Shown here: piece by piece, positions 1 to 64,000 of the stretch
Layout of the letters: every line of letters starts with the position of its first letter
How positions within the stretch are numbered: position 1 is the stretch's first letter
NCBI GenBank assembly: GCA_964469525.1
Contig: CAYXYU010000003.1
Span: forward strand, 33,185 to 97,184
Direction of reading: 5' to 3'
DNA length: 64,000 nucleotides
Origin: an uncultured Rickettsiales bacterium
GTDB lineage: Bacteria > Pseudomonadota > Alphaproteobacteria > Rickettsiales > SXRF01
Translations under genes and position numbers: made by a program
Notes under the pieces: model-generated
What the model saw: only the letters and a program-made list of their open reading frames with translations
The model's database searches: none
What the model was told of the DNA's origin: nothing

Positions 1-19
1 TGCCTAATGCCTGCCCTCT

Positions 20-892
20 TCAATTTTTATACCCCTGCGCATACAGCAGCGCTCTTAAATCGCAATAATCGATCCGCGCCCTGGCCTGCGCACGCACGGC
101 GGGCTTGGCGTGGTAGGCTACGCCTAACCCCGCCGCCAGCAGCATCGGCAGGTCGTTGGCTCCGTCGCCGACTGCCAGCACCTCTTGGCTGAGTAGGCGC
201 CGCTGCTGGCAGGTTTCCTTCAGTGCCTGGAACTTGGCTTCCCGGCCCAGAACGGGGGGAATGACGTGTCCGGTCAGCTTTCCGTTTGCCAGATCGAGCA
301 CATTGGCCTGATGCTCATCAAAGCCAAGCTCCCGCGCAACACGTGAAGTGAAGAAGGTAAACCCGCCCGAGACCAGCACCGTATAGGCGCCGTTGTTCTG
401 CATGGCGGACAACAGCTCCTTCGCGCCGGGGGTGAATCTCACGCGTTCATCGTAACAGCGCTGCAACACGGATTCGTCGAGCCCTTTCAACAGCGACACC
501 CGTTCCGTAAGGGCAGCAGCAAAATCCAGATCACCGTTCATGGCGCGGGCGGTGATGGCGGCGACCTCTCTTTTCTTACCCACGAAATCGGCTAGCTCGT
601 CAATGCATTCGACGGTAATCATGGTCGAGTCCATGTCGCAGATGAGCAGCTTCTTCTTCCGCCCTGCCGCCGGCTGCACGATGATGTCATAAGGCTGGCT
701 GCCGGCTAATGAGCGCACCCGCGCCTCGAGCTTGTCGCGACTGTCATGGTTGACGAAAAGGTCGCAGGCGACGCGTTCCTTCAGCCAGTCGATCTTTTTG
801 ACACGCGGTAGTTCCGCCGCCATAGTGTCGATGACGGTCTTGGCCAGCGGTTTCCCGGCGGGATCGGCAATGAGAGTAACGACGAAATCCAT
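20..892 (-). CDS. serB: Phosphoserine phosphatase SerB (HAD family)
   Basis: Motifs LLICDMDSTMI, VSGGF and AVGDGANDLPML. Start moved to MDFVVTLIAD at 892, because the longer ORF runs antisense into miaA. Confidence 0.93.
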   Translation of the reverse strand: MDFVVTLIADPAGKPLAKTVIDTMAAELPRVKKIDWLKERVACDLFVNHDSRDKLEARVRSLAGSQPYDIIVQPAAGRKKKLLICDMDSTMITVECIDELADFVGKKREVAAITARAMNGDLDFAAALTERVSLLKGLDESVLQRCYDERVRFTPGAKELLSAMQNNGAYTVLVSGGFTFFTSRVARELGFDEHQANVLDLANGKLTGHVIPPVLGREAKFQALKETCQQRRLLSQEVLAVGDGANDLPMLLAAGLGVAYHAKPAVRAQARARIDYCDLRALLYAQGYKN

Positions 893-1808
893 GAAGCCCG
901 ACATCATTATCGTGACCGGCCCGACCGCCAGCGGCAAATCGGGCGCAGCGCTCTCCATAGCTGAAAGCAGCGGCGGTGTCATCATCAATGCCGACAGCCA
1001 GCAGATGTACCGCGAGCTGCGCATCCTGACCGCCCGCCCGACGCCGGAAGAGGAGGCGAGGGTGCCGCACAGGCTCTATGGCATGCTGGCGGCGGGGGAG
1101 CCCTGCTCAGCGGGGATGTGGCTCAGGCTTGCCCGCATGGAGATCGACTGGGTGCGGGCAGAGGGGAAGACGCCCATCGTGGTCGGCGGTACGGGGCTTT
1201 ACCTCAAGGCATTGCTTGAAGGCATCGCCGATATACCCGATATTCCGGAAACGGTACGCGCCCAAGCCGAAAGCGACTATGCTTCCATGGGCAGGGAAGC
1301 GTTTGCCGAACGTCTACGAGTCGTTGATCCGGAATTTTTCGCCCGTCTCAAGATTTTTGACCGCCAGCGTCTGGTGCGCGCCTACAGCGTCTGGCTCGGT
1401 ACCGGAAAAGCCTTATCCTGGTGGCAGCGGCAGGAGGCGGCCTCCCTCTATCCGCGGGAATCTTTCAGAATATTCCAGATGGACATTCCGCGCCCGGAAC
1501 TGTACCGCCGCTGCGACGAGCGCTTTATCCAGATGCTGAAGCAGGGGGTACTGGAAGAGGTTAAACAGTTGCTGGCATTGAATCTGCCTGCCGATCTGCC
1601 GGTCGTGAAGTCAGTGGGCATCAAGGAGTTAACTGCTCACTTGCAAGGAAAAATTTCCTTGGAAGAGGCTGCCGCCAAAGCCCAGCAGGCTACGCGTAAC
1701 TACGCCAAGCGCCAGCTGACCTGGTTCAGACACCAGCTGCCGGAGGCGGTGAAAGTGGCGGATGCAGAGCAATTGTCAACAAACTGTCATTTTTCTTTTG
1801 GCGCGTAA
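891..1808 (+). CDS. miaA: tRNA dimethylallyltransferase
   Basis: P-loop VTGPTASGKS, INADSQQMY, VVGGTGLY and TRNYAKRQLTWFR. Start set at MKPDII. Confidence 0.96.
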   Translation: MKPDIIIVTGPTASGKSGAALSIAESSGGVIINADSQQMYRELRILTARPTPEEEARVPHRLYGMLAAGEPCSAGMWLRLARMEIDWVRAEGKTPIVVGGTGLYLKALLEGIADIPDIPETVRAQAESDYASMGREAFAERLRVVDPEFFARLKIFDRQRLVRAYSVWLGTGKALSWWQRQEAASLYPRESFRIFQMDIPRPELYRRCDERFIQMLKQGVLEEVKQLLALNLPADLPVVKSVGIKELTAHLQGKISLEEAAAKAQQATRNYAKRQLTWFRHQLPEAVKVADAEQLSTNCHFSFGA

Positions 1809-1849
1809 TCACTAAGATTCGGTCTTTATCCATCCAATACGCGCAAGTC

Positions 1850-3133
1850 ATGATCAAGAAATTCACTGATGCCTTTACTCCCGTGTCCAGCGTGCTGGTT
1901 TCCAGTAATGTAGGCCAGAATCAGAAGCTTCGGAAACTGCATGAGCAAATGACGTATGAATTGATGAAGGCAAAAGAGAGGTACTTCATCCGTGATAGCA
2001 ATGGCATGGATTTCGGCCTTACCGATTTGCAGCAAAAGATCGTGGAAGCCGCCGATGCCTATGTTTTTCTGCCTATTCCTGAACATATCAAGCAACCCAC
2101 CGCCCCGGTTAATCGCGACTTTTTTCGGGAAATGTTCAAGGCGGCGTCCCTATTTGTAGGAGCTCAGACTGCTGACCCGGAATTGCATTTGGAGAAGCCT
2201 AACGGGCATAGCGAGCGCACGCTGGATGCTCCGCTTAAGCCGATCATCCTCGTGAATAGCGATAAGAAGAGCCGCTGCTGGAAACCGTTTGTGGAGCTGG
2301 CCGAGCATATGCATGCGCTGGGTACGATCAAGCAGAAGCCCGAGAATATCATTCATATGGTTGACGATATCGGTTCGGCTATGGAACTTCTGGCCACGGC
2401 GCATCGCAAAAAGCTTAAGGCAGCCCCAACCCATGCGGGATCACATCATGCGCTGCCAAAACGCCAACGCGAACAGGATACGCATGAAGAGCGCATCCCT
2501 GATTTCAATGTGTGTGTTTTTTGTTCGGCTTCGACGAAGAATCATGAATTAAAAGAAAGTGCCCGTCAGCTAGGCGCCGATATCGCCCGTCAGGGCTGGG
2601 GGTTGATCAGCGGCCTTGGCCGCACCGGTATGATGGGAACGGTGGTGGAGGGTGCGGCGGAGGTTATTAAAAATGAAGGCAAAGGCTGGGTGGGCGGCTC
2701 CAACCTGCCGCGCATCATTAAGATGGAGGGACTGCCGGATTATTATGATAAATTCTGGGAAAAACCGGATATTTACACCCGCATGGAGGTGATGATCGAG
2801 AAATCGCAGGCATTCGTTGTCATGCCGGGCGGTATGGGTACGGTGCAGGAGTTAATGGCATTGTTGCTGCTGAAACATGCGAAGGAGAATGGGAAGCCTT
2901 ACCTAATGCGCGATGATAAATTCGCCAACAAGCCCATTATTCTTGTTAATCATGAAGTTGATCATGATGGTAAACGGGTTAAATTCTGGAAGCCATTGGT
3001 CGATATGGCCAAAAAATTTGGTTTTGAAGATGATATTATTGTTGTGGATTCCATAGATCAGGCCATGCAGCAACTGGAAAACCATCACCGGAGTCATCAA
3101 TTGCCTCGAAAAATACGCAATTTATCCCGTTGA
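1850..3133 (+). CDS. LOG-family protein with a degenerate N-terminal LOG-like domain and an intact C-terminal LOG domain
   Basis: The C-terminal half has VCVFCSAS, GMMG, PGGMGTVQEL and KPIILVN. The N-terminal half repeats ADAYVFLP...PIILVN...WKPFVEL...VDDIGSAM without the PGGxGT motif. Confidence 0.78.
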   Translation: MIKKFTDAFTPVSSVLVSSNVGQNQKLRKLHEQMTYELMKAKERYFIRDSNGMDFGLTDLQQKIVEAADAYVFLPIPEHIKQPTAPVNRDFFREMFKAASLFVGAQTADPELHLEKPNGHSERTLDAPLKPIILVNSDKKSRCWKPFVELAEHMHALGTIKQKPENIIHMVDDIGSAMELLATAHRKKLKAAPTHAGSHHALPKRQREQDTHEERIPDFNVCVFCSASTKNHELKESARQLGADIARQGWGLISGLGRTGMMGTVVEGAAEVIKNEGKGWVGGSNLPRIIKMEGLPDYYDKFWEKPDIYTRMEVMIEKSQAFVVMPGGMGTVQELMALLLLKHAKENGKPYLMRDDKFANKPIILVNHEVDHDGKRVKFWKPLVDMAKKFGFEDDIIVVDSIDQAMQQLENHHRSHQLPRKIRNLSR

Positions 3134-3139
3134 ATTTTA

Positions 3140-3168
3140 TTGACCGAGTCAGGTCAAAGCTCTAAATT
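3140..3168 (+). promoter_or_regulatory. Putative sigma70 promoter of ilvB with a palindromic operator over the -35
   Basis: TTGACC-N17-TAAATT. TTGACC-gagtca-GGTCAA is an inverted repeat. Confidence 0.45.
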
Positions 3169-3197
3169 TACTCCCTTTTCCGCAAAAAGAGCGTGCT

Positions 3198-4973
3198 ATG
3201 AAACCGGCGGTTATGACCAGCCCGAAACAGGAGAGCCATCACGACATCACTGGCGCCGAGGTGATCGTGAAAGCGCTCGTCAATGAGGATATCGATGTGG
3301 TGTTCGGTTATCCGGGCGGCGCGGTGCTGCCGGTGTATGACGCGCTGTTCAAGCAGAACCAGCTACGCCATATCCTGGTGCGCCATGAGCAGGGAGCGAC
3401 GCACGCCGCCGAAGGCTATGCCCGCTCGACCGGCAAGGTCGGCGTGGTGCTGGTCACTTCCGGTCCCGGCGCGACCAATGCCGTGACGGGACTGACCGAC
3501 GCCATGCTCGACTCGATCCCCATCGTCTGCATCACCGGCCAGGTGCCGACACACCTGATCGGCTCCGACGCCTTCCAGGAAGCCGACACTACCGGCATCA
3601 CGCGCAGCTGCACCAAGTATAATTACCTGGTGAAGGATGTAAACGACCTCGCCCGCATCGTACACGAGGCGTTCCATATCGCCCGCACCGGCCGCCCTGG
3701 CCCGGTCGTCATCGACATCCCGAAGAACATTATGAACCAGAAGACAGACTATCTGGGCAAGCAGCCGGTTGACCGCCCGTCCTATCGTCCGCAGACGAAA
3801 CCTGATTTGAAGCAGGTGGAAAAGGCAGTGGCGCTGATGGCGCAAGCGAAGCGCCCGATTTTTTATGTCGGCGGCGGCGTCATTAATTCAGGGACTGTTG
3901 CCTGCGCAGCGCTGCGTGAGCTGGTGCATTTAACCGGTTTTCCCTGCACCACCACGCTGATGGGACTCGGCGCGTTTCCTGGCACGCATAAGCAGTTCGT
4001 CGGCATGCTCGGGATGCATGGCAGCCTGGAGGCCAACATGGGCATGGCGGAATGCGACGTGATGATCAATATAGGCGCGCGCTTCGATGACCGCGTGACC
4101 GGCCGGCTCGACGCGTTTTCCAGAAAATCAAAAAAGATCCATGTCGATATCGACCCCAGCTCAATCAATAAGAACGTGCATGTGCATGTGCCGATTGTTG
4201 GCGATGCAGGTACGGTGATTGAACAGATGATCGTGGCGTGGAAGAAAAAGAATCCGAAGCCAGACATAGGCGAATGGTGGCTCAAAATCGAGGAATGGCG
4301 ATCGAAGAAAAGCTTTTCCTACAAGCAGGGTGACAAGGTCATCAAGCCGCAATACGCACTCGAGCGACTGTATGAGTTGACGAAGGATAAAGATCTCTAT
4401 GCCACCACCGATGTCGGCCAGCATCAGATGTGGGCGGCGCAGTTTTTGAAGTTCGACAAGCCGCACCGCTGGATGACTTCCGGCGGCTTAGGGACCATGG
4501 GCTACGGCATGCCATCCGCCATTGGCGTGCAGATCGCACACCCGGACGATCTGGTGGTATGCGTCACCGGCGAGGCGTCGCTGATGATGAACATTCAGGA
4601 GCTCTCCACCATCGTGCAATACCGCCTGCCGCTGAAGGTGTTCATCCTCAACAACCGCTACATGGGCATGGTGCGCCAGTGGCAGGAGATGTTCCACGGC
4701 TCGCGCTACTCGGAGTCTTACATGGACAGCCTGCCCGATTTTGTGAAATTGGCTGAGGCGTACGGCATGACGGGCCTCAGATGTGAGAAAGTGGCCGACG
4801 TCGATAAGACCATCAAAGAGATGATGGCCATCCAGGGCCCGGTGATCGTCGACATGGTGGTTGACCAGAACGAAAACGTCTACCCGATGATCCCCGCCGG
4901 GGCGGCGCATTATGAGCTTGTCCTTGGGCCGGGGGAAAAAGCGGGCGAGATCAAGACGAAGGATCTGTTGTGA
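3198..4973 (+). CDS. ilvB: Acetolactate synthase large subunit
   Basis: [40 protein letters not shown] and [10 protein letters not shown]. Confidence 0.96.
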
Positions 4974-5839
4974 TTACGAACTCCTCTCCAAAAGATGTTG
5001 AACGCGCTAAGCTGGGTATATTGCTGTTTTTGAACAGCGCTGCTGCCGAGCCGCAAACACGGTGGGTAATGCGTAGCTTTTTAGAGGAGCAGTTAATGTC
5101 CCCGTTTATCGATTTGAGAGATTGTCCGGAAGTAGGATTGGTTCCTGACAGGCAGGCCCGGATTTTGAATTATGACAATCCATGCCGAATTCGCGATAAA
5201 AATGCGCTGTCCAAGGCGCTGGAAGAACTGAAAGATGCGGATCTCATTCTGGAAGAGCGTATTTCCCAAGGCAGCCGGTACCATATTGCCTCAGGGCCTG
5301 CTGAAGAACTTCTATCCCGCATGTTAAAGAATCAAAAAATAATACTTACGGAATCCCGCCAGCAGCAGGAAAAAACCAACGTGTTGCTTCCGCAGGCGGA
5401 GCAGGCCGTTTTGCGAAGATTATATCATTGTAAGGCACGCAGCTGGAACGAGCGGCGCATTGCCAACCGTATTGCTTCCCACCGCGGACATGTTTCCGAA
5501 GGTAGTCTTGCCGAAGGTTATATTGTAAGCGAGATGAGCAAGGATCGGATTGATAGAAACATTCTTCAGCCCGATCTTCCTGAAAATGCTGGCTCCATGT
5601 CAAATCCATTCAAAGGTTGGCCATCGCTGATAAAACACGCTATCGCCGCATTGGAACAGAAAGGGTATATTGCTAATCCTCTCCGCATGGAGCTTGGTAG
5701 CAAGACGAAATCCTATACCATTACCGATCCGGGAATTATTGCGTTGGGCATAGAGAAACCGATATTTCAATCGAAATTGAGGGAGAATAGAGAAAGCGCC
5801 ATCTCCAGCTGTGACAATGGCGGCAAGGGCGGTCGATGA
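4970..5839 (+). CDS. Hypothetical protein, possibly two winged-helix-like segments
   Basis: 289-aa AT-rich ORF that overlaps the ilvB stop (GTGA) and the ilvN start (ATGA). Confidence 0.6.
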   Translation: MITNSSPKDVERAKLGILLFLNSAAAEPQTRWVMRSFLEEQLMSPFIDLRDCPEVGLVPDRQARILNYDNPCRIRDKNALSKALEELKDADLILEERISQGSRYHIASGPAEELLSRMLKNQKIILTESRQQQEKTNVLLPQAEQAVLRRLYHCKARSWNERRIANRIASHRGHVSEGSLAEGYIVSEMSKDRIDRNILQPDLPENAGSMSNPFKGWPSLIKHAIAALEQKGYIANPLRMELGSKTKSYTITDPGIIALGIEKPIFQSKLRENRESAISSCDNGGKGGR

Positions 5840-6387
5840 AAGACATCGTCTACGATATCCCGACCGTCAGTACGATCACCAGGCGGCATACGCTGGTCGT
5901 ACTGGTCGACAACGAGTTCGGCGTGCTGGCGCGCGTCATTGGGCTGTTCTCGGGGCGCGGTTACAACATCGAGTCGCTGACGGTGGCCGAGGTCGAGCAT
6001 GAGGAGAACGGGCATAAGACCGGCCGTTCGCGCATCACGATCGTGACCAGCGGCACCGAGATGGTGATCGAGCAGATCAAGAAGTTGCTGGACAAGATGG
6101 TGCCGGTTCATAAGGTGCACGACCTGACCGTCGAAGGCCCGCATGTCGAGCGCGAGCTGGCGCTGATCAAGGTAGCGGGCAACGGCCACGACCGTGTCGA
6201 GACGCTGAAGATCGCCGATATTTTCCGCGCCCGCGTGGTCGATGCGACCAGCCACTCTTTCGTATTCGAGCTGACCGGCGAGTCGAAGAAGATCAACGAA
6301 TTCATTGAAATATTACGTCCGCTGGGGTTGGTTGAAATCTGCCGCACCGGCATCGCGGCGATGAGCCGGGGGAAAGAGGGGATTTGA
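5836..6387 (+). CDS. ilvN: Acetolactate synthase small subunit
   Basis: ACT domain VDNEFGVLARVIGLFSGRGYNIESLTVA and C-terminal RTGIAAMSRG. Confidence 0.96.
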   Translation: MKDIVYDIPTVSTITRRHTLVVLVDNEFGVLARVIGLFSGRGYNIESLTVAEVEHEENGHKTGRSRITIVTSGTEMVIEQIKKLLDKMVPVHKVHDLTVEGPHVERELALIKVAGNGHDRVETLKIADIFRARVVDATSHSFVFELTGESKKINEFIEILRPLGLVEICRTGIAAMSRGKEGI

Positions 6388-6490
6388 AAATGCAGGCACT
6401 CCAGCAGCTATTGAGCCTATCGAGGACTGGGCGGACAAGACACTTAGGATGCTGCGTAATCTGCAGCGCGCGCTTAAGGAAAAATTATAA

Positions 6491-6530
6491 CCTGATCACC
6501 TGATGACCTGAATACCCGATAACCCGAAAG
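6491..6530. repeat. Degenerate 8-mer tandem repeat
   Basis: cctgatca|cctgatga|cctgaata|cccgataa|cccgaaag, just upstream of ilvC. Confidence 0.7.
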
Positions 6531-6535
6531 GATAA

Positions 6536-7558
<1,023 letters not shown>

Positions 7559-7565
7559 TAATGAT

Positions 7566-8552
7566 ATGACCAACGAAAATAAAGCCTTGGACCAGCGGTA
7601 CGCCGACCGCTTTGCAGCCTTCATCGGCAATACCACGGAGAATGAACAACAGAGACGTGTTGCCGAAGCGTTGTTGCATGAGTTGAATGAAACCGTTCCA
7701 GGTATATTCCGGCGGGAGGGGAAACTGGATATCATCGATCTGGGCTGTGGCCCCGGCCAAATGGTGCGTTCTTTTCAACAGTTCTTTGAAGGGGTGAATC
7801 CGGACGGTGCCTGGGTCAATGCATTGGAGATGAATCGCGATCACCTGGTCGCAGCGCAGCGGCATCTTTCCGACAGCGTCATCATTCCTGAAGATATTTT
7901 TCAGTCTCAGCCCAATATACGAGAAATGTTCGGCCTGCGGCAGGATCCGGCTGCGGTGTTCGTGTCGCATTCAGGCTATTACGGATATGACAAGGACCGA
8001 GGAATTGGCGATCAGCCGAAACTCGAAGCATTAGCAGATAATGTCGCCAACCTAATGGGTAAGAATACGATTGCTTTCGTTCAACATAAGGCGCCTGAAC
8101 CGACCAATGCGCTCAAGCGCAAATACGCCAATATCGTTGAGTCCGATACGGCGGAGGCGTTGGGAAAGATATTTGAGAAGCGCGGCATGCGCAGTTTTCC
8201 CCTACGCTTCGAAGCGGTACTCAATTTTCCCGAGGTGAAGGAAGGATTGTGGCAGGAATTGAAAAATCCAAAACCGTACCCTCAGAGTGATTATACCAAT
8301 GGAAAAGAAGTCCGCGACCTGCTGGAATTCCTGGTGCATAAGGGGCTGGAAGAAATGTCCACGGAGGAACGGCATGCTTATCTTAAAGATGCCAGGGAGC
8401 TGATTGCGAAACATAACGGCCATATCCCCACCTTCATCGAACAACGCGTGGTAGTCTCTCCTGGCGCAAGTCGTGGCTTCACAGAGAAAGTGAAAGCAGC
8501 GGTGAATAACGTGGCACAGGAGTATGCCAGCAAGATGGAGATGGCAGCATAG
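7566..8552 (+). CDS. Class I SAM-dependent methyltransferase-like protein
   Basis: Motif I IIDLGCGPG and acidic motif II NALEMN; AT-richer than its neighbours. Confidence 0.7.
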   Translation: MTNENKALDQRYADRFAAFIGNTTENEQQRRVAEALLHELNETVPGIFRREGKLDIIDLGCGPGQMVRSFQQFFEGVNPDGAWVNALEMNRDHLVAAQRHLSDSVIIPEDIFQSQPNIREMFGLRQDPAAVFVSHSGYYGYDKDRGIGDQPKLEALADNVANLMGKNTIAFVQHKAPEPTNALKRKYANIVESDTAEALGKIFEKRGMRSFPLRFEAVLNFPEVKEGLWQELKNPKPYPQSDYTNGKEVRDLLEFLVHKGLEEMSTEERHAYLKDARELIAKHNGHIPTFIEQRVVVSPGASRGFTEKVKAAVNNVAQEYASKMEMAA

Positions 8553-8559
8553 GCAGTTA

Positions 8560-9144
8560 TTACCTGACACACTGAATCACCGCCACCGGCGGCAGGGTTT
8601 CGCCGCGTTGCAGGCGCAGGAGGCGGCTGATGCAGCGCGTGTAGCCTTCGATCAGCACGTCGCAGCCGAACTTGGGGTCATGGGCAATGATCGGGTGACC
8701 GGTGTAGGGGATGGATTCGGGTGCTTCGAGCAGTCTTTTTGCTGCGTTGCGCGGATCGCGTGCGTTATTCGGGTCATATTTTCCGCTGATGAACGCTTCC
8801 AGCTGCACCGGCTGGTCGCGCCAGCCGATGGTGGGGCTTACCGCCAGGGATGCCAGCGATGCGGAGGGTAGGTCAATCAGCCGGAAGCTGCGGGCGGGTT
8901 CAATATAGTACTTGATATAATCGCCGCGGCGCGCGCGCAGACGGCCGATCAGCTCCTCCTGATCGGCATCGCTGTACGGTCCGCCCGTGGCCAGCTTCTG
9001 ACGCAAAGTCTTATTCATGCCCTTGGTCATGGTGGTGCGCCAGCGCGGACTTAAAGTTTCGGCCAGCGCCCAGGAAAACAGGACTTTCTGACGGCTGATG
9101 TCAAGAATGCGAGAAATAGGCATAATAGAGGCCTTGGCGATCAA
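8560..9144 (-). CDS. Hypothetical protein with a ParB/sulfiredoxin-like C-terminal motif (start uncertain)
   Basis: HPIIAH...VLIEGYTR resembles the PIiv...lidGhhR core. Confidence 0.45.
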   Translation of the reverse strand: MIAKASIMPISRILDISRQKVLFSWALAETLSPRWRTTMTKGMNKTLRQKLATGGPYSDADQEELIGRLRARRGDYIKYYIEPARSFRLIDLPSASLASLAVSPTIGWRDQPVQLEAFISGKYDPNNARDPRNAAKRLLEAPESIPYTGHPIIAHDPKFGCDVLIEGYTRCISRLLRLQRGETLPPVAVIQCVR

Positions 9145-9157
9145 TAAAAGAGTTGCT

Positions 9158-9193
9158 CTAAGAGCATATCTTTCTTACCTTATATGCTCTTAG
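9158..9193. promoter_or_regulatory. 12-bp inverted repeat in the leuA leader
   Basis: ctaagagcatat (9158-9169) pairs with atatgctcttag (9182-9193). Confidence 0.5.
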
Positions 9194-9210
9194 CAGATCG
9201 GAGCTTACCC

Positions 9211-10755
9211 TTGGCAAAACAGGAACGCATCATTATTTTCGACACTACCCTGCGTGATGGCGAGCAATCGCCTGGCATGTCGATGAACCTTGAGGAGAAG
9301 CTGCTGGTCGCCGAGGCGCTGGATGCCATGGGCGTCGATGTCATCGAGGCCGGGTTCGCACAGGCGTCGAACGGCGATTTCGAAGCTGTGCATGAAATCG
9401 CCAGCCGCATCAAGAATGCGGTGGTTTGTTCCTTGGCGCGCGCTAAGCCGGGCGACATTGAACGCGCGGCGGAAGCACTGAAGCCGGCGAAGCAGTTCCG
9501 CATCCACACCTTCATCTCGACTTCCGATATCCATCTCAAATACCAGTTCCGCCTGAGCCGCGAGCAGGTGCTGGAGATCATCAGGGATACGGTGACGCTG
9601 GCACGCAAATTCACCGACAATGTCGAATGGTCGGCGATGGATTCAACGCGAAGTGACCGCGATTATCTGTGCAAGGCAGTGGAAACGGCCATTAAAGCCG
9701 GCGCCACCACCGTCAATATTCCTGACACGGTGGGCTATGCCACGCCGGACGATTACGGCGCGCTGATCGCCTATCTTAAGAACAATGTGCCGAACATCGA
9801 CAAGGCGATCATCTCAACACATTGCCAGAACGATCTAGGATTGGCCACCGCCAACTCGCTGGCCGCCATCCGTAACGGCGCGCGACAGATCGAGTGCACC
9901 ATCAACGGCATCGGTGAGCGCGCCGGCAACACGGCGCTTGAGGAAGTGGTGATGGCGATCAAGACGCGCCCTGACCTGTATCCTTACACCGTCGGCGTCA
10001 ACACCACGCATATTACGCGCCTGTCGCGCCTGGTGCAGAACATCACCGGTGCGCTGGTACAGGTCAACAAGGCCATCGTCGGCGCCAACGCCTTTGCCCA
10101 CGAGTCGGGCATCCACCAGGACGGTATGCTGAAACACGCGGGAACCTACGAGATTATGACACCGGAGTCGGTCGGGCTGACCAAATCGAGCCTGGTGCTC
10201 GGCAAACATTCGGGGCGGCATGCCTTTCGCGAGCGCATCGCCGAACTCGGTTTCGACATCGGCGACAACGCCTTCGAGGAAGCCTTCCATCGCTTTAAGG
10301 ATCTCGCCGACAAGAAGAAGGAAATTTACGACGAAGATATCATTGCGCTACTTGATTCCGAGTCGCGCCGCGAAGATGCCATCCAGCTCGAATCGCTGCA
10401 TATCACCTGCGGCACTGTTGGACCGCAGACGGCGATGTTGACGCTGCGCATGGACGGCGAGGTGCGCCGCGCCACTGTCGAGGGCAACGGCCCGATCGAT
10501 GCTACCTTCAACGCCATTAAGGCGCTGGTGCCGCACCAGGCTAGCCTCAAGCTGTACCAGGTGTCGGCGATCACCGCCGGCACCGATGCCCAGGCCGACG
10601 TCAATGTGCGGCTGGAGACGCCGGAAGGGAAGATCGTCAACGGCAACGGCAGGAATATCGACACGGTGGTCGCCTCGGCACTGGCCTATATCAACGCGCT
10701 GTGCAAGCTGCAGACGCTGAAAGCCCGCGAAAGCCTGCTGCCGAAGGCTGGCTAG
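9211..10755 (+). CDS. leuA: 2-isopropylmalate synthase
   Basis: IFDTTLRDGEQ, STHCQNDLG, NGIGERAGN and GKHSGRHA. TTG start chosen after GGAG; an in-frame ATG also exists at 9184. Confidence 0.96.
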   Translation: MAKQERIIIFDTTLRDGEQSPGMSMNLEEKLLVAEALDAMGVDVIEAGFAQASNGDFEAVHEIASRIKNAVVCSLARAKPGDIERAAEALKPAKQFRIHTFISTSDIHLKYQFRLSREQVLEIIRDTVTLARKFTDNVEWSAMDSTRSDRDYLCKAVETAIKAGATTVNIPDTVGYATPDDYGALIAYLKNNVPNIDKAIISTHCQNDLGLATANSLAAIRNGARQIECTINGIGERAGNTALEEVVMAIKTRPDLYPYTVGVNTTHITRLSRLVQNITGALVQVNKAIVGANAFAHESGIHQDGMLKHAGTYEIMTPESVGLTKSSLVLGKHSGRHAFRERIAELGFDIGDNAFEEAFHRFKDLADKKKEIYDEDIIALLDSESRREDAIQLESLHITCGTVGPQTAMLTLRMDGEVRRATVEGNGPIDATFNAIKALVPHQASLKLYQVSAITAGTDAQADVNVRLETPEGKIVNGNGRNIDTVVASALAYINALCKLQTLKARESLLPKAG

Positions 10756-10900
10756 AACATTATCGCAAGAGCACTAAATCCCCTTGCGAGGTAAGCGGCC
10801 TCTCGTATAACCTACGTGACGGAATGCATTATTTCCTGTTCTTGTTATCCTATTATTAACTATCATCCTTTATAACCGGCTGAACTAACCTTATATATGA

Positions 10901-11980
<1,080 letters not shown>

Positions 11981-12100
11981 AACAATTACATAAGCTTATA
12001 GTGCTTTCCTGCTACTCAAGAAATAGAAGTATTCCAATAAATTTCTTTACTAGCGAACGCTTAGTTAATACTACTTAACCAGTAGGATTGCTGGTTATTT

Positions 12101-13450
12101 ATGCCTTTTCTGACGATACCCTCTCTGCTAACGGAGCATTACCGGTCGAAAGACCGTATTATTCGCCGCCCATTCCCTATCAATATGGTGCTCAGCATGA
12201 GCGACTGGAATGAGAGTCGACAGACGCCGGAGGAAGAGAAGTTCGTGGCCAGGCTGCGGCGACGGGAAATAAAGGATGGAGAGGTGTTTACCGGCATTGC
12301 CGGCCTTAAGAGCCTTGACCTCCTCGCTGTAATTGGCAGCGAGAATCACCACACCTATCGGAAAGCCGTGTTATTCGATTTCAACGAACAACAGCTTTCC
12401 GTCATGCAGGAGATATTGCGGCTGATGCGGGAAAATGTGACACCGGAAGCATTTATAAAGCAGTTTTCGCAGGAGTACCCGAACTACTTCAAGATGCCCA
12501 AAGGGCTGCACCGCAAGCGAAAGGAGAATTTCTTTACCGCATTCGGGAGCTCTTACATGCCGCCTCCGGAGCAGCTCGAGCCGATACTCGAGCGTGCGGC
12601 ACGATTTCCCAAATCTCCGGGCAGCGAGCCAAGCTGGCTGGAGCCAGAAAACTACAAGACTATACGTGAAATGGCGGTTACGGATGACATCGCACTAGTC
12701 AATGTGGATATGCGCGACTCCCGGCGCATGCAGATACTTAAGGGCTGGCTGGAAGCACAGCAACTTATGCCCGGAGATATGTACCTGTCATCGAGTCTCG
12801 ATTTCGTCGATCCTAATGTGAAGACGGATTACTATGGCAAGGGCGGGAAGCATCGCCTTAAGGAGGCCCGTAATTTCTATGACAACCTATTAATGCTAAC
12901 CGATCCACAGACGCACTTTCTCATCTCAGTACCCGATCCCGAGCACTCAATCCTGCATAGCTATTCCATGCAGGCACTGAGAAGGCATGACGTGGAGCAG
13001 CGCAAGGCGGCGCTGCACGAAGGACATTGGAGGCAGAAGCGCTGCTCGATTCCTTTTTCTGCCGGCGGACAGGAGTGGCGCCTCAATTCCTTTGAAAGTG
13101 CTAATGGGCGTTATTTCCGTATTTTTACCGAAATGCCGCCGGGTAATTTCGGTAAAATCCAAGTCGAACTCCAGCGTATAAACCAGATGCTGCAGGACCA
13201 GGAGAAGGCACAGGATATCCGCATCATCCCGCCTACCGAATACCCGAAGTCAGCGGATGATGATCCAGCTTTCTTTAATAACGTGGCTTTTTTCGAGAAT
13301 GAAAAACATTTGCCTCCGAATCACCAACGCTATGCCCTCTTTTCCAGTGAGCCTTTCCGATACGGTGAACATGCCTATGAGGCTACGCTGGATTGTCTGG
13401 TGGATGGGGTGCGTCATATATTTGCCAATCAAAGTCGCGCTTTAGAATAA
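12101..13450 (+). CDS. Hypothetical protein (449 aa), possible divergent Rossmann/methyltransferase-like N-terminus
   Basis: Long AT-richer ORF between mreB and mreC. FTGIAGLKSLDLL...VLFDFNEQQL pattern. Confidence 0.6.
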   Translation: MPFLTIPSLLTEHYRSKDRIIRRPFPINMVLSMSDWNESRQTPEEEKFVARLRRREIKDGEVFTGIAGLKSLDLLAVIGSENHHTYRKAVLFDFNEQQLSVMQEILRLMRENVTPEAFIKQFSQEYPNYFKMPKGLHRKRKENFFTAFGSSYMPPPEQLEPILERAARFPKSPGSEPSWLEPENYKTIREMAVTDDIALVNVDMRDSRRMQILKGWLEAQQLMPGDMYLSSSLDFVDPNVKTDYYGKGGKHRLKEARNFYDNLLMLTDPQTHFLISVPDPEHSILHSYSMQALRRHDVEQRKAALHEGHWRQKRCSIPFSAGGQEWRLNSFESANGRYFRIFTEMPPGNFGKIQVELQRINQMLQDQEKAQDIRIIPPTEYPKSADDDPAFFNNVAFFENEKHLPPNHQRYALFSSEPFRYGEHAYEATLDCLVDGVRHIFANQSRALE

Positions 13451-13615
13451 AGGCTTCAAAAGCAGAACCTAGCGCGTTATTTACATACAATTTTAACTAA
13501 ATTGTACGAAAATAGTGTCTTACGCTGCGATCAGGCCGTCGCCGTCACGATTTCGGTTGCGATTGATCCGGCAAAAAGTGACAATAGGAAACAGGTTACA
13601 AGACCCTGAAGGGGC

Positions 13616-14464
13616 ATGAAGGATTTTCGGGCAATGAGCGTCAAGAAAGCACATAGCACGTATGTGTATCTGCCAGGACGGCAGTGGTTCAACCGTGCCG
13701 CCATTGCCCTGCTGATCGCAGTCGGCTTTACTTTGATGATCATGAGCAAGACCGGTAGCCCCGCCATCATCAAGCTGCGCACCCAGATCAACGATGTGGC
13801 CGTACCTGTACTGGCGGTGGCCACCAGCCCGATGGATGCGCTCTACAACGCTGGTTCGTGGCTGCGGGAAATGGCCGCGCTGCGTGAGGAAAATATTTCG
13901 CTGAAGAACCAGAACATCGAACTGCTCAAGTGGCAGGCGGCGGCGAAGGCAATGGAAAGCGAGAACCAGTCGTTGCGCACCTTGCTTGGTGTCGTGCCGG
14001 CGATGAAGACCGGTTTTGTTACGGTGCGCATTGTATCCGACATCGGTGGACCGTATGTGCATTCAGCGCTGATTGACGGTGGCAGCGAGAACAGTATCAG
14101 AAAAGACCAGGCGGTAATCGCGCATCACGGCCTGATCGGGCGCGTGATCGATGTCGGCGCGAGCAGCAGCCGTGTCCTGCTGCTGAACGACATCAATTCG
14201 CGCGTGCCGGTGATCGCCGAATATGCGCAGGAGAAAAGCATATTGAGCGGCAATAATTCGGATCTGCCCAGCCTGTCCTATCTTGCTCCCGACAGCCGGA
14301 TTATGGTGGGTGAGCGAATTGTAACATCCGGCGACGGCGGCGTCTTTCCACAAGGCATTCCGGTCGGCGTTGTGACCAGCATCGATCAGGGCGTCATCCG
14401 GGTGCAGCCTTTCGTCGATCCGGCCAGTGTGCAATATGTCAGCGTACTCGATTTCGCGTTGTAA
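13616..14464 (+). CDS. mreC: Rod shape-determining protein MreC
   Basis: N-terminal TM helix, coiled coil, GLIGRV...RVLLLND and TSGDGGVFPQGIPVG. Confidence 0.94.
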   Translation: MKDFRAMSVKKAHSTYVYLPGRQWFNRAAIALLIAVGFTLMIMSKTGSPAIIKLRTQINDVAVPVLAVATSPMDALYNAGSWLREMAALREENISLKNQNIELLKWQAAAKAMESENQSLRTLLGVVPAMKTGFVTVRIVSDIGGPYVHSALIDGGSENSIRKDQAVIAHHGLIGRVIDVGASSSRVLLLNDINSRVPVIAEYAQEKSILSGNNSDLPSLSYLAPDSRIMVGERIVTSGDGGVFPQGIPVGVVTSIDQGVIRVQPFVDPASVQYVSVLDFAL

Positions 14465-14473
14465 TTCTCGCGT

Positions 14474-15007
14474 ATGATCCATCTCTCGCGCAGGCTGGAA
14501 CTGGTGTTCTGGGGCATCCTGCCGGGACTGATCACGCTGACGCTGACCATTCTGTTCCTCTCGGCGAAACATATCAGCGGCATCAGTCAGTTTATGCCGT
14601 TGCTGCCGTTGATTCCAATATTCTACTGGGGCATGACGCAGGCAAGCGAGATGCCCTACTGGTTCGTGTTTGCGACCGGTCTGGTGATCGATTCGGTTAC
14701 CGGCCTGCCGCTCGGGCTATCCTCATTGATGTATGTATTCTTCCTGATGCTCCTGCAGGCCCAACGTAAATATTTCCATAAGGAGGGTTTCGTTATCAAA
14801 TGGGCTTACTTTGCGGCACTGCTGGGTATTACCGGGCTGCTCAACTGGGCGGTACTGTCTTTCTTCAATTCACGTCTGGAGAATCTGCTGCCCGCCATCG
14901 TCCAGTGGTTCCTGACCGCCTGCTGCTATCCCGCCTTCCATAAGGGGTTCGAGGGGCTGCACCACTATGTCCATACCCGCCGCTGGCAGATTCTGCACGG
15001 GCGATAA
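14474..15007 (+). CDS. mreD: Rod shape-determining protein MreD
   Basis: Multi-TM protein with IFYWG and GLVIDSVTGLPLG; synteny with mreC. Confidence 0.9.
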   Translation: MIHLSRRLELVFWGILPGLITLTLTILFLSAKHISGISQFMPLLPLIPIFYWGMTQASEMPYWFVFATGLVIDSVTGLPLGLSSLMYVFFLMLLQAQRKYFHKEGFVIKWAYFAALLGITGLLNWAVLSFFNSRLENLLPAIVQWFLTACCYPAFHKGFEGLHHYVHTRRWQILHGR

Positions 15008-15022
15008 GGTGAGGGGAGGGTG

Positions 15023-15086
15023 GATGATAAGATGATAGATGATATGAGCGTTATTTTCTGATCTTATCATCTATCATCTTATCATC
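15023..15086. repeat. Perfect 22-bp inverted repeat built of GATGATA(A) units
   Basis: gatgataagatgatagatgata (15023-15044) pairs with tatcatctatcatcttatcatc (15065-15086). Confidence 0.9.
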
Positions 15087-15100
15087 TATTATCTTCTCCA

Positions 15101-16930
15101 ATGCCCAAGGAAAATGAGAAACAGCGCATCTTCAACCGGCGGGCGGTGATTTTCGGCGGCCTGCAGGCGGCGGCCTTTACCGCACTGGCCGGACGGCTCT
15201 ATTACCTCCAGTTTATTAAGGCGGACGAGTACGCTACCCTTTCGGAAAATAATCGAATTAAGCTGCAGCTCATTGCGCCGCAGCGCGGCAACATTGTCGA
15301 TCGCCGCAACCTGCTGATGGCAGCCAATGAGCAGAACTACCGGCTGTTCATCGATTTCAGCTCCCTAAGCCAGTCGGTCTTCCAGGAAACGGTCGATCGG
15401 CTGCAGGCACTGCTGCCGCTGCCCGAGAAGAGATACAGAACGCTGAAGAAAACCCGCGTTTCCTCGGCTTCGATGCCGGAGATGCTGAAGGAGCATTTGA
15501 CCTGGGAGGAGGTGTCGCTGATCGAGCTGCACATGCTGGAGCTGGCCGGAGTGTTCATCGACGTTGGGCAGATTCGACATTACCCTCTGGCCGATCAGGC
15601 GGCCCATCTGATTGGCTATGTCGGTGCGGTATCGGAAAGCGAATTGTCTGCTGATGATCAGCCCCTGATGCGTCTGCCGGATTTCAAGATCGGCAAGAAC
15701 GGCATCGAGAAGATGATGGAATACAAGCTGCGCGGTACCGCCGGTATCCGCCAGATCGAGGTCAATGTGCACGGCGTGCCGGTGCGCGAGGTCGGCAAGA
15801 AGGAGAGCATTCCCGGCGAGACCGTGCGACTTACCGTCGACAGCCGGCTGCAGGCCTATACGGCGGATCTGGTGAAGAATGAGAGCGCCTCGGTGGTAGT
15901 GATGGATGTGCATACCGGCGATATCCTGGCGCTGGTATCGATGCCCGCCTTTCAGCCGGACATCTTCAGCAAGGGCATCACCACCGACTACTGGAAGGAA
16001 CTTTCCACCAACAGCAAGGGACCGCTGCTCAACAAGGCGATCAGCGGCCAGTACCCGCCGGGCTCAACCTTCAAAATGATCGTCGGACTGGCCGGGTTGG
16101 CCGCTGGCGTGATCGCTCCCTTCACGCCGGTGCATTGCCCTGGGCATTTCTATCTCGGTGATCACCGGTTCAATTGCTGGAAGGAAGGCGGGCACGGTAC
16201 CGTTACCTTCCATACGGCCATCGAGCAGTCCTGCGACACATTCTTTTACACTGTAGCTGAGTGGTTGGGGATCGACAGTTTCGCCGGCATGGCGCACCGG
16301 TTTGGACTGGGGCAGACCTATGATCTCGGCATCATGGGGGAGAAGGCAGGAATTATTCCTGACCCGGAATGGAAAATGCGTCGCTACCAGCAGCGCTGGA
16401 CCGGAGGCGACACCATCAACTGCTCTATCGGACAAGGGTATGTGCTGACCACGCCGCTGCAGTTGGCGGTGATGACCTCGCGCATGGTCAATGGTGGCTT
16501 TGCGGTCACGCCGCGGCTGGTAGTGAAGCCCGGTCAGGAGCATCCGGTATTCGAGCCGGTCAAGATCGGCGGGGATTTTCTGGCGTTGAACCGCGCGGCC
16601 ATGGCGGCGGTGGTCAACGATCCCAGCGGCACGGCCTATGGCAAGCGCATACGCGAGCCGCAGTTTGCCATGGGCGGCAAAACCGGCACTTCGCAGGTGC
16701 GCAAGATTCTCCAGCGCGGCATGGACCAGTCGGCATTACCATGGGAGTATCGCCATCATGCGCTGTTTGTGGGCTATGCGCCGGTTGATGCGCCGAAATA
16801 TGCCTGCGCTGTGGTGGTGGAGCATGGCGGCGGGGGTGCCGCGACGGCGGCGCCGGTGGCGCGCGATATCTTGCTGAAACTGCAGCAGCTAGTGGAAAGC
16901 GATCGTCGGGAGAAGGAAGTGTATGGCTGA
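15101..16930 (+). CDS. mrdA: Penicillin-binding protein 2
   Basis: YPPGSTFK (SxxK), SCD and GKTGT motifs; synteny with mreBCD. Confidence 0.95.
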   Translation: MPKENEKQRIFNRRAVIFGGLQAAAFTALAGRLYYLQFIKADEYATLSENNRIKLQLIAPQRGNIVDRRNLLMAANEQNYRLFIDFSSLSQSVFQETVDRLQALLPLPEKRYRTLKKTRVSSASMPEMLKEHLTWEEVSLIELHMLELAGVFIDVGQIRHYPLADQAAHLIGYVGAVSESELSADDQPLMRLPDFKIGKNGIEKMMEYKLRGTAGIRQIEVNVHGVPVREVGKKESIPGETVRLTVDSRLQAYTADLVKNESASVVVMDVHTGDILALVSMPAFQPDIFSKGITTDYWKELSTNSKGPLLNKAISGQYPPGSTFKMIVGLAGLAAGVIAPFTPVHCPGHFYLGDHRFNCWKEGGHGTVTFHTAIEQSCDTFFYTVAEWLGIDSFAGMAHRFGLGQTYDLGIMGEKAGIIPDPEWKMRRYQQRWTGGDTINCSIGQGYVLTTPLQLAVMTSRMVNGGFAVTPRLVVKPGQEHPVFEPVKIGGDFLALNRAAMAAVVNDPSGTAYGKRIREPQFAMGGKTGTSQVRKILQRGMDQSALPWEYRHHALFVGYAPVDAPKYACAVVVEHGGGGAATAAPVARDILLKLQQLVESDRREKEVYG

Positions 16931-16933
16931 CGC

Positions 16934-17353
16934 TTATTCTTCGTCGATATACTGTTTTTCCATGCGCTCGTGGCGTTCCTGCGCCTCGATGGTCATGGTG
17001 GCGATGGGGCGGGCCTCGAGGCGCTTGAGGCCGATCGGTTCGCCAGTTTCTTCGCAGTAGCCGTAGGTGCCATCGTCAATCCGCTTCAGGGCGGAGTCGA
17101 TCTTGCCGATCAGCTTGAGGTAACGGTTGCGCGTGCGCAGTTCAACGCCGGCTTCGGTCTCCAGCGAGGCGCGGTCGGACAGGTCGGGCTCGCGCCAGTT
17201 CTCTTCCTTGAGATTATTGATCGTCTCCTGCGACTCGGCCAGCAGCTCATCCCGCCAGGCCAGCAGCTTCTGCCGGAAATATTCCAGCTGCTTGGCATTC
17301 ATGTATTTCTCGGACTCGCTTGGCTGATAGCTCTTGGACAATTTGGCAGGCAT
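16934..17353 (-). CDS. dksA: RNA polymerase-binding protein DksA (alpha-type, single Cys)
   Basis: YMNAKQLEYFR, PDLSDRAS and YGYCEETGEPIGLKRLEARP. Confidence 0.95.
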   Translation of the reverse strand: MPAKLSKSYQPSESEKYMNAKQLEYFRQKLLAWRDELLAESQETINNLKEENWREPDLSDRASLETEAGVELRTRNRYLKLIGKIDSALKRIDDGTYGYCEETGEPIGLKRLEARPIATMTIEAQERHERMEKQYIDEE

Positions 17354-17450
17354 TCGTCACCTCGGCTGTCGATACAAAAGTTAATAGTTTATTATAGGGA
17401 AAAAGTTCGGGCTGTATAGCCAAAGCCGGCGAAAAAAGCAACGATAAACG

Positions 17451-17897
17451 CTATTCCTCAACTTGGCTGCGAATGGCGGTTTCCAGTTTGGCCATCTCGA
17501 CGGCAGCGCGCAGTTCGATGTCCTCGATAATGGCGGTCAATCGCGGATCATTAACTACCTGTTTTTTAAGAACCAGGTTGCGATTCATCTCCTGCAGGAC
17601 AGAAAGCGGCAAGCTGCCGGTAAGCAGCTGGCGGCGTAGCTTTTCCAAGCTATCCAGTAGGTTATGCCCCTGCTGCGCCAGCTTGCCGCGGCGCACTTCC
17701 TCATCAGAAATCTCTTGTAACGCCAGCATGTTGCTGACTGCCGCGGTGGCGGTGATGTCGCTTGCAGGCGCCGCTTCCGTCGCCGCCCCTGCTTCCGAGG
17801 CGGCGAGCAGTTCGGCAAAGCTCTGCACGGCGCTGCTTTTGGTGGTCTTTTTACTGCCGCCTGCCTTGCCGATCGATCCGAAGCCGGTGATTTTCAT
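17451..17897 (-). CDS. fliX: Flagellar assembly regulator FliX-like
   Basis: LLDSLEKLRRQLL...DPRLTAIIEDIELRAAVEMAK; divergent from flgI and next to dksA. Confidence 0.8.
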   Translation of the reverse strand: MKITGFGSIGKAGGSKKTTKSSAVQSFAELLAASEAGAATEAAPASDITATAAVSNMLALQEISDEEVRRGKLAQQGHNLLDSLEKLRRQLLTGSLPLSVLQEMNRNLVLKKQVVNDPRLTAIIEDIELRAAVEMAKLETAIRSQVEE

Positions 17898-18076
17898 AAC
17901 TCCCTATATAACAGGCTTTGTAATAAAGGTAAAAGCCGCGTTTTCGGCCGAGAGCAGGAAAAAAATGCCGAGCGGGAAGGGCAGAAGGGAGGGCAACGCT
18001 GCACCGCCCGGGCAGGCGGTCGCCCGCTTGCGCTGAATATCAAGCCATATGAAAATGTTATTGCTGGTTTCCTGGT

Positions 18077-18092
18077 TGGCATGAGAATCGCT
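18077..18092 (+). promoter_or_regulatory. Sigma54 promoter of the flgI operon
   Basis: TGGCATGAGAATCGCT fits GG-N10-GC, 26 nt before the flgI ATG. Confidence 0.55.
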
Positions 18093-18118
18093 ACGATTCG
18101 GCGTAGGAGAGTAGCTTT

Positions 18119-19246
18119 ATGAAAACCCAACCCCTAACTCACATTTTAATTGGAATCCTGGTTGTCCTATGTATCGGCTTGTCCGGGGCTGCCCATGCGC
18201 AGGCGCGCATCAAGGACATCATCTCCTTCGAGGGTGTGCGCGAGAACATGCTGATGGGCTACGGGCTGGTGGTTGGCCTCAATGGCACCGGCGACAAGCT
18301 GACCAACGCCGCTTTCACGGAGCAGAGCCTGATCGCTTTTCTTGAGCGGCAGGGAGTCAATACGCGCGGCACATCGCTTAAGACGAAGAACGTGGCAGCT
18401 GTTACCGTTACGGCGCGCCTGCCCGCTTTTGCACGGGCTGGCAGCAAGCTCGATGTGACAGTGAGCGCCATGGGCGACGCCAAAGACTTGACCGGCGGTA
18501 CGCTGCTCGCCACGCCGCTCTACGGCGCCGACAACGAAGTCTATGTGGTGGCGCAGGGGCAGATTTCGATCGGCGGCTTCAAGGCCAGCGCCGATTCCAC
18601 CACCATCACCAAAGGGGTGCCGACCTCGGGCTTTGTCGCTAACGGCGGCATTGTCGAAAAAGAGATCAATTTCGATTTCAACAGCCTGCCGGAGGTCAAG
18701 CTGGCGCTGCGCAATCCTGACATCACCACCGCCGAGGCGGTGGCAAGTGTCATCAATGAGCAGGTCGGCCCCGGCTTGGCCGCGGTTTCCGATCCGGGTA
18801 CTGTCGTGCTGACCGTGCCGGCAGCATACCAGAATAGCGTGACGCAGCTCTTGGCCGATGTGGAAAAGTTGGAAGTGCAGACCGATCAGGTGGCGAAGAT
18901 CGTCATCGACGAGGCATCGGGGACCATTGTCATGGGTGAGAACGTGCGCATCGATACGGTGGCGGTGGCGCAAGGCAACCTGATCGTGAAAATTGAAGAG
19001 ACGCCGGTGGCTTCGCAACCGCCCCCCTTCGCGCCGGAAGGTTCAGAAACAGTGGTTGCCACCCAGGCCAGCGTGACGGTGGACGAGTCGCCGGGTAAGC
19101 GCATGGCGGTGCTGTCGCGCGGCGCCACGCTCAAGGACCTGGTGGCGGGCTTGAATGCGTTGGGCGTCGGTCCGCGCGACCTGATCACGATTCTGCAGAC
19201 CATCAAGGCAGCGGGCGCGCTACAGGCCGAGATACAGACGAGGTAA
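18119..19246 (+). CDS. flgI: Flagellar P-ring protein
   Basis: RIKDI...GYGLVVGLNGTGD and LQTIKAAGALQAE. Confidence 0.97.
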   Translation: MKTQPLTHILIGILVVLCIGLSGAAHAQARIKDIISFEGVRENMLMGYGLVVGLNGTGDKLTNAAFTEQSLIAFLERQGVNTRGTSLKTKNVAAVTVTARLPAFARAGSKLDVTVSAMGDAKDLTGGTLLATPLYGADNEVYVVAQGQISIGGFKASADSTTITKGVPTSGFVANGGIVEKEINFDFNSLPEVKLALRNPDITTAEAVASVINEQVGPGLAAVSDPGTVVLTVPAAYQNSVTQLLADVEKLEVQTDQVAKIVIDEASGTIVMGENVRIDTVAVAQGNLIVKIEETPVASQPPPFAPEGSETVVATQASVTVDESPGKRMAVLSRGATLKDLVAGLNALGVGPRDLITILQTIKAAGALQAEIQTR

Positions 19247-19355
19247 ATATGAGATTCGTCAGACAGTGTTTCTCTCTATATCACCGGCTGCGCTGCCGGA
19301 TGCTGCGCCGCCCCGACAGTATCCTGCTTGCCTGCCTGGAGGAGAAGGTAGTTTT

Positions 19356-19685
19356 ATGATCAATCCCGCCGATGCCGCCGCACTGCTCTATGGCGGCCAT
19401 GGATATGGCGCCGGGGCCGGTATCGCCGCGCTGGGCCAGGGTAAAGGGCTTACCGCGACGCAGATCGACCGGGCGGCGCAGGATTTCGAGGCGATGTTCA
19501 TGGCACAGATGCTGGAGCAGATGTTTGGTGACTCGCTGGGGACGGAAGCGTTCGGTGACCAGGAGAGCCACGACATCTACAAGGCCCTGATGGTGGATGA
19601 ATACGGGAAGGAAATCAGCCGCAGCGGCGGCATCGGCATCGCCGATTATGTGAAACGGGAACTGCTGAAGTTACAGGAGATGTAG
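19356..19685 (+). CDS. flgJ: Flagellar rod-binding protein FlgJ (short form)
   Basis: AAQDFEAMFMAQML...GGIGIADYV; no muramidase domain. Confidence 0.85.
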   Translation: MINPADAAALLYGGHGYGAGAGIAALGQGKGLTATQIDRAAQDFEAMFMAQMLEQMFGDSLGTEAFGDQESHDIYKALMVDEYGKEISRSGGIGIADYVKRELLKLQEM

Positions 19686-19687
19686 TT

Positions 19688-20137
19688 ATGGGTACGCAAA
19701 TGAATGCCTCCGCACCGTCGATCAAGGTGCAGGACGTCATTACACTCACCGCACGGCTGGCACAGCTGCTGGCCGAGGAGGTTGATCTGCTTTCGGAGAT
19801 GAAAGTCTCGAAGATCGAGGCATTGCAACAGGAGAAGCTGTTCCTGGTGAACGCGCTCGATGCGCAGCGCCGGCTGCTCGACAAGCATCCGCACCTGCTC
19901 GAAGCCATTCCGTCACAGGATAAGCAGGACCTTAGGGAGGTTGTCGAGGTATTCAATGACATCCTCGAGGAGAACCATCGCAAACTCCTGCTGGCCAAGG
20001 AAGTCAACCACAAGATCGTCGAAGCGATCACCGCCGTCGTCAGGGAGCAGACTGCGAGCAAGGTGTATGACGGCAAGGGCTATGCCGGCGCGGCGCCGTT
20101 TGAGACGTTGTCGGTGACGTTGAATAAAACCATTTAG
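19688..20137 (+). CDS. FlgN-like flagellar export chaperone
   Basis: Helical protein between flgJ and flgK; LSEMKVSKIEALQQEK. Confidence 0.6.
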   Translation: MGTQMNASAPSIKVQDVITLTARLAQLLAEEVDLLSEMKVSKIEALQQEKLFLVNALDAQRRLLDKHPHLLEAIPSQDKQDLREVVEVFNDILEENHRKLLLAKEVNHKIVEAITAVVREQTASKVYDGKGYAGAAPFETLSVTLNKTI

Positions 20138-20145
20138 GGGCGATT

Positions 20146-22866
20146 ATGACCGGAGGACTATCCACCGTTCTCAATAACGCACTGGCAGGACTGAACGTCA
20201 GCCAGCAGTCGCTGGCCGTGCTGTCGCAAAACATCGCCAATGTCAATACGCCCGGCTACAGCCGCCAGGTCATCAGCCAGAGCGCCGTTTATCTCGACGG
20301 GCAGGGCGCCGGCGTCAGCATTGCCGAAATCACCCGCAAGGTCGATGAATATCTCGCCAGATCCGTGCAGGGCCAAATGTCGGTGGCGGGCATGGCAGAG
20401 CTGATCAACGACTACAACACGCGCGTCCAGATCATGATGGGCCAGCCGGGCGCGCAGAACAGCATCGACAGCTACGTAAATAATTTCTTCAACGCGCTGC
20501 AGTCGCTGGCGCAGACGCCGCAGGATTCCACCCTCCAGCGCACCACGGTTAATGCCGGCGTCGCGCTGGCCAGCCAGGCGCAGCAGCTGGCGACGTCACT
20601 GCGTGATCTGCAGTTCCAGGCTGATCAGGATATCAGCAACGCCATCGGCATCATCAACAACAGCCTGGACAATATCGCCGCTCTCAATGTCACCATCAGC
20701 AACGCCCTGGCGGTAGGTCGCTCAGTGTCGGAACTGGAGGACCAGCGTGACCGGCTGGTGCGGGAGATTGCTTCCTACATCAACATCAGCACCTTCAGCC
20801 GTTCCAACGGCGCCATTAATATCACCACCGCCAACGGCATCTCCCTGCTCGACGACAACCGTTATCAGCTGAGCTATCATGCAGCCGGTTCAGCGGCGGC
20901 CTTCAGCAGCGAAACCGGGCTGGCACCGATCCTGCTGACGCAGGTCGACGCCAACGGCAATGCTCAGAATACGCCGATTGAGCTGGTATCAGGTGGCGTA
21001 TCCGCCGAGATTGTAAGCTCCCTGTCCTCAGGCAGGATGCAGGGATTGCTGATCATGCGCGACCGGCAGCTTCCGGCCATACTGGCGCAACTCGACGTGC
21101 TGGCGGCGAATCTCCGCGACCAGATCAACGCCGTGCACAACAAAGGCACCGGGTTTCCCGGCGCCAACAGCCTGACTGGCACCCGCCTGATCGGCGCGCA
21201 GGATTTCAGCCTGTGGAGCGGCAGCGTACGCATCGCCCTGCTCGATGGAAACGGGGAGCCGATTTCTTCCAACTACGGACACGAGGCGGACGGCATGCCG
21301 CCGCTCGTGATCGATATGGGGTCATTAAACACCGGCATCGGTGCCGGCAGCCCGACGGTGCAGGGCATCATCGACGTCATCAACCAGTATTACGGCGTGC
21401 CGCAGAACAAGGTGACACTGGGGAATTTGAGCGATATCCAGATAGTATCCAACAGCGCCAGCGTTCCCGGCTCGCCGGCGCAGTTCAGCTTTGATTTCAA
21501 TCTGACCAACCTGTCCGACCTGTCAGCGAACTTCTTCGTGACGGACATCCAGGTACTGGACAGCACCAGCACCGATATCACCTCGACCACCTCCACCATT
21601 CCCTCGGTGGATCTGGCCGCCACCAACACCTATGAGACCGCCAACGGCAGCACCACCGTCACTGTCAATACCGCCAGTGCGCACGGGTTTACCAACGGCG
21701 ACCGCATTTACCTATCCACACCGCCTGGCGGTCCTTACAACAATATTCCCGCCGCGGAGCTGGGCGGCTTCTTCACCATCGCCAATGTCACCGCCACCAG
21801 CTTCGAGATCACCGTCACCACCCCCGCCAACAGCGCCCTGCAGATCGACGTCGCGGCGCAGACCGCCATGCCGCCCTATAGCGATGTGGCGGCGGGTGAG
21901 GTGGGGCGCACCGGCGGCAGTGGGCTGATCACCGCCGATCTTTCCCTCAATCCCACCTCATCTTTCTATACCATTGTCGCCACGGTCGCCGTCGATGACG
22001 GGGAAGGGAATCTCAGCACATCGCAGATCCGCTATGTCGTCAATAACAACCAGCAGAATTTCTTCAACTCGCATATCTCGGCGAGCGCGGCGAACGGCAA
22101 CGGGGTGCTCGTCCTGCCCGCCTCCACCCAGGTGCTGGCGCGCGCCATGCTGGTCGATGCCGATGGCAATGAGCTCTCCAAGGTCAATGGGAAATACACC
22201 ACGCTGGAGAACGGCTACCTGAAGATTGTTACGAACAACAGCAGCTACAGCATCGCCATCGACAGCCTGGACAGCAATGAACTAGGCAAGCCGGGCGGGG
22301 TGCCGCCGACGCCGGCCAGCAACCGCGGCTTCTCGCATTATTTCGAGCTGAATAATTTCTTCGGCAGCAATCAGCCGGTCGGTGGCGGCGACACGCTGGC
22401 CGGCAGCGCCCTCAATTTCCGGGTCGAGTCGCGCCTGCAGACCAACCCCAGCCTGATTTCGCTCGGCACGCTCGTGCGCAGTTCGCACTCCTCGACCAAC
22501 GACCTGCCATACACATTCGAGCGTAACGTCGGCGATAACAGCATTATCCAGCAGCTGGCGGCAATCAGCGCGCAGACGGTTAGTTTTGCCGCCGCCGGTG
22601 GTCTGGGGGCCACCACCAAGACGTTCGCCAATTACTCGGGCCAGATCGTTGGCGAAGCTGCTGCGACCGCGGCGGCCGCTAAAGTAAATCACACCAACGC
22701 CCAGACGCTGCTCGACGGATTCAACAACCAGGCGTCGGCCATCAGCGGCGTCAACCTGGATACCGAGTTGGCCAATACGGTTATTTACCAGAATGCTTAC
22801 ACCGCATCGGCGCGCGTCATCACCGTGGCCAACACCTTGTTCGATACGTTGCTGGAAGCGGTCTAG
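20146..22866 (+). CDS. flgK: Hook-associated protein FlgK, enlarged (906 aa)
   Basis: QNIANVNTPGYSRQ and SGVNLDTELANTVIYQNAYTASARV. Confidence 0.94.
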   Translation: MTGGLSTVLNNALAGLNVSQQSLAVLSQNIANVNTPGYSRQVISQSAVYLDGQGAGVSIAEITRKVDEYLARSVQGQMSVAGMAELINDYNTRVQIMMGQPGAQNSIDSYVNNFFNALQSLAQTPQDSTLQRTTVNAGVALASQAQQLATSLRDLQFQADQDISNAIGIINNSLDNIAALNVTISNALAVGRSVSELEDQRDRLVREIASYINISTFSRSNGAINITTANGISLLDDNRYQLSYHAAGSAAAFSSETGLAPILLTQVDANGNAQNTPIELVSGGVSAEIVSSLSSGRMQGLLIMRDRQLPAILAQLDVLAANLRDQINAVHNKGTGFPGANSLTGTRLIGAQDFSLWSGSVRIALLDGNGEPISSNYGHEADGMPPLVIDMGSLNTGIGAGSPTVQGIIDVINQYYGVPQNKVTLGNLSDIQIVSNSASVPGSPAQFSFDFNLTNLSDLSANFFVTDIQVLDSTSTDITSTTSTIPSVDLAATNTYETANGSTTVTVNTASAHGFTNGDRIYLSTPPGGPYNNIPAAELGGFFTIANVTATSFEITVTTPANSALQIDVAAQTAMPPYSDVAAGEVGRTGGSGLITADLSLNPTSSFYTIVATVAVDDGEGNLSTSQIRYVVNNNQQNFFNSHISASAANGNGVLVLPASTQVLARAMLVDADGNELSKVNGKYTTLENGYLKIVTNNSSYSIAIDSLDSNELGKPGGVPPTPASNRGFSHYFELNNFFGSNQPVGGGDTLAGSALNFRVESRLQTNPSLISLGTLVRSSHSSTNDLPYTFERNVGDNSIIQQLAAISAQTVSFAAAGGLGATTKTFANYSGQIVGEAAATAAAAKVNHTNAQTLLDGFNNQASAISGVNLDTELANTVIYQNAYTASARVITVANTLFDTLLEAV

Positions 22867-22887
22867 CGGCGAGAAAGGAGATAATAT

Positions 22888-23793
22888 ATGGCGGTAGATA
22901 TTTTAGGCAGCCTCGCCTTGTTCCAGACGACGCTGAATAACGTTGCCAAGGTGCAGAACGACCTGACGCAGGCGCAGATCCAGCTGTCGAGCAACCAGAA
23001 GTCGCAGGACTTCGCCGGCATGGCGTCGGAGACGCAGCAGTATCTCGCACTCGATGCCATCGTCGCCAAGCTCGGCCAGTACCAGAACGACAACCAGATC
23101 GTGCTGTCACGCGTCAACACGACGAGCTCGGTGCTGGGCCAGATCATCGATTCGGCCAGCGAGCTGCAGAGCCTGATCCTGCAGCGGCGCAGCGGCACCT
23201 TCGATGAGGCATCCTTCGCGGTGCAGATGGACGGGCTGTGGCAGCAGATTGCCGGCCAGCTCAACACCAACATCGGCGGCAATTATCTTTTCGCCGGCAC
23301 CAAGAACAACATTCCGCCGGTGGATACGAATTTCCCGATTCTGGCGCAGGTCGGCGTGCCGGATGACCGCTATTACCGCGGCAGCACGGACGACCTCACC
23401 GTGCGCGCCGACGACAACGTCACGCTGACCTACAACGTACGCGCCGACCATGCCGGCTTCCAGAAAATCATCGCTGCCATCGCCACCGCCAAGCGCGGCA
23501 ACGACATCGGCAGCGACAGCTACCTGGCCGACGCGGTGGGGCTGATCGAGCAGGGGATACGCGAGGTCATATCGGCGCGCGCCACGGTGGACGCCACCAA
23601 GGTGTCGCTGCTCAATATCTCGCAGAACCAGCAGGCGCTGCAGCTCTACTGGAAGGGATTGCGCGAAAGCATCGGCAATACCGACATCGTGGCGGTATCG
23701 ACGCAGGTGGCGGTCAATCAGGGCATCCTGCAGGCGACGTTTCAGGCGTTTGCCAAGATCAGCTCCTTGCAATTGTCGAATTACTTAAGGTAA
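22888..23793 (+). CDS. flgL: Hook-associated protein FlgL
   Basis: Flagellin-like termini, GGNYLFAGT and SSLQLSNYL; follows flgK. Confidence 0.9.
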   Translation: MAVDILGSLALFQTTLNNVAKVQNDLTQAQIQLSSNQKSQDFAGMASETQQYLALDAIVAKLGQYQNDNQIVLSRVNTTSSVLGQIIDSASELQSLILQRRSGTFDEASFAVQMDGLWQQIAGQLNTNIGGNYLFAGTKNNIPPVDTNFPILAQVGVPDDRYYRGSTDDLTVRADDNVTLTYNVRADHAGFQKIIAAIATAKRGNDIGSDSYLADAVGLIEQGIREVISARATVDATKVSLLNISQNQQALQLYWKGLRESIGNTDIVAVSTQVAVNQGILQATFQAFAKISSLQLSNYLR

Positions 23794-23809
23794 ATAGGAG
23801 GGCGGACAC

Positions 23810-24301
23810 ATGGCGGCACCTCAACACCATCGGTCGGCATCGTTAACCACCACGATTTCTTCAGGCGTTGCAAGGATGGAAACCATCAAATCGCGTTTCG
23901 GCGATGTAACCGTAGATACCGAAAAAGCGTTGCAGTTTCCGCGCGGGCTGCTCGGCATGCCTGACCGGCTGCGCTTCGCACTGGCGCAGTTTCCCAACCC
24001 CAGGATGGGGCAGTTCATGCTGCTGCAGTCGCTGGACGACCCCGCGACCTCCTTTATTACCCTGCCGCTCGAGCTGCAGAACGCCATCCTGGCGCCGGAA
24101 GACGTCAAAAGCGCCTGCCGCGACCTGCAGATCCCCGAGCCGAACCTGGCGCTGCTGCTGATCGTGTCGGTGCACAGGAGTCCCGACCAGGTGCGGCTGT
24201 CGGCCAACGCGCGCGCGCCGCTTTTCATCGACGCCGAACGCCGTCTCGGCGTGCAATACGTGTTCCAGCAGGAGCATTACAAAGTCCAGCACATGCTGTA
24301 A
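23810..24301 (+). CDS. fliW: Flagellar assembly factor FliW
   Basis: SRFGDV...FPRGLLGM...LLQSLDDP...ANARAPLFID. Confidence 0.87.
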   Translation: MAAPQHHRSASLTTTISSGVARMETIKSRFGDVTVDTEKALQFPRGLLGMPDRLRFALAQFPNPRMGQFMLLQSLDDPATSFITLPLELQNAILAPEDVKSACRDLQIPEPNLALLLIVSVHRSPDQVRLSANARAPLFIDAERRLGVQYVFQQEHYKVQHML

Positions 24302-24314
24302 GTCTGTTTATGCT

Positions 24315-24379
24315 TGTCATCCTGAGCGAGCGAAGCGAGTCGAAGGATCTTAAGATCCCTCGGCAAGCTCGGGATGACA
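24315..24379. repeat. TGTC-tagged compound palindromic repeat (family II)
   Basis: TGTCATCCTGAG...CGAAGGATCT-TA-AGATCCCTCG...CTCGGGATGACA; related copy at 60895. Confidence 0.88.
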
Positions 24380-24383
24380 GCTA

Positions 24384-25559
24384 GTGACCGCCATCCTTCG
24401 CAGCCGATTCCTCTCGCAGTTCGCCTGCCTGGGTGAACGTTGCGAGGATACGTGCTGCAAAGGCTGGTCGATGCAGGTCGATGCAGCGACCATAGCGCGC
24501 TACCAAAAGGAATCCCCCGAATTGATGGATGCCGTCGAAGCGGTGCAGGAGTCGCCGTGGATCATGCGCAAGGACAAGGCGAGCGGCTACTGCGTCAAAT
24601 TTGATGGCGGCCTGTGCGGCATCCATAAGCAGCATGGCGACCGCTTCCTCGGCGATGCCTGCCATTTCTACCCGCGCTCAACGCGGAAGCTGGGCGACCA
24701 GGTGGTGATGACGGCCACCCTGTCCTGCCCGGAGGTGGCGCGGCTGGCCCTGCGTACCCCGGATGCCTGTGCGCTGGAAGCGGCGGAGACCGACCGGCTG
24801 CCGCACAGCCTCAAGGACTACCTGCCGGAAACCATTCCGCCAGCGGAAGCGATCAGTATTCATCAGGCATTCCTGACGGCGGCGGACGACGCGTCATCGA
24901 CCGCCGAGCAGATTTTCCTGCGCATCGCCAGTGCCAGCCGGTCGATCGAGTTGATCGCCAAAAAAGACTGGGCGAAGGCGGTGCCGTTTTACCTGAAGAG
25001 CACCGATCTCTACGCGCCGCCCGCCGAGACGAACCCGGCCGATCCGTTCAACCTGCTGCACGCGCTGGCCGGGCTGATCGTCGCCTCTCACAAGCCGATG
25101 CCGGAGCGGCTGCAGCAGACGGTCTCCGAGATGGAGCAGGCGCTTTCCGTGACGCTCGACTGGCCGCAGGTGCTGATCCACACCGGCGATGACAGCCTGC
25201 CGAGCTACCGGTGCCTGCGCGCGCTGTGGGAGCAGGAGGGGGCGGTGCGTCACGCGGCGGTGCTGCGCCGCTGGCTGCAGATGCAGCTGGCGCTCTCACT
25301 GTATCCTTTCGCCGGGCTGGGAGAAAGCTTAAGCGACCGCATCGCCATTCTCGGCGTCCGGCTGGCCACGGTGAAGCTCGCCCTGATGTGCGCCTGCTCC
25401 ATCCACGGCGCGAAGCTGCCGGAGGATACGGTGGTGCGCATTGTGCAGAGCCTGTCGCGTTTCCTCGATCATCTCGGCGACCCGGCCTTTTCGCTGGCTA
25501 TATATAAAGAGACGGGCTGGATCACGGACGCACGGATGCGGGGGTTGCTGGCGGGGTAA
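24384..25559 (+). CDS. fliB: FliB-family flagellin lysine-N-methylase
   Basis: FACLGERCEDTCCKGW, CGIH, CHFYPR and LSCPEVARL Cys pattern; flagellar context. Confidence 0.82.
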   Translation: MTAILRSRFLSQFACLGERCEDTCCKGWSMQVDAATIARYQKESPELMDAVEAVQESPWIMRKDKASGYCVKFDGGLCGIHKQHGDRFLGDACHFYPRSTRKLGDQVVMTATLSCPEVARLALRTPDACALEAAETDRLPHSLKDYLPETIPPAEAISIHQAFLTAADDASSTAEQIFLRIASASRSIELIAKKDWAKAVPFYLKSTDLYAPPAETNPADPFNLLHALAGLIVASHKPMPERLQQTVSEMEQALSVTLDWPQVLIHTGDDSLPSYRCLRALWEQEGAVRHAAVLRRWLQMQLALSLYPFAGLGESLSDRIAILGVRLATVKLALMCACSIHGAKLPEDTVVRIVQSLSRFLDHLGDPAFSLAIYKETGWITDARMRGLLAG

Positions 25560-25566
25560 GGTTACC

Positions 25567-25662
25567 CGTCATCACCCGAATCGGCGTAGCCGATTTCTAG
25601 GGTGATCCAGTTTGAATATAAACCTGATGGCTTAGAATTCCTGCGGAATTCAGGCCGTGACA
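25567..25662. repeat. Inverted doublet of CGTC-tagged REP-like units (family I, doublet A)
   Basis: CGTC-ATCACCC-GAATCGGC-gta-GCCGATTTC-TA-GGGTGAT-CCAG, then a reverse degenerate copy at 25623-25662. Confidence 0.88.
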
Positions 25663-25673
25663 AAGGAGAGGAT

Positions 25674-25976
25674 ATGCGCTGGGAATGTATCGCAGTCTAT
25701 ATTATGACGAACATGCGAAATGGCACGCTCTATATCGGCGTCACCTCGAATCTCATCCGCAGAATCTTCGAACATAAAAGCAATGCCGTCGATGGCTTCA
25801 CCAAGAAGTACGGTCTGCACACGCTGGTGTATTACGAGCTCTTCGACAGCATGGAAGCCGCTATCCATCGGGAAAAGCGCCTCAAAAAATATACCCGGGA
25901 AGCCAAGCTGGCGCTTATTGAGAACATGAATCCCGAATGGAAGGATCTGTATGACTCCATAGCCGTCATGGCCTGA
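25674..25976 (+). CDS. Small stand-alone GIY-YIG nuclease (100 aa)
   Basis: AVYIMTN...TLYIGVTSNLIRRIFEH...YYE...AIHREKRLK...NPEWKDL; RBS aaaggagagg before the ATG at 25674. Confidence 0.9.
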   Translation: MRWECIAVYIMTNMRNGTLYIGVTSNLIRRIFEHKSNAVDGFTKKYGLHTLVYYELFDSMEAAIHREKRLKKYTREAKLALIENMNPEWKDLYDSIAVMA

Positions 25977-25978
25977 CT

Positions 25979-26076
25979 CGTCATCCCCTGAATTTGCGCA
26001 GCAAATTCTAAGGGGATCCAGTAGCAAAGAAAGGCTGGATGGCCTTAGAATCGCTTTCGCGATTCAGGCCATGACG
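25979..26076. repeat. Inverted doublet of CGTC-tagged REP-like units (family I, doublet B)
   Basis: CGTC-ATCCCCT-GAATTTGC-gca-GCAAATTC-TA-AGGGGAT-CCAG, a 13-nt spacer, then CTGG-ATGGCCT-TA-GAATCGC-tttc-GCGATTC-AGGCCAT-GACG. Confidence 0.92.
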
Positions 26077-26165
26077 AAAGAGAGTAAAAACACAAAATTT
26101 ATTTCGAATATTTATGGTTTAGTTTCAATATAATAACCACTAAATCCTAAGGAGGTTCCGCCGTA

Positions 26166-26181
26166 TTAACCGGTCATTAAC
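26166..26181 (+). promoter_or_regulatory. CtrA-binding box upstream of flagellin
   Basis: Exact TTAA-ccggtca-TTAAC (TTAA-N7-TTAAC). Confidence 0.7.
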
Positions 26182-26278
26182 CATTCTCCCCGATAATGGG
26201 AAGTAATGTGGAATAAATCCCACAGTGTGAAAGCATGTAGCTTTCGGTTCATAACAAGTCCAAGTAGGAGACGATCCC

Positions 26279-27958
26279 ATGCCTAATTCAATCAACACCA
26301 ACATTGCCGCGTATTTCGCGCAGGCAAACATCGCGACTGCTGCCAACCAGGCCGCATACGCGGTGGCCCGCCTCTCGAGCGGTAACCGCATCGTACTGGC
26401 GTCCGACGACGTCGCGGCGCTCGCCATCGGTACGTCACTCGCCACGCAGGTGAGCGCGCTGCGTACCGCGCAGACCAACGCCGCGCAGGGTAACAGCCTG
26501 CTGCAGGTGGCGGACGGCGCGCTGGCGCAGATCCAGAACATTCTGCAACGCCAGAAAGCGATCGCGCTGCAAGCCGGTTCAGGCTCGCTGACCGATACCG
26601 ACCGCGGGTTCTTGAACCAGGAATTCCAGGCGCTGTCGACGCAGATCGATAACCTGACCCGCAGCACGACCTTCAACGGTGTGAACCTGATCGACGGCTC
26701 GCTGTCGGGCGCCAACCCGCTGGTGTCGGAAGACGCGGCCCATACTGCGACGGTTACCGGCTTTACGGCGCAGACTGGTATCACCGCCGTGGCATTCACC
26801 GATAACGCTACCGGCACGCTCGGCGATACCACCTTTTATGGCGATTTGTCGGAAGGCGTGTTCGAAGTGCAGTTCGACGGCGTCACTGGCTACAATATTA
26901 CCTTCAACCTCAACGGTTCGACCTATGTCGGTGTGGAAGCCGACATCAGCGGTACCGGCACCAGCATCGTGCTGACCAACGGCGAAGGTACGCTTACCTT
27001 CACCGTATCGGCTGACCTGACCGGTACTTATGCCGCTTCGGCTGCCGGCGCTACCTTGTTTGAAACGGCGCTGACCAACAGCTTTGCCGCGGCGACCGCT
27101 TTCTCGAACCGTGCGCTACAGGATGCTAACATTACTGTCGGTGCAACGGAAGTGGAAGGCACCGCCATTGAAGCGGCAGATACCAACGGCACCTTACTTG
27201 AAGGTATGGATGGTTCTGACATTACACTCCGTTCCGAATTCTGGAACGGCATCAACGCTCCGACCATTGCCAACTTCCAGGCCATTGGTGATAGCGGCAT
27301 CGGTATCAAGTTCTCGGTCGAAGTTGACGGCCGGACTTACATCACCGGCGCGCTGACCGATGCCACCGATTTATCCGCTGATGATATTCTCGGTGACGGT
27401 GCAGGTGTGATGACTTTCTATCTCGATGGCGATTCGACGGCGAATCCCAACGAGTTCATTACGGTTGCTCTGGCTAACTCGGTTCAGATCATTGACGTGG
27501 ATACGGATGAGAATGTCGCGGCCTTCCTGACCGACCTGAACCAGGTGTTCGGGCGCACGGGCGGCGGTCTGACCTTCCAGCTCGGCACCACGTCGCAGGA
27601 TGCAGTCGGCGTTTCCATTGCCAGCGCTTCCACCTCGGCGATTTTCGTGGGCGCGTCGCTCAGCGTCGATACCCAGAACAATGCCGAAACCGCCAGTACG
27701 GCGGTGACGGTGGCGATTGCGACCGTCACGGCCCTGCGCTCCGGCGTGGGTGCGCTGGAATCGCAGTTCGCCTTCGCTTCCGCCGCGCTGCAGACCAGCG
27801 TCCAGAACCAGGACGCCGCCCGCAGCCAGCTGCTGGAAACGGACATCGCGACCGAGTCCACCAACTTCGCTACGCAGCAGGTCAAGCTGCAGGCCGGTAT
27901 CTCTGTGTTGGCCCAGGCCAACCAGCAGCTCCAGGCCCTGCTGAAGCTGATCGGCTAA
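26279..27958 (+). CDS. fliC: Flagellin (559 aa)
   Basis: SINTNIAA...RLSSGNRI...DDVAAL and DIATESTNFATQQVKLQAGISVLAQAN. Confidence 0.97.
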   Translation: MPNSINTNIAAYFAQANIATAANQAAYAVARLSSGNRIVLASDDVAALAIGTSLATQVSALRTAQTNAAQGNSLLQVADGALAQIQNILQRQKAIALQAGSGSLTDTDRGFLNQEFQALSTQIDNLTRSTTFNGVNLIDGSLSGANPLVSEDAAHTATVTGFTAQTGITAVAFTDNATGTLGDTTFYGDLSEGVFEVQFDGVTGYNITFNLNGSTYVGVEADISGTGTSIVLTNGEGTLTFTVSADLTGTYAASAAGATLFETALTNSFAAATAFSNRALQDANITVGATEVEGTAIEAADTNGTLLEGMDGSDITLRSEFWNGINAPTIANFQAIGDSGIGIKFSVEVDGRTYITGALTDATDLSADDILGDGAGVMTFYLDGDSTANPNEFITVALANSVQIIDVDTDENVAAFLTDLNQVFGRTGGGLTFQLGTTSQDAVGVSIASASTSAIFVGASLSVDTQNNAETASTAVTVAIATVTALRSGVGALESQFAFASAALQTSVQNQDAARSQLLETDIATESTNFATQQVKLQAGISVLAQANQQLQALLKLIG

Positions 27959-27967
27959 GCGAAGGAG

Positions 27968-28022
27968 CTTTACGGAAAGCCCGGGGCGGGGTAGTTTTCC
28001 CGCCCCGGGTGATCCCGTAAAG
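27968..28022 (+). other. Long GC-rich hairpin between fliC and flaG (mRNA stability or termination element)
   Basis: cccggggcggg/cccgccccggg 11-bp stem, extended by ctttacgg/ccgtaaag; abuts the flaG RBS. Confidence 0.65.
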
Positions 28023-28030
28023 GAGGGTTT

Positions 28031-28396
28031 ATGGATGCCATAACCTTACTGCCGCCTGCCGTAAGCGTTCCGGTGCTTCCGCAACCGGCTTCTGCCCCGT
28101 CTATCCCCACCGGCGGTTCCCTGGTCAGCACCGAGTTGAAGCTGCCGGGATCGGGCGAAGCCAGCGTGGATGTGCAGTCGGTGGACCAGAAACGCTACGA
28201 GGCCGTGCGTGTGCGCTCCGAGGCGATCGCCAACGTCTTCATCGTCGGTGACCGGCGCTTCACCATCTTCAAGGATGTCACCGGTCAGTATATCACCCGC
28301 TTCACCAGCCTGCGCGACGGCCGGGTCACCTACATACCGGAGCCGCAACTGCTCAAGATGAGCCAGGGCGGGGAAGCGCTGAATATACGGGTATAA
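28031..28396 (+). CDS. FlaG-like protein
   Basis: Position fliC-x-fliD-fliS; C-terminal FTIFKDVTGQ...YIPEPQLL. Confidence 0.55.
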   Translation: MDAITLLPPAVSVPVLPQPASAPSIPTGGSLVSTELKLPGSGEASVDVQSVDQKRYEAVRVRSEAIANVFIVGDRRFTIFKDVTGQYITRFTSLRDGRVTYIPEPQLLKMSQGGEALNIRV

Positions 28397-28412
28397 CGGC
28401 ACGGTTTTTGCT
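28397..28412 (+). promoter_or_regulatory. Sigma54 promoter of fliD-fliS
   Basis: CGGCACGGTTTTTGCT (GG-N10-GC, near consensus). Confidence 0.7.
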
Positions 28413-28499
28413 TTCTGAATAGCAATGCAAAGGCATGGAATGCCTGACGCAGGGTGAAATGTAACCGCAACAATGCTATAATGGGACAATGAATTAATT

Positions 28500-28595
28500 C
28501 CCTCTCCCATGCAATGGGAGAGGGTTAGGGTGAGGGCACTTCGTCCCTTAAAGTAAGCGCCCTCACCCCGGCCCTCTCCCGCAAGCGGGAGAGGG
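28500..28595. repeat. CCCTCTCCC/GGGAGAGGG compound palindrome in the fliD leader
   Basis: CCCTCTCCCAT-gca-ATGGGAGAGGG ... CCCTCTCCCGC-aa-GCGGGAGAGGG; relatives at 41552 and 62567. Confidence 0.85.
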
Positions 28596-28609
28596 GGAAA
28601 AGAGGAGTC

Positions 28610-30406
28610 ATGGCAACGGTCACGATAGGCAATTTCTTCACCACCAGCGACGGCAGGAATGTGCTCGGCGGGGTGGGTGGCTCGGGCCTGAATACCGAGG
28701 AATTGCTGAATTCGCTGATGGAGATCCGGCGGCTGCCGATCATCCAGGCGGAGGACAAGATCGAGATCAATAACGAGCAGCTCACGGCGCTCTCCACGTT
28801 CCATAGCCTGCTGACCATTTTCCAGAGCGCCGCCGATGCACTGCGCAACCCGCCAGGGGTTGGCAACGCCGGTGACAATGTATTCCAATACACCACCACT
28901 ACCGTCACCGCCAGCGACGGCTCGACTGCCAGCAACTACCTGACGGTCACCAGCACGCCCGGCGCCGCCAAGCAGGCCTATACGGTAGGGCATATCACAT
29001 CGATCGCTACGGCGGCGACGCAGGTGGCGGGCTCCTTCACCATCGCCGATGCGGATTCGATTATCGTCTCGGCGAGCCCCATCGGCGGCACCGCCAACCA
29101 GTTCAATGTCGGCACCATCACTTTCAACGGCGAGGACATCACCTTCGAGGAAGGCGACACGCTGAACGAAGTGGCCGCCAAGTTCAATGCCGTTTCCGAT
29201 GAAACCGGGGTAGCTGCTACGATCATCCAGGTGGCCGACGGCGAATTCCAGCTGTTCTTCTCGGCGACCGAAACCGGCACCGACGCCAATTTTGACCTCA
29301 CTACCGCCACCGACCCGAGCGGCGTGCTGACCGGTGCCAGCGTGGATGCGGCGGTGGCCGGCACCAACGCGGTATTCCAGCTCAACGGCCTCACCATTAC
29401 CCGCCAGAGCAATACGGTGGATGACGTGATCGACGGCCTCACCTTCAACCTGCTGCAGCCATTCGATACCGGGATGACAGCGGCCTCGCTGACGGTGAAT
29501 GTCGTGGCCGACACGACGACGGTGCAAAACTCGATCGTCACCTTCGTGCAGGCTTATAACGCGCTTAAAACCTTTGAAGCCGAGCAGACCGAGCTCAATG
29601 CCGACGGCACCAATGCCGCGACGGCGCTGCTCATCAACAACCAGGCTTTTCTCAATATTATGGCCGACATTAAACTGCGCGTGACTTCGGCGGTGGAAGG
29701 CATTGCCTCCGGCCCGACCAGCCTGTCCGATGTTGGCATTACCTTTACCACCCAGCCGTCCGACGGCGAACTGCCGGCGGTCGAGAATATCCTTACCATC
29801 AACGATGCCGAGCTGACGGCGGCGCTGGCCGGTGATTTCGAAGGCGTCAATGCGCTGTTCGGCTTCACACTTGATTCCGACAATCCGAATATTACGGTTT
29901 TCTCCTCGACCAATGCGCTGGGCGTGTCGGAATTCACCCTCGATCTTGACACTACCCCCGGTTCCGAGCTGTTCGAAGCTACTTACGATTTAGGCGCGGG
30001 CCCGGTCACAGTCGAACTGGAATTCACCTCGCTCGGCTCCGCCGGCTATAGCCTCTCCGGTCCGGCCGGTTCGGCGCTTGAGGGGCTTGTATTGATTTAC
30101 GGCAGCACCACGTCGGCCACCGGTGTCAGCGTCACCGCCACCAACGGCCTGGCCGCCATGTCGTATAATACGGTGGACACGGCCTTGGAGTTGAATACCG
30201 GGACGCTGTCCATCGAGATGGAGGCTTTCGAGGATGAAAATACGCGCCTTGAGGAAGAGATCGTCCGTCTCGAAGAGCAGGTGGCGATGTATCAGGAACA
30301 ATTGCTGATCAGGTTCGCCGCGCTGGAGGCAACGATATCCAGCGTCAACACGCTGCTGGCCAGCCTGGAGGCGCAGCAGAACGCGGCCATCGCGGCGGCG
30401 GGCTGA
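28610..30406 (+). CDS. fliD: Flagellar filament cap protein
   Basis: SGLNTEELL, RQSNTVDDVIDGLTFNL, FVQAYNAL and RFAALEATIS. Confidence 0.93.
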   Translation: MATVTIGNFFTTSDGRNVLGGVGGSGLNTEELLNSLMEIRRLPIIQAEDKIEINNEQLTALSTFHSLLTIFQSAADALRNPPGVGNAGDNVFQYTTTTVTASDGSTASNYLTVTSTPGAAKQAYTVGHITSIATAATQVAGSFTIADADSIIVSASPIGGTANQFNVGTITFNGEDITFEEGDTLNEVAAKFNAVSDETGVAATIIQVADGEFQLFFSATETGTDANFDLTTATDPSGVLTGASVDAAVAGTNAVFQLNGLTITRQSNTVDDVIDGLTFNLLQPFDTGMTAASLTVNVVADTTTVQNSIVTFVQAYNALKTFEAEQTELNADGTNAATALLINNQAFLNIMADIKLRVTSAVEGIASGPTSLSDVGITFTTQPSDGELPAVENILTINDAELTAALAGDFEGVNALFGFTLDSDNPNITVFSSTNALGVSEFTLDLDTTPGSELFEATYDLGAGPVTVELEFTSLGSAGYSLSGPAGSALEGLVLIYGSTTSATGVSVTATNGLAAMSYNTVDTALELNTGTLSIEMEAFEDENTRLEEEIVRLEEQVAMYQEQLLIRFAALEATISSVNTLLASLEAQQNAAIAAAG

Positions 30407-30861
30407 TGAACGCGCAGCACCAGAAATATCAGGCCTATGTCAACGCCACCCAGACGGTGGCGAAAACCAAGCAGGTCGTCATGCTTTATGACGGTGCCAT
30501 CCGCTCCATGCAGCGCGCCCGCGAAGCTATTCTTGAGAAACGCATTGAGGACCGCTACCACGCGCTGACCAACGCGCGCGACATCGTGCTGGGCCTGCAG
30601 GGCTGCCTCGATTTTGAAAACGGCGGCGACATCGCCAGGGTGCTCTACAGCTATTACGCCACCATCGAAGGCGGCATCTATGCCATCCACCGCAACAGCA
30701 CGCCGGAAGCCTGCGACGAGGTGATTGCCGAACTGAAGAAGATGCGCGACGTGTGGCATGAAATCGATCAGAATACGGGGGGCGAAGCGCACCATACGGC
30801 AGCACCGGCAACGAAGCCCGGTGAACCGCCCAAACCGGAGAATATTTCCCTGTCTGCCTAG
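30406..30861 (+). CDS. fliS: Flagellin chaperone FliS
   Basis: VVMLYDGAIRS, LDFENGGDIA and LYSYY. Confidence 0.92.
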   Translation: MNAQHQKYQAYVNATQTVAKTKQVVMLYDGAIRSMQRAREAILEKRIEDRYHALTNARDIVLGLQGCLDFENGGDIARVLYSYYATIEGGIYAIHRNSTPEACDEVIAELKKMRDVWHEIDQNTGGEAHHTAAPATKPGEPPKPENISLSA

Positions 30862-30987
30862 GATTCATTATTCAGCCCGGCAGTTTTTTCCTTTCCTGCA
30901 ATTTCAAAGACCTGCCGTTCCTTACCGGCCTGCCCCATAAGCCAGGCAGTATAAATAATATTTATTAATTCCAGTAATTTGACCGCT

Positions 30988-31003
30988 TGGCACGTCCTTT
31001 GCT
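30988..31003 (+). promoter_or_regulatory. Sigma54 promoter of fliK-flgD-flgE
   Basis: TGGCACGTCCTTTGCT, a canonical -24/-12 match. Confidence 0.8.
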
Positions 31004-31036
31004 GCATATGCATTGGATAACTATGCAAAGGTCGTT

Positions 31037-32842
31037 ATGACGACGGTGACTGTAGCAACACTAGGCCTGCCCGAGGTGGTGAATGTCATTCCCGGCCGGG
31101 GTGTGGAGCTGGATGCGGCGGAAAGCTTTCTGGCGCTGCTGAATGCCGGCGCGCCGAAGCCGGAGAAGGAGCGCGGATCCGAGCCGCCGGCCGCCCCGAT
31201 CGATGTGCCGTTGCCGGAACTCATTCCCCCGCCACGGCGTGAAGCGGGCGGTGTCCATGGCGAACCGGAAACGCGGACGCTGGCGGAGGATATCCTGCCG
31301 CCGGTGGAGCAAGCAGCGCCACCAGCAAAGGAAAATGCGTCTCGCCGTGCCGAATCCAATGAACATGCTCCCGCCAAAGCCTCGCCTCATACGGAGTCCC
31401 CGCCTGATGAACCGGCGGTGAACGGAAGCGATCACTCTGCTGCGACTGCCGATGCCGGTGACGCAACGGACGTGGCGCAGGGCATCCGGCGGCTGCGCGC
31501 CCGCCTGCAGCAGCAGCTTGCCCATCTCAATCAGCTGCTGCAGTCGATCATCCAGGCACTGAGCGGGCAGGCGGTTGCTGATGCAGCATTGCCGGAGGAC
31601 GTCCATGCGGCATTGCAGGCACTGCATGCCGGGCAGGCCATTCCGGAGGGCGCTGAAACCACCGAACTCGCATTGTTGAAAGATATTCAGTCCATTCTGC
31701 AGCAGCTGCAGGCGCTGCAGGCATTCGGCGCGCCAGTGCCGAAAACGCCCACCGACATTCTGATTGCTGTCCCGGCACAAGATTTGATGAAAGCCGATTA
31801 TCAGCTGCCCCCGCAACTGATCGATCCGGCGCAGGCGCAGGCGCTACTGGATGCGCTCGATGCCGGTATCGCAAAATTGTCGCAGCTTCTCGCAAAAAGC
31901 CCGGCTGCGGATAGTTTGGCAACCAATCCGTCCTTTGCGCCGCTCGGTGCTTTGATTAAGCAAGCCATTGCCGATCTGCGGGCGGAACTGCAGCAGTTGC
32001 AGGAAGAAAACCAGGCGCTGATCCTGCGCCTGCAGGAGAGTCTGCAGATAAGGCTTCCGCAAGGCTCTCCGGTGCTGCAGGACTTGCTGGCGCGTCAGGG
32101 CCTCGTGCTGCAGGAGAAAGTTGTCCCGCCAGCCGGATCTCCCCTCGCCGCGGATAAACCGGTCAACCTCCAGCCGGCGGCAATGACGGTTCCTCAGGAT
32201 GCCGCTCCGTCTGGCGTTAACGCTCAGCCGCAGCAGACAGCAGCGGCGAATGCTGTGCCGATGGCCGGCGGTCAGCCTGATGTGGGCGGGCAGACCGGCG
32301 GCAACAGCCAGGGGCAGAACCAGCCCCTGCCGGCGCCGGCAACGCCCGCTTCCGCCGGTGCAGCCCAGAGTGCCGGTAATGCGGGGAGCCTGTCCTTCGC
32401 CCGCGTGATCGACCAGGCAGTCCAGCGCCCGCTGGTCGAGCAGGTCAGCTTCCATATCAAGACCGCCATCGCCGATGGCAGCAGCAAGATCACCATCCGT
32501 CTGGAGCCGGCTGAGCTGGGCAGGCTGGATATCCGGCTGACCATTGGTTCCGACGGCAAGACCGGAGTAATTATCACCGCCGACAACAAGCAGACACTCA
32601 CCCTATTGCAGCAGGAATCGCAGGGGCTGGCGCGCGCGCTGAACGATGCCGGGCTGTCCACCGACAGCGGCAACCTGAGTTTCAACCTGCGCGGCGGCGA
32701 GCAGGAATGGACGGGGGCGGAGGGCGCGCAGGCGTCGCTGACCTACCGGAACCAGCAGCCCGAGGAAGAGGACGATGCGCTGAACGTGCTGACGCGCAGC
32801 TATGTCGTCAACCTCGCCGAGGGGCTGGACATAAAGATATAG
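31037..32842 (+). CDS. fliK: Hook-length control protein FliK
   Basis: Pro/Ala/Gln-rich N-terminus and C-terminal ITIRLEPAELGRLDIRL domain. ATG 31037 preferred because TTG 31013 lies at the predicted transcription start. Confidence 0.88.
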   Translation: MTTVTVATLGLPEVVNVIPGRGVELDAAESFLALLNAGAPKPEKERGSEPPAAPIDVPLPELIPPPRREAGGVHGEPETRTLAEDILPPVEQAAPPAKENASRRAESNEHAPAKASPHTESPPDEPAVNGSDHSAATADAGDATDVAQGIRRLRARLQQQLAHLNQLLQSIIQALSGQAVADAALPEDVHAALQALHAGQAIPEGAETTELALLKDIQSILQQLQALQAFGAPVPKTPTDILIAVPAQDLMKADYQLPPQLIDPAQAQALLDALDAGIAKLSQLLAKSPAADSLATNPSFAPLGALIKQAIADLRAELQQLQEENQALILRLQESLQIRLPQGSPVLQDLLARQGLVLQEKVVPPAGSPLAADKPVNLQPAAMTVPQDAAPSGVNAQPQQTAAANAVPMAGGQPDVGGQTGGNSQGQNQPLPAPATPASAGAAQSAGNAGSLSFARVIDQAVQRPLVEQVSFHIKTAIADGSSKITIRLEPAELGRLDIRLTIGSDGKTGVIITADNKQTLTLLQQESQGLARALNDAGLSTDSGNLSFNLRGGEQEWTGAEGAQASLTYRNQQPEEEDDALNVLTRSYVVNLAEGLDIKI

Positions 32843-32851
32843 GAGGTAGCC

Positions 32852-33535
32852 ATGGCCATTGATGCAGTCGACAGAACCACCAGCGGCACCCGCACCACCG
32901 CCGAGGCGCGGCAGGGGCTGAGCACCAATTACCAGGATTTCCTTAAGCTCCTGACCACGCAGCTCAACAACCAGGATCCGACTTCGCCGATCGATACCAA
33001 CGAAATCACGGCGCAGATCGCCATGCTGAGCCAGGTCGAACAGCAGATCAACACCAACAGTAACCTGGAGCGGCTGGTATCACTGTTCTCGATGAGCCAG
33101 ACCAGCGCCGCCGTTGCCTATATCGGCAAGCAGATCGACGCGGTGGGCAACCAGGGCGAGCTCAGGGGTGGCGTGGCCCAGTTTGTCTACAATCTGCCCG
33201 CCGGCGCCCAGAGCGCCACCGTGACCATCACGGACAATGCGGGGCGGGTGGTGTTCACCGGTCCCGGCACGGCGCTCGCCGGCCGCAACCAGGTGGTGTG
33301 GCAGGGCGTCAACAGCACGACCGGCAATACCGAGCCGGACGGGGTCTACAAATTTACCGTCGCCGCCAAGGACGCAGACGGCAAGGAGATGGAAGCCACC
33401 ACCTATACCACCGGCACGGTGACGGCGGTGGACAGCCAGAACGGCACCACCAGCCTGATGTTGGGCGGCAGCCTGACCGTACCGTTTGGCGACGTATTGA
33501 CTGTCTATAATCCGGGTACGAATCCGGGTGCGTAA
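32852..33535 (+). CDS. flgD: Hook capping protein
   Basis: DFLKLLTTQLNNQDPTSP...AQIAMLSQVEQ. Confidence 0.95.
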   Translation: MAIDAVDRTTSGTRTTAEARQGLSTNYQDFLKLLTTQLNNQDPTSPIDTNEITAQIAMLSQVEQQINTNSNLERLVSLFSMSQTSAAVAYIGKQIDAVGNQGELRGGVAQFVYNLPAGAQSATVTITDNAGRVVFTGPGTALAGRNQVVWQGVNSTTGNTEPDGVYKFTVAAKDADGKEMEATTYTTGTVTAVDSQNGTTSLMLGGSLTVPFGDVLTVYNPGTNPGA

Positions 33536-33562
33536 CGAATTTTTTAAGGAAGGAGCAGTGTT

Positions 33563-36058
33563 ATGAGTCTTTATGGAGCATTATACGCCGGCGTGGCTGG
33601 TCTGGACGCGCAAAGCAACAAGCTCGCCGTCATCTCCGACAACATCGCCAACGTCAACACGGTGGGATACAAGGCAGGCAGTGCCGTGTTCGAAACCCTG
33701 GTGACCGGCGCCAGCAACGTCACGGCCTACTCGCCGGGCGGCGTGCTGGGAGGCAACCGCCAGCTGGTCGATTCGCAGGGTCTGCTCACCACCACCACGT
33801 CACCGACCGATATCGCCATCTCGGGTGCTGGCTTCTTTGTCGTCAACCAGACGGCCGACAGCCTCGGGCAAGTGCTCTACACCCGCGCCGGTTCCTTCAC
33901 GCAGGACGCGCAGGGCAACTTCATCAACACCGCCGGCTTCTTCCTGCAGGCCTGGCCGCTCGACCGCAATGGGCTGCTGCCGGGTGAGCCGGGCAACCTG
34001 AATACACTATCCAGCGCCAACCTGAGCAGCCTGCAGACCGTCAACGTGCAGAACCTGACCGGTACCGCCGCCGCCACCACTACCGTGGCGCTCGGCGCCA
34101 ATCTCAACGCCGGACAAGTGGCGTTTCAGGGAGCGTCTGATATTGTTACCATGGATTCGTTGGATACGGATAATTTCGAGATTGCGGCCAATGACATCAT
34201 CGTGCCGACTTCCGTCAATAGCATCGATAAAGGCGATCAATTAACTATCTCCACTGGTTCAGGCCTGAGCTATACGTACGAGTATGGCGGCTTCACCTTC
34301 GGCCGCAACGTGACGACGGCCGCCAACGGCGAGAGCGCCACCGCCAATTATCCGTCGGCCCCGATCGCGCTGGCGAATGATCCGCTGGCGGTGACGCTGG
34401 GCAGCAACGTTATCACGGTGACGCATGCGATGCACGGCCTGTCCACCGGGCATGTGGTCACGTTGGCCGATGTTGCCGGGCCTGACATCGAAGGCATACC
34501 GATCGCGGAAATCAATACCAGCCATGTCATTACCAGGATCGATGACAACACCTATACTATCACGGTCACCACTAACGCCACCGGCACCGATGCCGCGGCA
34601 GGCGGCGCGGCGGTCACCGAAGACCAGCGGCCTTTCGCCGGCAATATTCTGGATGCCATTACTGCATCGCAACCGTTCCTTGGCACCACGGGCACCTCCG
34701 GCTTCACCTCTGCTGGACTGACCTTCACCATCACCACCACCGCTTCGGGAACGGCGACCTTCACTTACACTTCGACGGCGCCCAACGCCCAGCTCGGCCA
34801 GTTCAATAACCTGACCAACCTGGCCAGTGCGATCAGTAACGTGAGCGGCCTGACGGCGCGCGTGGTGAACGACCGCCTTTATGTTGGCGCCACCGATGCG
34901 TCGGCGGCGGTAACCTTCGCCAACGGCTCGACCGTCGGCACCAGCGGTCCGCCCATCCAGGCGGGCATCGACTGGGTGCGCGAGCTCGGCCTGGACAATG
35001 TAGCGGCCGGTAGCGACCGCTTCCACTCGATGCAGTCGCTGGCCGACCTGGTCAACCTCTCCAGCGGTCTATCGGCCGTAGTGTCTAACCCGCTCGGCGC
35101 TGCCGACGTTACCATCAATGTCGAAGACCCTCTCGACACAATTAATTTCTCCGACGAAGCCAATGCGGGCAGCTTGCTTGGGCAACTAGGCTTGGCGGCG
35201 TCACTTAATGGCGGTGTCTTCGTGGCGCAGACCACCGGGGACCTCGGACCGGCCTACAGTCCGACAGATGCCACCTTAAACATGGCTTCCGGCAGTATCG
35301 CACCGCAATTCAGCCGCCCGGTCACGGTGTTCGACAGTTTGGGCACGCCCCATAACTTCAACGTCGCCTTTCTCAAAACCGGCATCAACACCTGGGCGGT
35401 GGAAATTTATGCGCAGCCGGAGACGGATGTGAATACGGCGCTCTCCGACGGCCTGCTGGTTTACGGCACCATCGTCTTCAACGGCGACGGCACGCTGCGC
35501 AGCGTCGACTCAGATCTTACTCAGGCGATCGACATCAACTGGACCAACGGCGCCACGGCAAGTGCCATCACCTTCGACTGGGGTACGGCGGGCCAGCCTT
35601 TCGGCACGCCCAACGCACCGGTCATCGGCCTCGCCGACGGGTTAAGCCAGTTCAACAGCGGCTACAATGTCAGCTTCGTCAACCAGAACGGCGCGCCGGT
35701 CGGCCAGTTGACGGCGATCTCGATCGACCAGGAAGGCTTCATCACCGCCAGCTACAATAACGGCGAGACGCAGCGCCTGTACAAGATCCCGCTCGCTTCC
35801 TTCAGCGACCCGAACAATCTGCGGTCGGTGTCGGGCAACGCCTTCGCCCAGTCCAATCTGTCGGGCGTTGTCAACCTGAAGCAGGCGGGCGACAGCGGCG
35901 TCGGCACGGTATCCTCCGGCGCGCTCGAGGCATCGAACGTGGAGCTGGCGCGGCAGCTGACCGACATGATTGTCGCCCAGCGCGCCTACCAGGCCAACAC
36001 CAAGGTCATCTCGACGGCCGACGAGCTGCTCAGCGCGCTCGACCAGATCCTGAGATAA
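33563..36058 (+). CDS. flgE: Hook protein FlgE, enlarged (831 aa)
   Basis: ISDNIANVNTVGYK, YTRAGSF and LEASNVELARQLTDMIVAQRAYQAN. Confidence 0.95.
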   Translation: MSLYGALYAGVAGLDAQSNKLAVISDNIANVNTVGYKAGSAVFETLVTGASNVTAYSPGGVLGGNRQLVDSQGLLTTTTSPTDIAISGAGFFVVNQTADSLGQVLYTRAGSFTQDAQGNFINTAGFFLQAWPLDRNGLLPGEPGNLNTLSSANLSSLQTVNVQNLTGTAAATTTVALGANLNAGQVAFQGASDIVTMDSLDTDNFEIAANDIIVPTSVNSIDKGDQLTISTGSGLSYTYEYGGFTFGRNVTTAANGESATANYPSAPIALANDPLAVTLGSNVITVTHAMHGLSTGHVVTLADVAGPDIEGIPIAEINTSHVITRIDDNTYTITVTTNATGTDAAAGGAAVTEDQRPFAGNILDAITASQPFLGTTGTSGFTSAGLTFTITTTASGTATFTYTSTAPNAQLGQFNNLTNLASAISNVSGLTARVVNDRLYVGATDASAAVTFANGSTVGTSGPPIQAGIDWVRELGLDNVAAGSDRFHSMQSLADLVNLSSGLSAVVSNPLGAADVTINVEDPLDTINFSDEANAGSLLGQLGLAASLNGGVFVAQTTGDLGPAYSPTDATLNMASGSIAPQFSRPVTVFDSLGTPHNFNVAFLKTGINTWAVEIYAQPETDVNTALSDGLLVYGTIVFNGDGTLRSVDSDLTQAIDINWTNGATASAITFDWGTAGQPFGTPNAPVIGLADGLSQFNSGYNVSFVNQNGAPVGQLTAISIDQEGFITASYNNGETQRLYKIPLASFSDPNNLRSVSGNAFAQSNLSGVVNLKQAGDSGVGTVSSGALEASNVELARQLTDMIVAQRAYQANTKVISTADELLSALDQILR

Positions 36059-36064
36059 CGGCTG

Positions 36065-36104
36065 GGAAGCCGCCGCCGGTTAGGTACTCCTGGCGGTGGC
36101 TTCC
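36065..36104 (+). terminator. Hairpin after flgE (no U-tract)
   Basis: ggaagccgccgccgg / ctggcggtggcttcc. Confidence 0.5.
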
Positions 36105-36315
36105 TGCGGTTGGCTGAGAAATCAGGGTGCCATTAACGAATTGTTTCTAATGGTAAATTCTTTTTTTATAGAGGTTGACAAGGCCTCTTAAATTATCTAC
36201 TACAATGAGTGTTCATATATCTAAGGCATGGCCACATATAGTGGTTCTGTCGTTTATGGGTATGTGACGATGGTTAAAATGCAGGGTTAAAATTATTTTT
36301 GCGCAAGGATCCCCG

Positions 36316-36648
36316 ATGAAAAAAATCGATCTTCCCTCCAAACGGATCACACCTGCTGCCGGTAAGAAGCCCACGGAAGCCGAACCGGAAATCACCAACA
36401 TGATGCTGGATCCGCGCTACCTGCGCCAATCGTCCTCGCTGATTCAGGACGCGCTGCAGAAAGGCTTCGATGTGCTGCAGCTCGCCAATGGCGACATCGT
36501 CACCACCGGCACCAAAACGGTCGTGTATCAGTACACCTGGGATGAGGAGAAAGGGAAGCTGATCAAGACCAAGCCGGAGATTGGCCGCAAGTCCCGCCGC
36601 GCCGCGCCGACCATCGAGGAAGAGGAAGAAGAGTCCGAAGAGGTGTAA
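36316..36648 (+). CDS. DUF2671-like protein
   Basis: SSSLIQDALQKGFDVLQLANGDIVTTGTKTVVYQYTWD recalls the Rickettsiales DUF2671 family; acidic tail. Confidence 0.6.
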   Translation: MKKIDLPSKRITPAAGKKPTEAEPEITNMMLDPRYLRQSSSLIQDALQKGFDVLQLANGDIVTTGTKTVVYQYTWDEEKGKLIKTKPEIGRKSRRAAPTIEEEEEESEEV

Positions 36649-36663
36649 CCTCACTGCGCGCGT

Positions 36664-36927
36664 TTAGTGCAGCTTTAGTTCCCCTTTGCAAAACACAAAG
36701 GATGATGGCACGATCAGTTTCGCGCTGGCGACTTTGACCGAATGCAGCTTGCCTTCGATTTCCTTTTCCCAGAAGGCGAGGAACTTATGCAACACGGGAT
36801 ATTGGGGGGCGATGTCCAGATCCTGCCAGACGAAGCTTTGCAGCAGGGCGGGATGATCAGGCAGATGGTAGAAAATTTCCGCCGTGGTGAGGCGGTAATC
36901 CCGAAGCATCAGCTGAAAATCACTCAT
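36664..36927 (-). CDS. usg: Usg family protein
   Basis: YRLTTAEIFYHLPDHPALLQSFVWQDLDIAPQYPVLHKFLAFW. Confidence 0.9.
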   Translation of the reverse strand: MSDFQLMLRDYRLTTAEIFYHLPDHPALLQSFVWQDLDIAPQYPVLHKFLAFWEKEIEGKLHSVKVASAKLIVPSSFVFCKGELKLH

Positions 36928-37112
36928 GCATGCACCTCCATCTCTTATTATTATAGCGTAAAAAAGTGGCCGAATCAGCAGAAATCCGCCGGCAAAACCG
37001 ATCGAAAGAGGCCAAAAAGCCGGGCTTTTTAGGCAAATTCCGGAGGCGATACGGTCTTTTTCGCTAAACATATTTACATTGCCGCCCATATGGAATATCA
37101 CCATCGCCTTAC

Positions 37113-37188
<76 letters not shown>

Positions 37189-37373
37189 GCCTTCGCAAGC
37201 GAAGCGTGCGAAGGTTGTCGCGCCGGAGCCCATCTTTGGGCGAAGACGGGTTGTTGCCTTCAGCTGTTTCCGATCGGTCAGGCATTGGCCGGGCGGCAAT
37301 GTTCCTTGTCGTGCCCTTCCTGCATACGGTATAGTTAGTGCGGTGAAGGGCATTTACATGACGGGGCATTGCC

Positions 37374-38861
37374 ATGGCCGAGGCTAGAAAACGCATCGCC
37401 GATATTTTCAGGACGCTGGGAGCGGAACTGCCGCACGCCCGGGCAGGCAGCCTGTCCGTGCGGAATCCGGCGGATGGAAGCATCATCGCGCAACTGCCCG
37501 CCGACGATACGTCTTCGCTGCAGCAGAAGATCGTCCTCGCCCGCGCCGCCCAGCATGCGTTTGCTCCCTTAAAGCGCGCCGAGCGTGCAACTCTCCTGGA
37601 AGACCTGGCGGAAGCGCTGAAGCGCCGGCGCGAGCTGCTGGCCGAGCTGATCACGCTCGAGGGCGGCAAGTCGAAAAAGGAGGCGCTGGCCGAAGCGGAC
37701 GGCTCGGCGGACGTGCTGCTCAAGACCATTAAGGACGCTACGCTGCCCGACCTGAACGGCATGATGCGCGTGAAGGAGCGCCCGCCGGCCGGCGTGGTCG
37801 GGCTCATCACCTCCTTCAATTTTCCGCTGGCGGTCGCGCACTGGACCATCGCTCCCGCGCTGCTGGCAGGCAACGCCGGGCTGTGGAAACCGTCGGAAAA
37901 GACGCCGCTGGTAGCGCTGGCCGCCAAGGCGGTATTCGACCAGGCGGCAGGACAGCACAAAGACCTGCTGCAGATCGTACTGGGGGCGGGCAATGTCGGT
38001 AAGGCGCTGGTGGCGCATGAGGAGATCGACATGGTCAGCGCCACCGGCAGCGTTGCCATGGGGCAGGCCATCAGGGCCATGCTCGCGCACAAGAAAAACA
38101 ATGCCGTGAAGCCGATCCTTGAGTTGGGCGGCAATAACGGCGTCATTATCTCGGACAAGGTGACACCGGAGCATCTCGCCTGGTCGCTCACCGCCCTGCT
38201 GAACTCCTTTCTGGGCAGCACCGGCCAGCGCTGCACCAATACGCGCCGCCTGTTCGTCCACCGCACGCTCTATGATAAGGCGGTGGAGATTCTTTCGCGT
38301 CATATCGAGGCTTTCCTCGCCTCCGGCGCCAATGAGGATTACGGCTACGGTCCGCTGATCGACGCCGACGCGCATGAGCGTTTCGCCCGCGCCAAGAAAC
38401 GCGTACTGGCCGAGGGCGGGAAACTGCTGTTTGGAAAACGCAGGGAAACGCCGCATGAGCAGGCCTATCATGTCGAGCCGGCGCTGGCGCTGCTGCCGTC
38501 GCAGACGGCGATTATGTTCGAGGAAACCTTCGCGCCGCTGCTCCATGTCGTGCCGTATGAAGGCGGCATTGAAAGCGCGGTGACGCTCATCAACGCGCCG
38601 GAGAATGCCGGGCTGGTCAACGGCATCTACACGCAGAATCAGGCAGAAGCTGATTATTTCGCCGCGCATAATCGCGCCGGCCACAGCGTCATCAACTCCC
38701 CCAAAGGCACCGGCACGCCCGCCTTCGGCATGGGTTTCGGCGGCAACCGGGACTCGGGCGAGGGCGAGATATTGAACAGCGCCGATCCGCTGCGGCCCTT
38801 CACCCGCGACGGCCAGTTCCGCCGCATCGCGCAGAATAAAGATATTGCGATGGAGCAGTAA
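37374..38861 (+). CDS. Aldehyde dehydrogenase, ALDH7-like
   Basis: ITSFNFPLAV, WKPSEKTPL, LELGGNNG and catalytic GQRCTNTRRL. Confidence 0.85.
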   Translation: MAEARKRIADIFRTLGAELPHARAGSLSVRNPADGSIIAQLPADDTSSLQQKIVLARAAQHAFAPLKRAERATLLEDLAEALKRRRELLAELITLEGGKSKKEALAEADGSADVLLKTIKDATLPDLNGMMRVKERPPAGVVGLITSFNFPLAVAHWTIAPALLAGNAGLWKPSEKTPLVALAAKAVFDQAAGQHKDLLQIVLGAGNVGKALVAHEEIDMVSATGSVAMGQAIRAMLAHKKNNAVKPILELGGNNGVIISDKVTPEHLAWSLTALLNSFLGSTGQRCTNTRRLFVHRTLYDKAVEILSRHIEAFLASGANEDYGYGPLIDADAHERFARAKKRVLAEGGKLLFGKRRETPHEQAYHVEPALALLPSQTAIMFEETFAPLLHVVPYEGGIESAVTLINAPENAGLVNGIYTQNQAEADYFAAHNRAGHSVINSPKGTGTPAFGMGFGGNRDSGEGEILNSADPLRPFTRDGQFRRIAQNKDIAMEQ

Positions 38862-38881
38862 TCTCCGCAGCAAATGTGGGG

Positions 38882-40198
38882 TTAGAAAATCTTCATCTCC
38901 CCCACCTTGCACGGGTAGCAGAATTTAATTTTGCCGATGTTGGCTGCTGCGACCGGCCAGGGGCCGACGGCGGGATCGCGGTCATAGAGCGCGCCTGCCT
39001 TGCTGAAGAAGATGCCGGAGAAATCCGACGGCGCAGTAAAGGTGGCGCCGGAAGGGATTGCCACTGCCACCGCCTGGCCTTTCCGTATCGCTTCCATCTC
39101 ATCGTACTGGTACACTGCGAACGCCATCTCGCCGGCCGGCTTTTTGGTGAAGTCGGCGACGCCCTGCAGTGCGTACGTTCCATCGGATCTTTTGACGATG
39201 ACCGTATCGCAGCCCGGCGGCACGGAGGCAAGCGAATGGCAGGTTTTCGCCATGTAGATCATGTCGCCCTCCTGCAGTCCTTCATGCGGCAGATCGCCAT
39301 AGGCGAGGCGGGGTTGCACGGCATAACGCTGGAAGATTCCGTTTTCCTTATTATAGAGCGCTACGACCTGGGTCAGTTTCAGCGTATGCAGCAGCGACAG
39401 GGTAAAGGATGCGGCGTGGTGCGGTGCTTCCGGCGCTTCATGCCGCCCGGCCTCGATGCCGACCTGGCATTCGATGTTAGGCAGCGGCGAGAGGATAGTT
39501 TTCAGCGTCTGTACCGTGACGCCTGCCGAGGCATGGGTGGAAATTGCCTCGGCCAACCCGGTCAGCACGCTGCGGATGGGCGAATCTTTCAAATCCGCGT
39601 CGCGCTTGTGATCGGTGATGCAGAGCATGTTGCCGCGTGCCGAATGGATGTCGACAATGCCGTTTATATGCCTGCCGATGGCATACAGCTCATGCGCCCG
39701 CCGGATATGATGATTGTCGGGAACGCGGCTCAGGAAATCGACCGGGATGCGGTTCATATCGGGCAGCAGCCCGCCTTTGTCATCGACGCCGCTGCGGAAC
39801 ATGTCACGCATTTCCTGTGACGTACCGGGATATTGCCCCAGCGCGTCAAAATACTGCCCGGCCGCCAGCGGATTGCCGATGACTGCCAGCACGTCGCCCT
39901 CCAGCTTATTGGCGGCGGAGAGCGCCATTGCCAGCAATATGCCGGCCAGTCCGGCCGGCTCGTTGCCGTGCAGCTGCGCCAGAATGGCAAAAGGCGGTCC
40001 TTTTCTCTTTCCTTTGATCAGCGCGGCGCCGGGGATGGATTTGCCACCGATCTGGGCATGGCTGCTTGATACCGCCTCGCAGACCTGCCGCAGGTCGGTA
40101 AGCGTCAGCGGGTGGGAGAAGAAGCGGGCATGGAAGCGGGCGCTGTCCGGGTGATCGGAAAAATCATCATTGAATATCGATAGTAAAAGGGCTCTCAT
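38882..40198 (-). CDS. Succinylglutamate desuccinylase/aspartoacylase (AstE/AspA) family hydrolase
   Basis: Zn-binding HGNE, DMNR, DIHS and EAG motifs; start uncertain. Confidence 0.78.
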   Translation of the reverse strand: MRALLLSIFNDDFSDHPDSARFHARFFSHPLTLTDLRQVCEAVSSSHAQIGGKSIPGAALIKGKRKGPPFAILAQLHGNEPAGLAGILLAMALSAANKLEGDVLAVIGNPLAAGQYFDALGQYPGTSQEMRDMFRSGVDDKGGLLPDMNRIPVDFLSRVPDNHHIRRAHELYAIGRHINGIVDIHSARGNMLCITDHKRDADLKDSPIRSVLTGLAEAISTHASAGVTVQTLKTILSPLPNIECQVGIEAGRHEAPEAPHHAASFTLSLLHTLKLTQVVALYNKENGIFQRYAVQPRLAYGDLPHEGLQEGDMIYMAKTCHSLASVPPGCDTVIVKRSDGTYALQGVADFTKKPAGEMAFAVYQYDEMEAIRKGQAVAVAIPSGATFTAPSDFSGIFFSKAGALYDRDPAVGPWPVAAANIGKIKFCYPCKVGEMKIF

Positions 40199-40206
40199 GG
40201 GGGCAT

Positions 40207-41547
40207 ATGCTATCCGATGGAATCACAGAAGTCATCTTCGTTGGGCTGCCCGGCCCGACGCACCATTACGGCGGCCTGTCGCAGGACAATGTGGCTTCGG
40301 CCACCAACCGGGGCAACGTATCTAATCCGAAACAGGCGGCGCTGCAGGCGCTGGAGCTGGCGCGGCTGCTGAAGGGGCTGGGCGTCACCGCCGCCATCCT
40401 GCCGCCGCAGCTGCGCCCGCACCTGCCGCTCTTACGCCAGCATTTCACCGGCAGCGACGACGAGGTGATCGCGCAGGCTGCCAAACGCGCGCCGCAGTTG
40501 CTGGAAAAGGCCACGTCCTCCTCGGCGATGTGGACGGCCAATGCGGCGACTGTCGCACCGACGGTCGATTGCGCCGACGGTAAGCTGCACCTCACCACGG
40601 CCAATCTGTTTTCGCACCTGCATAGGCGCATCGAGGCGGAAGATACATACCGCACGCTGAAGGCGATATTCGAACACGTGCCGGATTGCGAAGTGCATCC
40701 GCCGCTACCAGCGTCGGCGGGACTGTATGACGAAGGCGCCGCCAACCATATGCGCCTTGCGCCGACGCAGTCGGCGCGCGGGCTGCATGTATTCGTCTAT
40801 GGCGGCGAGGGCGGCAGTGCCGATCCCGAGACGGCGCGCCAGCGCCTGGCCGCGTCGCAGGCGGTGGCGAAGCAGCACCTTCTGGCGGCGGAGGAAACGC
40901 TGTTCGTGAAGCAGAATCCGGTGGTGATCGCACAAGGGGTGTTCCACAACGACGTCATCGCCGTCAGCCATGAACATTTTCTGCTGGCGCATGCGCAGTC
41001 CTACGCCAACGGCGCGGAGGATATCGATCGCATCGCCGCCGCATTCCGGCAGCTCCACCCGCGGCATGAGCTGATCGTGCGGGTGATTACGGAAGAAGAA
41101 CTGTCGGTCGGGGAAGCGGTGCATACTTATTTCTTCAACAGCCAGATGGTGAGCCTGCAAACCGGCGGCATGGCAATCATCGCGCCGACGGAGGTGCAGG
41201 CGCTGTATGACGGCAAGGCGGCGCGGCTGCTGGAATCCATCCGGGAGGATGAGAGTAATCCGGTGGAGGCAGTGCATTACGTCGATCTGCGCCAGAGCAT
41301 GCGAAACGGCGGCGGCCCGGCCTGCCTGCGCCTGCGCGTGCCGATGACGGAAGCGCAGATGAAAGCGTTAGGGGAGAGCGTGCGCGTGCTGGCCGATGAC
41401 GTACTTCTGGCGGCACTGGAACGGCTGATCGAGGCGCGCTATCCGGACTGCCTGGCGCCGCAGGATCTGGGCGACCCGGCGCTGTACCACAACTGTCGCG
41501 CCCTGCTGGCCGAGCTCGGAGCGTTGATGCGGCTGCCGCTACTATAA
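40207..41547 (+). CDS. astB: N-succinylarginine dihydrolase
   Basis: GLPGPTHHYGGLS, SSSAMWTANAATV, DEGAANHMRL, VFHNDVIAVS and SMRNGGGPACLRLRV. Confidence 0.93.
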   Translation: MLSDGITEVIFVGLPGPTHHYGGLSQDNVASATNRGNVSNPKQAALQALELARLLKGLGVTAAILPPQLRPHLPLLRQHFTGSDDEVIAQAAKRAPQLLEKATSSSAMWTANAATVAPTVDCADGKLHLTTANLFSHLHRRIEAEDTYRTLKAIFEHVPDCEVHPPLPASAGLYDEGAANHMRLAPTQSARGLHVFVYGGEGGSADPETARQRLAASQAVAKQHLLAAEETLFVKQNPVVIAQGVFHNDVIAVSHEHFLLAHAQSYANGAEDIDRIAAAFRQLHPRHELIVRVITEEELSVGEAVHTYFFNSQMVSLQTGGMAIIAPTEVQALYDGKAARLLESIREDESNPVEAVHYVDLRQSMRNGGGPACLRLRVPMTEAQMKALGESVRVLADDVLLAALERLIEARYPDCLAPQDLGDPALYHNCRALLAELGALMRLPLL

Positions 41548-41551
41548 TATC

Positions 41552-41575
41552 CCCTCTCCCGCAGGCGGGAGAGGG
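41552..41575. repeat. CCCTCTCCC palindrome between convergent astB and SDR genes
   Basis: CCCTCTCCCGC-ag-GCGGGAGAGGG. Confidence 0.8.
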
Positions 41576-41584
41576 AAAACTGGA

Positions 41585-42352
41585 TTACAGCGAAGGCTTC
41601 GCCGGCAGCCGAGCGAAGAACCAGTCGGTGAGGGTGGGCGGCAGGCAGGAAAGCCACCAGAACGGCAGGTGCAGCGCCAGCGGAAAGGCGATGCGCGCGC
41701 GGTTCTTTTCCAGCCCGCGTGCGATGATGCGGGCGGCCTTATCGGCCTCCATCAGGAAAGGCATCGGGTAATCGTTGATGTCGGTCATTGGCGTCTTCAC
41801 GTAACCCGGGCAGACGACCGACACCTCCACGCCATGCGTTCCGAGCCAGCCGCGCAGGCCTTCGCCGTAAGCGCGCACGCAGGCCTTGCTCGCGCTGTAG
41901 GCCGGGCAGCTCGGCAGTCCGCGCGTGCCCGCCAGCGAGCTGACCAGCGCGATCTGGCCGCGTTTCCGCGCTGCCATGCGCGGAATCAGCGGCTGCACCG
42001 TATTGACCACGCCGCTGATGTTGGTGGCGAAGATCTCGCGCACCTGCTCGCCGGTCTCGCCGTGAATGCCGGTGCCCGCCGAGATACCAGCATTCGCGAT
42101 GACGAGATCGACCGGCTGCCCGGCGTCGATTCCCGCGAGCCACTGTTCCATGGCGATCTTGTCGGTGACGTCGAGGAGCTTTAGTTCTACCGCCGCATGC
42201 TTTTCCCGGCATGCGGCGGCCACGCGTTCCAGCCTGCTGCTATCGCGCCCCTGCAGGTGCAGCATCACGCCGGGAGCGGCATAGTGCCGCGCCAGCGCAG
42301 CCCCAAGGCCGCTGCTAGCCCCTGTTATCACAATATTTTTCGGGTTTTTCAT
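41585..42352 (-). CDS. Short-chain dehydrogenase/reductase
   Basis: ITGASSGLG, ANAG and YSASK; start set at MKNPKN. Confidence 0.9.
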   Translation of the reverse strand: MKNPKNIVITGASSGLGAALARHYAAPGVMLHLQGRDSSRLERVAAACREKHAAVELKLLDVTDKIAMEQWLAGIDAGQPVDLVIANAGISAGTGIHGETGEQVREIFATNISGVVNTVQPLIPRMAARKRGQIALVSSLAGTRGLPSCPAYSASKACVRAYGEGLRGWLGTHGVEVSVVCPGYVKTPMTDINDYPMPFLMEADKAARIIARGLEKNRARIAFPLALHLPFWWLSCLPPTLTDWFFARLPAKPSL

Positions 42353-42429
42353 GGAAAAGTAACCATTGGTTCCGTATACTGGAAGGGTATACAGACGGAT
42401 AGAAGATAAAGCAATCACAGCAGGCAATC

Positions 42430-42984
42430 ATGAGCAGTAAGAAATCCCTGTGCGTCTTTTGCGGCGCATCCAATAACGTTCCCAAAAAATTCCTCGATAT
42501 CGGCGCCGAATTCGGCGATCTCCTCGCCAAGAACGACATCACGCTGGTTTATGGCGGCGGCGATTGCGGCGTCATGGGCGCCGTGGCCAATTCGGTCATG
42601 GGCGGCGGCGGGCATGTCACCGGCGTGTTCCCGGTCAGCCTGCGCAATATCGAGAACGAGCACCAGTCGCTTAGCGAGATCATTATCGTCGGCACCATGC
42701 ATGAGCGCAAGATGACCATGTTCGAAAAATCGGACGCCTTCATCGTCTTCCCCGGCGGCTTCGGCACCATGGACGAGATGTTCGAGATCCTGACCTGGAA
42801 GATTCTGCTGCTGCACGACAAGCCGGTGGTGATTTTCAACTATCAGGGTTATTGGGATCCGCTGATCGCGCTAATGAAAAATATCATCGAGGTCGGCTTT
42901 GCGCGGCCTGAAGTGGCCACCTATTACCACGTGGTGACCGAGCTCGAGCAGATCCTCGACGTGCTCGAATTCAAAACAGTTTGA
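42430..42984 (+). CDS. LOG-family nucleotide phosphoribohydrolase
   Basis: CVFCGAS, LVYGGG, MHERK and PGGFGTMDE. Confidence 0.92.
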   Translation: MSSKKSLCVFCGASNNVPKKFLDIGAEFGDLLAKNDITLVYGGGDCGVMGAVANSVMGGGGHVTGVFPVSLRNIENEHQSLSEIIIVGTMHERKMTMFEKSDAFIVFPGGFGTMDEMFEILTWKILLLHDKPVVIFNYQGYWDPLIALMKNIIEVGFARPEVATYYHVVTELEQILDVLEFKTV

Positions 42985-43624
42985 CCGCCACCGTAAGCCC
43001 CTCCTGCGTGGGAATCAGCGTTGAGAAATAACGCTGCGGGTCGGCCAGCCGCTCGTTAAATAGCTGCATGGCGTGCCAGGTGGCGGGAGCGACATGCGGC
43101 GGCGGTGCCTCGAGCCCCATGCTGCCGAATAGCAGCGTATTGTCGGCGATGATCATGCCGCCTTTCCGGACATTCGTTTCCGCCCAATCCAGGTAGTCGT
43201 TGTAGCTGAGCTTATCGGCATCGATGAACACCAGGTCGAACGGTCCTTCTGCCGCAAGCTGTGGCAATACGTCATGCGCGTCGCCCGCCAGCTGCGTGAT
43301 CTTCTCTTTCAGCGGCGACTGGTCGAAGAAATGCGCCGCCATCGATATATGCTCGGGTTCCTTGTCGATAGTGTAAATATGCCCGTCCTCCGGCAGTGCC
43401 GCCGCTATCCACAGGGTGGAATAGCCGGCGAGCGTCCCGATCTCGACCAACTTCTTCGCGCCGTGCAGCCCGACCAGCAATTGCAGCAGCTTTCCTTCCT
43501 CCGCCCCGATATGCATATGGATGCCGAGCTTGTGCAGGGTGGCGTCGATGCTTTTCAGCAAGCTGTCTTGCGGCGCGTAGAGCTTGCGGATATAGTCGAG
43601 GGCGAGCGTAACCTGGCGCGTCAT
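42971..43624 (-). CDS. O-methyltransferase (caffeoyl-CoA OMT-like)
   Basis: VEIGTLAGYST, FDLVFIDADK and GGMIIADN. Confidence 0.9.
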   Translation of the reverse strand: MTRQVTLALDYIRKLYAPQDSLLKSIDATLHKLGIHMHIGAEEGKLLQLLVGLHGAKKLVEIGTLAGYSTLWIAAALPEDGHIYTIDKEPEHISMAAHFFDQSPLKEKITQLAGDAHDVLPQLAAEGPFDLVFIDADKLSYNDYLDWAETNVRKGGMIIADNTLLFGSMGLEAPPPHVAPATWHAMQLFNERLADPQRYFSTLIPTQEGLTVAVKLF

Positions 43625-43640
43625 GAGGAAGTGGATAAGG

Positions 43641-43680
43641 GGATGATCGGATGACCAGATTACCAGATGATCGGGTGATG
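43641..43680. repeat. Degenerate 8-mer tandem repeat at the recJ start
   Basis: ggatgatc|ggatgacc|agattacc|agatgatc|gggtgatg. Confidence 0.7.
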
Positions 43681-45468
43681 ATACAACCCGCTATTGATCA
43701 TCCGACCACCCAATCATGGAGTCTCACTTCTCTGACCGGTCGCGAATGGATACAGCGCGCTGCCGAGGAGCGTGACGTCATAGCGCTGATGCAGCGCCAC
43801 GGCCTGCCGGAAATAGTCGCCCGCGTCCTGGCAGCGCGCGGCGTCCCTCTGGACGAAGTAGAAACTTTCCTGACGCCGAGCTTAAAGGCGGCGCTGCCCG
43901 ATCCTTCGCACCTGCAGGATATGGACGCAGCGGCGGAGCGCGTGGCGGCGGCTGTCATGAGTGGCGAGCGAGTCGCCATCTTCGGTGATTATGACGTGGA
44001 CGGCGCCACTTCCTCGGCGCTGCTGATGCGCTATTTCCGGGCGCTGGGCGCCGAGCCCATCGTCTATATCCCCGACCGCGTGAAGGAGGGCTACGGGCCC
44101 AATGCACCGGCACTGCTGGCGCTGAAGGAATGCGGCGCTTCAGTGGTGATTACCGTTGATTGCGGCACGCTCGCCTTCGAGCCGCTGGTCGCCGCGCATC
44201 AGGCGGGGCTCGATGTCATCGTCGTCGACCACCATATCGGCGAGGTGCGTCTGCCCAAGGCGTTGGCGGTAGTCAATCCCAACCGGCTCGATGAAACCTC
44301 GCCGCACCGCCAGCTCGCCGCCGTCGGCGTGACGTTCCTGCTGGTCGTGGCGGTGAACCGGACTTTGCGCAAGACAGGATTTTTTGTAAGTCAGCGTGAA
44401 CCCGACCTTCGCCAGTGGCTCGACCTGGTGGCGCTCGGCACCATCTGCGACGTGGTGCCGCTGACCGGCGTCAACCGGGCGCTGGTGGCGCAGGGCTTGA
44501 AGCTTATCGCCGGGCGGGGCAATACCGGCATGCGAACGGTGCTCGATCTCGCCAGGGTCAGCGAAAAACCCGGCGTCTATCATTGCGGTTTCGTCATCGG
44601 GCCGCGCATCAATGCGGGCGGGCGTGTCGGAAAATCCGATCTGGGCGTGCGGCTGCTGACCACGGACGATGAGGTCGAAGCGCTGGCGCTGGCCAAGGAG
44701 CTGGAGCAGCATAATGCCGAGCGCAAGGCGATCGAATCACAAGTGCTGGAAGAAGCGATGATGCAGGCCGAGGCGGTACCGCCGGAATGCCCGCTGATCC
44801 TGCTGGCGGGCAGGGGCTGGCATCAGGGCGTTATCGGCATCGTGGCCGGCCGCGTTAAGGAACGCTTCCATAAGCCCACCGCTATCGTTGCGCTGGAAAA
44901 CGGTATCGGCAAGGCTTCTGCCCGCTCGGTGCCGGGGGTCGATTTCGGCGCGGCAGTAATCGCGGCGCGCGATGCGGGGCTGCTGATGGCGGGCGGCGGC
45001 CATGCCATGGCGGCGGGATTTACGGTAGAGGAAGATAAAATACCCCCCTTGAAGGAATTTTTATCGCAACGCATGCGGACAGTCATTCCGGAAACAGGTC
45101 CAATACGTCGGGTGATGCTCGATGGCACTTTGAGTATTGCCGGCGCCGTACCGGAGGTTGTGGCACGGCTGGACTGCCTGGGTCCGTTCGGGCAGGGTAA
45201 TCCCGCCATCCGGCTGGCGGTACAGAACGTCATCAACCTGCGGCCCGAGCCGGTGAATGATGCGCATGTCAAAACACTGCTGATCGACCGCCTGAGCAAC
45301 GCGCGACTTTCCGCCATTGCCTTCCGCGTGATGGGAACGAAGCTGGGTGAGGTGCTGCTTTCGACCCGCGGTAAGACGCTGGATGTCGCCGGGCAGTTGC
45401 GCGTGCAAGAATGGAACGGGCGGCAGCAGGTGAACCTGCTGATTGATGATGTCGCCATCGCCGCATAA
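43651..45468 (+). CDS. recJ: ssDNA exonuclease RecJ (start 43651 or 43678)
   Basis: FGDYDVDGATS, TVDCG, VDHH, LGTICDVVPL and GGGHAMAAG. Confidence 0.96.
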   Translation: MTRLPDDRVMIQPAIDHPTTQSWSLTSLTGREWIQRAAEERDVIALMQRHGLPEIVARVLAARGVPLDEVETFLTPSLKAALPDPSHLQDMDAAAERVAAAVMSGERVAIFGDYDVDGATSSALLMRYFRALGAEPIVYIPDRVKEGYGPNAPALLALKECGASVVITVDCGTLAFEPLVAAHQAGLDVIVVDHHIGEVRLPKALAVVNPNRLDETSPHRQLAAVGVTFLLVVAVNRTLRKTGFFVSQREPDLRQWLDLVALGTICDVVPLTGVNRALVAQGLKLIAGRGNTGMRTVLDLARVSEKPGVYHCGFVIGPRINAGGRVGKSDLGVRLLTTDDEVEALALAKELEQHNAERKAIESQVLEEAMMQAEAVPPECPLILLAGRGWHQGVIGIVAGRVKERFHKPTAIVALENGIGKASARSVPGVDFGAAVIAARDAGLLMAGGGHAMAAGFTVEEDKIPPLKEFLSQRMRTVIPETGPIRRVMLDGTLSIAGAVPEVVARLDCLGPFGQGNPAIRLAVQNVINLRPEPVNDAHVKTLLIDRLSNARLSAIAFRVMGTKLGEVLLSTRGKTLDVAGQLRVQEWNGRQQVNLLIDDVAIAA

Positions 45469-45595
45469 GTCGGGTAAGCGGCGCATTGCAGGGTCCGGTA
45501 AATTATTCTATAAGCGGCATGATGATAGTGTTTCCTTATAGTGGCTTATTATGGTCCATGGGTGTTACCGGGCCTCGTAACATGCGGGGGGTAAT

Positions 45596-46450
45596 GTGAC
45601 TCCCCTGGCGCTCGCCCTGCATCGCTTAAAAAAGCCGAGCATTATCCCCGGGTTCGGTGTAACGCTCGCCTTTACCCTGATCTATCTGGCACTGATCGTG
45701 CTCATTCCGCTGTCGGGGTTGTTCATTAAAACGGCGACCTTGAGTTGGGGAGAATTCTGGCAGACGGTGACCAGTGATCGTATCATGCACGCCTACAAGA
45801 TCAGCTTCGGCCTGTCCTTCGCGGCGGCCCTGATTAACTGCTTCTTCGGGCTGATTCTCGCCTGGGTGCTGGCGCGCTACCGCTTTCCCTTCAAGAAGAT
45901 CATCGATGCCATGGTCGATCTGCCCTTTGCACTTCCCACCGCCGTGGCCGGTATCGCCTTAACCGCGCTCTATGCGCCGCGCGGCTGGATCGGGCAGTAT
46001 CTCGTACCGCTTGGTATTCAGGTTGCTTTCACGCCGCTCGGCATCCTGATCGCGCTGGTGTTCGTCGGGCTGCCGTTCGTGGTGCGCACGGTCGAGCCGA
46101 TTCTGCAGGATGCTGACCGCGAGGTCGAGGAGGCGGCGATGAGCCTGGGCGCGACGCGCTGGCAGACTTTCTGGCAGGTGATCCTGCCGAGCGTCATTCC
46201 GGCCTTGCTTACCGGCTTTGCCATGGCGTTTGCGCGCGCGCTCGGTGAATACGGCTCGGTTATCTTCATCGCCGGAAACATTCCCCGAGTGTCGGAGATC
46301 GTGCCGCTGGTCATCGTCATCAAGCTCGAGCAGTACGACTATGCCGGCGCCACCGCCATCGCTTCGGTGATGCTGGTCATCTCCTTCATTCTGCTGTTCA
46401 TCATCAACTGGCTCCAGAAATGGACCGGCAGCCATTCGGTGCGCGCATGA
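45596..46450 (+). CDS. cysT: Sulfate ABC permease CysT
   Basis: VDLPFALPTAVAG, EEAAMSLGA and ARALGEYGSVIFIAGN. Confidence 0.95.
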   Translation: MTPLALALHRLKKPSIIPGFGVTLAFTLIYLALIVLIPLSGLFIKTATLSWGEFWQTVTSDRIMHAYKISFGLSFAAALINCFFGLILAWVLARYRFPFKKIIDAMVDLPFALPTAVAGIALTALYAPRGWIGQYLVPLGIQVAFTPLGILIALVFVGLPFVVRTVEPILQDADREVEEAAMSLGATRWQTFWQVILPSVIPALLTGFAMAFARALGEYGSVIFIAGNIPRVSEIVPLVIVIKLEQYDYAGATAIASVMLVISFILLFIINWLQKWTGSHSVRA

Positions 46451-47301
46451 GCGTGTTTGCGCGTCCGTCTCCGATCAGCGAGGCCTGGTGGATCAAGCTC
46501 CTGCTGTTGCTGACCGGTTTGAGCTTCATGGGGATACTGGTGGCGTTGCCGTTGGCGGCGATCTTCGCCGAGGCGTTTCGCCAGGGCTGGGTAGCTTACC
46601 GCGACGCGTTGGCCGATCCCTTAGCGCAATCGGCCATTCGTCTAACGCTGCTGGTGGCTGCGATCGCCGTGCCGTGCAATGTCATCTTCGGTATCGCCGC
46701 TTCCTGGGCCATTGCCAAGTTCGAATTCATCGGCAAGCGGCTGCTCATTACCTTCATCGACCTGCCGTTTTCCGTATCGCCGGTGATCGCCGGCCTGATT
46801 TATGTGCTGCTGTTCGGGGCGGAGAGCATGCTCGGAGAATTTTTCCTGAAGCATGACATCCAGATCCTCTTCGCCGTGCCGGGGCTGGTCATTGCCACCG
46901 TCTTCGTCACTTTCCCTTTCGTGGCGCGCGAGCTGATCCCGCTGATGGAAGAACAGGGCACGGAAGAAGAAGAGGCCGCGATCATGCTGGGCGCGAATGG
47001 CTGGCGCACCTTCTTCTCGGTGACGCTGCCCAACATCAAGTGGGGCCTGCTCTACGGCGTCCTGCTGTGCAATGCCCGTGCCATGGGCGAGTTCGGCGCC
47101 GTGTCGGTGGTCTCCGGCCATATCAAGGGCTTGACCAACACCATTCCGCTGCATGTCGAAATCCTCTATAATGAGTATAATTTCGTCGCTGCCTTCGCCG
47201 TGGCTTCGATACTGACCATTCTGGCGCTGGTGACGCTCTTGCTTAAGACGCTGATTGAATTTAAATTCGCCGGCGAAATAAAGGCGCAGAGAAAAGGATG
47301 A
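46447..47301 (+). CDS. cysW: Sulfate ABC permease CysW
   Basis: IDLPFSVSPVIAG and NARAMGEFGAVSVVSG; ATGA overlap with cysT. Confidence 0.95.
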   Translation: MSVFARPSPISEAWWIKLLLLLTGLSFMGILVALPLAAIFAEAFRQGWVAYRDALADPLAQSAIRLTLLVAAIAVPCNVIFGIAASWAIAKFEFIGKRLLITFIDLPFSVSPVIAGLIYVLLFGAESMLGEFFLKHDIQILFAVPGLVIATVFVTFPFVARELIPLMEEQGTEEEEAAIMLGANGWRTFFSVTLPNIKWGLLYGVLLCNARAMGEFGAVSVVSGHIKGLTNTIPLHVEILYNEYNFVAAFAVASILTILALVTLLLKTLIEFKFAGEIKAQRKG

Positions 47302-47654
47302 CCATGCCGGCTGCCTACATACCGTTCTTTACGATTGGACTGCTGCTGCTGTCCAACATCTTCATGACGTTTGCCTGGTACGGGCATTTGAAATACCTCT
47401 CGGTGGCGCTGCCGCTGGTCGTGCTGGCCAGCTGGGGCATCGCCTTTTTCGAATATTGCTTCCAGGTACCCGCCAACCGTTACGGCTACGGGTATTTCTC
47501 GGGCGTCGAGCTGAAGGTGATCCAGGAAATAATCACGCTGCTGGTGTTTGTTGTGTTCTCGACGCTGTATCTTGGCGAGTCCGTCAAATGGAACCATTAC
47601 GTAGGTTTCCTGCTGATTTGCCTCGCGGTCTATGTCATTTTCAGGAAATGGTAG
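47298..47654 (+). CDS. DMT-family small membrane protein (DUF486-like)
   Basis: SNIFMTFAWYGHLK, FEYCFQVPANRYG and ELKVIQEIITL. Confidence 0.85.
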   Translation: MTMPAAYIPFFTIGLLLLSNIFMTFAWYGHLKYLSVALPLVVLASWGIAFFEYCFQVPANRYGYGYFSGVELKVIQEIITLLVFVVFSTLYLGESVKWNHYVGFLLICLAVYVIFRKW

Positions 47655-47663
47655 CAAGGGCTG

Positions 47664-48890
47664 ATGGGCATCGAGGTTAAAAACATCCGCAAGAATTTCG
47701 GCGACTTCGCGGCGCTGGACGACGTCAACCTGAAGGTGGATGACGGCGAGCTGGTGGCGCTGCTCGGGCCCAGCGGCTCCGGCAAGACGACGCTCTTACG
47801 CATCATTGCCGGGCTGGAATATGCCGATGCCGGGCAGGTGCTGATCGACGGCTACGAAGCGAACGACCTCAAGGTGAAGGAGCGGAAAGTCGGCTTCGTC
47901 TTCCAGCATTACGCGCTGTTCAAGCACATGACGGTGTTTGACAACGTGGCATTCGGCCTGCGTGTAAGGCCCCAGACTATCCGGCCATCGAACGATGAGA
48001 TCGAGCAGCGCGTGATGGATCTCCTGAAGCTGGTGCATCTCGACCGCTTCTATGACCGCTACCCGTCGCAGCTCTCGGGCGGGCAGCGGCAGCGCGTGGC
48101 GCTGGCGCGTTCGCTGGCGGTGGAGCCGAAGCTGCTGCTGCTTGACGAGCCGTTTGGCGCTCTCGACGCCAAGGTGCGCAAGGAGTTGCGCCGCTGGCTT
48201 CGGCGCCTGCATGATGACATTCACATCACCAGCATCTTCGTTACGCATGACCAGGAGGAGGCGATGGAAGTTTCCGACCGCGTGGTGGTGATGAACGCGG
48301 GCAAGATCGAGCAGGTCGGGACGCCCGAGGAAGTGTATCACCACCCGGTCAATGGCTTCATCTACGACTTCCTCGGCAACTACAATGAGTTCGCCGGCTG
48401 GAAGGACGAGCACGGCGACATCCATCTGGCGGAAGACGATCTGTGGTCGCAGGCCTCGCAGACCACCGCGCCGCAGCCGCAGCAGGCGCGGCCGCACTGG
48501 CTGGCGCGCTACCCGGAACTGACCCAGGCGCTGCGCAAGGTGGTGCCCGGCCTGCCGCTGCCGCTGCTTGGCCCGCAGGCGGCGCGCGGCACATCGAAGA
48601 TGACACGCAGCCAGATGCGCACGCTGCTCGCTGAGCGCGGCATCCCGGTGCGCGTGTTCGCCCGCCCGCATGAGATGTTCGTCACCAAGGAACCCGAGGA
48701 AGGGCAGGAGTACCTGCCGGTCGAGGTGATCCATGTCAACCCGGCGGGGTCGCTGGCCAAGATCGAGATGCAGCGCAAGAACGGCGTCGTGCTGCAGGCG
48801 GAGATTCCCAAGACCATCATCGACCAGCTGGCGATTAAAAAGGGCGAGAGAATATTCGTGCGGCCGAAGAACATCCGGGTGTTTGAATGA
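47664..48890 (+). CDS. cysA: Sulfate ABC ATPase CysA with a Pro/Gln/Arg-rich insert
   Basis: [26 protein letters not shown] and a C-terminal TOBE-like domain. Confidence 0.94.
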
Positions 48891-48893
48891 ACC

Positions 48894-48921
48894 GTCAGGT
48901 GTCGGGTGTCATGCCTCAGGT
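48894..48921. repeat. Degenerate 7-mer tandem repeat
   Basis: gtcaggt|gtcgggt|gtcatgc|ctcaggt. Confidence 0.55.
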
Positions 48922-48931
48922 AAGGGATGGT

Positions 48932-49030
48932 CGTCATCACCCGAATCGCGTCAGCGATTCTAGGGTGATCCAGTTTTTATATAGACTGGATTCCCCTAGA
49001 ATTTTGCTGTGCAAAATTCGGGGAATGACG
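48932..49030. repeat. Family I CGTC REP-like doublet C
   Basis: CGTC-ATCACCC-GAATCGC-gtca-GCGATTC-TA-GGGTGAT-CCAG, a 12-nt spacer, then CTGG-ATTCCCC-TA-GAATTTTGC-tgt-GCAAAATTC-GGGGAAT-GACG. Confidence 0.92.
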
Positions 49031-49065
49031 GATTATCACTTACCACTCGCCACGGGGAGTATCGT

Positions 49066-49626
49066 ATGAGCTGGCAGAAGAATCTCCCCAACTACCTGAC
49101 CTATTTCCGCATCGGCGTCATTCCCGCGCTGATTGTCGTTGTGTTTTTCTTCGAGGGAAGGTGGAGCGACTACGCGGCGGCGGCGCTGTTCCTGCTGGCT
49201 TCCGTCACCGACTGGCTCGATGGCTATATTGCCCGCCTGCTCAAGGCGCAGTCAAACCTGGGCCGGTTTCTCGACCCGATCGCCGACAAGCTGCTGGTGG
49301 CTACGGCGCTGCTGCTGCTGGTCTATAACGGCCGCGCCGACCTGCTGCCCGCCATCGCCATCGTTTGCCGTGAAATCCTGGTGTCTGGCCTACGCGAGTT
49401 CCTGGCTGAGCTGCGCGTCAGCATGCCGGTCTCCAAACTCGCCAAGGTCAAGACGGCGGCACAGATGGTGGCGATCCTGTTCCTGCTGCTCGGACCTGCA
49501 GGATTCTACGGCATACCGACGCAGCCCATCGGCAACTGGCTGCTGTGGGTGGCGGCGCTGTTGACGCTGATTACCGGCTACGCCTACCTCAAGACCGGCC
49601 TCAAGCACATGACCGAATCGGCGTAG
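49066..49626 (+). CDS. pgsA: CDP-diacylglycerol--glycerol-3-phosphate phosphatidyltransferase
   Basis: LPNYLT, TDWLDGYIAR, GRFLDPIADK and REILVSGLRE. Confidence 0.95.
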   Translation: MSWQKNLPNYLTYFRIGVIPALIVVVFFFEGRWSDYAAAALFLLASVTDWLDGYIARLLKAQSNLGRFLDPIADKLLVATALLLLVYNGRADLLPAIAIVCREILVSGLREFLAELRVSMPVSKLAKVKTAAQMVAILFLLLGPAGFYGIPTQPIGNWLLWVAALLTLITGYAYLKTGLKHMTESA

Positions 49627-49723
49627 GCTTTCCCGCGTTTTTCTACGTTTCCTATCGGTTTCCGAGCGTTTTTAACACGTTTCGGTAGTGTTTGTATGCG
49701 TTTTACATCGTTTAAACACGCTT
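49627..49723. repeat. Helically phased (C)GTTT tract, 10 units, about 10.4-bp period
   Basis: The G preceding each T-run lies at 49627, 637, 647, 658, 668, 679, 690, 700, 710 and 720. Confidence 0.8.
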
Positions 49724-49882
49724 GTAAGACACGGGAATAGAGGCAATCCAGAACCTTACCCTTATTCACGCGGCAAAAGACGTGACATTCTGTGACATGC
49801 CTTCAATACTTTCCTCCACCAGATTCCCTGCACCACCTCATTTTAAAGCCAGCGTGAATGGCCGGGAAGGGGGGATTTAGCC

Positions 49883-49987
49883 CGTCATCGCCCGAACTGC
49901 CAAAGGCAATTCTAGGACGATCCAACTTCAACGGATGGAGATGGATTCCCCTAGAATTTTTGCTCGCGCAAAAATTCGGGGATGACG
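49883..49987. repeat. Family I CGTC REP-like doublet D
   Basis: CGTC-ATCGCCC-GAACTGCC-aaa-GGCAATTC-TA-GGACGAT-CCAA ... TGG-ATTCCCC-TA-GAATTTTTGC-tcgc-GCAAAAATTC-GGGGAT-GACG. Confidence 0.88.
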
Positions 49988-50011
49988 AAATACCGCGCAC
50001 GATTAAAATCC

Positions 50012-50317
50012 CTAGTTCGTCACCCATTGGCCGGGGACGAAATGCCAGCGGCCGTCCACCTGCTCCCAATGCTCGGGTTCCCACTTCGCATTGACGCGGG
50101 TTTCCAGCCAGCGGCCTTCCACCCAGACATGCTGGTTGCCGTCCCAGGACCAGTAGCCGGGCGCCCAGACAAAGCCGGTGCGGGCGGGCGGCACGGTTTC
50201 GCTGCGCGGCGGCGGCGGCGGGGTGTCGACATAGATTTCAGCGACGGCCTGGCCCAAGGCAGGCGCGGCAACGGTAGCAAAAATCAGCGCGTAGGTTGCC
50301 AGTGAGCGTGTATGCAT
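50012..50317 (-). CDS. Secreted YXWGXW (WXXGXW) repeat protein
   Basis: Signal peptide, polyproline run, VWAPGYWSW, VWVEGRW and WEPEHW; RBS aaggag. Confidence 0.85.
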   Translation of the reverse strand: MHTRSLATYALIFATVAAPALGQAVAEIYVDTPPPPPRSETVPPARTGFVWAPGYWSWDGNQHVWVEGRWLETRVNAKWEPEHWEQVDGRWHFVPGQWVTN

Positions 50318-50409
50318 AGGAATCTCCTTTTGCAGTGAAGGAAATTCAGCATGTTGCATCAACCATAAAAATTCGATAGGGAGGCAGGTATCGGTTTATA
50401 GGGAAATAA

Positions 50410-51285
50410 TCAGCCTTTATTCACCAGCTGGCTGTAATCCTCCATCAGCTGCAGGCTCATGCGGCCGACGTTAAAGGACTGGTCGCCGATCTGGGAAATG
50501 GGTGTCACTTCGGCGGCGGTGCCGGTCAGAAACACTTCCGATACGTTCTTAAGCTCTTCCGGCTTGATATGGCGCTCGATTACCTGGATGCCGCGCTTCT
50601 TCGCCAGCTCGATCGCCGTGCGGCGCGTGATGCCGTCGAGGAAACAGTCGGGGGTCGGCGTATGCAGTGCGCCGTCGATGGCAAAAAACAGGTTGGCGCC
50701 GGTCGCCTCGGCGATGAAGCCGCGCCAGTCAAGCATCAGCGCATCGTCGAACCCGGCATCCTCGGCGGCGTGCTTGGACAGGGTGCAGATCATGTAGAGT
50801 CCTGCCGCCTTGCTGGCCGTCGGCGCGGTGTTGGGGGCAGGGCGCGCCCATTTGGCGTGATGGAGCCGCAGGCCGCGCTCGCGCGCTTCCTTACTGAAAT
50901 AGCTCGGCCATTCCCAGACGGCGATCGCCAGGTGTATTCTGGTTTTCTGCGCCGCCACCGCCATCATCTCGCTGCCGCGCCAGGCGACGGGTCGGATATA
51001 GGCGTTCTGCAAATTCTGGCTGGCCAGCGTTTCCTGTGTCGCCCGCTCAATTTCCTCCACCGTGTAGGGAATCTTGAAGCCAAGCAGCTCGCCGGATTTG
51101 ATCAGCCGCTCGCTATGCTCGCGCAGCTTGAACACCTTGCCGTTATAGGCGCGCTCGCCCTCGAACACGCAGGAGCCGTAATGCAGCCCGTGGGTCAGCA
51201 CATGCACCTTGGCGTCGCGCCAGGGAATAAGTTTTCCGTCAAACCAGATATGACCGTCGCGGTCGTCGAAGGGAATCAGGCTCAT
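50410..51285 (-). CDS. ilvE: Branched-chain amino acid aminotransferase
   Basis: THGLHYGSCVFEG, AYIRP, SKAAGLY, LDGITR and FLTGTAAEVTP. Confidence 0.95.
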   Translation of the reverse strand: MSLIPFDDRDGHIWFDGKLIPWRDAKVHVLTHGLHYGSCVFEGERAYNGKVFKLREHSERLIKSGELLGFKIPYTVEEIERATQETLASQNLQNAYIRPVAWRGSEMMAVAAQKTRIHLAIAVWEWPSYFSKEARERGLRLHHAKWARPAPNTAPTASKAAGLYMICTLSKHAAEDAGFDDALMLDWRGFIAEATGANLFFAIDGALHTPTPDCFLDGITRRTAIELAKKRGIQVIERHIKPEELKNVSEVFLTGTAAEVTPISQIGDQSFNVGRMSLQLMEDYSQLVNKG

Positions 51286-51289
51286 ATTT

Positions 51290-52096
51290 TTACTCTAGCA
51301 TAATCGCCGACAATTGACAGCCATACGCGGATTCGCCGCGCAGGGTGGTTCGCCGGTAGCTGAAGAAATCATCTTCCTGTAAACAGGTATCGTGCGCAAG
51401 CAGATTTATCCGCGTGATGCCCGCTGATTTCAGCCGGTCCTTGACATAGGCCTTGAGGTCGAACAGGAAATGCTTGGACCGTGCGCCATGGATGAAATAG
51501 ATCTGATTGCTTTCCTCCTGTAGCAGGAAGCGTTCGCGGAAGCCCGCATCCACTTCGTAAGAGCCCTGCGCGATGGCCGGGCCGATCGTTGCAGCAATGG
51601 TGTCTCGCTGCGCTCCCAGTTTTTGCATCGCCTCCAGCGTGGCTTCGACGATGCCGGCCAGCGCGCCTTTCCAACCGGCGTGCGCAGCCGCCACGACGCG
51701 GTGCCTGTCGTCCGCCAGCAGGATGGGCACGCAGTCGGCGGTGCTGACGCCGACCGCCAGTCCCGGCGTGGCGGTCACTACGGCATCGGCCTGCGGGCGG
51801 GCATCATGCGGCCAGGGAGTCGTAGCAGCGATGGCGGTTGTTCCATGCACCTGGTGCAGGCGGGCGATGCCTTTGGCGGCGCCGAGCGTATCGGCGATGC
51901 GGCGCAGGTTCTCATTGACATTTTCCGGCGAATCACCGGTGCCGTAGGCGCAGTTCAGCGAATGGTAGACCCCCCCGCTGACACCACCGGCGCGGGTGAA
52001 GAAGCCGTGGCGCACGCCTTCCGACGCTGCCAGCTGCGGACAGAGGACGGGATTTAGAATCCCTCCGGCTTGGGATGGTTGGGTTGCGCGATGCAT
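51290..52096 (-). CDS. pgeF: YfiH/PgeF family protein (start uncertain)
   Basis: RHGFFTRAGG, QVHG, ADAVVT, TADCVPIL, AHAGWKG and FFSYRR. Confidence 0.92.
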   Translation of the reverse strand: MHRATQPSQAGGILNPVLCPQLAASEGVRHGFFTRAGGVSGGVYHSLNCAYGTGDSPENVNENLRRIADTLGAAKGIARLHQVHGTTAIAATTPWPHDARPQADAVVTATPGLAVGVSTADCVPILLADDRHRVVAAAHAGWKGALAGIVEATLEAMQKLGAQRDTIAATIGPAIAQGSYEVDAGFRERFLLQEESNQIYFIHGARSKHFLFDLKAYVKDRLKSAGITRINLLAHDTCLQEDDFFSYRRTTLRGESAYGCQLSAIMLE

Positions 52097-53130
52097 AATA
52101 CCTTGAACAAATCTCCCATCTGCTCAATCGAGACTAGCCGCTCATAGGCGGAAATCATAGCGGATTTCTGCTGCGCGGTGGCATTCCGGCACAGCTTCTG
52201 CACGCGCAGTCCCGCCCCCAGGCGGTTCAGGAACACGCCTTGCGGCACCAGCCCGTAGGTCGCTGCACCCGCTTCCATTGCCGCTGCCCGCAGGGCATCG
52301 AAATCGACATGCGCGGTGAGGTCGGCGGTGCCGGGGTCAAGCAGCAGGTCCTGGTACTGGTGCTCGCGCACGGTCTGCAGCGTATCGCCGCGCGAGCCGC
52401 CCGCGTAGCCGTAATCGATGAGGAGCGCCACACCGCCCAGGACGCGGATGTGACGGGCGATGGTGTCGGCGATGGAAATGCCTGCCTCGCAGTATTCGTA
52501 GACCATGTTACCCTCTCCGGTGGAGCGAGTGGGAAGAGAGGGGGGCATCAGGCTGGGAGCGATCGGCATGGTGACGAATGCCAGCTTGTTTTTATCGTCG
52601 AGCCCGATCATGCGCTCTTTCCATCCGTCTGCTTCATGCACGAACTGCCGGATGGGCAGCGCATCGAAGAATTCATTGGCGACCAGCAGCAAGGGCTTTT
52701 CCGGCAGTTCCTCGACGCTGACATGCCAGTTGATGTCGCGGTGCTTGCCGGCGAGCATCTCCCACTGCTTGCTTTTAAGCGTCTCGCTGACCTCCACCAG
52801 ATGCACCGACACCGACTCATGGAAGCCGCTGACGTGGCGGGTGGCGCGCAGGGCATCGACCAGCAGCGTGCCGCGTCCCGGCCCGAGTTCGACCAGTGCC
52901 GCCTGCGGCTCGCCCATCAGCCGCCACTGCTCCACCAGCCATGCGCCGATCAGTTCGCCGAACACCTGGCTGATCTCCGGCGCGGTGATGAAGTCCCCCT
53001 GCACGCCGAACGGGTCCTTGCGCATGTAATAGCCGTAAACCGGGTGGGTGAGGGCGAGGGCCATGAATTCACCGATGGTAATCGGGCCCTTGGCACGGAT
53101 GCGCTCTATCAGCAGTTTTTCCAGATTCAT
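52054..53130 (-). CDS. NDUFAF7/MidA-family SAM-dependent methyltransferase
   Basis: GYYM, DFITAPEISQVFGE, VELGPGRGTL, ANEFFDALP, IDYG and DLTAHVDF. Confidence 0.92.
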   Translation of the reverse strand: MNLEKLLIERIRAKGPITIGEFMALALTHPVYGYYMRKDPFGVQGDFITAPEISQVFGELIGAWLVEQWRLMGEPQAALVELGPGRGTLLVDALRATRHVSGFHESVSVHLVEVSETLKSKQWEMLAGKHRDINWHVSVEELPEKPLLLVANEFFDALPIRQFVHEADGWKERMIGLDDKNKLAFVTMPIAPSLMPPSLPTRSTGEGNMVYEYCEAGISIADTIARHIRVLGGVALLIDYGYAGGSRGDTLQTVREHQYQDLLLDPGTADLTAHVDFDALRAAAMEAGAATYGLVPQGVFLNRLGAGLRVQKLCRNATAQQKSAMISAYERLVSIEQMGDLFKVLCIAQPNHPKPEGF

Positions 53131-53948
53131 TGTCGCGCGGCGGGACTCTCTCCGGCGGTCCATGGCGAATCATAGCGCCGGAAAATCAGGTACAGGCCGA
53201 GCAGGAGCATTGGCAGGGATAAGAGCTGACCCATGGTCGCGCCGCCCCACAGGAAGCCGAGAAATGCGTCCGGCTCACGGAAACATTCGGCGACGATGCG
53301 CGAAACCGCGTAGCCGGAGAGAAATACGCCGCCCAGCATCAGCGGCTTGTCACGGGCGCGGGTGCGCTTGAGCAAAAGCATCAGTAGGGCGAACAGCAGG
53401 ATGCCTTCCATCCCCGCTTCGTAGAGCTGGCTGGGGTGCCGGGGCAGCGGCCCGCCATGCGGAAACACGATGCCCCACGGGACATCAGTCACGCGGCCAT
53501 AAAGCTCGCCGTTGATGAAATTGGCGATGCGGCCTAAAAACAGGCCGATGGGGGCGACGCAGGCCAGCACGTCGATCACCGGCGAAAACGGCACTTTGTG
53601 CCGCTGTGCGAAAATATAAAACGCAAGGATGAAGCCGAGCATGCCGCCATGGAACGACATGCCGCCTTCCCACAGCTGCAGGATCTGCACGGGATGGGCC
53701 AGGTAGTAGGCGGGCTTGTAGAACAGCACGTAGCCGAGCCGGCCGCCGAGTACGATGCCGAGCACCGCCCACAGCACCATGTCATCAAGCGCCTTGGGGG
53801 TCAGGCCCGGAATATGGCGCCGCCGGTTCTCCTGCATGAACAGCCACCAGCCGATCAGAATGCCTGCAATATAGGCCAGCGAGTACCAGCGGATGGCCAG
53901 CGGCCCAAGCTGCAATGCGACCGGATCGATGGCGGGGAAGGGGAGCAT
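53127..53948 (-). CDS. lgt: Prolipoprotein diacylglyceryl transferase
   Basis: GGRLGYVLFY, GGMSFHGG, GRIANFINGELYGR and RHPSQLYEA. Confidence 0.97.
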   Translation of the reverse strand: MLPFPAIDPVALQLGPLAIRWYSLAYIAGILIGWWLFMQENRRRHIPGLTPKALDDMVLWAVLGIVLGGRLGYVLFYKPAYYLAHPVQILQLWEGGMSFHGGMLGFILAFYIFAQRHKVPFSPVIDVLACVAPIGLFLGRIANFINGELYGRVTDVPWGIVFPHGGPLPRHPSQLYEAGMEGILLFALLMLLLKRTRARDKPLMLGGVFLSGYAVSRIVAECFREPDAFLGFLWGGATMGQLLSLPMLLLGLYLIFRRYDSPWTAGESPAARQ

Positions 53949-54025
53949 AGGCTTTAGGCATTAGGCATTAGGGGCGAGGGAAGCAAGATTTTTTTTCTCA
54001 TCCCTAAAGCCTAATGCCTCATCCC
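53948..54025. repeat. Inverted 7-mer tandem repeats (TAGGCAT units)
   Basis: taggctt|taggcat|taggcat|taggggc ... ccctaaag|cctaatg|cctcatc; similar tgcctaatgcct at window bases 1-12. Confidence 0.75.
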
Positions 54026-54415
54026 TTAATATTCGTCCCAGGCTTTCTTTTCGGTGGGGATTGCCGTATTGAGCGGTTTGACCGCGTCGGTTGCATTGAC
54101 CACCTGGTAGGTGGCGGAAATCTCGGCGCGTACTTCGGGCGATGGCTCCCCTTTGCCGGCGGAGATGACTTCACCGAAATCGCTGGGATTGAATCCCTTG
54201 CCGGCAAGGATGGCGGACTTCAGATGCTGCAGATTGGGCAGTGTGATCTTGAGGTAGGAATAAATCTTATCGCCGAAGGAGTTTTTGCCGTAGAGCAGGA
54301 GTACGACGAATTCATCCGATAAGCCGCGCGAGCCACCAGCGCTGTCGCTGCCCGGTAAGCCTGTGCTGGTCCATTTTGTCGTCATCGGCGCGGTCTTTAA
54401 TGCTGCTTTTGCCAT
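54026..54415 (-). CDS. Hypothetical protein
   Basis: 129-aa ORF filling the gap upstream of lgt; folded-looking core VLLLYGKN...YSYLKI...FNPSDFGEVI. Confidence 0.65.
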   Translation of the reverse strand: MAKAALKTAPMTTKWTSTGLPGSDSAGGSRGLSDEFVVLLLYGKNSFGDKIYSYLKITLPNLQHLKSAILAGKGFNPSDFGEVISAGKGEPSPEVRAEISATYQVVNATDAVKPLNTAIPTEKKAWDEY

Positions 54416-54514
54416 ACGGCAGACACCTCAAACGCCCATTATACAGAAGACTCAGGTAATTGAAAGCAGAAACAAGGGATTAGTTTGGAAGAAGGCGGAA
54501 TTTCGATCAGGGAG

Positions 54515-54682
54515 TTAGACCAGATCGCGACCAACGCTGCCCAGATTTGGCAGAGTATTGTTGGAGGCACTCATGGAAACAGGCGAGATCCCGTGATTTG
54601 CCAGAGCGATTTCGGCAACGGCTACGGCATTCGGACTACCGATGATTTCAGCAACTGTAACCTGACCTGGACCAAAATTCAT
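54515..54682 (-). CDS. Small hypothetical protein (55 aa)
   Basis: GGAGG RBS 4 nt before the ATG; MNFGPGQVTVAEIIGSPNAVAVAEIALANHG... Confidence 0.4.
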   Translation of the reverse strand: MNFGPGQVTVAEIIGSPNAVAVAEIALANHGISPVSMSASNNTLPNLGSVGRDLV

Positions 54683-54936
54683 ATCGCCTCCATTTGGCAT
54701 GATGCTTAAATCTCCCCGTTCCTGTAATATCATTCAATACATTTTCATAGTACCCAAAACCCCCCGCGCCAGCAAACGCTAACCCGCGCCGAAGGCCAGA
54801 ATTCATAGAGCTGTCATGGAGTTGTAACGCAACTGTAACATTCGCTGTGGATAAGGTTGAGAAAACAGCCACTGCAACCCCTGATATAATAATGCAAAAA
54901 ACAGGGGAAGAAAAAAGCCCAGGGATCTTAGGGGAA

Positions 54937-56376
54937 TCAGACGCTGGTGCCGCCAACGGTCAGCGCGTCGATCAGCAGGCTGGGCTGGCCGACGCCGACC
55001 GGCACCGATTGGCCGGCCTTGCCGCAGGTGCCGATGCCGGGATCGAGCGCCATGTCGTCGCCGATGGCTTTTACCTTGGTGAGGATGTCGGGCCCGTTGC
55101 CGATCAGGGTGGCGCCTTTCAGGGGGCGGGTGATTTTCCCGTTTTCGATGAGATAGGCTTCCGAGGCGGAAAAGACGAATTTGCCCGAAGTGATGTCGAC
55201 CTGCCCGCCACCGAGATGCGAGGCATAAAGCCCGCGCTTCACCGAGGCGATGATGTCCGCCGGCTTGTCCTTGCCGGAGAGCATGTAGGTGTTGGTCATG
55301 CGCGGCATGGGCTGGGCAGCGTAGCTTTCGCGCCTGCCGTTGCCGGTGGCGCGCATGTTCATCAGCCGCGCGTTGAGCCGGTCCTGGATGTAGCCGGTGA
55401 GGATGCCGTCCTCTATTAATACGGTACGTGAGGAAAGAGTGCCCTCGTCATCGATGGATAAAGAGCCGCGTCGGTTCTCCAGCGTACCGTCATCGACCAC
55501 CGTCACGCCTTTGCTTGCCACCCGCTTGCCCATGAGCCCCGCGAAGGCCGACGTGCCTTTGCGGTTGAAATCGCCTTCCAACCCGTGCCCGATTGCTTCG
55601 TGCAGCAGCACGCCGCACCAGCCCGGCCCGAGCACCACCGGCATCTCGCCGGCGGGGGCGGCGACCGATTCCAGATTGACCAGCGCCTGACGTAGCGCCT
55701 CGTCAGCGAGATTCTTCCAATGTGCTTCACTGATATAATCGGCGTAACCGCCCCTTCCGCCGGCGCCCGCGGACCCGGTTTCCATGCGCCCGTCCTGCTC
55801 GGCGATCACATTGACATTGAGCCGCACCAGCGGCCGGATATCGTCGGCGATACGCCCGTCCGGCTTGATGATCCGCACCGCCTGCCACTGGCCGGAGAGC
55901 GATACCGACACCTGTTTTACGCGCGCATCCTTTTGCCGCACATAGGCATCAATCGTCTGCAGCAGTTCGACCTTCTTTTCAAAAGCGACTTCCTTCAGCG
56001 GGTTGATGTCGGGATAGAGCTGCCGGTTGGTGCCGAACGGGGGTGGATTAAGCGCATGAACCCCTGGCTGCCCCCAGTGCACGGCACGCGCGGTATCGAC
56101 GGCGCGCAGAAGCGCCGCCTCGCTCAGCTCCGAGCCATGGGCATAGGCGCTGGCTTCACCGAGCACCGAACGCAGCCCGAATCCCTGCGAGGTATTAAAG
56201 CTGGCGTTTTTCAGCCGTCCGTCATCGAAGGCCAGCGCCTCCGATTGGGCATATTCAAGAAACAGTTCGCCATCATCCGTCCCCGCCAGCGCCCGGCCCA
56301 CCAGTAATTCGGCGCGCGCCTTATCAAGACCGGTGCGGGCGAAGAATAATTTGTCGAGGGAAGGGGCATCCGTCAT
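54937..56376 (-). CDS. tldD: Metalloprotease TldD
   Basis: GVLLHEAIGHGLEGDFNRKG, MPRMTNTY and CGKAGQSVPV. Confidence 0.96.
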   Translation of the reverse strand: MTDAPSLDKLFFARTGLDKARAELLVGRALAGTDDGELFLEYAQSEALAFDDGRLKNASFNTSQGFGLRSVLGEASAYAHGSELSEAALLRAVDTARAVHWGQPGVHALNPPPFGTNRQLYPDINPLKEVAFEKKVELLQTIDAYVRQKDARVKQVSVSLSGQWQAVRIIKPDGRIADDIRPLVRLNVNVIAEQDGRMETGSAGAGGRGGYADYISEAHWKNLADEALRQALVNLESVAAPAGEMPVVLGPGWCGVLLHEAIGHGLEGDFNRKGTSAFAGLMGKRVASKGVTVVDDGTLENRRGSLSIDDEGTLSSRTVLIEDGILTGYIQDRLNARLMNMRATGNGRRESYAAQPMPRMTNTYMLSGKDKPADIIASVKRGLYASHLGGGQVDITSGKFVFSASEAYLIENGKITRPLKGATLIGNGPDILTKVKAIGDDMALDPGIGTCGKAGQSVPVGVGQPSLLIDALTVGGTSV

Positions 56377-56460
56377 CGGGACAGCTTACAAAAAACATTG
56401 CGCTTGCGCCAAGGAAAGATTACAAAAACGTCACTGTTCTCACCGAATGATGGACTCCGA

Positions 56461-59089
<2,629 letters not shown>

Positions 59090-59125
59090 CTAGCTTTTCT
59101 TAGCGAGGTACGAGCTTAGGAAAGC

Positions 59126-59153
59126 TGTCATCCCCGCGAAGGCGGGGATGACA
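59126..59153. repeat. TGTC-tagged palindrome (family III)
   Basis: TGTCATCCCCGC-gaag-GCGGGGATGACA. Confidence 0.85.
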
Positions 59154-59163
59154 AAGGAAGAGT

Positions 59164-59685
59164 ATGAAAGACGAAGAATTCCAGAAGTTGCTGGCTGCTC
59201 CAGTGCCGCTGATTTTAATTCTGTCGCCGATCAAGTTGATGGCGAGGGCTGTATGTCATCTGGCGGTGTCTTTGGGTGTTTTGGCATTTGGCTGGTTTCT
59301 TTTTGATCGTTTTGGACATGGTATCGGTTGGATTATTGTCGTTCTACCATGTATTCTTTTTGGTGTGGCAGGGTTGGTTGGGCTTATACAAACAATGGGA
59401 ATTTTGCTAACGATACTGCATTATGACAAAGCCAAGGTTGTTCTTAATGATATAGGTTTCTCAGTGTATGATACACGGCTAATCGAGAAAAAATATAAAT
59501 GGCAAGACGTTTCGGATTTTGTTGCAGGTGGTATGGCAAGCGTAGTATTCGACGATAGCGTAAGTTACGATCCTGACCGGCCGGATGATAGTTCAAGAGT
59601 TGTACAGGATGTCGCCGGTTTGAGCGCTAAGGAACTTACCAGGCTTCTTAACCATTGGCGCACCCGTGCATTACAGAGCGGATAA
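59164..59685 (+). CDS. Hypothetical membrane protein (2 TM helices plus a soluble domain)
   Basis: AT-rich ORF inside the cox cluster; KVVLNDIGF...YKWQDV resembles a bacterial PH-like domain. Confidence 0.6.
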   Translation: MKDEEFQKLLAAPVPLILILSPIKLMARAVCHLAVSLGVLAFGWFLFDRFGHGIGWIIVVLPCILFGVAGLVGLIQTMGILLTILHYDKAKVVLNDIGFSVYDTRLIEKKYKWQDVSDFVAGGMASVVFDDSVSYDPDRPDDSSRVVQDVAGLSAKELTRLLNHWRTRALQSG

Positions 59686-59686
59686 C

Positions 59687-60589
59687 ATGACTTCACTCAC
59701 CACTAGCCACCAGCCACTAACCACTTCCACAGTGCACGACTACGTCACGCTGATGAAGCCGGGCGTGATGTCGCTGGTCGTGTTCACCGGGCTGGCGGGG
59801 ATGGTGCTGGCGCCGGGGCATATCCACCCGCTCCAGCAGCTGCTGACGCTGGCTTGCATCGCGCTCGGTTCGGGGGCAGGGGCGGCGATGAATATGTGGT
59901 ACGACCGCGATATTGATGCGGTGATGAAGCGTACGCAAAAACGCCCCATCCCCGCCGGAAAAATCGCACCCGACGACGCGCTGGCCTTCGGCTGGTTCCT
60001 CGCGGCAGCTTCGGTGATGCTGATGAGCCTGGCGCTGAATACGGTCGCCGCGCTGCTGCTCGCTTTCGCCATTTTCTTTTATGTGGCGATCTACACCATG
60101 TGGCTGAAGCGCAGTACGCCGCAGAATATCGTGATCGGCGGCGCGGCGGGGGCTTTCCCGCCGGTGATCGGCTGGGCGGCGGTAACCGGCGACGTTTCCG
60201 CCTATCCGCTCATTCTTTTTCTGATCATCTTCCTGTGGACGCCGCCGCATTTCTGGGCGCTCGCGCTTTATAAGAACGAGGATTACCGGCGCGCCGGCGT
60301 GCCGATGCTGCCGGTAGTGGCGGGGCCGGACAGCACCAAACGCCAGATGATCGTCTACACCTGGCTGCTGGTGGCCTGTTCTTTAAGCCTGCCGCTGCTC
60401 GGCTTCGCGGGCTGGCTCTACACGATCAGCGCCGGCGCGCTCGGCACGCTGTTCCTGCAGCATGTCTACCAGGTCAGGCACGATGCGACGGATAAATGGC
60501 CGCGCCGCACATTTGTCTTTTCCATTTCCTATCTTTTTATGCTATTCAGCATCCTGATGCTGGATGGCTGGCTGACCCGCCACCTGTAA
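59687..60589 (+). CDS. ctaB: Protoheme IX farnesyltransferase
   Basis: LMKPGVMSL, NMWYDRDIDAVMKRTQKRP and FLWTPPHFWAL. Confidence 0.96.
   Translation: MTSLTTSHQPLTTSTVHDYVTLMKPGVMSLVVFTGLAGMVLAPGHIHPLQQLLTLACIALGSGAGAAMNMWYDRDIDAVMKRTQKRPIPAGKIAPDDALAFGWFLAAASVMLMSLALNTVAALLLAFAIFFYVAIYTMWLKRSTPQNIVIGGAAGAFPPVIGWAAVTGDVSAYPLILFLIIFLWTPPHFWALALYKNEDYRRAGVPMLPVVAGPDSTKRQMIVYTWLLVACSLSLPLLGFAGWLYTISAGALGTLFLQHVYQVRHDATDKWPRRTFVFSISYLFMLFSILMLDGWLTRHL
59694..59728. repeat. 7-mer tandem repeat within the ctaB 5' end
   Basis: cactcac|cactagc|caccagc|cactaac|cacttcc. Confidence 0.7.
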
Positions 60590-60614
60590 TCGTCACTTTT
60601 TAGAAGGAGCTATC

Positions 60615-60782
60615 ATGGATAAGCCGCTGAGCCCCGAGAATTCCCAGGCGCTGATGGACATCACCCAGAATACCATCTACCTGATGGGCGCCAGCTTCGT
60701 GCTGGGCAGCCTGTTCACGCTGTTCCTGCTGCTGGTGTTGGATTTCATCCGCCGCAACAAGACAGAAGAAAAGTCCTACTAG
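60615..60782 (+). CDS. Small single-TM protein (55 aa)
   Basis: aggag RBS; MDKPLSPENSQALMDITQNTIYLMGASFVLGSLFTLFLLLVLDFIRRNKTEEKSY. Below the ORF-track cutoff. Confidence 0.65.
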   Translation: MDKPLSPENSQALMDITQNTIYLMGASFVLGSLFTLFLLLVLDFIRRNKTEEKSY

Positions 60783-60788
60783 GCGGCC

Positions 60789-60905
60789 ATGCCCATCGGC
60801 GACCCCCACCGCAGGCAGCGCCGCAAGAATATCGTTCTGTTGCTGTTGCTCGTGGCGCTGATCGGGCTGATTTACGCGATTTCGCTGATGAGAATGTCAT
60901 CCTGA
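60789..60905 (+). CDS. CoxF-like small membrane protein (38 aa)
   Basis: MPIGDPHRRQRRKNIVLLLLLVALIGLIYAISLMRMSS: RRxN followed by a TM helix, upstream of ctaG. Confidence 0.65.
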   Translation: MPIGDPHRRQRRKNIVLLLLLVALIGLIYAISLMRMSS

Positions 60906-60996
60906 GCGCAGCGAAGCGGAGTCGAAGGATCTTTACTTCGGTGCCGCAAAGAAAGATCCTTCGACTACGGCCTTACGGCCTTCGCTCAGGATGACA
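60895..60996. repeat. TGTC-tagged compound palindromic repeat (family II)
   Basis: TGTCATCCTGAGCG...TCGAAGGATCTTT...AAAGATCCTTCGA...GCTCAGGATGACA. Confidence 0.9.
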
Positions 60997-61004
60997 GATC
61001 AAAT

Positions 61005-61541
61005 ATGCACAATAAAAACCTTACCCTTGCCCTGAACCTTGCCGCGCTGGTGGCGGGTATGCTGATGCTGGCTTTCGCGTCGGTACCGCTGTACCGGCTG
61101 TTCTGCGAGGTGACCGGTTTCGGGGGTACCACCCGGCAGGCAGCCAGTGCTCCCGGACGTGTCTTCGACCGCGAGATGAGCATCGAATTCAATGCCGATA
61201 CCGACCCGGCGCTCCCGTGGAAATTCGCGCCGGGGGAGCGGCGCCTCCGCATCAGGGTGGGGGAGCAGGCGGTGACGCACTATGTGGCGGAGAATCTGAC
61301 CGAGCAGCCGATCACCGGCCATGCCGTTTACAACGTGGTGCCGTTCGCGGCGGGAAGATATTTCACCAAGATAGATTGTTTTTGTTTTTCCGAACAGACG
61401 CTTGGCCCACGCCAGCGCGTCAATATGCCGGTGCTGTTCTACCTCGACCCGGCAATCATGAACGATCCGAACATGAAGGACGTCAAAACAATTACGTTGT
61501 CTTACACGTTTTTTGCGATAGAAAAAAGTGCTGGTGACTAG
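61005..61541 (+). CDS. ctaG: Cytochrome c oxidase assembly protein CtaG/Cox11
   Basis: FASVPLYRLFCEVTGFGG and YFTKIDCFCF. Confidence 0.95.
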   Translation: MHNKNLTLALNLAALVAGMLMLAFASVPLYRLFCEVTGFGGTTRQAASAPGRVFDREMSIEFNADTDPALPWKFAPGERRLRIRVGEQAVTHYVAENLTEQPITGHAVYNVVPFAAGRYFTKIDCFCFSEQTLGPRQRVNMPVLFYLDPAIMNDPNMKDVKTITLSYTFFAIEKSAGD

Positions 61542-61593
61542 TGCTGGTGACTAGTGTATTTTTCACCAGCCACCAGCACTAGTCACCAGCACT
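61527..61593. repeat. Perfect 23-bp inverted repeat of 13-mer tandem units
   Basis: agtgctggtgactagtgctggtg (61527-61549) pairs with caccagcactagtcaccagcact (61571-61593). Confidence 0.9.
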
Positions 61594-61606
61594 CTAAGGA
61601 GAAATC

Positions 61607-62560
61607 ATGTCCCACCAGACTCACCCCTACCATCTCGTCAACCCCAGCCCGTGGCCGGCCCTGGCGTCGCTGGCGCTGCTGCTGCTGACACTCGGCATGG
61701 CGATGTACATGCATGAATACACGCTTGGCGCTTTCATCGCGGCGGCGGGCTTCGCGCTGGTGCTCTACACCATGTATGTCTGGTGGCGCGACGTCATCCA
61801 TGAGTCACGCGTCGACAAGGCGCATACCAAGGAGGTCAGCCGCGGCCTGCGCATCGGCATGGCGTTATTCATCACCTCGGAAGTACTGTTCTTCGCTGCC
61901 TTCTTCTGGGCGTTTTTCGACGCCAGCATCATCGCCCGCCAGCCGGTCACTGAAATCTGGGACGTCGAACCCGGCGCCTGGCCGCCCGAGGGCATCCATC
62001 CCTTCGATCCCTTCCACCTGCCGTTCTTCAATACGCTGATCCTGCTGCTCTCCGGCTCGACCGTGACCTGGGCGCATTACGCCATCCTCACGAACAACCG
62101 CAAGGACACCATCAAGGCGCTGTGGTACACGGTGATCCTCGGCATCCTCTTCACCGCCTGCCAGGCCTATGAATACACCCACGCCGCCTTCGGCTTCACC
62201 GACGGCATTTATGCCTCCACCTTTTACATGGCGACTGGCTTCCACGGCTTCCATGTCATCGTCGGCACCATTTTCCTTGCCGTGTGTCTGAAGCGCGCCT
62301 ACGCAGGACATTTCACGCCGGAGAAGCATCTGGGGTTCGAATTCGCCGCCTGGTACTGGCATTTCGTCGACGTGGTGTGGCTGTTCCTGTTCGTGTTCGT
62401 GTATGGCGACCTGGCCAACCGGCTGATTCCCGCCTTCGAAACGATTTTCACCGGCCGCAACCTGCTGATCCTGTTCGTACTGTCGCTGATCGGCTCGGCG
62501 TATGGCGTCTGGAAGCTGATCCATAGCCGTGCTTTCGATAAGATCGCGCATTATCATTGA
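61607..62560 (+). CDS. coxC: Cytochrome c oxidase subunit III with a C-terminal extension
   Basis: HPYHLVNPSPWP, FYMATGFHGFHV and AWYWHFVDVVW. Confidence 0.96.
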   Translation: MSHQTHPYHLVNPSPWPALASLALLLLTLGMAMYMHEYTLGAFIAAAGFALVLYTMYVWWRDVIHESRVDKAHTKEVSRGLRIGMALFITSEVLFFAAFFWAFFDASIIARQPVTEIWDVEPGAWPPEGIHPFDPFHLPFFNTLILLLSGSTVTWAHYAILTNNRKDTIKALWYTVILGILFTACQAYEYTHAAFGFTDGIYASTFYMATGFHGFHVIVGTIFLAVCLKRAYAGHFTPEKHLGFEFAAWYWHFVDVVWLFLFVFVYGDLANRLIPAFETIFTGRNLLILFVLSLIGSAYGVWKLIHSRAFDKIAHYH

Positions 62561-62566
62561 AACATT

Positions 62567-62659
62567 CCCTCCCCCGTAGGGAAGGGTTAGGGTGGGGGCA
62601 TCGTTGGCGAGGACTGAGCAAATTATGCCCCCCTCCCAGCCTCCCGGCGGGGAGAGGGG
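62567..62659. repeat. CCCTCCCC-type compound palindrome overlapping the DUF983 start
   Basis: ccctccccc-gta-gggaagggttagggtgggggca ... tgcccccctcccagcctccc...ggggagaggg. Confidence 0.7.
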
Positions 62660-62981
62660 AATATTCCGCTGCCCTCGCTGCGGACAAGGCAAGCTCTATA
62701 AAGGCCTGCTTGAGATGAACGATAGCTGCAGCGCCTGCGGCCTGGCGCTCTCGGCGCGCGAAGCCGGCGACGGCCCGGCCTTCTTTGCCATACTGTTCAT
62801 AGGCGCGATCAGCGCCATCGGCGCTGCCGTGGTCGAAATCAAGTACGCACCGCCCTTCTGGCTGCATGCCGTCATCTGGATACCGTTTGTGATTATCGGT
62901 ACAGTGCTGGGACTCCGCTTCCTAAAAGCGGCGCTGGTAGCAGCGCAGTACCGGGTGCGGCGGGAGGATTTTACGAAGTAA
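62625..62981 (+). CDS. DUF983 family protein
   Basis: RCPRCGQGKLY...CSACG...GDGPAFF...PPFWLH...KAALVAAQY. Confidence 0.88.
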   Translation: MPPSQPPGGERGIFRCPRCGQGKLYKGLLEMNDSCSACGLALSAREAGDGPAFFAILFIGAISAIGAAVVEIKYAPPFWLHAVIWIPFVIIGTVLGLRFLKAALVAAQYRVRREDFTK

Positions 62982-62982
62982 A

Positions 62983-63010
62983 TGTCATTCCCGCGAAGGC
63001 GGGAATCCAG
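62983..63010 (+). repeat. Family III REP-like unit, forward
   Basis: TGTC-ATTCCCGC-gaag-GCGGGAAT-CCAG. Confidence 0.9.
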
Positions 63011-63013
63011 TCC

Positions 63014-63835
63014 TTATGAGAGACGAAAATTTAATTCCCGCAGAGCCATTGTTTCCATCAGACTTTCTTCTGAATCAAACAATGAAAAAGCATTTAAATT
63101 GTAATCATCAAGTATTTTTAGAACTTTTGTGCGCTCGTTCCATGGAATAACAAATTTCCAGCAAATATCTTGATTGGATTTATTGCGACAAAGAACTTCA
63201 TCATGAGAAACAAAGTACCATTCTTTGTTTTTAAAGAGAGTGCAAATTGTATAACTGCCCTGTTGAAGAAAATGTCTTCTATGCCTCTTTGAGTAGGGTC
63301 CCCAACCAGTAATACGCGCTTCATTTCCTGACCATGTTTTGCCCCCTTCCCAATATTCACAAAATACATATATGGCGACCTTATCTTCTTTGGGTGATAC
63401 GGGGGATCTAAATGCAAAATACGCTGCTACGTAAGGAGATTTTGACCAGTCAAGTAATGGGGAAGGAAATCCGTGATGCCGCAGATAAATCAGATAACTA
63501 TATGCATCATGTCCCCATTTTTTCGTAACATATCCATCAGAATCAGCAGCTTGTTTATGGAACTCCTCTCGTGTAGGTAAGTGCCATCTCTTTCCGGTAA
63601 ATTCTTCTATTTGATCCTGCACCCTTGAAATCAAACCGTAATATCCAGAGAATGAGACATCCTGACTTGTATTTCGTTCGAGGGTTGTAATTAATGGAAA
63701 ATTGGCATTACTGTGTCCACGAAACAGTAAATTCGACACTGATTTCTTTTCCTCGGCAAGTTTATTACGCTGTGTGCGAAGTTCTGCCAACTTCGTCTCG
63801 AATTCTTCCCAATTCTTACAATCTATTTGTTCCAA
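63014..63835 (-). CDS. FRG domain protein
   Basis: LLFRGH...TTLER and LRHHGFPSPLLDWSKSPYVAAYFA; TTG start after GGAG; markedly AT-rich. Confidence 0.9.
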   Translation of the reverse strand: MEQIDCKNWEEFETKLAELRTQRNKLAEEKKSVSNLLFRGHSNANFPLITTLERNTSQDVSFSGYYGLISRVQDQIEEFTGKRWHLPTREEFHKQAADSDGYVTKKWGHDAYSYLIYLRHHGFPSPLLDWSKSPYVAAYFAFRSPVSPKEDKVAIYVFCEYWEGGKTWSGNEARITGWGPYSKRHRRHFLQQGSYTICTLFKNKEWYFVSHDEVLCRNKSNQDICWKFVIPWNERTKVLKILDDYNLNAFSLFDSEESLMETMALRELNFRLS

Positions 63836-63859
63836 TCTGGTTCTCCAGATTATGATGTA

Positions 63860-63923
63860 CTGGATTCCCGCCTGCGCGGGAATGACGAAGGAACCCGGAC
63901 CCCGCAACAAGTGCGGGGATGAG
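63860..63923 (-). repeat. Two family III REP-like units, reverse
   Basis: CTGG-ATTCCCGC-ctgc-GCGGGAAT-GACG (63860-63887) and ccgg-acccc-gc-aacaagt-gc-ggggat-gagg (63895-63923). Confidence 0.85.
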
Positions 63924-63925
63924 GT

Positions 63926-64000
63926 TTACGCCTTCTTCTTCCCCTTGCCGTTGATCTTGGTCACCTTGCCCTGCTGTTCGGTAATGGCGTGCATGGCGGC
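63926..64000 (-). CDS. 3' end of an unidentified gene (truncated by the window)
   Basis: Reads AAMHAITEQQGKVTKINGKGKKKA-stop. Confidence 0.45.
   Translation of the reverse strand, partial: AAMHAITEQQGKVTKINGKGKKKA

Follow-up and report, generated by a model that had tools for sequence, protein, structure and literature searches.

Why does a gene for a 100-residue nuclease lie between two flagellar genes, with inverted copies of one hairpin on either side of it? The locus, at positions 25567–26076 of the window (the whole 64,000-nt stretch of DNA analysed, from an uncultured alphaproteobacterium), had been noticed in a preliminary description, which reported a 100-aa GIY-YIG gene with inverted pairs of hairpins immediately upstream and downstream. 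It proposed that the nuclease is the cognate enzyme of these CGTC-tagged repeats, in a REPtron-like system. All of the described elements were found, with small corrections, and we consider it very likely that the region is an Ssn/SRM module, that is, a small GIY-YIG endonuclease gene (here ssn) with four cognate hairpins, arranged as an inverted doublet on each side. The features of the locus are as follows.

24384–25559, plus strand: fliB, flagellin lysine-N-methylase (NCBIfam NF038110 Lys_methyl_FliB, E 1.5e-41; ORF list)
25567–25610, plus strand: unit A, forward hairpin (model R1, 55.5 bits; −12.1 kcal/mol, z −5.6)
25624–25662, minus strand: unit B, reverse hairpin, degenerate (model R1, 40.2 bits; −6.5 kcal/mol, z −2.7)
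25663–25671, plus strand: ribosome-binding site AAGGAGAGG of ssn (from the sequence)
25674–25976, plus strand: ssn (Pfam PF01541; identity to the N. gonorrhoeae SsnA ortholog)
25964–25976, plus strand: truncated forward unit head CGTCATGGCCTGA (13 of 13 nt equal to the reverse complement of 26064–26076, pair I1)
25979–26021, plus strand: unit C, forward hairpin (model R1, 66.2 bits; −12.3 kcal/mol, z −5.7)
26035–26076, minus strand: unit D, reverse hairpin (model R1, 59.8 bits; −13.9 kcal/mol, z −5.8)
26077–26278, plus strand: native fliC upstream region and leader, kept (leader GTGAAAGCATGTAGCTTTC...CCAAGTAGGAGA in relatives L089, L090 and L091)

The module spans 510 nt, ssn being enclosed by CGTC-headed hairpins in two inverted pairs (25567–25662 and 25979–26076); unit A forms its left edge and unit D its right edge. 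It starts 7 nt after the fliB stop codon and a flagellin gene (Pfam) follows downstream, which bears out the described placement between fliB and fliC. Unit A is built of a CGTC head, a 7-bp outer stem, an inner GAAT..ATTC stem-loop, a TA bulge and a CCAG tail. For units A, C and D a two-tier DNA hairpin is predicted (−12 to −14 kcal/mol, z −5.6 to −5.8), and none of 200 shuffled sequences folded as well. Unit B has decayed: its head, which faces the ssn start, reads TGTCAC, and one stem base is gone. The ribosome-binding site AAGGAGAGG belongs to a purine-rich flank that follows the reverse-unit head and recurs past unit D (direct repeat D4, 23 nt, 87%), and purine-rich flanks of a similar kind are found at three homolog loci (L086, L088 and L101). 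On the other side of the gene the head of unit C begins 2 nt past the stop codon. The stop codon itself had been described as lying inside a truncated unit end, and this was confirmed: CGTCATGGCCTGA, a 13-nt stump that matches the head of unit D at all 13 positions, encodes the final ssn residues V-M-A and the stop codon. No sigma-70-like promoter was found between fliB and ssn, no convincing terminator, and no Rfam match in 25300–26400. The same doublet-ssn-doublet arrangement is present in Azospirillum lipoferum 4B. The recurrence of the purine-rich flank past unit D raised the possibility of a second ssn copy or remnant there; a tblastn search with 40 family members rejected this candidate and found a single ssn gene in the window.

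The ssn reading frame is intact from ATG to TGA (ORF list). Residues 7–76 of its product match the Pfam GIY-YIG domain (PF01541, E 2.8e-14), and no second domain scored above the Pfam cutoff. The AlphaFold2 model is a single compact domain (pLDDT 91.9), whose nearest folds are UPF0213 (1ZG2, 1YWL), Slx1 and the N-terminal GIY-YIG domain of UvrC. Slx1 and the YhbQ-like UPF0213 proteins thus share the GIY-YIG core and are among the best structural matches, but Slx1 works on branched double-stranded DNA with a partner protein and the similarity to UPF0213 is weak (profile E 3e-4, TM ~0.55). TIGR01453 is a sub-threshold NCBIfam match. To the 94-aa SsnA ortholog of Neisseria gonorrhoeae, the product shows 53% identity over 90 aa in a gapless alignment (pairwise E 2e-36). 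This reference was taken from a PLSDB entry that is labelled a plasmid but is in fact a gonococcal chromosome (L100, 1492–1773), and tblastn connected the two with E 2e-25 in a 7.3-Gb database. Homology to the Ssn family has been defined as E < 1e-10 against SsnA (PMC11893778), and by way of the gonococcal ortholog the ssn product falls well below that value.

The predicted catalytic residues Y9, Y20 and E67 are invariant in 40 family members, and the ssn product keeps the full set of residues that are invariant in the family. The three align, with identical spacing, to gonococcal Y6, Y17 and E64, the residues that were mutated in N. meningitidis SsnA (PMC11893778). Single-domain GIY-YIG proteins of about 95–100 aa with this catalytic Y/Y/E set are typical of the Ssn family (SsnA, CDD cd10448 GIY-YIG_unchar_3); the C-terminus of the ssn product is 2–3 residues longer than in most members. 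With ssn, that family gains a new member from the fliB-fliC spacer. Its GC content is 49.5%, 9 points below the 58.6% of the window. None of the PADLOC models matched the product and no phage homologs were found. Exact copies of the protein come solely from short Logan metagenome contigs, in the same fliB-ssn-fliC context, and the best homolog locus among the searched genome contigs is 66% identical.

The preliminary description had taken CGTC-tagged REPs to be without a dedicated partner. This was true of the survey of Di Nocera et al. 2013, in which no associated enzyme gene was found for CGTC-1 to CGTC-4 (PMC3733652), but it has been outdated since Chenal et al. 2025 (Nat Commun 16:2388, PMC11893778) described the Ssn nucleases. 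They bind to single-stranded DNA at CGTC-tagged hairpins (NTS/SRM; CGTC...CYRG), and the cut falls a few bases to the 5′ side; the characterised enzymes cut single-stranded DNA only, and only the strand that carries the forward motif. Four homologs were assayed, from N. meningitidis, N. elongata, N. wadsworthii and Wolbachia. Motifs lie nearby in 71% of Ssn homologs, and 81% of the genomes with >200 motifs carry ssn. Deletion of ssnA in N. meningitidis raised transformation five-fold, solely for NTS-bearing DNA, and the Neisseria enzyme became inactive when the stem sequence was changed with the hairpin shape retained. Spread of the repeats by Ssn was raised by these authors only as a hypothesis, along with a remark on the IS-like layout (all PMC11893778). 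The partnership of nuclease and repeat is therefore already published, and what is particular to the window is the two-tier, 43-nt form of the hairpins and the insertion between fliB and fliC. Literature searches that joined GIY-YIG with REP, REPIN or RAYT found nothing under those terms. The papers that cite Chenal et al. 2025 concern only I-TevI engineering.

The hairpins recur elsewhere in the window. For the head motif GTCAYNNNCNGAAT six occurrences compare with 0.31 expected; for the inner-hairpin motif the figures are seven and 0.34. Unit coordinates and bit scores were taken from a covariance-model search (model R1), which in addition to the units listed above found two doublets without a gene between their units.

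48932–49030: gene-less doublet upstream of a pgsA-like ORF (48932–48973, plus strand, and 48986–49030, minus strand; model R1, 58.7 and 60.3 bits)
49883–49987: gene-less doublet downstream of the pgsA-like ORF (49883–49925, plus strand, and 49941–49987, minus strand; model R1, 57.6 and 45.4 bits)

The eight extended units of the window form four doublets with their heads outward. The two-tier unit has a length of about 43 nt (42–47) and consists of a 7-bp outer stem, a TA bulge, a 7–9-bp inner GAAT/ATTC stem and a loop of 3–7 nt. Stem sequences differ greatly among units of the window, with compensatory changes. In the hairpin alignment 93.6% of cells are paired, and in eight of the 15 pairs both partners have changed; compensatory cells number 47, compared to 14.7 in shuffled alignments, and none of 500 shuffles reached as many. 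Conserved positions are the GTC of the head, the TA bulge and the C past the stem. Across 17 aligned units, which have the unpaired CGTC/TGTC head, the stem starting with AT and the CCA tail, G2 and T3 never vary, and conservation of at least 90% is seen at C4 and at C41 (numbered as in unit A), the first C of the tail.

In these respects the units resemble the CGTC REPs of Di Nocera et al. (PMC3733652), which likewise have a CGTC head, an AT-starting stem and a CCA(G) tail, occur mostly as inverted dimers with heads outward and are found in alphaproteobacterial hosts. The difference lies in the interior: CGTC-1 to CGTC-4 have an 8–9-bp stem and a 4–5-nt loop, whereas in the extended units of the window another stem-loop, some 24 nt long, takes the place of the loop. 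Two short units of the window, 62983–63010 and 63860–63887, do have the canonical stem and loop, and these were the only matches to the published SRM motif, HGTCWYN(0-2)YYVSBRHN(0-5)WNVSBRGN(0-2)RNCYNB, which missed all eight extended units, as their inner stem-loop is longer than the loop that it permits. The SRM motif is a search heuristic and not a biological definition. In all likelihood the repeat of the window is a CGTC-tagged REP in a two-tier version, about 43 nt long, that is specific to the lineage.

Hairpin pairs in the window bracket not only ssn but also the pgsA-like ORF, an FRG/PDC-S15 gene and probably fliB. Local bracketing alone is therefore no proof of a special link to ssn; such a link is given by the comparison across genomes. 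For 80 homolog loci from many phyla, hairpins within 80 nt of the gene were compared with those in the flanks, using a detector that demands exact 7-bp stems and yields about five false matches per 64 kb (a version that allowed one stem mismatch was dropped, as it gave 49 matches in the window, mostly false). A forward GTCA-headed hairpin lies no more than 80 nt upstream of the start codon at 40 of the 80 loci, and a reverse one no more than 80 nt downstream of the stop codon at 42, where the flank density of 0.06–0.085 per kb and strand predicts about 0.4–0.65 loci. The enrichment beside the gene is thus about 100-fold over the flanks, and position and orientation are stereotyped, the commonest arrangement being a CTGG tail that begins directly past the stop codon. 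Ten loci have the exact Neisseria NTS beside the gene, and about 18% of the gene-flanking hairpins have long loops. From phylum to phylum, the gene is hence accompanied by hairpins in one constant geometry.

The type of hairpin also tracks the protein. For 45 of 69 proteins the nearest neighbour in sequence has the same hairpin type, against 19.9 expected and a maximum of 34 in 2000 permutations, and all five proteins with two-tier hairpins have another such protein as nearest neighbour. Scores of more than 50 bits with model R1 were confined to the window and four homolog loci (L015, L086, L087 and L088), and at those four every R1-type hairpin within the 7–20 kb available adjoins ssn. The preliminary description had suggested both comparisons, enrichment of the repeats near homologs and co-segregation of stem type with the nuclease, and both came out in its favour. 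Together with the published biochemistry of the family (PMC11893778), they strongly support its central proposal, in which the CGTC hairpins beside the gene are the cognate repeats of this nuclease.

The module was inserted into the fliB-fliC spacer. Four relatives (L089, L090, L091 and L098) keep the order fliW-fliB-fliC, and the longer of these loci (L089 and L098) also carry flgK, flgL and either flaG-fliD or the remainder of fliC. Their fliB-fliC spacers measure 148–205 nt, without ssn and without hairpins, so the comparison with empty sites that had been proposed for this locus turned out positive; the relatives used in it are distant, with FliB 49–66% identical. In the window the spacer is 720 nt, and 209 nt remain when 25567–26076 is subtracted. 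The outer edges of the module are inverted (CGTCAT...ATGACG), with no target-site duplication visible at them (GGTTACC|CGTC ... GACG|AAAGAGAG). Close ssn homologs occupy unrelated loci. One metagenome-assembled genome (MAG) has three copies of an ssn element, about 95% identical and 486–513 bp long, with sharp ends and unrelated flanks. These copies end in a different outer inverted repeat and not in the hairpins, and the short direct repeats that flank them are alike between loci, which may point to a preferred target or to a part of the element itself.

The resemblance to the Ssn family extends from the protein to its surroundings: oriented hairpins flank the gene, each headed by CGTC, with its stem closed by AT and followed by a C, and as at the Neisseria ssn locus a head points towards the gene and the forward unit lies 2 nt past the stop codon. 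The window differs in its two-tier hairpins of 42–47 nt, whose stems vary widely with compensation and which fall outside the SRM motif, and in having whole doublets on both sides of the gene. Against the Ssn/SRM assignment it can be held that the motif matches none of the extended units, that unit B has decayed and only a stump of a unit is present at the stop codon, that bracketing by hairpins is not specific to ssn, and that the relatives with empty sites are distant. By analogy with the characterised enzymes, the ssn product would be active only on DNA in the single-stranded state, as may arise when it is replicated, repaired, or transferred by conjugation or transformation. The enzyme would bind the folded hairpin on the CGTC...CCAG strand, would need the GTC just 5′ of the stem and the C just 3′ of it, and would use Y9, Y20 and E67 to hydrolyse the strand a few bases before the CGTC head, on its 5′ side. 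Since the Neisseria enzyme depends on stem sequence and the stems in the window are diverse, its rules of recognition must differ if all units are substrates. The cut may serve to restrict or modulate incoming or recombining single-stranded DNA that bears the motif, as in Neisseria, or it may let the module and the gene-less doublets propagate themselves through host repair of nicks.

The former use would make ssn a domesticated control of restriction and recombination, in which motif pairs limit the exchange of the genes they mark and the hairpins around ssn are part of the marking or serve autoregulation. We regard this as a serious possibility, though short of probable. It accords with the NTS-specific transformation phenotype of the meningococcal knockout (PMC11893778) and with the single genes bracketed in the window (pgsA-like, FRG/PDC-S15, ssn and probably fliB), which resemble the NTS-gene-NTS arrangement in Neisseria. 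It leaves unexplained the joint insertion of gene and hairpins at differing loci in differing genomes as well as the atypical GC content of ssn; no PADLOC model matches the protein, and natural competence in this uncultured alphaproteobacterium is putative. The alternative put forward in the preliminary description, a CGTC REPtron in which the nuclease nicks hairpin heads so that doublets and the gene cassette are copied or relocated, with gene-less doublets as non-autonomous forms like REPINs for RAYTs, is a tentative one. As in RAYT/REPIN systems, one small nuclease gene lies inside inverted copies of a genome-dispersed repeat found mostly as doublets, and this part of the comparison stood. 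RAYTs are relatives of HUH Y1 enzymes that cleave and rejoin single-stranded DNA through a covalent tyrosine and act on a GTAG tag, whereas the enzyme here is a hydrolytic GIY-YIG protein of unrelated fold and the tag is CGTC/TGTC; on these two points the comparison did not stand, and mobilisation is a candidate function. IS200/IS605 TnpA, like the Ssn family, recognises an imperfect hairpin in single-stranded DNA and cuts a short distance 5′ of it, but its fold and chemistry are different, and its two ends can be cut on the same strand, while the inverted units of the window would be cuttable on opposite strands. GIY-YIG enzymes hydrolyse DNA without a covalent intermediate and, unlike HUH Y1 transposases, do not rejoin strands. 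This, with cutting that is confined to single-stranded DNA and to the forward strand (PMC11893778), so that an inverted pair offers a single cut per strand, rules out that ssn works as a RAYT does.

A looser form of the idea, in which ssn and its hairpins are self-propagating modules that spread by hydrolytic nick-and-repair and so fill a RAYT-like role as the engine of CGTC REPs, is conceivable but doubtful. It is compatible with the fliB-fliC insertion, the three-copy 486-bp element, the base-precise geometry and the co-variation of hairpin and protein. Mobilisation is further favoured by the IS-like layout at most loci, where inverted hairpins surround the gene with their heads outward, by the close homologs in unrelated loci and by the 81% of motif-rich genomes that have ssn, the IS-like layout having been noted by the authors themselves (PMC11893778). 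It is disfavoured by module edges without a visible target-site duplication, by the single ssn copy in the window, by the different inverted repeat that bounds the MAG element, which another enzyme could move, and by the restriction of transforming DNA being the sole demonstrated role (PMC11893778). Less probable still is homing, by which ssn would be a selfish passenger: its product would cut at the hairpins or in the DNA between them, repair would copy the gene in, and the hairpins would spread or persist by other means. At most loci the gene does fill the place of the short spacer of a gene-less doublet, and several IS families are known to target REPs, ISPpu9 for example (PMC8450116). GIY-YIG domains of the homing-endonuclease type are among the closest relatives in structure and sequence (the sub-threshold TIGR01453 match), and the GIY-YIG homing endonucleases of the I-TevI type share the catalytic core. 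A double-strand break and long stretches of homology on either side are prerequisites of homing, however, whereas Ssn enzymes cut single strands only, and what the flanks have in common here is hairpins 28–45 nt long. The ssn product has no additional DNA-binding domain, and the gene is chromosomal and intergenic, with no intron or phage. At L015, L086, L087 and L088, moreover, the confinement of the hairpins to the vicinity of ssn is unlike the sampling of a large pre-existing pool of targets. That REPs merely accumulated by chance in the extra intergenic space around a small, horizontally acquired gene would fit the other bracketed genes of the window, but the base-precise, 100-fold enrichment at 80 loci from many phyla and the concordance of hairpin type with protein refute it, in line with the published biochemistry (PMC11893778), and we give it practically no credence.

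Read as an Ssn/SRM module, the locus shows that the published SRM motif overlooks a class of cognate hairpins with an inner stem-loop. Given the share of long-loop hairpins beside the 80 homologs, some Ssn genes that have been counted as motif-less probably have one. A nuclease and hairpin pair with stem rules far from those of the Neisseria enzyme is also of interest for single-strand-cutting tools of new specificity. The clean insertion into a flagellar spacer and the multi-copy ssn elements provide material on whether these nucleases spread CGTC REPs, a question since 2013, and if spread by nick-and-repair were true, Ssn would be for CGTC REPs what RAYTs are for GTAG REPs.

The gene ssn (100 aa, ATG to TGA) lies in the order flgK-flgL-fliW-fliB-[ssn]-fliC-flaG-fliD, and its ORF, its Pfam GIY-YIG match (E 2.8e-14, no second domain above the cutoff) and four hairpin units confirm the preliminary description of a small nuclease gene between fliB and fliC with an inverted hairpin pair (doublet) on each side.

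24384-25559, same strand as ssn, fliB, upstream (NCBIfam Lys_methyl_FliB, 1.5e-41)
25567-25610, +, unit A (folds as DNA at -12 to -14 kcal/mol, z ~ -5.7)
25624-25662, -, unit B (decayed, z -2.7)
25674-25976, +, ssn
25979-26021, +, unit C (DNA fold -12 to -14 kcal/mol, z ~ -5.7)
26035-26076, -, unit D (DNA fold -12 to -14 kcal/mol, z ~ -5.7)
26279-27958, same strand as ssn, flagellin gene fliC, downstream

The ssn stop codon had been placed within a truncated unit end, and indeed the final 13 bases of the gene, CGTCATGGCCTGA, match the opposite strand of the unit D head exactly; this end extends the protein 2-3 residues past the usual family C-terminus. The sequence AAGGAGAGG is found 2 nt 5' of the ATG. 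A purine-rich flank following the reverse-unit head, which recurs after unit D and precedes the next gene in two comparison loci (L086 and L088), serves as the ssn ribosome-binding site. An AF2 model of the protein (pLDDT 91.9) has UPF0213, Slx1 and the UvrC GIY-YIG domain as its nearest folds, and no Ssn structure was present in the PDB search. CtaD similarity places the host as an uncultured alphaproteobacterium, with MAGs labelled Alphaproteobacteria or Rickettsiales as its nearest named relatives (80-85% identity).

The Ssn family of single-domain, ~94-aa nucleases corresponds to CDD cd10448 (Chenal et al., Nat Commun 2025, PMC11893778). The window protein is 53% identical to the 94-aa gonococcal SsnA ortholog over 90 ungapped residues (E 2e-36), and its Y9, Y20 and E67 align to Y6, Y17 and E64, the residues mutated in that study. 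PLSDB lists the 2.17-Mb gonococcal chromosome from which the ortholog was taken (NZ_CP119140.1) as a plasmid. The target of Neisseria SsnA is an oriented hairpin, the NTS (CGTCATTCCCGCGMAVGCGGGAATCYRG); the enzyme binds this hairpin on ssDNA alone and cleaves a few nucleotides to its 5' side, cutting being governed by the GTC before the stem and binding by the C after it; three other homologs cleave close to the motifs of their own, and the N. meningitidis enzyme restricts transformation by motif-bearing DNA (PMC11893778). Hairpin motifs of this kind (SRM) were reported near 71% of Ssn homologs and on both sides of 42%, and the gene is present in 81% of genomes that contain more than 200 motifs (PMC11893778). 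The proposal that the nuclease is cognate to the CGTC hairpins was right, and the partnership is already published for the family (PMC11893778). No literature pairing GIY-YIG with REP terms was found; Chenal et al. was reached through the Neisseria repeat name dRS3. Plasmid-database matches came from Rhizobium, Sphingobium, Sinorhizobium, Azospirillum and Neisseria, and known carriers of CGTC-tagged REPs include Sphingobium, Sinorhizobium, Azospirillum and Neisseria species (Di Nocera et al. 2013, PMC3733652).

The cross-genome test of the association between gene and hairpins is decisive. The protein has more than 8000 homologs; 80 loci encoding proteins 54-66% identical to the query were fetched from a wide range of phyla, among them alpha-, beta-, gamma- and deltaproteobacteria, Planctomycetota, Verrucomicrobiota, Chloroflexota, Patescibacteria, Cyanobacteria and Acidobacteriota. 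A strict detector, which required GTCA and then an exact inverted stem of 7 bp, found a forward hairpin in the 80 nt before the start in 40/80 loci, a reverse hairpin in the 80 nt after the stop in 42/80, and at least one of these in 65/80. Hairpin density more than 500 nt from the gene was 0.06-0.085 per kb per strand, so that less than one locus is expected by chance, and the predicted enrichment near homologs is borne out. The commonest geometry is base-precise, with the CTGG tail immediately 3' of the stop and the upstream hairpin ending 14-19 nt 5' of the start. Hairpin subtype also segregates with the nuclease: in 45 of 69 cases the protein closest by identity has hairpins of the same type, where 19.9 are expected and 2000 permutations reach 34 at most. 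An exact Neisseria-type NTS adjoins the gene in 10/80 loci. Two homologs, P0020 (L086 1630-1956) and P0052 (L087 10001-10372), were annotated by gene callers with N-termini that run across the upstream reverse hairpin and so carry the peptide signature NSGDD, translated from ...GAATTCGGGNGATGAC; signatures of this kind could locate hairpin-adjacent ssn genes in protein databases.

The units around ssn are of a two-tier type, in which CGTC is followed by an AT-starting 7-bp stem, an inner stem-loop GAAT...ATTC, a TA bulge, the closing stem and CCAG. The head motif occurs six times and the inner-hairpin motif seven times in the window, where ~0.3 are expected. In the 17 units from which a covariance model was built, 93.6% of cells are paired, 8/15 pairs show changes on both sides, and 47 cells are compensatory against 14.7 in shuffles (0/500 as high); the signal is lost when the partner column is slid by one. 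Conserved positions are the GTC of the head, the AT pairs that close the stem, GAAT/ATTC at the foot of the inner stem, the bulged TA and the C past the stem; the remaining positions vary freely. The window carries an intact Ssn-family gene among conserved, structured, co-varying hairpins that keep both published recognition determinants. Outside the window, model hits above 50 bits are confined to L015 (a Micavibrio MAG), L086, L087 and L088, in these four loci always adjoining ssn, and for all five proteins with two-tier hairpins the nearest neighbour has two-tier hairpins as well.

Within the 64 kb the model detects exactly eight units, forming four doublets. Two flank ssn; the others bracket a single housekeeping gene with extended-type units, so the local bracketing is suggestive and not specific to ssn. 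Neisseria NTS are likewise laid out around one gene.

48932-49030, doublet (covariance model)
49009-49626, pgsA-like ORF
49883-49987, doublet (covariance model)

Other hairpins are also present. The fliW-fliB spacer (24315-24379) contains a third kind of inverted doublet, GTCAT-headed and missed by the extended-unit model (TGTCATCCTGAGCGAGCGAAGCGAGTCGAAGGATC, TTAA, GATCCCTCGGCAAGCTCGGGATGACA), so that fliB is probably bracketed by doublets as well. Between ctaD and the next ORF lies a perfect double-headed palindrome, TGTCATCCCCGCGAAGGCGGGGATGACA (59126-59153), with a GTCAT head at each end. Short canonical CGTC hairpins, heads outward, at 62983-63010 (+, TGTCATTCCCGCGAAGGCGGGAATCCAG) and 63860-63887 (-, which fits the Neisseria NTS definition exactly) represent a second hairpin type in the same genome. 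The stretch they delimit is AT-rich (38.5% GC, against 58.6% for the window), and its reverse-strand ORF (~63017-63859), with an FRG domain (Pfam 2.8e-19) and a match to the PADLOC candidate defence family PDC-S15 (3.5e-34), is likely a foreign defence gene.

These two short hairpins are the only matches to the published SRM search motif in the window; the motif allows too short a loop for the eight two-tier units and misses them all. Long loops (23-42 nt) occur in ~18% of gene-flanking hairpins of the 80 loci, and some Ssn genes now scored as motif-less probably do have motifs. In the window, a doublet stands on each side with heads towards ssn, the forward head 2 nt past the stop. Only a minority of loci are arranged in this way (upstream units are reverse in 7/80, downstream units forward in 18/80), but the arrangement is not new: the heads also face the gene at the N. 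gonorrhoeae ssnA locus (L100 1359-1805), where a reverse NTS precedes the start by ~105 nt and the head of a forward NTS lies 2 nt past the stop. Azospirillum lipoferum 4B (L101) shares the doublet-ssn-doublet layout but with short CGTC hairpins, whereas L086 shares the two-tier hairpins too.

The module 25567-26076 is an insertion. A FliB metagenome scan for empty sites yielded relatives with 49-66% FliB identity, of which L089, L090, L091 and L098 keep the order fliW-fliB-fliC (L089 adding flgK, flgL and flaG-fliD; L098 flgK, flgL and the rest of fliC). Their fliB-fliC spacers (148-205 nt) have neither a GIY-YIG gene nor hairpins. The window spacer is 720 nt; without the 510-nt module, 209 nt remain, holding the fliC leader conserved with the relatives. 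The unrelated positions of close homologs (adh-type gene/aroC, trbC/yjgF, inside the suf operon, hemCD/tsaD) and the low GC of ssn (49.5%, against 58.6% for the window) agree with this. The gene lies between sufB and sufC in two organisms (L087 10001-10372; L101 395-688, on A. lipoferum 4B plasmid AZO_p3). Directly before the fliC start codon, the window (26077-26278), L089, L090 and L091 keep an element, GTGAAAGCATGTAGCTTTC ... CCAAGTAGGAGA, which, with fliW adjacent, looks like a candidate CsrA/FliW-type translational control site.

The preliminary description also proposed that the nuclease may spread its repeats. The IS-like layout of gene and hairpins and the inserted module speak for this, as does a deltaproteobacterial MAG (CAVWTD01) with three ~95% identical copies of a 486-513-bp ssn element, sharp-ended and in unrelated flanks:

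L012 9888-10373
L028 9888-10373
L029 9888-10400

A mechanism like that of the RAYT transposases is opposed by several observations. GIY-YIG superfamily enzymes hydrolyse DNA and cannot rejoin strands. No target duplication flanks 25567-26076, and the multi-copy MAG element ends in a different, outer inverted repeat. Moreover, the Ssn enzymes that have been characterised cleave ssDNA alone, and of the motif a single strand (PMC11893778), which leaves an inverted pair with one cut on each strand. Any spreading must therefore run through host replication or repair of nicks, and we regard such spreading as possible but doubtful. A host-serving role like that in Neisseria has about the same likelihood, and both could hold together. 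The outer repeat of the CAVWTD01 element, ATAAGCGCTAACTTAA ... TTAAGTTAGCGCTTAT, lies outside the hairpins and also surrounds ssn in other phyla (L006, L056, L058). The element is flanked by short direct repeats, GGGG(C/T)TGG(A/G)(A/G)(G/C)C, which resemble one another between loci and so may be either a preferred target or a part of the element. The downstream hairpin of L029 has a 27-nt loop insertion forming an inner hairpin.

By homology, the window enzyme would act where DNA is transiently single-stranded, binding the CGTC...CCAG strand at its folded hairpin and hydrolysing that strand a few nucleotides 5' of the head. This predicts top-strand cleavage immediately left of unit A and within the final ssn codons, and bottom-strand cleavage in the leader of ssn and immediately right of unit D. 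To the published partnership, the window adds a new Ssn member whose hairpins are a two-tier variant and whose insertion site is clean.

Follow-up and report, generated by a model that had tools for sequence, protein, structure and literature searches.

Repeat units and genes of the window

The stretch analysed here (the window, 64,000 nucleotides from an uncultured Rickettsiales bacterium) carries eight long repeat units, five intact and three decayed, which form four inverted doublets. A small nuclease gene lies between doublets 1 and 2, and two short units enclose an FRG-domain gene. In the following list, stem arms are given as outer / inner and scores are those of the covariance model R1.

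25567-25610, forward strand: long-form unit 1, left half of doublet 1; CGTC / ATCACCC / GAATCGGC-gta-GCCGATTTC / TA / GGGTGAT / CCAG; 58.6 bits
25624-25663, reverse strand: long-form unit 2, decayed, right half of doublet 1
25674-25976, forward strand: SsnA-like single-domain GIY-YIG nuclease gene, 100 amino acids, between doublets 1 and 2
25979-26021, forward strand: long-form unit 3, left half of doublet 2; ATCCCCT / GAATTTGC; 67.9 bits
26035-26076, reverse strand: long-form unit 4, right half of doublet 2; ATGGCCT / GAATCGC; 55.4 bits
48932-48973, forward strand: long-form unit 5, left half of doublet 3; ATCACCC / GAATCGC; 55.0 bits
48986-49030, reverse strand: long-form unit 6, right half of doublet 3; ATTCCCC / GAATTTTGC; 56.9 bits
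49883-49925, forward strand: long-form unit 7, decayed, left half of doublet 4; 55.3 bits
49941-49987, reverse strand: long-form unit 8, decayed, right half of doublet 4; 41.9 bits
62983-63010, forward strand: short 28-nt unit TGTCATTCCCGCGAAGGCGGGAATCCAG, 8-bp stem and 4-nt loop, tags as in the long units
63017-63850, reverse strand: FRG-domain gene (Pfam PF08867, E 2.7e-19), between the two short units
63860-63887, reverse strand: short 28-nt unit CGTCATTCCCGCGCAGGCGGGAATCCAG, partner of 62983-63010, 849 bp apart

The original prediction had read eight units in four inverted doublets from the bare sequence, and we found all of them where it had placed them. Every stem pair that it listed was recovered as an exact inverted repeat, and the spacers, which it gave as about 12-16 nt, measure 13, 13, 12 and 15 nt in doublets 1-4. 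The strict layout CGTCAT-N5-GAA..TTCTA-N5-ATCCAG matched five times in the window and not once in 100 dinucleotide-preserving shuffles, and seven of the eight units carry the CGTC tag. The 46 units behind R1 comprise 44 of other genomes and two of the window itself (25979-26021 and 49883-49925). On the window it detected seven units at 42-68 bits (E 5e-10 to 9e-18) and the eighth at 20 bits.

When single-stranded, the CGTC...CCAG strand of a unit folds alone. Its parts are an unpaired 5' CGTC, a 7-bp outer helix of the form AT-NN-CC-Y, an inner helix of 7-10 bp that starts with GAAT in every case, a loop of 3-5 nt, a TA bulge of 2 nt on the 3' side and an unpaired CCAG tail. Folding energies of the intact units as single-stranded DNA are -12 to -14 kcal/mol (z-scores -5.3 to -6.8; unit 1: -12.1 kcal/mol, z -5.6). 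Unit 2, with a TGTC tag, a shortened outer arm and a CAG tail, folds weakly (-6.5 kcal/mol) and is the one that R1 scored low (20.2 bits, E 0.0015, over 25627-25662). Unit 7, with two mismatches in the stem and a CCAA tail, is likewise weak (-6.7 kcal/mol), and unit 8 lacks one nucleotide of its 5' outer arm through a deletion and ends in CCAT.

All four doublets are intergenic and three lie directly downstream of a gene. The start codon of the ssnA-like gene, which is preceded by an AGGAG ribosome-binding site, stands 10 nt beyond the end of unit 2, and unit 3 begins 2 nt past its stop codon. Doublet 3 is flanked by an ABC-ATPase gene and pgsA, and doublet 4 by the convergent genes pgsA and a WXXGXW-repeat gene. 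The short unit at 62983 differs from the Neisseria NTS consensus by no more than one mismatch and folds at -8.9 kcal/mol, while its partner at 63860 is the exact published consensus. The FRG-domain gene between them has a G+C content of 0.385 versus 0.586 for the window, and its homologues are likewise bounded by NTS. A low-GC FRG-domain gene between two canonical NTS units, as cassette cargo, is a new observation.

Structure and conserved positions across the repeat family

The long units are not confined to the window. A pattern scan of genomes matched more than 107 stretches, nearly all from Micavibrio, 'Rickettsiales bacterium' or Alphaproteobacteria MAGs. The covariance-model search proposed in the original prediction gave 240 matches in 658 kb from Micavibrio-like genomes, of which about 215 are further full-length long units. 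The expectation that exact-repeat finders would miss the family agrees with the Micavibrio genome paper, where hardly any repeats were reported with a repeat finder set to 50 bp and 97% identity.

We confirm that the units are real repeats and structure-conserving DNA hairpins. Over 131 distinct sequences, 98.4% of cells were paired, compared with 80.4% in shuffles, doubly changed cells numbered 398 against 129 in shuffles, and compensatory double changes were seen in nine of the 15 stem pairs. In controls with slid partners, pairing dropped to 23-57%. Thus the claim that structure is kept by covarying stems held in a larger alignment with many copies. At the same time, conservation of the sequence itself extends to about half of the stem positions (A-T, T-A, C-G, C-G and G-A-A-T).

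The terminal tags, described as fixed in the original prediction, are nearly invariant. Among 202 units, the 5' tag is CGTC in 184, TGTC in 13 and different in 5; the first stem pair is A-T in 202/202 and the second T-A in 200/202; the tail is CCAG in 137, CCAT in 38, CCAC in 8 and CCAA in 7. The G, T and C ahead of the stem and the C behind it are 99-100% conserved. The TA bulge was also rightly singled out, being retained in 88 of about 90 recognisable family units when only units obtained without search-pattern pre-selection are counted (layouts GAA..TTC, GAA..TTA, GAG..CTC and GGA..TCC).

A strand asymmetry is directly visible at position 7 of the outer stem, where C-G occurs 88 times, T-A 85, T-G 28 and C-A once. 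Since T-G is a wobble pair on the CGTC strand only, the CGTC strand is the folding one. This bears on the possibility that the units are double-stranded palindromic sites or cruciforms for a host protein (gyrase, IHF or a regulator) with no relation to a nuclease. E. coli BIMEs bind host DNA-binding proteins such as gyrase or IHF, and near-palindromic units in intergenic DNA would suit such a role. However, a duplex site should treat T-G and C-A alike, which 28 versus 1 contradicts, and asymmetric tags with a one-sided bulge give each unit a polarity for which a symmetric duplex site has no use. We consider this reading very improbable.

The wobble asymmetry is equally compatible with an RNA hairpin and a DNA hairpin. 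The units might act mainly as RNA, as gene-end hairpins that are transcribed and terminate or protect mRNA 3' ends in the manner of classical REPs. The intergenic doublets, three of them just downstream of a gene, and the one-sided tolerance of T-G (G-U in RNA) agree with such a role, and many REPs have been argued to be transcribed (Di Nocera 2013, PMC3733652). However, the units are not followed by the T-runs of intrinsic terminators; a terminator scan gave none at doublets 3 and 4 and one background-level match overlapping the spacer of doublet 2. Because a doublet holds one unit in each orientation, any transcript would include one copy of the wrong strand, yet the strand-specific tags and bulge are kept in both copies. 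Moreover, a stabilising hairpin has no need of unpaired tags conserved at about 100%, no Rfam family matched the units, and SsnA does not bind RNA (PMC11893778). A main role as RNA therefore appears improbable, and what folds is most likely a DNA strand and not RNA; the units may have a secondary effect as RNA.

The SsnA-like gene and its association with the repeats

The ORF at 25674-25976, whose 100 amino acids lie within the range of about 94-100 for this type of protein, matches Pfam PF01541 over residues 7-76 (E 2.8e-14) and has no second domain. All 10 homologues keep Y9, Y20 and E67 without change, and the intervals between these residues, 11 and 47, are the same as between Y6, Y17 and E64 of SsnA, the residues mutated in that enzyme; the correspondence is drawn by position. 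PDB matches were weak and led to UPF0213 proteins (E 5e-4), and an NCBIfam search with the ORF gave no match above the cut-off.

Among the genes adjoining the repeats, the GIY-YIG cluster is the only non-housekeeping cluster that does so consistently. It has ten members in ten genomes, of which eight lie within 41 nt of a long unit, a proportion that is biased because the loci were picked for carrying the repeat. A ninth member (locus L102) is followed after 20 nt by a short-form doublet. The doublet-ssnA-doublet arrangement of the window recurs at two further loci (L093 and L103). We also picked 80 metagenome loci by protein similarity alone (proteins 56-66% identical to the window protein; hairpins counted within 400 nt) and found tagged hairpins on both sides in 53 and on one side in 18. 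At 24 of the 80, a unit departs from the Neisseria NTS consensus by one mismatch at most. These loci gave mostly short forms, and long units occurred only at L108, the locus of the closest homologue. Hence the long form follows lineage.

This recurrent association across genomes is a further point against duplex sites that are unrelated to a nuclease. It also bears on whether the units are REPINs moved by a RAYT transposase of the IS200/IS605 family, which they resemble in their inverted doublets, single-strand hairpins and dispersal. However, the tag is CGTC, not GTAG, and the sole gene cluster tied to the repeats encodes a GIY-YIG protein. Among 2,573 repeat-adjoining ORFs from 108 sources, a limited sample and not whole genomes, no Y1-transposase-like cluster was found, and in no species did Di Nocera 2013 (PMC3733652) find a RAYT flanked by CGTC repeats. 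We regard a RAYT origin as extremely improbable.

SsnA has been shown to bind NTS (CGTCATTCCCGCGMAVGCGGGAATCYRG) as single-stranded DNA only and to cut upstream of it, the reverse strand, double-stranded DNA and RNA being inert (Chenal et al. 2025, PMC11893778). Cleavage needs three nucleotides before the palindrome and binding needs the C after it. In Neisseria, altering the palindrome while keeping the hairpin abolished activity (PMC11893778). Given this loss and the conservation of half of the stem in our units, recognition is unlikely to be purely structural. The original prediction had expected a protein-bound hairpin, and by the biochemistry of these homologues (PMC11893778) the protein encoded next door becomes a candidate for the cognate single-strand nuclease of the repeats.

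Very probably, then, the units form a long and bipartite subfamily within the CGTC-REP/NTS/SRM repeats, cognate to the SsnA-type protein of 25674-25976. By analogy with the Neisseria and Wolbachia enzymes, the protein would bind the forward-strand hairpin as single-stranded DNA only, read the tags and the stem base, and nick a few nucleotides 5' of the hairpin. In the long units, the inner helix would take the place of the NTS loop and be free to vary as long as it stays paired, except for GAAT/ATTC and the TA bulge. The restriction of binding and cleavage to single-stranded DNA is carried over from the literature on homologues, with the 28-to-1 excess of T-G over C-A on the tagged strand as indirect support in our units. 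We infer that the enzyme acts on the long form and not only on the short NTS-type units that these genomes also hold. The nuclease may cut repeat-bearing single strands arising from DNA uptake, replication or repair, and through such cutting recombination would be modulated.

Doublets, possible mobility and comparison with known families

The arrangement of the units in pairs follows strict rules. Of 76 dimers, 74 have their tags outward and 2 have them inward, and the partners within a pair are 0-31 nt apart. Doublets in which both partners share the same stem were seen in 0 of 74, where 16.6 were expected. This heterodimer rule, that partners carry different stems, is a new observation, and it implies that each unit folds alone and not with its partner. 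Near-identical doublets occur at several unrelated loci within one MAG, and it is this dispersal alone that suggests that doublets are mobile; no empty-site polymorphism was found. At one orthologous site, the doublet shows 100% identity between genomes, against 83-86% in its flanks, which favours stable inheritance over turnover there.

Tags-outward pairs, whether a doublet, repeat-ssnA-repeat or repeat-cargo-repeat, may act as non-autonomous mobile modules. A bolder and rather unlikely extension is that tags-outward CGTC/NTS pairs are the ends of a mobile module. If so, the module could have no cargo (the doublet), could carry ssnA or could carry a gene without relation to it, for example the FRG-domain gene of low GC, and the Ssn nuclease would be the long-sought enzyme mobilising CGTC REPs. 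The extra helix and TA bulge of the Micavibrio-lineage form would then mark a distinct, co-evolved Ssn specificity, and the pairs would owe their stability in the chromosome to the strict heterodimer rule, as a cost of being kept there.

The assignment to a REP-type family in the original prediction is borne out by the CGTC-tagged REPs, families CGTC-1 to -4, described by Di Nocera, De Gregorio and Rocco (2013, PMC3733652). Our units share with them the unpaired 5' CGTC/TGTC tag (the super-family also admits CCTC), the stem start of A-T then T-A, the unpaired CCA(G) tail, the mostly tags-outward (HH) dimers, often heterodimers, and an intergenic location chiefly in Alphaproteobacteria. Those families have a single stem of 8-9 bp and a loop of 4-5 nt, a shape matched exactly as CGTC-1 by the short window units at 62983 and 63860. 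In contrast, the long units (40-47 nt) hold at the loop position a second helix of 7-10 bp starting with GAAT, together with the conserved TA bulge, and thus depart from the single-stem form. The authors noted that bulged forms may have been missed, and they list Micavibrio aeruginosavorus as a CGTC-1 host (PMC3733652).

With NTS/SRM the units have in common the identical tags CGTCAT...ATCCAG and the unit polarity, an outer stem resembling dRS3 (ATTCCC/GGGAAT), the repeat-ssnA-repeat architecture and a small single-domain GIY-YIG gene of equal catalytic spacing. The published SRM pattern, HGTCWYN(0-2)YYVSBRHN(0-5)WNVSBRGN(0-2)RNCYNB, allows a loop of 0-5 nt; none of the eight long window units matches it and both short units do. 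Unlike NTS/ssnA loci with single units, the window gene is flanked by whole doublets, and unlike the Neisseria and symbiont hosts of NTS, the host of the long form belongs to a Micavibrio-like predator lineage.

REPIN/BIME elements, too, are scattered through intergenic DNA as single-strand hairpins in inverted pairs, with a single-copy nuclease gene flanked by its own repeats. They differ in the GTAG tag and in their enzyme, an HUH/Y1 transposase as opposed to a GIY-YIG nuclease without known strand-transfer activity. Integron attC sites are folded single-strand recombination sites; their stems vary but stay paired, and one-sided unpaired bases mark the active strand. However, the long units come with no integrase and no cassette array, their conserved sequences are unrelated to those of attC and they are paired in inverted orientation, so that the likeness would be one of principle only. 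Overall, the CGTC REP/NTS kind of repeat is already described and the long units are a lineage-specific long version of it; what is new is the bipartite unit, in which an inner GAA..TTC helix and a conserved TA bulge occupy the place of the loop.

Bipartite tagged hairpins in the window and in related genomes

Reading the sequence, we found four inverted doublets in the window, at all the coordinates where the original prediction had placed them, and every stem pair that it had listed is an exact inverted repeat. The layout shared by the eight long units, some of them decayed, comprises a CGTC tag, a 7-bp outer helix, an inner GAA..TTC helix, a TA bulge and a CCAG tail.

Long units of the window, from reading the sequence
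Doublet 1: 25567-25610 (+) and 25624-25663 (-), spacer 13 nt; the (-) unit is decayed (TGTC tag, outer arm shortened, tail CAG)
Doublet 2: 25979-26021 (+) and 26035-26076 (-), spacer 13 nt
Doublet 3: 48932-48973 (+) and 48986-49030 (-), spacer 12 nt
Doublet 4: 49883-49925 (+) and 49941-49987 (-), spacer 15 nt; both units are decayed (two mismatches in the stem of the (+) unit, a 1-nt deletion in the (-) unit)

We counted five occurrences of the strict layout CGTCAT-N5-GAA..TTCTA-N5-ATCCAG in the window and none in 100 shuffles, and looser regular expressions added the three decayed units and no other long-type site. As ssDNA, the intact units are predicted to fold into the drawn layout (-12 to -14 kcal/mol, z -5.3 to -6.8), while the predicted fold of the damaged units at 25624 and 49883 is weak. 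All eight units are intergenic. Doublet 1 begins 7 nt past a FliB_C-like gene and stops 10 nt short of an ssnA-like ORF, and doublet 2 begins 2 nt past this ORF, upstream of a flagellin gene. pgsA separates doublet 3 from doublet 4; the other neighbour of doublet 3 is an ABC-ATPase gene, that of doublet 4 a convergent WXXGXW-repeat gene.

When the strict pattern was run over 185,579 species genomes, at least 107 stretches matched; among the matches listed, nearly all belong to Micavibrio, to a "Rickettsiales bacterium" or to unclassified alphaproteobacterial MAGs. Compared with the loci fetched, the window matched only identical metagenome contigs, and we take it to be probably Micavibrio-like from the set of genomes that have this family. 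Matches from Cyclobacteriaceae and Saprospiraceae are chance matches, with no score in R1, our covariance model of the long unit. The long-form pattern had no match in a viral contig collection, and a phage origin was rejected. With a loose expression we found 208 units in the matched loci plus the window, 776 kb in all; in 205 the two outer arms are equally long, and 192 of these form all seven outer-stem pairs. The R1 model, based on 46 units (43 nt each), gave 240 matches over 658 kb, about 215 of them full-length long units.

Among 131 distinct sequences, standard pairs fill 98.4% of the cells (80.4% in shuffles), both sides are changed in 398 cells (129 in shuffles), and double changes affect 9 of the 15 pairs. 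As a control, the partner was slid by 1-3 columns, and only 23-57% pairing was left. Variation falls on outer positions 3, 4 and 7 and on the inner helix past GAAT; the outer helix has invariant A-T, T-A, C-G and C-G pairs, and the inner one invariably opens with G-C, A-T, A-T and T-A. Beyond the unit ends, only a pyrimidine ahead of CGTC and, weakly, an A past CCAG are conserved. Our initial patterns imposed GAA, TTC and TA, and we re-scanned with GTCAT and ATC around a 5-nt arm and its complement as the only requirements. Units outside the strict-pattern selection had GAA..TTC-TA (76), GAA..TTA-TA (6), GAG..CTC-TA (4) or GGA..TCC-TA (2). Hence the TA bulge is truly conserved, and the GAA/TTC pair occasionally covaries too. 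Since the doublets are confirmed, further copies exist and the stems covary strongly, we consider the original prediction right in its observation and well supported in its proposal that structure, terminal tags and bulge would be what is recognised.

Folding strand and pairing of unlike partners

At outer position 7 we counted 88 C-G, 85 T-A and 28 T-G pairs and a single C-A; at position 5 there are five T-G and one C-A. T-G is a wobble pair when the CGTC...CCAG strand folds, but in the complementary strand it becomes an A-C mismatch; selection therefore acts on the former strand folded by itself and not on the duplex. A protein-binding site recognised as a symmetric duplex is contradicted by this asymmetry and fails as an explanation. 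The asymmetry is consistent with ssDNA as well as with RNA, and the units might serve as terminators or stabilisers of transcripts. This reading is weakened by the invariance of the unpaired tags, by the opposite orientation of the two units of every doublet and by the lack of a T-run behind the unit: when the surroundings of the four doublets were scanned, no T-run terminator coincided with a unit. An RNA role may still be a side effect. Nor do the long units belong to a described RNA family: Rfam searches returned only tRNA over the whole window at gathering thresholds, and only chance-level matches in 48900-50000 at permissive ones. An attC-like recombination site was also considered and set aside; neither an integrase nor a cassette array was noticed.

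In 74 of 76 close pairs the CGTC tags point outward and the CCAG tails face each other at a distance of 0-31 nt, which makes them HH dimers in the terms of Di Nocera, De Gregorio and Rocco 2013 (PMC3733652). We found that the partners are never alike: in the 74 doublets of loci L001-L107 and the window, the same bases at outer positions 3-4 occur in both partners in none, against 16.6 ± 3.2 expected by random pairing, and the first four variable inner bases are shared in three, against 10.3 expected. The commonest combination is CG with TC. The stems that had been described as differing yet paired therefore reflect, in part, this heterodimer rule. One long REPIN-like hairpin per doublet was rejected as the main form, since the partner stems always differ and in predicted folds of whole doublets the two unit hairpins stay separate, with the outer tags and the inner tails pairing mutually. 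The rule would avoid a long perfect palindrome; the same idea has been put forward for other families by Di Nocera 2013, where heterodimers were given "no obvious explanation" (PMC3733652).

The ssnA-like gene, short units and the FRG cassette

The ssnA-like ORF (25674-25976), preceded by AGGAG, encodes 100 aa with a single GIY-YIG domain (PF01541, E 2.8e-14). When 2,573 ORFs from 108 sources were clustered for repeat association, the GIY-YIG cluster was the only one both non-housekeeping and tied to the repeat. Its ten members come from ten different genomes; for eight, a long unit is no more than 41 nt away, and for a ninth (L102) a short-form doublet follows 20 nt downstream. Mobilisation by a RAYT, as in REPINs, fails as an explanation, since the tag does not fit and no cluster resembling a RAYT or other transposase adjoins the repeats in this set.

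These loci had been picked for bearing the repeat, and hence we made the reverse, protein-first test with 80 metagenome loci chosen solely for encoding a relative (56-66% identity). Tagged hairpins lie within 400 nt on both sides in 53 of the 80 and on one side in 18, usually as unit(+) - gene - unit(-). Long units are confined to L108, the closest relative, and short ones occur in all others; 24 loci carry a unit with at most one mismatch to the Neisseria hairpin NTS. The long form is thus a lineage-specific variant alongside short forms.

SsnA of Neisseria is a 94-aa single-domain GIY-YIG protein (cd10448), and mutation of Y6, Y17 or E64 abolishes its cleavage (PMC11893778). Y9, Y20 and E67 of the window protein are invariant among relatives and have exactly the same spacing. 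A PDB sequence search with this protein gave weak UPF0213 matches and no Ssn structure.

Three further observations concern these loci. The upstream long unit of L108 (1256-1345) is stretched to 90 nt, roughly double the usual size, but still reaches 43 bits with R1; it probably has an insertion in the loop. In L090 (JBAYVC010000001.1, 304001-312000), from a MAG labelled Pseudobdellovibrionaceae, short units accompany a long-form doublet (5155-5253) and an ssnA homologue (5271-5537); the binning or the label could be wrong, or there could have been transfer from one predatory lineage to another. In the window (24384-27958), the FliB_C-like gene and the gene for a 559-aa flagellin enclose the ssnA-like gene with its two doublets. 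NTS clusters of Neisseria have been reported close to surface-protein genes; the siting in the window may be a coincidence.

R1 run without filters also surfaced short, 28-nt units of NTS type in the window.

Short units of the window
62983-63010 (+): TGTCATTCCCGCGAAGGCGGGAATCCAG
63860-63887 (-): CGTCATTCCCGCGCAGGCGGGAATCCAG, an exact match to the published NTS consensus

An FRG-domain gene, 63017-63850 (-), sits exactly between these two canonical units, whose tags point outward 849 bp apart, like a doublet with an 849-bp spacer. The stretch 62983-63887 is a low-GC island (0.385 vs 0.586 for the window). The four closest homologues fetched are likewise low-GC genes in hosts of 50-57% GC, and three of them have NTS-type border units, at different chromosomal loci.

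NTS-type units at FRG homologues
L193: units on both sides
L195: unit downstream only
L197: unit downstream and a decayed unit upstream

The fourth (L194) and three more distant homologues have no such border units. Elsewhere in the window, 31013-31042 (-), CGTCATAACGACCTTTGCATAGTTATCCAA, has a weak stem of 5 bp between a CGTC and a CCAA tag (R1 16 bits, E 0.025) and could be a decayed short unit at an ORF edge or chance.

Dispersal, function and relation to known repeats

Near-identical doublets, spacer included, occur at several unrelated loci of one MAG, there as the inner part of a larger palindromic element with AGACCTGTTGCAAAAGTC as outer arms. Such nesting of the long-form doublet is seen in three related MAGs (JAGOQV, JAEUKO, CAYZAR), and the outer inverted repeats of the element are AGACCTGTTGCAAAAGTC / GGACTTTTGCAACAGGTCT.

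Copies of the nested element (among others)
L079:3612-3808
L096:5826-6022
L100:779-975
L089:6622-6818

As this element is found at many unrelated loci with near-identical sequence, we regard it as a composite MITE-like repeat. Flank-to-flank BLAST among 181 elements matched an element to a target seven times, equivalent to about five orthologous site pairs; every site was filled in both genomes, and no direct sign of insertion or excision came up. In one orthologous pair (L011:2337-2451 and L076:2857-2971), the doublets with their 30-nt spacer are 100% identical over 115 nt and the 200-nt flanks 83% and 86.5% identical between the two MAGs, which could be due to constraint or gene conversion on the repeat. 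Dispersal has clearly happened, at least in the past, and may still go on.

SsnA binds NTS with nanomolar affinity and cuts a few nucleotides upstream; its substrate is the forward-strand hairpin as ssDNA only, dsDNA and RNA not being acted on; cleavage depends on the three nucleotides ahead of the palindrome, and binding on the C that follows (PMC11893778). In Neisseria, SsnA and NTS reduce transformation by NTS-bearing DNA (PMC11893778). By analogy, the window enzyme would bind and nick at the long units via the conserved tags and stem base. Cutting of repeat-bearing single strands might then shape recombination, spread the repeats, or both.

The chief value of our data lies in correct filing, as the kind of repeat and its partner enzyme are already published. 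Ssn enzymes are under development as site-specific cutters of single-stranded DNA, and a candidate natural enzyme/site pair with an extra helix and bulge would show which part of the hairpin is replaceable and may have a new specificity to offer. Two findings provide handles on how CGTC repeats spread: homodimers are avoided absolutely, and the FRG cassette bounded by NTS units lies at differing loci in different genomes.

The CGTC-tagged REP super-family was defined by Di Nocera, De Gregorio and Rocco 2013 by a CGTC tag, 8-9 bp stems starting from A-T/T-A, 4-5 nt loops and a CCA tail, mostly in HH dimers; it is hosted chiefly by Alphaproteobacteria, with Micavibrio aeruginosavorus named explicitly, and according to these authors the repeats "apparently lack a dedicated transposase" (PMC3733652). 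NTS, CGTCATTCCCGCGMAVGCGGGAATCYRG, is the Neisseria member of this kind, and "Ssn-related motifs" (SRM) flank ssnA genes across bacteria (Chenal et al. 2025, PMC11893778). The long unit has the same tags as NTS and a dRS3-like outer stem, AT(T/C/G)(C/G/A)CC, but a second helix and the TA bulge take the place of the loop. The published SRM pattern, which allows a 0-5 nt loop, picks up nothing in the window but the two short units; in the Micavibrio-like loci it yields 29 sites, where about 215 long units are present. As the pattern misses the long form entirely, censuses tying repeat load to Ssn undercount the Micavibrio-like lineage, and the Micavibrio genome has been described as almost without repeats and mobile elements. 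Overall, the long units are CGTC REPs or Ssn-related motifs and not a new class, their kind having been described in 2013 and its protein partner in 2025; what is new is the bipartite bulged architecture, which current search patterns miss, together with the strictness of heterodimer pairing and an FRG cassette bounded by NTS units.

Follow-up and report, generated by a model that had tools for sequence, protein, structure and literature searches.

What kind of element is formed by ten short sequence cores of identical orientation that follow each other at intervals of one helical turn between two convergent genes? This question is raised by the region immediately downstream of pgsA in the window, i.e., the whole stretch of 64,000 nucleotides analysed here. 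Its host is an uncultured alphaproteobacterium of activated sludge and wastewater, and the runs bearing the sequence are sludge, wastewater and biofilm metagenomes. The nearest genome representatives are alphaproteobacterial MAGs with a PgsA identity of at most 71%.

A helically phased array behind pgsA

The array fills the left part of a 385-bp gap that separates the stop codon of pgsA (49624-49626, plus strand), the last base of which is overlapped by the first unit, from the stop codon of a gene for a WXXGXW-repeat protein (Table 1). Beyond this gene the minus strand carries ilvE, pgeF, a methyltransferase gene and lgt. The original prediction had placed the array in a noncoding gap between REP doublets; these doublets are palindromic MITE/REP-like elements of about 100 bp. 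Genes of the par, rep or helicase type are not found among the neighbours (cysA, pgsA, WXXGXW, ilvE, pgeF, methyltransferase, lgt), and inspection of the neighbourhood genes revealed no transposase or integrase near the array. The neighbours are housekeeping genes, and the neighbourhood examined does not contain a gene for a candidate binding protein or response regulator. No intrinsic terminator is predicted between 48800 and 50500, and a tRNA search yielded nothing in the array region. As GC skew does not switch at the gap, a replication origin or terminus at this place was rejected.

Table 1 Features of the gap between pgsA and the WXXGXW gene, and the two flanking genes, in left-to-right order.
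Feature	Coordinates	Strand	Remarks
pgsA	49066-49626	+	CDP-alcohol phosphatidyltransferase, 186 aa, PF01066; left neighbour, stop codon abuts array
Array of ten helically phased units, core C-G-t-T-T	49626-49723	+	Based on sequence, motif positions, periodicity and predicted curvature
Short block conserved in both alleles	49762-49769	+	TTATTCAC(G) in the window, TGATTCAC(A) in L085
Direct repeat GTGACAT-TCT-GTGACAT, 10-bp spacing	49782-49798	+	Based on sequence; copies at 49782-49788 and 49792-49798
C-rich, G-poor stretch	49799-49855	+	Both alleles; contains TCCCTGC, common to three variants
Block GAATGGCCGGGAAGGG	49856-49871	+	16/16 identical in L085; directly before the MITE
MITE/REP-like palindromic element	49883-49988		Context only, not part of the array; fold z-score -3.97
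WXXGXW-repeat secreted protein gene	50012-50317	-	101 aa as called; right neighbour, convergent with pgsA

The units start at 49626, 49636, 49646, 49656, 49667, 49678, 49689, 49699, 49709 and 49719, and their G(T/C)TT cores at 49627, 49637, 49647, 49658, 49668, 49679, 49690, 49700, 49710 and 49720, with spacings of 10, 10, 11, 10, 11, 11, 10, 10 and 10 bp. Positions and spacings agree exactly with those originally read from the letters. The sequence GTTT is exact in eight of the ten cores (49637-49710), which form one unbroken chain with 10/11-bp steps, and CGTTT is exact in six; the two outermost units read GCTT. The longest chain of this kind comprises eight GTTT on the plus strand and two on the minus strand. 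In 300 block shuffles that kept local composition, the longest chain had two members in 267 cases, three in five and four in one. A linear fit through the ten core positions yields a 10.42-bp period, and no residual exceeds 0.8 bp. When periodicity was checked, as had been proposed with the original prediction, the power for TT dinucleotides in 105-bp windows reached 23.1 at a period of 10.3, the top value of the 64 kb, where the next-best TT site has 9.3. The array is thus non-random, far beyond chance. The wider search for similar phasing that had also been proposed was run on the 64-kb window and about 0.54 Mb of pgsA loci from relatives. It did not yield a second CG.TT chain of four or more units or a copy of the array elsewhere in the window, and there is therefore no regulon-like signal.

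Self-alignment of the ten units shows where the information resides. C is present at position 1 in eight units, G at position 2 in all ten, T at position 3 in seven, and T at positions 4 and 5 in all ten. With both alleles described below pooled, the information amounts to 0.96 bits for C1, 1.76 for G2, 0.52 for t3 and 1.48 each for T4 and T5, and to about zero elsewhere. All cores share one orientation, and the T-runs measure 2-5 nt, several of them just 3 nt and one reading TTTAAA. The spacers are mutually unrelated, their mean pairwise identity of 0.24 being that of random sequence. With information confined to five positions and with random spacers, the array is neither an iteron nor a minisatellite, and it was not reported by Tandem Repeats Finder because its units are too dissimilar.

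The array in a second allele and in wider relatives

An exact-protein look-up in Logan recovered contigs of the same strain and of one variant, L085, and conservation of the array is accordingly judged from this single second allele. In the flanking genes L085 is 91-100% identical to the window per 100 bp (about 97%), and the WXXGXW protein is identical in both. Identity is 84-87% in the intergenic region upstream of pgsA and drops to only 62-70%, with several indels, in the gap (49627-50011 in the window, 3307-3668 in L085). This excess divergence may stem from allelic replacement by recombination or from unusually fast change.

In this diverged background the array matches unit for unit. L085 has the same number of units, again gives the logo C-G-t-T-T and has a period of 10.51 bp. 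Units 2 and 10 lie 83 bp apart in either allele, and by our reading of the alignment a 10+11-bp pair of the window corresponds to a 9+12-bp pair in L085. In the right half of the L085 array the T-runs are shortened to TT, and CG is kept. By our count on the alignment, the alleles agree in 80% of motif positions and in about 57% of spacer positions, a modest difference. The periodicity power of L085 is 16.9, a value retained by 0.6-1% of 2,000 simulated copies carrying 30-34% random substitutions, in a simulation that is too generous should the common ancestor of the two alleles have been recent and more perfect.

Comparison of the alleles also bears on a coding explanation. A period of 10.3 nt would correspond to the 3.5 residues of an amphipathic helix, encoded by an antisense ORF of 61 aa (49584-49769) or by a plus-strand ORF (49545-49688). 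ORFs are indeed present on both strands, and the plus-strand T-runs would give a phenylalanine about every 3.5 residues. However, both ORFs begin inside pgsA in another frame, and neither is conserved in L085. The antisense ORF, which the original prediction had named as the case that would speak against a DNA element, fails here: it has no counterpart in L085, as 1-nt indels break every frame, leaving L085 ORFs unrelated to those of the window in length and sequence. A small-protein gene was rejected on this basis, and we regard a coding origin of the periodicity as next to inconceivable.

A role at the RNA level was considered as well. Within the 3' untranslated region of pgsA or an antisense transcript, CGUUU(C) or AAACG might be bound by an oligomeric RNA-binding protein or serve as a Rho entry site or a sponge. 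Units ending in UC (five of ten in the window, seven of nine in L085) would agree with this, as would the following C-rich, G-poor stretch (38 C and 18 G over 49740-49855), the lack of a predicted intrinsic terminator after pgsA and a 151-nt contig spanning 49684-49834 from a run labelled RNA-Seq. That run is, however, also labelled metagenomic, and pgsA and the gap are equally thinly covered, so the contig may represent DNA; the three metatranscriptomes of the study that includes the genome do not cover the organism. The spacing equals the helical repeat of DNA, which no RNA-binding mode requires. Rho sites are G-poor, whereas G is the most conserved base of the array, which contains 23 C and 21 G. 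The array folds no better than its shuffles (z-score -0.97), and Rfam searches at gathering and permissive thresholds returned nothing relevant and no match near the gathering score. An RNA-level element is therefore very unlikely. The array is neither coding nor a known RNA, and periods of 10.42 and 10.51 bp, which are those of B-DNA, fit duplex DNA better than RNA or coding sequence.

The C-rich, G-poor stretch behind the array would suit a Rho-utilisation region acting on read-through from pgsA. Taken with the missing intrinsic terminator, it suggests Rho-dependent termination of pgsA beyond the array. A small RNA at 49799-49880 was rejected, with no covariation or compensatory pairs and just a weak consensus fold.

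Conservation downstream of pgsA, raised as a check by the original prediction, holds for L085. Our protein search with PgsA gave no match between 76% and 100% identity. Relatives with PgsA of at most 75% identity keep the order cysA-pgsA followed by convergent ilvE-pgeF-methyltransferase (lgt), and lack the WXXGXW gene, any comparable gap and the array; none of 80 loci of GTDB representatives (PgsA at most 71% identical) contains a phased array. The element is therefore young and lineage-specific. Homologues of the WXXGXW protein are at most 53% identical and reside in unrelated contexts. One of them (in L441) lies beside genes for BON- and CsbD-domain proteins, which typically belong to the general stress regulon of alphaproteobacteria. 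By analogy with these neighbours, the WXXGXW gene of the window may be stress-related.

The right-hand part of the gap and the origin of the array

To the right of the array, several short features are shared by both alleles. The TTATTCAC block resembles a DnaA box in eight of nine positions, which may be chance. The GTGACAT direct repeat, present as originally noticed, is 16/17 identical in L085, and its phase relative to the array shifts by only about 0.12 turn despite a 10-bp insertion between them in that allele. From the repeat, a weak sigma-70-like match (GTGACA, 17 nt, AATACT; nine of twelve positions) can be read 55 bp downstream of the array. Its -10 element is not conserved in L085, and no promoter common to both alleles was found in the convergent gap; inspection by eye for EcfG, sigma-32 and sigma-54 consensus promoters was likewise negative. 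A Pho box was also considered for the GTGACAT pair, which reads ATGTCAC-AGA-ATGTCAC on the minus strand, and was rejected, as the spacing is 10 instead of 11 bp and a conserved -10 is missing. In the related PhoP of Streptomyces a 10-nt unit strongly lowers binding (PMC2275107).

The GAATGGCCGGGAAGGG block is where similarity ends on the right in each of three sequence contexts, and it may belong to the adjoining MITE or be targeted by it. Further copies of this element of about 100 bp reside at 48932-49030, 25567-25660 and 25979-26076, and L085 carries half a copy in opposite orientation. The third context became apparent in X14, X15 and X18, runs with the L085-type strain, where a second contig of similar depth is about 84% identical to 49830-49873 (7 differences in 44 nt). 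This contig (2,766 nt in X14) has TGACAT...TCCCTGC before the match and unrelated sequence after it. The right-hand module is thus present in a third context, in a variant absent from runs with the window strain. Elsewhere in the window (25567-26076), two copies of the MITE/REP-like element bracket a plus-strand gene for a GIY-YIG nuclease-domain protein of 100 aa (25674-25976).

These observations raise the possibility that the array is a relic, either the end of a one-time mobile element, now decaying, whose subterminal sites served a transposase or recombinase, or an ancient tandem duplication of 10/11 bp. It would then have arrived with a lineage-specific insertion that brought the WXXGXW gene and the MITEs. 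In agreement with such a history, gap and WXXGXW gene are missing from relatives that keep the surrounding synteny on both sides (cysA-pgsA, ilvE-pgeF-lgt), the GC content of the gap is 43-48% compared with 58.6% for the window, MITEs flank it, the end point of the right-hand module is identical to the base in three contexts, and ends of the IS607 type bear helically phased short motifs (PMC6188088). However, decay of a tandem repeat should erode core and spacer equally, and here the cores are nearly perfect and the spacers random. The periodicity of L085 also exceeds the neutral expectation of the decay simulation, and neither a transposase nor an integrase lies nearby. Furthermore, the array is single-copy: in three metagenomes that hold the genome at 5-27x depth, no second contig of at least 80% similarity was found. 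BLAST of the gap against plasmid and phage collections gave no match, and a metagenome scan for GTGRCATTCTGTGACAT returned at least 120 matches, none homologous to the gap and hence due to chance. An assignment as the end of a mobile element (IS607-like or MITE) was not adopted in view of the missing transposase, the single copy and the negative plasmid and phage search. Taken together, we consider a relic rather unlikely.

Predicted curvature and putative protein binding

For a phased element at the DNA level, two readings were weighed, bending of the DNA by the T-tracts and binding of a protein to the cores. The bending anticipated by the original prediction is borne out in models. In the Bolshoy wedge model the array lies in the top 0.1% of the window (99.9th percentile) and ranks third in the 64 kb, with 53 degrees compared with a median of 11 and a ratio of end-to-end distance to contour length of 0.645 compared with a median of 0.98; only the ranking is to be trusted, and the angles are approximate. 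A model with AA wedges only gave a similar result. With several same-strand T-runs at the helical period and a predicted curvature well above background, the array resembles curved phased A/T-tract DNA in these two respects.

The two sites with a higher predicted curvature than the array are both promoter regions. The highest predicted curvature in the window belongs to a second phased array at 36950-37030, with about eight A-tracts at a period of 11.0 bp, which lies between a divergent Usg-like gene and the promoter (TTTACA, 17 nt, TATCAC) of a tRNA-Lys(CTT) gene at 37113-37188. Its tracts are not flanked by conserved bases, and it resembles the curved DNA classically seen upstream of stable-RNA promoters. 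Second in predicted curvature is a site (3100-3200, about 3170) directly upstream of a gene for a TPP enzyme of the acetolactate synthase type that starts at 3198.

Could intrinsic curvature suffice, without a dedicated sequence-specific protein? The array could then activate an unannotated promoter in the gap from upstream or wrap RNA polymerase there, or form a curved 3' flank that aids termination or the handling of supercoils between the convergent genes. The third-highest predicted curvature of the window, the promoter location of the two sites above it and the weak sigma-70-like match downstream all agree with this explanation, and since the T-tracts alone predict strong curvature, a protein is not strictly needed. 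On the other hand, conservation of C1 and G2 equals or exceeds that of the T-run in both alleles, a property that a pure A/T-tract bending element does not require and that the tRNA-Lys array does not share. Several T-runs are short or interrupted, as described above, the -10 of the putative promoter is not conserved in L085, and no structured or known RNA follows the array. Curved DNA upstream of stable-RNA promoters is exemplified by hisR and rrnB P1. Such regions resemble the array in having A/T-tracts every 10-11 bp and high predicted curvature; they differ in that their tracts have no conserved flanks and lie directly upstream of a promoter, while the array, with its invariant G and near-invariant C, lies downstream of a gene. 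Curvature alone is therefore a possible but doubtful explanation.

A protein-binding array is favoured over bending alone by the combination of a helical period in both alleles, a single orientation, five informative bases per turn and the retention of CG. Our preferred reading, which is tentative and falls somewhat short of an even chance, is that a small DNA-binding protein oligomerises head to tail on the units, which all lie on one face of the helix, and that bending by the T-tracts reinforces this arrangement. The ten 5'-CGtTT-3' cores, one per turn, would provide a pad for a small helix-turn-helix or winged-helix protein. Several molecules of it would bind cooperatively and head to tail, in the mode of OmpR/PhoB-type response regulators, BldC/Xis-like proteins or IS607 TnpA, and the in-phase T-tracts would pre-bend about 100 bp of DNA and favour its wrapping. 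The array probably acts together with the adjoining conserved, in-phase GTGACAT repeat. As to its role, it might control or insulate transcription at the 3' end of pgsA, where read-through meets the convergent ilvE-WXXGXW operon, or else influence a promoter close to the GTGACAT pair that escaped detection. Against a protein stand the absence of a binder gene nearby and of a second array, and the location at a convergent site without a promoter conserved in both alleles. Of the original interpretation, a phased DNA-level element is supported by helical period, predicted curvature and retention in L085, and the dedicated architectural or protein-loading site keeps the rank of a proposal.

A more specific version of protein binding, which we deem decidedly unlikely, holds that about ten small winged-helix protomers load on CGtTT, one per turn, as a hitherto undescribed chromosomal nucleoprotein filament which, together with the GTGACAT repeat, switches transcription at the 3' end of pgsA. 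An example of its effect would be antisense or read-through control of phosphatidylglycerol synthesis. Should this be true, the array would be an unusually long, promoter-independent operator of new specificity.

Which known systems come closest? Random spacers are typical of arrays of transcription-factor half-sites, unlike iterons. OmpR/PhoB-type operators (Streptomyces PhoP DRus, E. coli pho boxes, ArcA, OmpR) share with the array direct repeats with a conserved core of 5-7 informative bases per 10-11-bp unit, a variable remainder, one orientation and one helix face. They comprise 2-6 units (up to 8 reported) on or next to the -35 element, while the array consists of ten units in a convergent gap without a conserved promoter. 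We know of no regulator that recognises CGTTT. PhoP of Streptomyces uses 11-nt direct repeat units, at most six per complex operator, and fills poorly conserved units cooperatively; up to eight units have been reported upstream of phoRP in another Streptomyces species (PMC2275107). BldC binds AATT-N4-C direct repeats head to tail with few base contacts (PMC5859096). Sites of the BldC/Xis type resemble the array in that an AT-tract and one or two G/C contacts recur in each repeat of about 10 bp, in that repeat number varies and in strong DNA bending, which for the array is predicted (PMC5859096). BldC sites have 2-4 repeats with the AATT-N4-C core and reside at actinomycete promoters, whereas neither a known promoter nor an att site coincides with the array. 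TnpA of IS1535 starts its assembly at four 9-bp direct motifs that are helically phased and then spreads, with about 10 bp covered by each unit (PMC6188088). Ends of the IS607 family thus share with the array short direct motifs one turn apart, and the cooperative IS607 filament covers about 70 bp (PMC6188088); they have about four units and are accompanied by tnpA/tnpB, while the array has ten units, neither gene and a single copy. None of the three families can be claimed as the actual binder.

The gyrase sites and partition centromeres brought up in the original prediction, by contrast, found no support, as no par or rep genes are near and the units are not iterons. Strong gyrase sites (REP-BIME) carry arms with a period of 10.5 bp on either side of a cleavage core; the array shows periodicity, and the REP-like elements are separate from it. 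R1 parC is a type II partition centromere with direct repeats. Iterons and centromeres resemble the array in having many direct repeats at 10-11 bp, in some viral cases (L230, L232) even with a CGTTT core, and differ in that whole units are near-identical and lie beside rep, helicase, par or packaging genes, neither of which applies here. A partition centromere or replication iterons were rejected because of the spacer identity of 0.24 and the housekeeping neighbours.

A scan of viral contigs for four phased CGTTT units returned more than 230 arrays. Most of these, and every one of the longest, proved to be true tandem repeats whose spacers are largely conserved; spacer identity in the longest, top-listed arrays is 0.5-1.0 compared with 0.24 in the array behind pgsA. 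Random spacers occur in two viral arrays (L311, L322); both are located within ORFs, and chance could account for them. Long phased arrays with a CGTTT core were seen in the phage contigs L232 (4192-4330) and L230 (3042-3125). One of them comprises 13 units as a 21-bp alternating iteron between the genes for the terminase large subunit and the portal protein; the other has at least eight units inside an ORF just upstream of a gene for a DnaB-type helicase and resembles an origin inside an initiator gene.

Short direct repeats spaced by one turn are a signature of cooperative assemblies on one face of the helix, such as response regulators, Xis/BldC-like proteins, transposase filaments and centromere binders. 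Ten five-base cores with random spacers, alone between convergent housekeeping genes and still phased in a strongly diverged allele, fit no catalogued case. If a protein partner exists, it would have a new recognition specificity and might offer a route to control or insulate the end of an essential gene of phospholipid synthesis. If there is none, the locus is a clean natural example of DNA predicted to be strongly curved outside a promoter. The practical weight is limited, with one locus in one uncultured lineage.

The window contains further short repeats close to gene starts. At 53948-53972, directly upstream of the start of lgt, the motif TAGGCAT is repeated in tandem (7 bp, 3.6 copies), and an inverted partial copy (CCTAATGCCT) follows about 60 bp beyond. 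Tandem repeats of 7-8 bp (GATGATAA / ATCTTATC, a 15-bp unit in 2.3 copies) are found at 15023-15095, in the short gap that precedes a gene starting at 15101.

Follow-up and report, generated by a model that had tools for sequence, protein, structure and literature searches.

REPs are among the commonest non-coding repeats of bacteria, and genes for RAYT proteins are found flanked by inverted GTAG REPs, in units known as REPtrons. For CGTC-type REPs we know of no agreed function. They occur mainly in Alphaproteobacteria and have no dedicated transposase (PMC3733652). The CGTC-1 family is defined by an unpaired CGTC or TGTC tag, an 8-bp stem starting with AT, a 4-nt loop and a conserved 3-bp tail, and its members are mainly head-to-head (HH) dimers that are extragenic, downstream of ORFs and between convergent or unidirectional genes (PMC3733652). 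The usual spacer of a CGTC-1 dimer is 20–100 bp, and it has been noted for CGTC REPs that DNA can be inserted between the partners (PMC3733652). CGTC-1 has been equated with Neisseria dRS3 (PMC3733652), a 20-bp repeat of the form ATTCCC-N8-GGGAAT whose Nf1 subtype, ATTCCCgcCTgcgcGGGAAT, is the target of Nf/MDA phages (PMC3046118, PMC3898611). According to a proposal by Bentley et al., dRS3 arrays on the chromosome receive genes that arrive on acquired DNA with repeats at their flanks (PMC1797815). Here we describe a CGTC-1 pair whose partners are separated by a complete gene.

The REP pair and the gene between its partners

Two REP units enclose an FRG-domain gene near one end of the 64-kb stretch of DNA analysed here (the window; GC 0.586). 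REP1 (62983–63010, plus strand) reads TGTC-ATTCCCGC-GAAG-GCGGGAAT-CCAG, made up of the tag TGTC, an 8-bp stem, the loop GAAG and the tail CCA followed by G. REP2 (63860–63887) reads CTGG-ATTCCCGC-CTGC-GCGGGAAT-GACG on the plus strand and CGTC-ATTCCCGC-GCAG-GCGGGAAT-CCAG on the minus strand. Together they form an HH dimer, with the tags TGTC and GACG outermost and a ‘spacer’ of 849 nt; a repeat search returned the pair as an inverted repeat (62984–63011 / 63859–63886) with 28-nt arms that are 96% complementary and 847 nt apart. REP1 occupies the interval between the stop codons of the convergent genes DUF983 and FRG, starting 1 nt after the DUF983 stop (62979–81) and ending 3 nt (63011–63013) before the TTA complement of the FRG stop (63014–16). 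REP2 is located downstream of maeB and 24 nt (63836–63859) upstream of the FRG TTG start at 63835. The earlier note had given the sequences of both units and the 3-nt and 24-nt distances, all of which are confirmed, and its view that the gene occupies the spacer position of a REP doublet is borne out by the head-to-head geometry. Both units fold into hairpins with 8-bp stems (−8.9 and −8.7 kcal mol−1, z about −4).

By their sequence, REP1 and REP2 belong to the described CGTC-1 family and are not a new repeat: each has the tag, the 8-bp stem starting with AT, the 4-nt loop and a CCA tail, and as a pair they are an extragenic HH dimer downstream of ORFs. The core of REP2, at 63864–83, matches the Neisseria dRS3/Nf1 consensus at 20/20 positions, and the reverse complement of REP1 does so at 19/20, with one loop base differing. 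An Rfam search of the DNA matched only a tRNA, and a literal search of papers for the REP sequence returned no match. The motif ATTCCCGC-N4-GCGGGAAT, with up to two mismatches, occurs three times in the 64 kb, against 0.06 expected, and a count of three was reached in 0/100 shuffles. These copies are two canonical CGTC-1 units and one variant, and the only two canonical short units in the window both flank FRG, its most AT-rich gene.

The FRG-domain coding sequence (63014–63835, minus strand; 822 nt, 273 aa, TTG start, TAA stop) is the single ORF between REP1 and REP2. Its TTG start is backed by an alignment of 39 homologues, all of which open with MxxID..WExFE at that point. The 24-nt leader (63836–63859, minus strand) carries a Shine-Dalgarno sequence, GGAG, at 63846–63843; a search for a sigma-70 promoter gave no match on the minus strand, and the leader is too short to hold one. 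GC content within the REP pair is 0.37–0.42 (about 38% for the ORF), as against about 0.60 outside, and the GC3 of the ORF (0.34) is the lowest among 61 window ORFs.

The protein matches Pfam FRG (PF08867) with E=3e-19 (70 bits, cut-off 25) and, over residues 2–256 and thus near full length, the PADLOC candidate defence family PDC-S15 with E=7.9e-34. It can be seen from these matches and from the base composition that the gene had been correctly named as an AT-rich FRG gene and defence candidate. At an E-value of up to 0.001 the family comprises 3,446 proteins from many phyla, all of about 270 aa, and the GC content of their genes is nearly always below that of the surroundings. The residues R39, T50/T51 and R54 are invariant. 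Like other members, the window gene is stand-alone, AT-rich and patchily distributed; unlike the defence-island setting of the PDC-S15 model, it lies among housekeeping genes outside any defence island, and its defence role is a predicted one. On these profile matches we regard the product as a stand-alone candidate anti-phage protein of the PDC-S15 family. The AF2 model is confident (pLDDT 87.4), and it gave no PDB match by Foldseek at E<0.001; searches of the protein by sequence and profile against the PDB, and against NCBIfam, likewise returned no match. Frg has been placed in the ADP-ribosyltransferase (ART) superfamily as a possible NADase effector (PMC9503650), and it is from that placement, rather than from a structural match here, that the window protein may be assigned to this superfamily.

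We take the FRG locus to be a cargo cassette bounded by REPs, a variation on a known theme. CGTC-1 dimers usually have short spacers, whereas here an entire 822-nt gene separates the partners, and this cargo is met again in a second genome. The GC-rich repeat around a lower-GC interior resembles the dRS3-RS-dRS3 units of Neisseria (NIME). However, the copies in Neisseria number in the hundreds and lie in arrays with RS elements in between, whereas the window contains neither arrays nor RS families nor an Nf phage, and the gene content of its host is alphaproteobacterial (cta operon, DUF983, maeB). The orientation of the units also differs, as simple integration at one site would yield direct flanking units and those of the window are inverted. 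Integration of this kind into a single REP, as for Nf phage, was rejected in its simple form because it predicts directly oriented hybrid units; the oriented CTGG..GAC unit is near-universal in other genomes.

With REPINs and REPtrons the locus shares an inverted REP pair as the unit, and with REPtrons a single gene between inverted REPs, but the enclosed gene is FRG and not a Y1/HUH transposase, and the tag is CGTC rather than GTAG. Mobile insertion cassettes and cargo MITEs similarly carry a passenger gene without a transposase between short inverted repeats; in contrast to these, the window cassette has no target-site duplication and no known cognate IS, and its ends are REPs rather than IS-derived terminal inverted repeats. 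Integron gene cassettes differ in having attC GTTRRRY core sites, where the REP termini are GTCAT/ATGAC and CCAG/CTGG. No integron integrase was found among the window ORFs scanned, and no transposase, RAYT (Y1_Tnp), IS110/Piv-like recombinase or REP-specific enzyme among about 30 of them.

REP units elsewhere and repeats around FRG homologues

The window also contains four long-stem HH doublets. Two of them (25568–25661 and 25980–26075) bracket a 100-aa GIY-YIG ORF at 25674–25976, and the other two (48933–49029 and 49884–49986) lie on either side of the housekeeping gene pgsA, indicating that REPs flank ordinary genes too. Their spacers are 12–15 nt, their termini are GTCAT/ATCCAG, and they fold as strong composite hairpins (−20 to −31 kcal mol−1, z −4.6 to −8.4). 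Since the hairpins of their units are long (41–46 nt) and bulged, these doublets represent a different subtype from the short units around FRG. The likening of the FRG-flanking pair to the other doublets of the window therefore stands as regards the GTCAT/ATCCAG termini, which are common to both, but not as regards subtype. A short-type HH doublet suited to receiving an insert was not found in the 64-kb window. The third, variant copy of the short motif (59130) lies in a short palindrome tagged at both ends (59127–59152; GTCAT-CCCCGC-GAAG-GCGGGG-ATGAC; −15.5 kcal mol−1), situated between ctaD and an AT-rich ORF, and REP-like hairpins are present at the same position in a relative (L006). This ORF, at 59164, was considered as a second recent REP-associated insert and rejected; a homologous ORF is present at the same place in L006 (E=4e-14) and the ORF is therefore ancestral.

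The REP 20-mer was found in more than 120 IMG/VR contigs with GC contents of 0.34–0.72. Its flanks there are almost always xxGG...GAC, with CTGG/CTAG...GAC(G/A) the commonest, and among close REP pairs in 120 IMG/VR loci the HH arrangement is the commonest (75 RF vs 45 FR). The IMG/VR units also flank ordinary phage genes, in all orientations. Apart from the window cassette, nine gene-length REP pairs were listed, of which seven are head-to-tail, and in eight of the nine the interior and the exterior are within 0.04 of each other in GC content. The combination of HH orientation and an AT-rich interior is therefore not the default for such pairs. Where a REP adjoins the end of an ORF, only about 12% of these juxtapositions place it within 5 nt of the stop codon.

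A search among FRG homologues for the same flanks, as proposed in the earlier note, showed that the REP-FRG-REP arrangement recurs at a different locus. The best homologue on a long contig (L001), 59% identical, is from a distant alphaproteobacterium whose CcmC has no database match above 54%, and has ccmC on one side and an SDR gene on the other. The same HH REP pair flanks this gene, with no further unit in 9 kb. Of the two, the downstream one is identical to REP1 at 27/27 positions and again lies 3 nt after the stop codon, while its upstream counterpart is degenerate and carries an indel of 2 nt. The outer flanks are CCAC before GTCAT and GGAG after ATGAC at this pair, and AAAT before TGTC and AAGG after GACG at the window pair; neither has a target-site duplication. 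No empty HH doublet was seen at the L001 locus, for which CcmC relatives are at most 54% identical.

The linkage is looser among the other close homologues. One FRG gene (L168, 60% identical) has a single REP, a variant unit directly after its stop codon, and three (L002, L169 and L170; 54–60% identical) have none, so that three of the six closest FRGs lack REPs and one has a single unit. L168 and L170 are orthologues (67% identical) at the same hutH locus, one with and one without a REP, indicating that REP presence can change independently of the gene. Among about 160 more distant FRG loci (80 genome, 80 metagenome) no window-type REP was found nearby. FRG genes without REPs, whose presence in relatives the earlier note had named as evidence against its interpretation, thus do exist, which goes part of the way to refuting it.

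Beyond this REP type, inverted repeats were sought within 250 nt on each side of non-redundant FRG loci across phyla. They were found on both sides of 9/119 FRG loci, compared with 3/409 neighbouring genes (Fisher p=1.4e-4; post hoc, with small counts), and where both intergenic gaps were at least 80 nt, of 5/49 FRG loci compared with 1/110 (p=0.011; likewise post hoc with small counts). In this exploratory comparison the excess around FRG is roughly tenfold, and more than 90% of FRG genes are without flanking repeats; none was detected at 13 viral-contig FRG loci. When seven loci with inverted or direct repeats were re-checked, the FRG-flanking pair was the sole one within the locus in six, and the other (L063) had extra mirrored copies. 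The repeats vary by host, from a perfect 46-nt pair in an acidobacterium (L036) to arms of about 100 nt (L029) and nested pairs (L012).

The DUF983–maeB slot

The gene to the left of the cassette, DUF983 (62625–62981, plus strand), is a conserved neighbour in ctaE-DUF983 synteny. To the right is the 3′ end of the NADP-malic enzyme gene maeB (63926–64000, minus strand), which is cut by the end of the window and whose encoded C-terminus matches MaeB of two relatives (L005 and L006). Just downstream of the maeB stop codon, and outside the REP pair, a GC-rich hairpin of the form CCCCGCA-N5-TGCGGGG (63900–63918, minus strand) is probably the native 3′ hairpin of that gene. The order DUF983-REP-FRG-REP is identical in another five metagenome assemblies of this organism, which come from five sequencing runs; the two contigs scanned end right after REP2 and the other three end with the FRG ORF. 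Runs of the source samples include SRR9016293, SRR9016295, SRR27710304 and SRR27710306.

In the nearest relatives (L005–L007), DUF983 is 72–75% identical and the order ctaE-DUF983-[X]-maeB is kept. In L005, X comprises the genes of a VapC/MazE pair and those for M48 and LemA, and in L006 and L007 it is a 135-aa ORF with no assigned function; neither FRG nor REPs are present in the DUF983–maeB gap of these three relatives. The presence of other genes at this position identifies the gap as a small, variable accessory slot. The empty doublet that had been looked for downstream of DUF983 did not come to light, as the databases searched hold no relative with more than 75% DUF983 identity.

Competing accounts of the cassette

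In our preferred reading, an HH CGTC-1 (dRS3-type) dimer has the FRG ORF as its spacer, and the stretch from one REP to the other was put in place or exchanged through REP-guided recombination. We give this a probability of about 45%. With the FRG ORF as the dimer ‘spacer’, the REPs and the 849-bp AT-rich cassette belong together, and such a cassette fits both the proposal of Bentley et al. for dRS3-flanked genes (PMC1797815) and the remark that DNA can enter between dimer partners (PMC3733652). Under this reading, the 27–28-nt REP units would either provide short stretches of portable homology or be recognised by a putative REP-specific recombinase, and the segment between them would be exchanged or inserted, so placing a promoterless single FRG gene in the DUF983–maeB accessory slot. 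Once the cassette had landed the REPs would be dispensable and could decay or be lost, which would account for the FRG homologues that have one REP or none. Transcription of FRG would probably be by read-through from maeB, and the REP1 hairpin may give a common 3′-end structure to the convergent DUF983 and FRG transcripts. The product may consume NAD+. The suggestion that REP doublets are capture sites or the ends of composite elements for cargo is strengthened by the recurrence in L001 and by the variable slot, but no empty doublet, transposase or target-site duplication was found. Taken together, the observations suggest, but do not prove, that the REP pair helps such genes to move.

It is possible, though in our view somewhat unlikely, that the REPs played no part in the arrival of the gene, and that FRG was acquired otherwise, with REPs later settling separately in the two new intergenic gaps so that their mirror arrangement is incidental. 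REP1 and REP2 do sit at the usual sites of the family, downstream of ORFs and between convergent or unidirectional genes (PMC3733652); REP doublets are also present on both sides of pgsA in the window and REP units beside ordinary phage genes in IMG/VR, the L168 and L170 orthologues at the hutH locus differ in REP presence, and near-perfect REPs beside genes that are only 59% identical would fit REPs that are young. What this account leaves as coincidence is the HH orientation in both REP-flanked cases, for which the chance is 1/16 under random orientation and which contrasts with the mostly head-to-tail arrangement of other gene-length pairs. It would also have to be by chance that the sole short units in the 64 kb of the window and in the 9 kb of L001 both flank FRG, and that three homologues have a REP no more than 3 nt from the stop codon of FRG, against a background of about 12%; moreover, matching the intergenic lengths does not remove the excess of flanking repeats around FRG, which is roughly tenfold. 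An improbable alternative has the REPs as a landing site only, a resident HH doublet, which as a long palindrome is liable to break at a hairpin or cruciform, having been cut at its centre and FRG DNA joined to it by illegitimate repair, with no co-transfer of REPs. The strong composite hairpins of the doublets would be in keeping with this, as would the report of Di Nocera et al. that replication is stalled by the hairpins or cruciforms into which dimers fold (PMC3733652), and the inverted repeats around FRG in other phyla are host-specific, as if supplied by the host. Nevertheless, two independent random captures would not both have been trimmed to the ORF plus 3 nt on one side and 15–24 nt on the other, and the units flanking FRG are of the short type, whereas the resident doublets of the window are long.

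We also considered whether FRG itself could be the enzyme that services CGTC REPs, with the pair as its own ends, in the manner of RAYT and GTAG REPs. The architecture resembles that of REPtrons and TIRtrons, some FRG homologues have other long terminal inverted repeats, and CGTC REPs are indeed without a dedicated transposase (PMC3733652). However, the family scan of 185,579 species genomes gave only 574 genomic FRG relatives, whereas Alphaproteobacteria carry CGTC REPs widely, and FRG being so much the rarer argues against a REPtron-like role. A Bradyrhizobium FRG gene (L081) has no flanking repeat although the genus is known for CGTC REPs, as is the case for the more than 90% of FRG genes that lack such repeats, Frg is assigned to the ART superfamily and not to nucleases (PMC9503650), and the family matches a defence-island candidate model (PDC-S15). 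We conclude that this role is very improbable. Less credible still is an invertible cassette in which the inverted pair flips the whole gene to give phase-variable expression. FRG lacks a promoter and lies within an inverted pair that has transcribed genes to its left and right, which gives it the appearance of such a switch, but the orientation is the same in 6/6 assemblies of the organism, there is no invertase nearby, and read-through transcription would reach the gene in either orientation.

Returning to the reading in which recombination between REPs placed the gene, a broader and more tentative claim, which we hold to be possible but doubtful, is that HH REP dimers, and palindromic repeat pairs of the host in general, serve single defence genes that lack a promoter as vehicles or docking sites, and that REP-FRG-REP is a non-autonomous cargo element spreading between distant bacteria by means of pan-bacterial 27-nt recombination arms. 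If so, it would explain why, in several phyla, inverted-repeat pairs unique to the locus enclose FRG about tenfold more often than they do its neighbours. Should REPs merely colonise new intergenic DNA, the locus would be an ordinary small accessory-gene slot. If the cargo-element reading is true, a recurring gene cassette as the spacer of a REP dimer would be a concrete and testable case of REP-mediated gene flow, which has been raised for the dRS3 arrays of Neisseria and of which our literature search found no demonstrated case, and it would provide a route by which single-gene defence candidates enter housekeeping loci without integrases.

Repeats around FRG homologues

In Acidobacteria, Burkholderiales and Deltaproteobacteria there are FRG homologues flanked on both sides by repeats that are unique to the locus and differ from host to host. 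They include a 46-nt perfect inverted pair lying 55/56 nt from the ends of the FRG gene at an acidobacterial locus (L036, 4901-5908, the same as L151), arms of ~100 nt (L029) and nested pairs (L012); heptamer arrays also occur, as does a single 50-nt direct repeat. The remaining bracketed loci are L162, L063, L024/L033 and L073. At L002 (3472-4308), an FRG homologue of 57% identity sits between ubiE and ubiB with no intergenic DNA at all, its start and stop codons overlapping these neighbours, and it is still AT-rich (0.40 versus 0.57).

Repeats and small ORFs elsewhere in the window

An ORF of 100 aa encoding a GIY-YIG nuclease domain (25674-25976; Pfam E=3e-14) lies within an AT-rich patch and has a long-stem head-to-head REP doublet on each side, the second of the two beginning 3 nt after the stop codon of the ORF (whole arrangement, 25568-26075). 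A second family of palindromic repeats, CCCTCTCCC-N-GGGAGAGGG with related forms, is found at 28501-28595, 41552-41575 and 62561-62662, and its sites include one in the ctaE-DUF983 spacer. A further copy, at L001 6020-6075, appears to lie in frame within the 5' part of the SDR gene that adjoins the FRG homologue there. In the ~250-nt non-coding interval that separates pgsA from a REP doublet (49627-49880), (A)CGTTT motifs are repeated every ~10-11 nt, an iteron-like periodicity. The sole Rfam match in the window is a single tRNA gene (37113-37185).

Between ctaD and ctaB, a doubly tagged palindrome, GTCAT-CCCCGC-GAAG-GCGGGG-ATGAC, comes before an AT-rich 173-aa ORF without a Pfam match (59127-59685). 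This ORF is homologous to one at the equivalent position in the relative L006 (2526-3151; 26% identity, E=4e-14), where two degenerate REP-like hairpins occupy the site matching the palindrome. From this shared arrangement, the ORF and the REP site are both old.

The interval between DUF983 and maeB

In every short-read assembly of the window organism, the contig breaks off beside the FRG gene, on the side facing maeB, judging from the scanned contig ends of L003 and L004 and from gene calls only for L308 and L309. The L003 and L004 contigs end 2-3 nt past REP2, which suggests that the REP and its flank are present again elsewhere in the genome of this organism or in its community.

In the nearest relatives, the same slot is occupied by a PIN (VapC)/MazE-type toxin-antitoxin pair (L005, 6317-7005) or by a 135-aa proline-rich unknown (L006/L007; L006 6321-6728). 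These differing contents mark the DUF983-maeB slot as a small accessory-gene hot spot.
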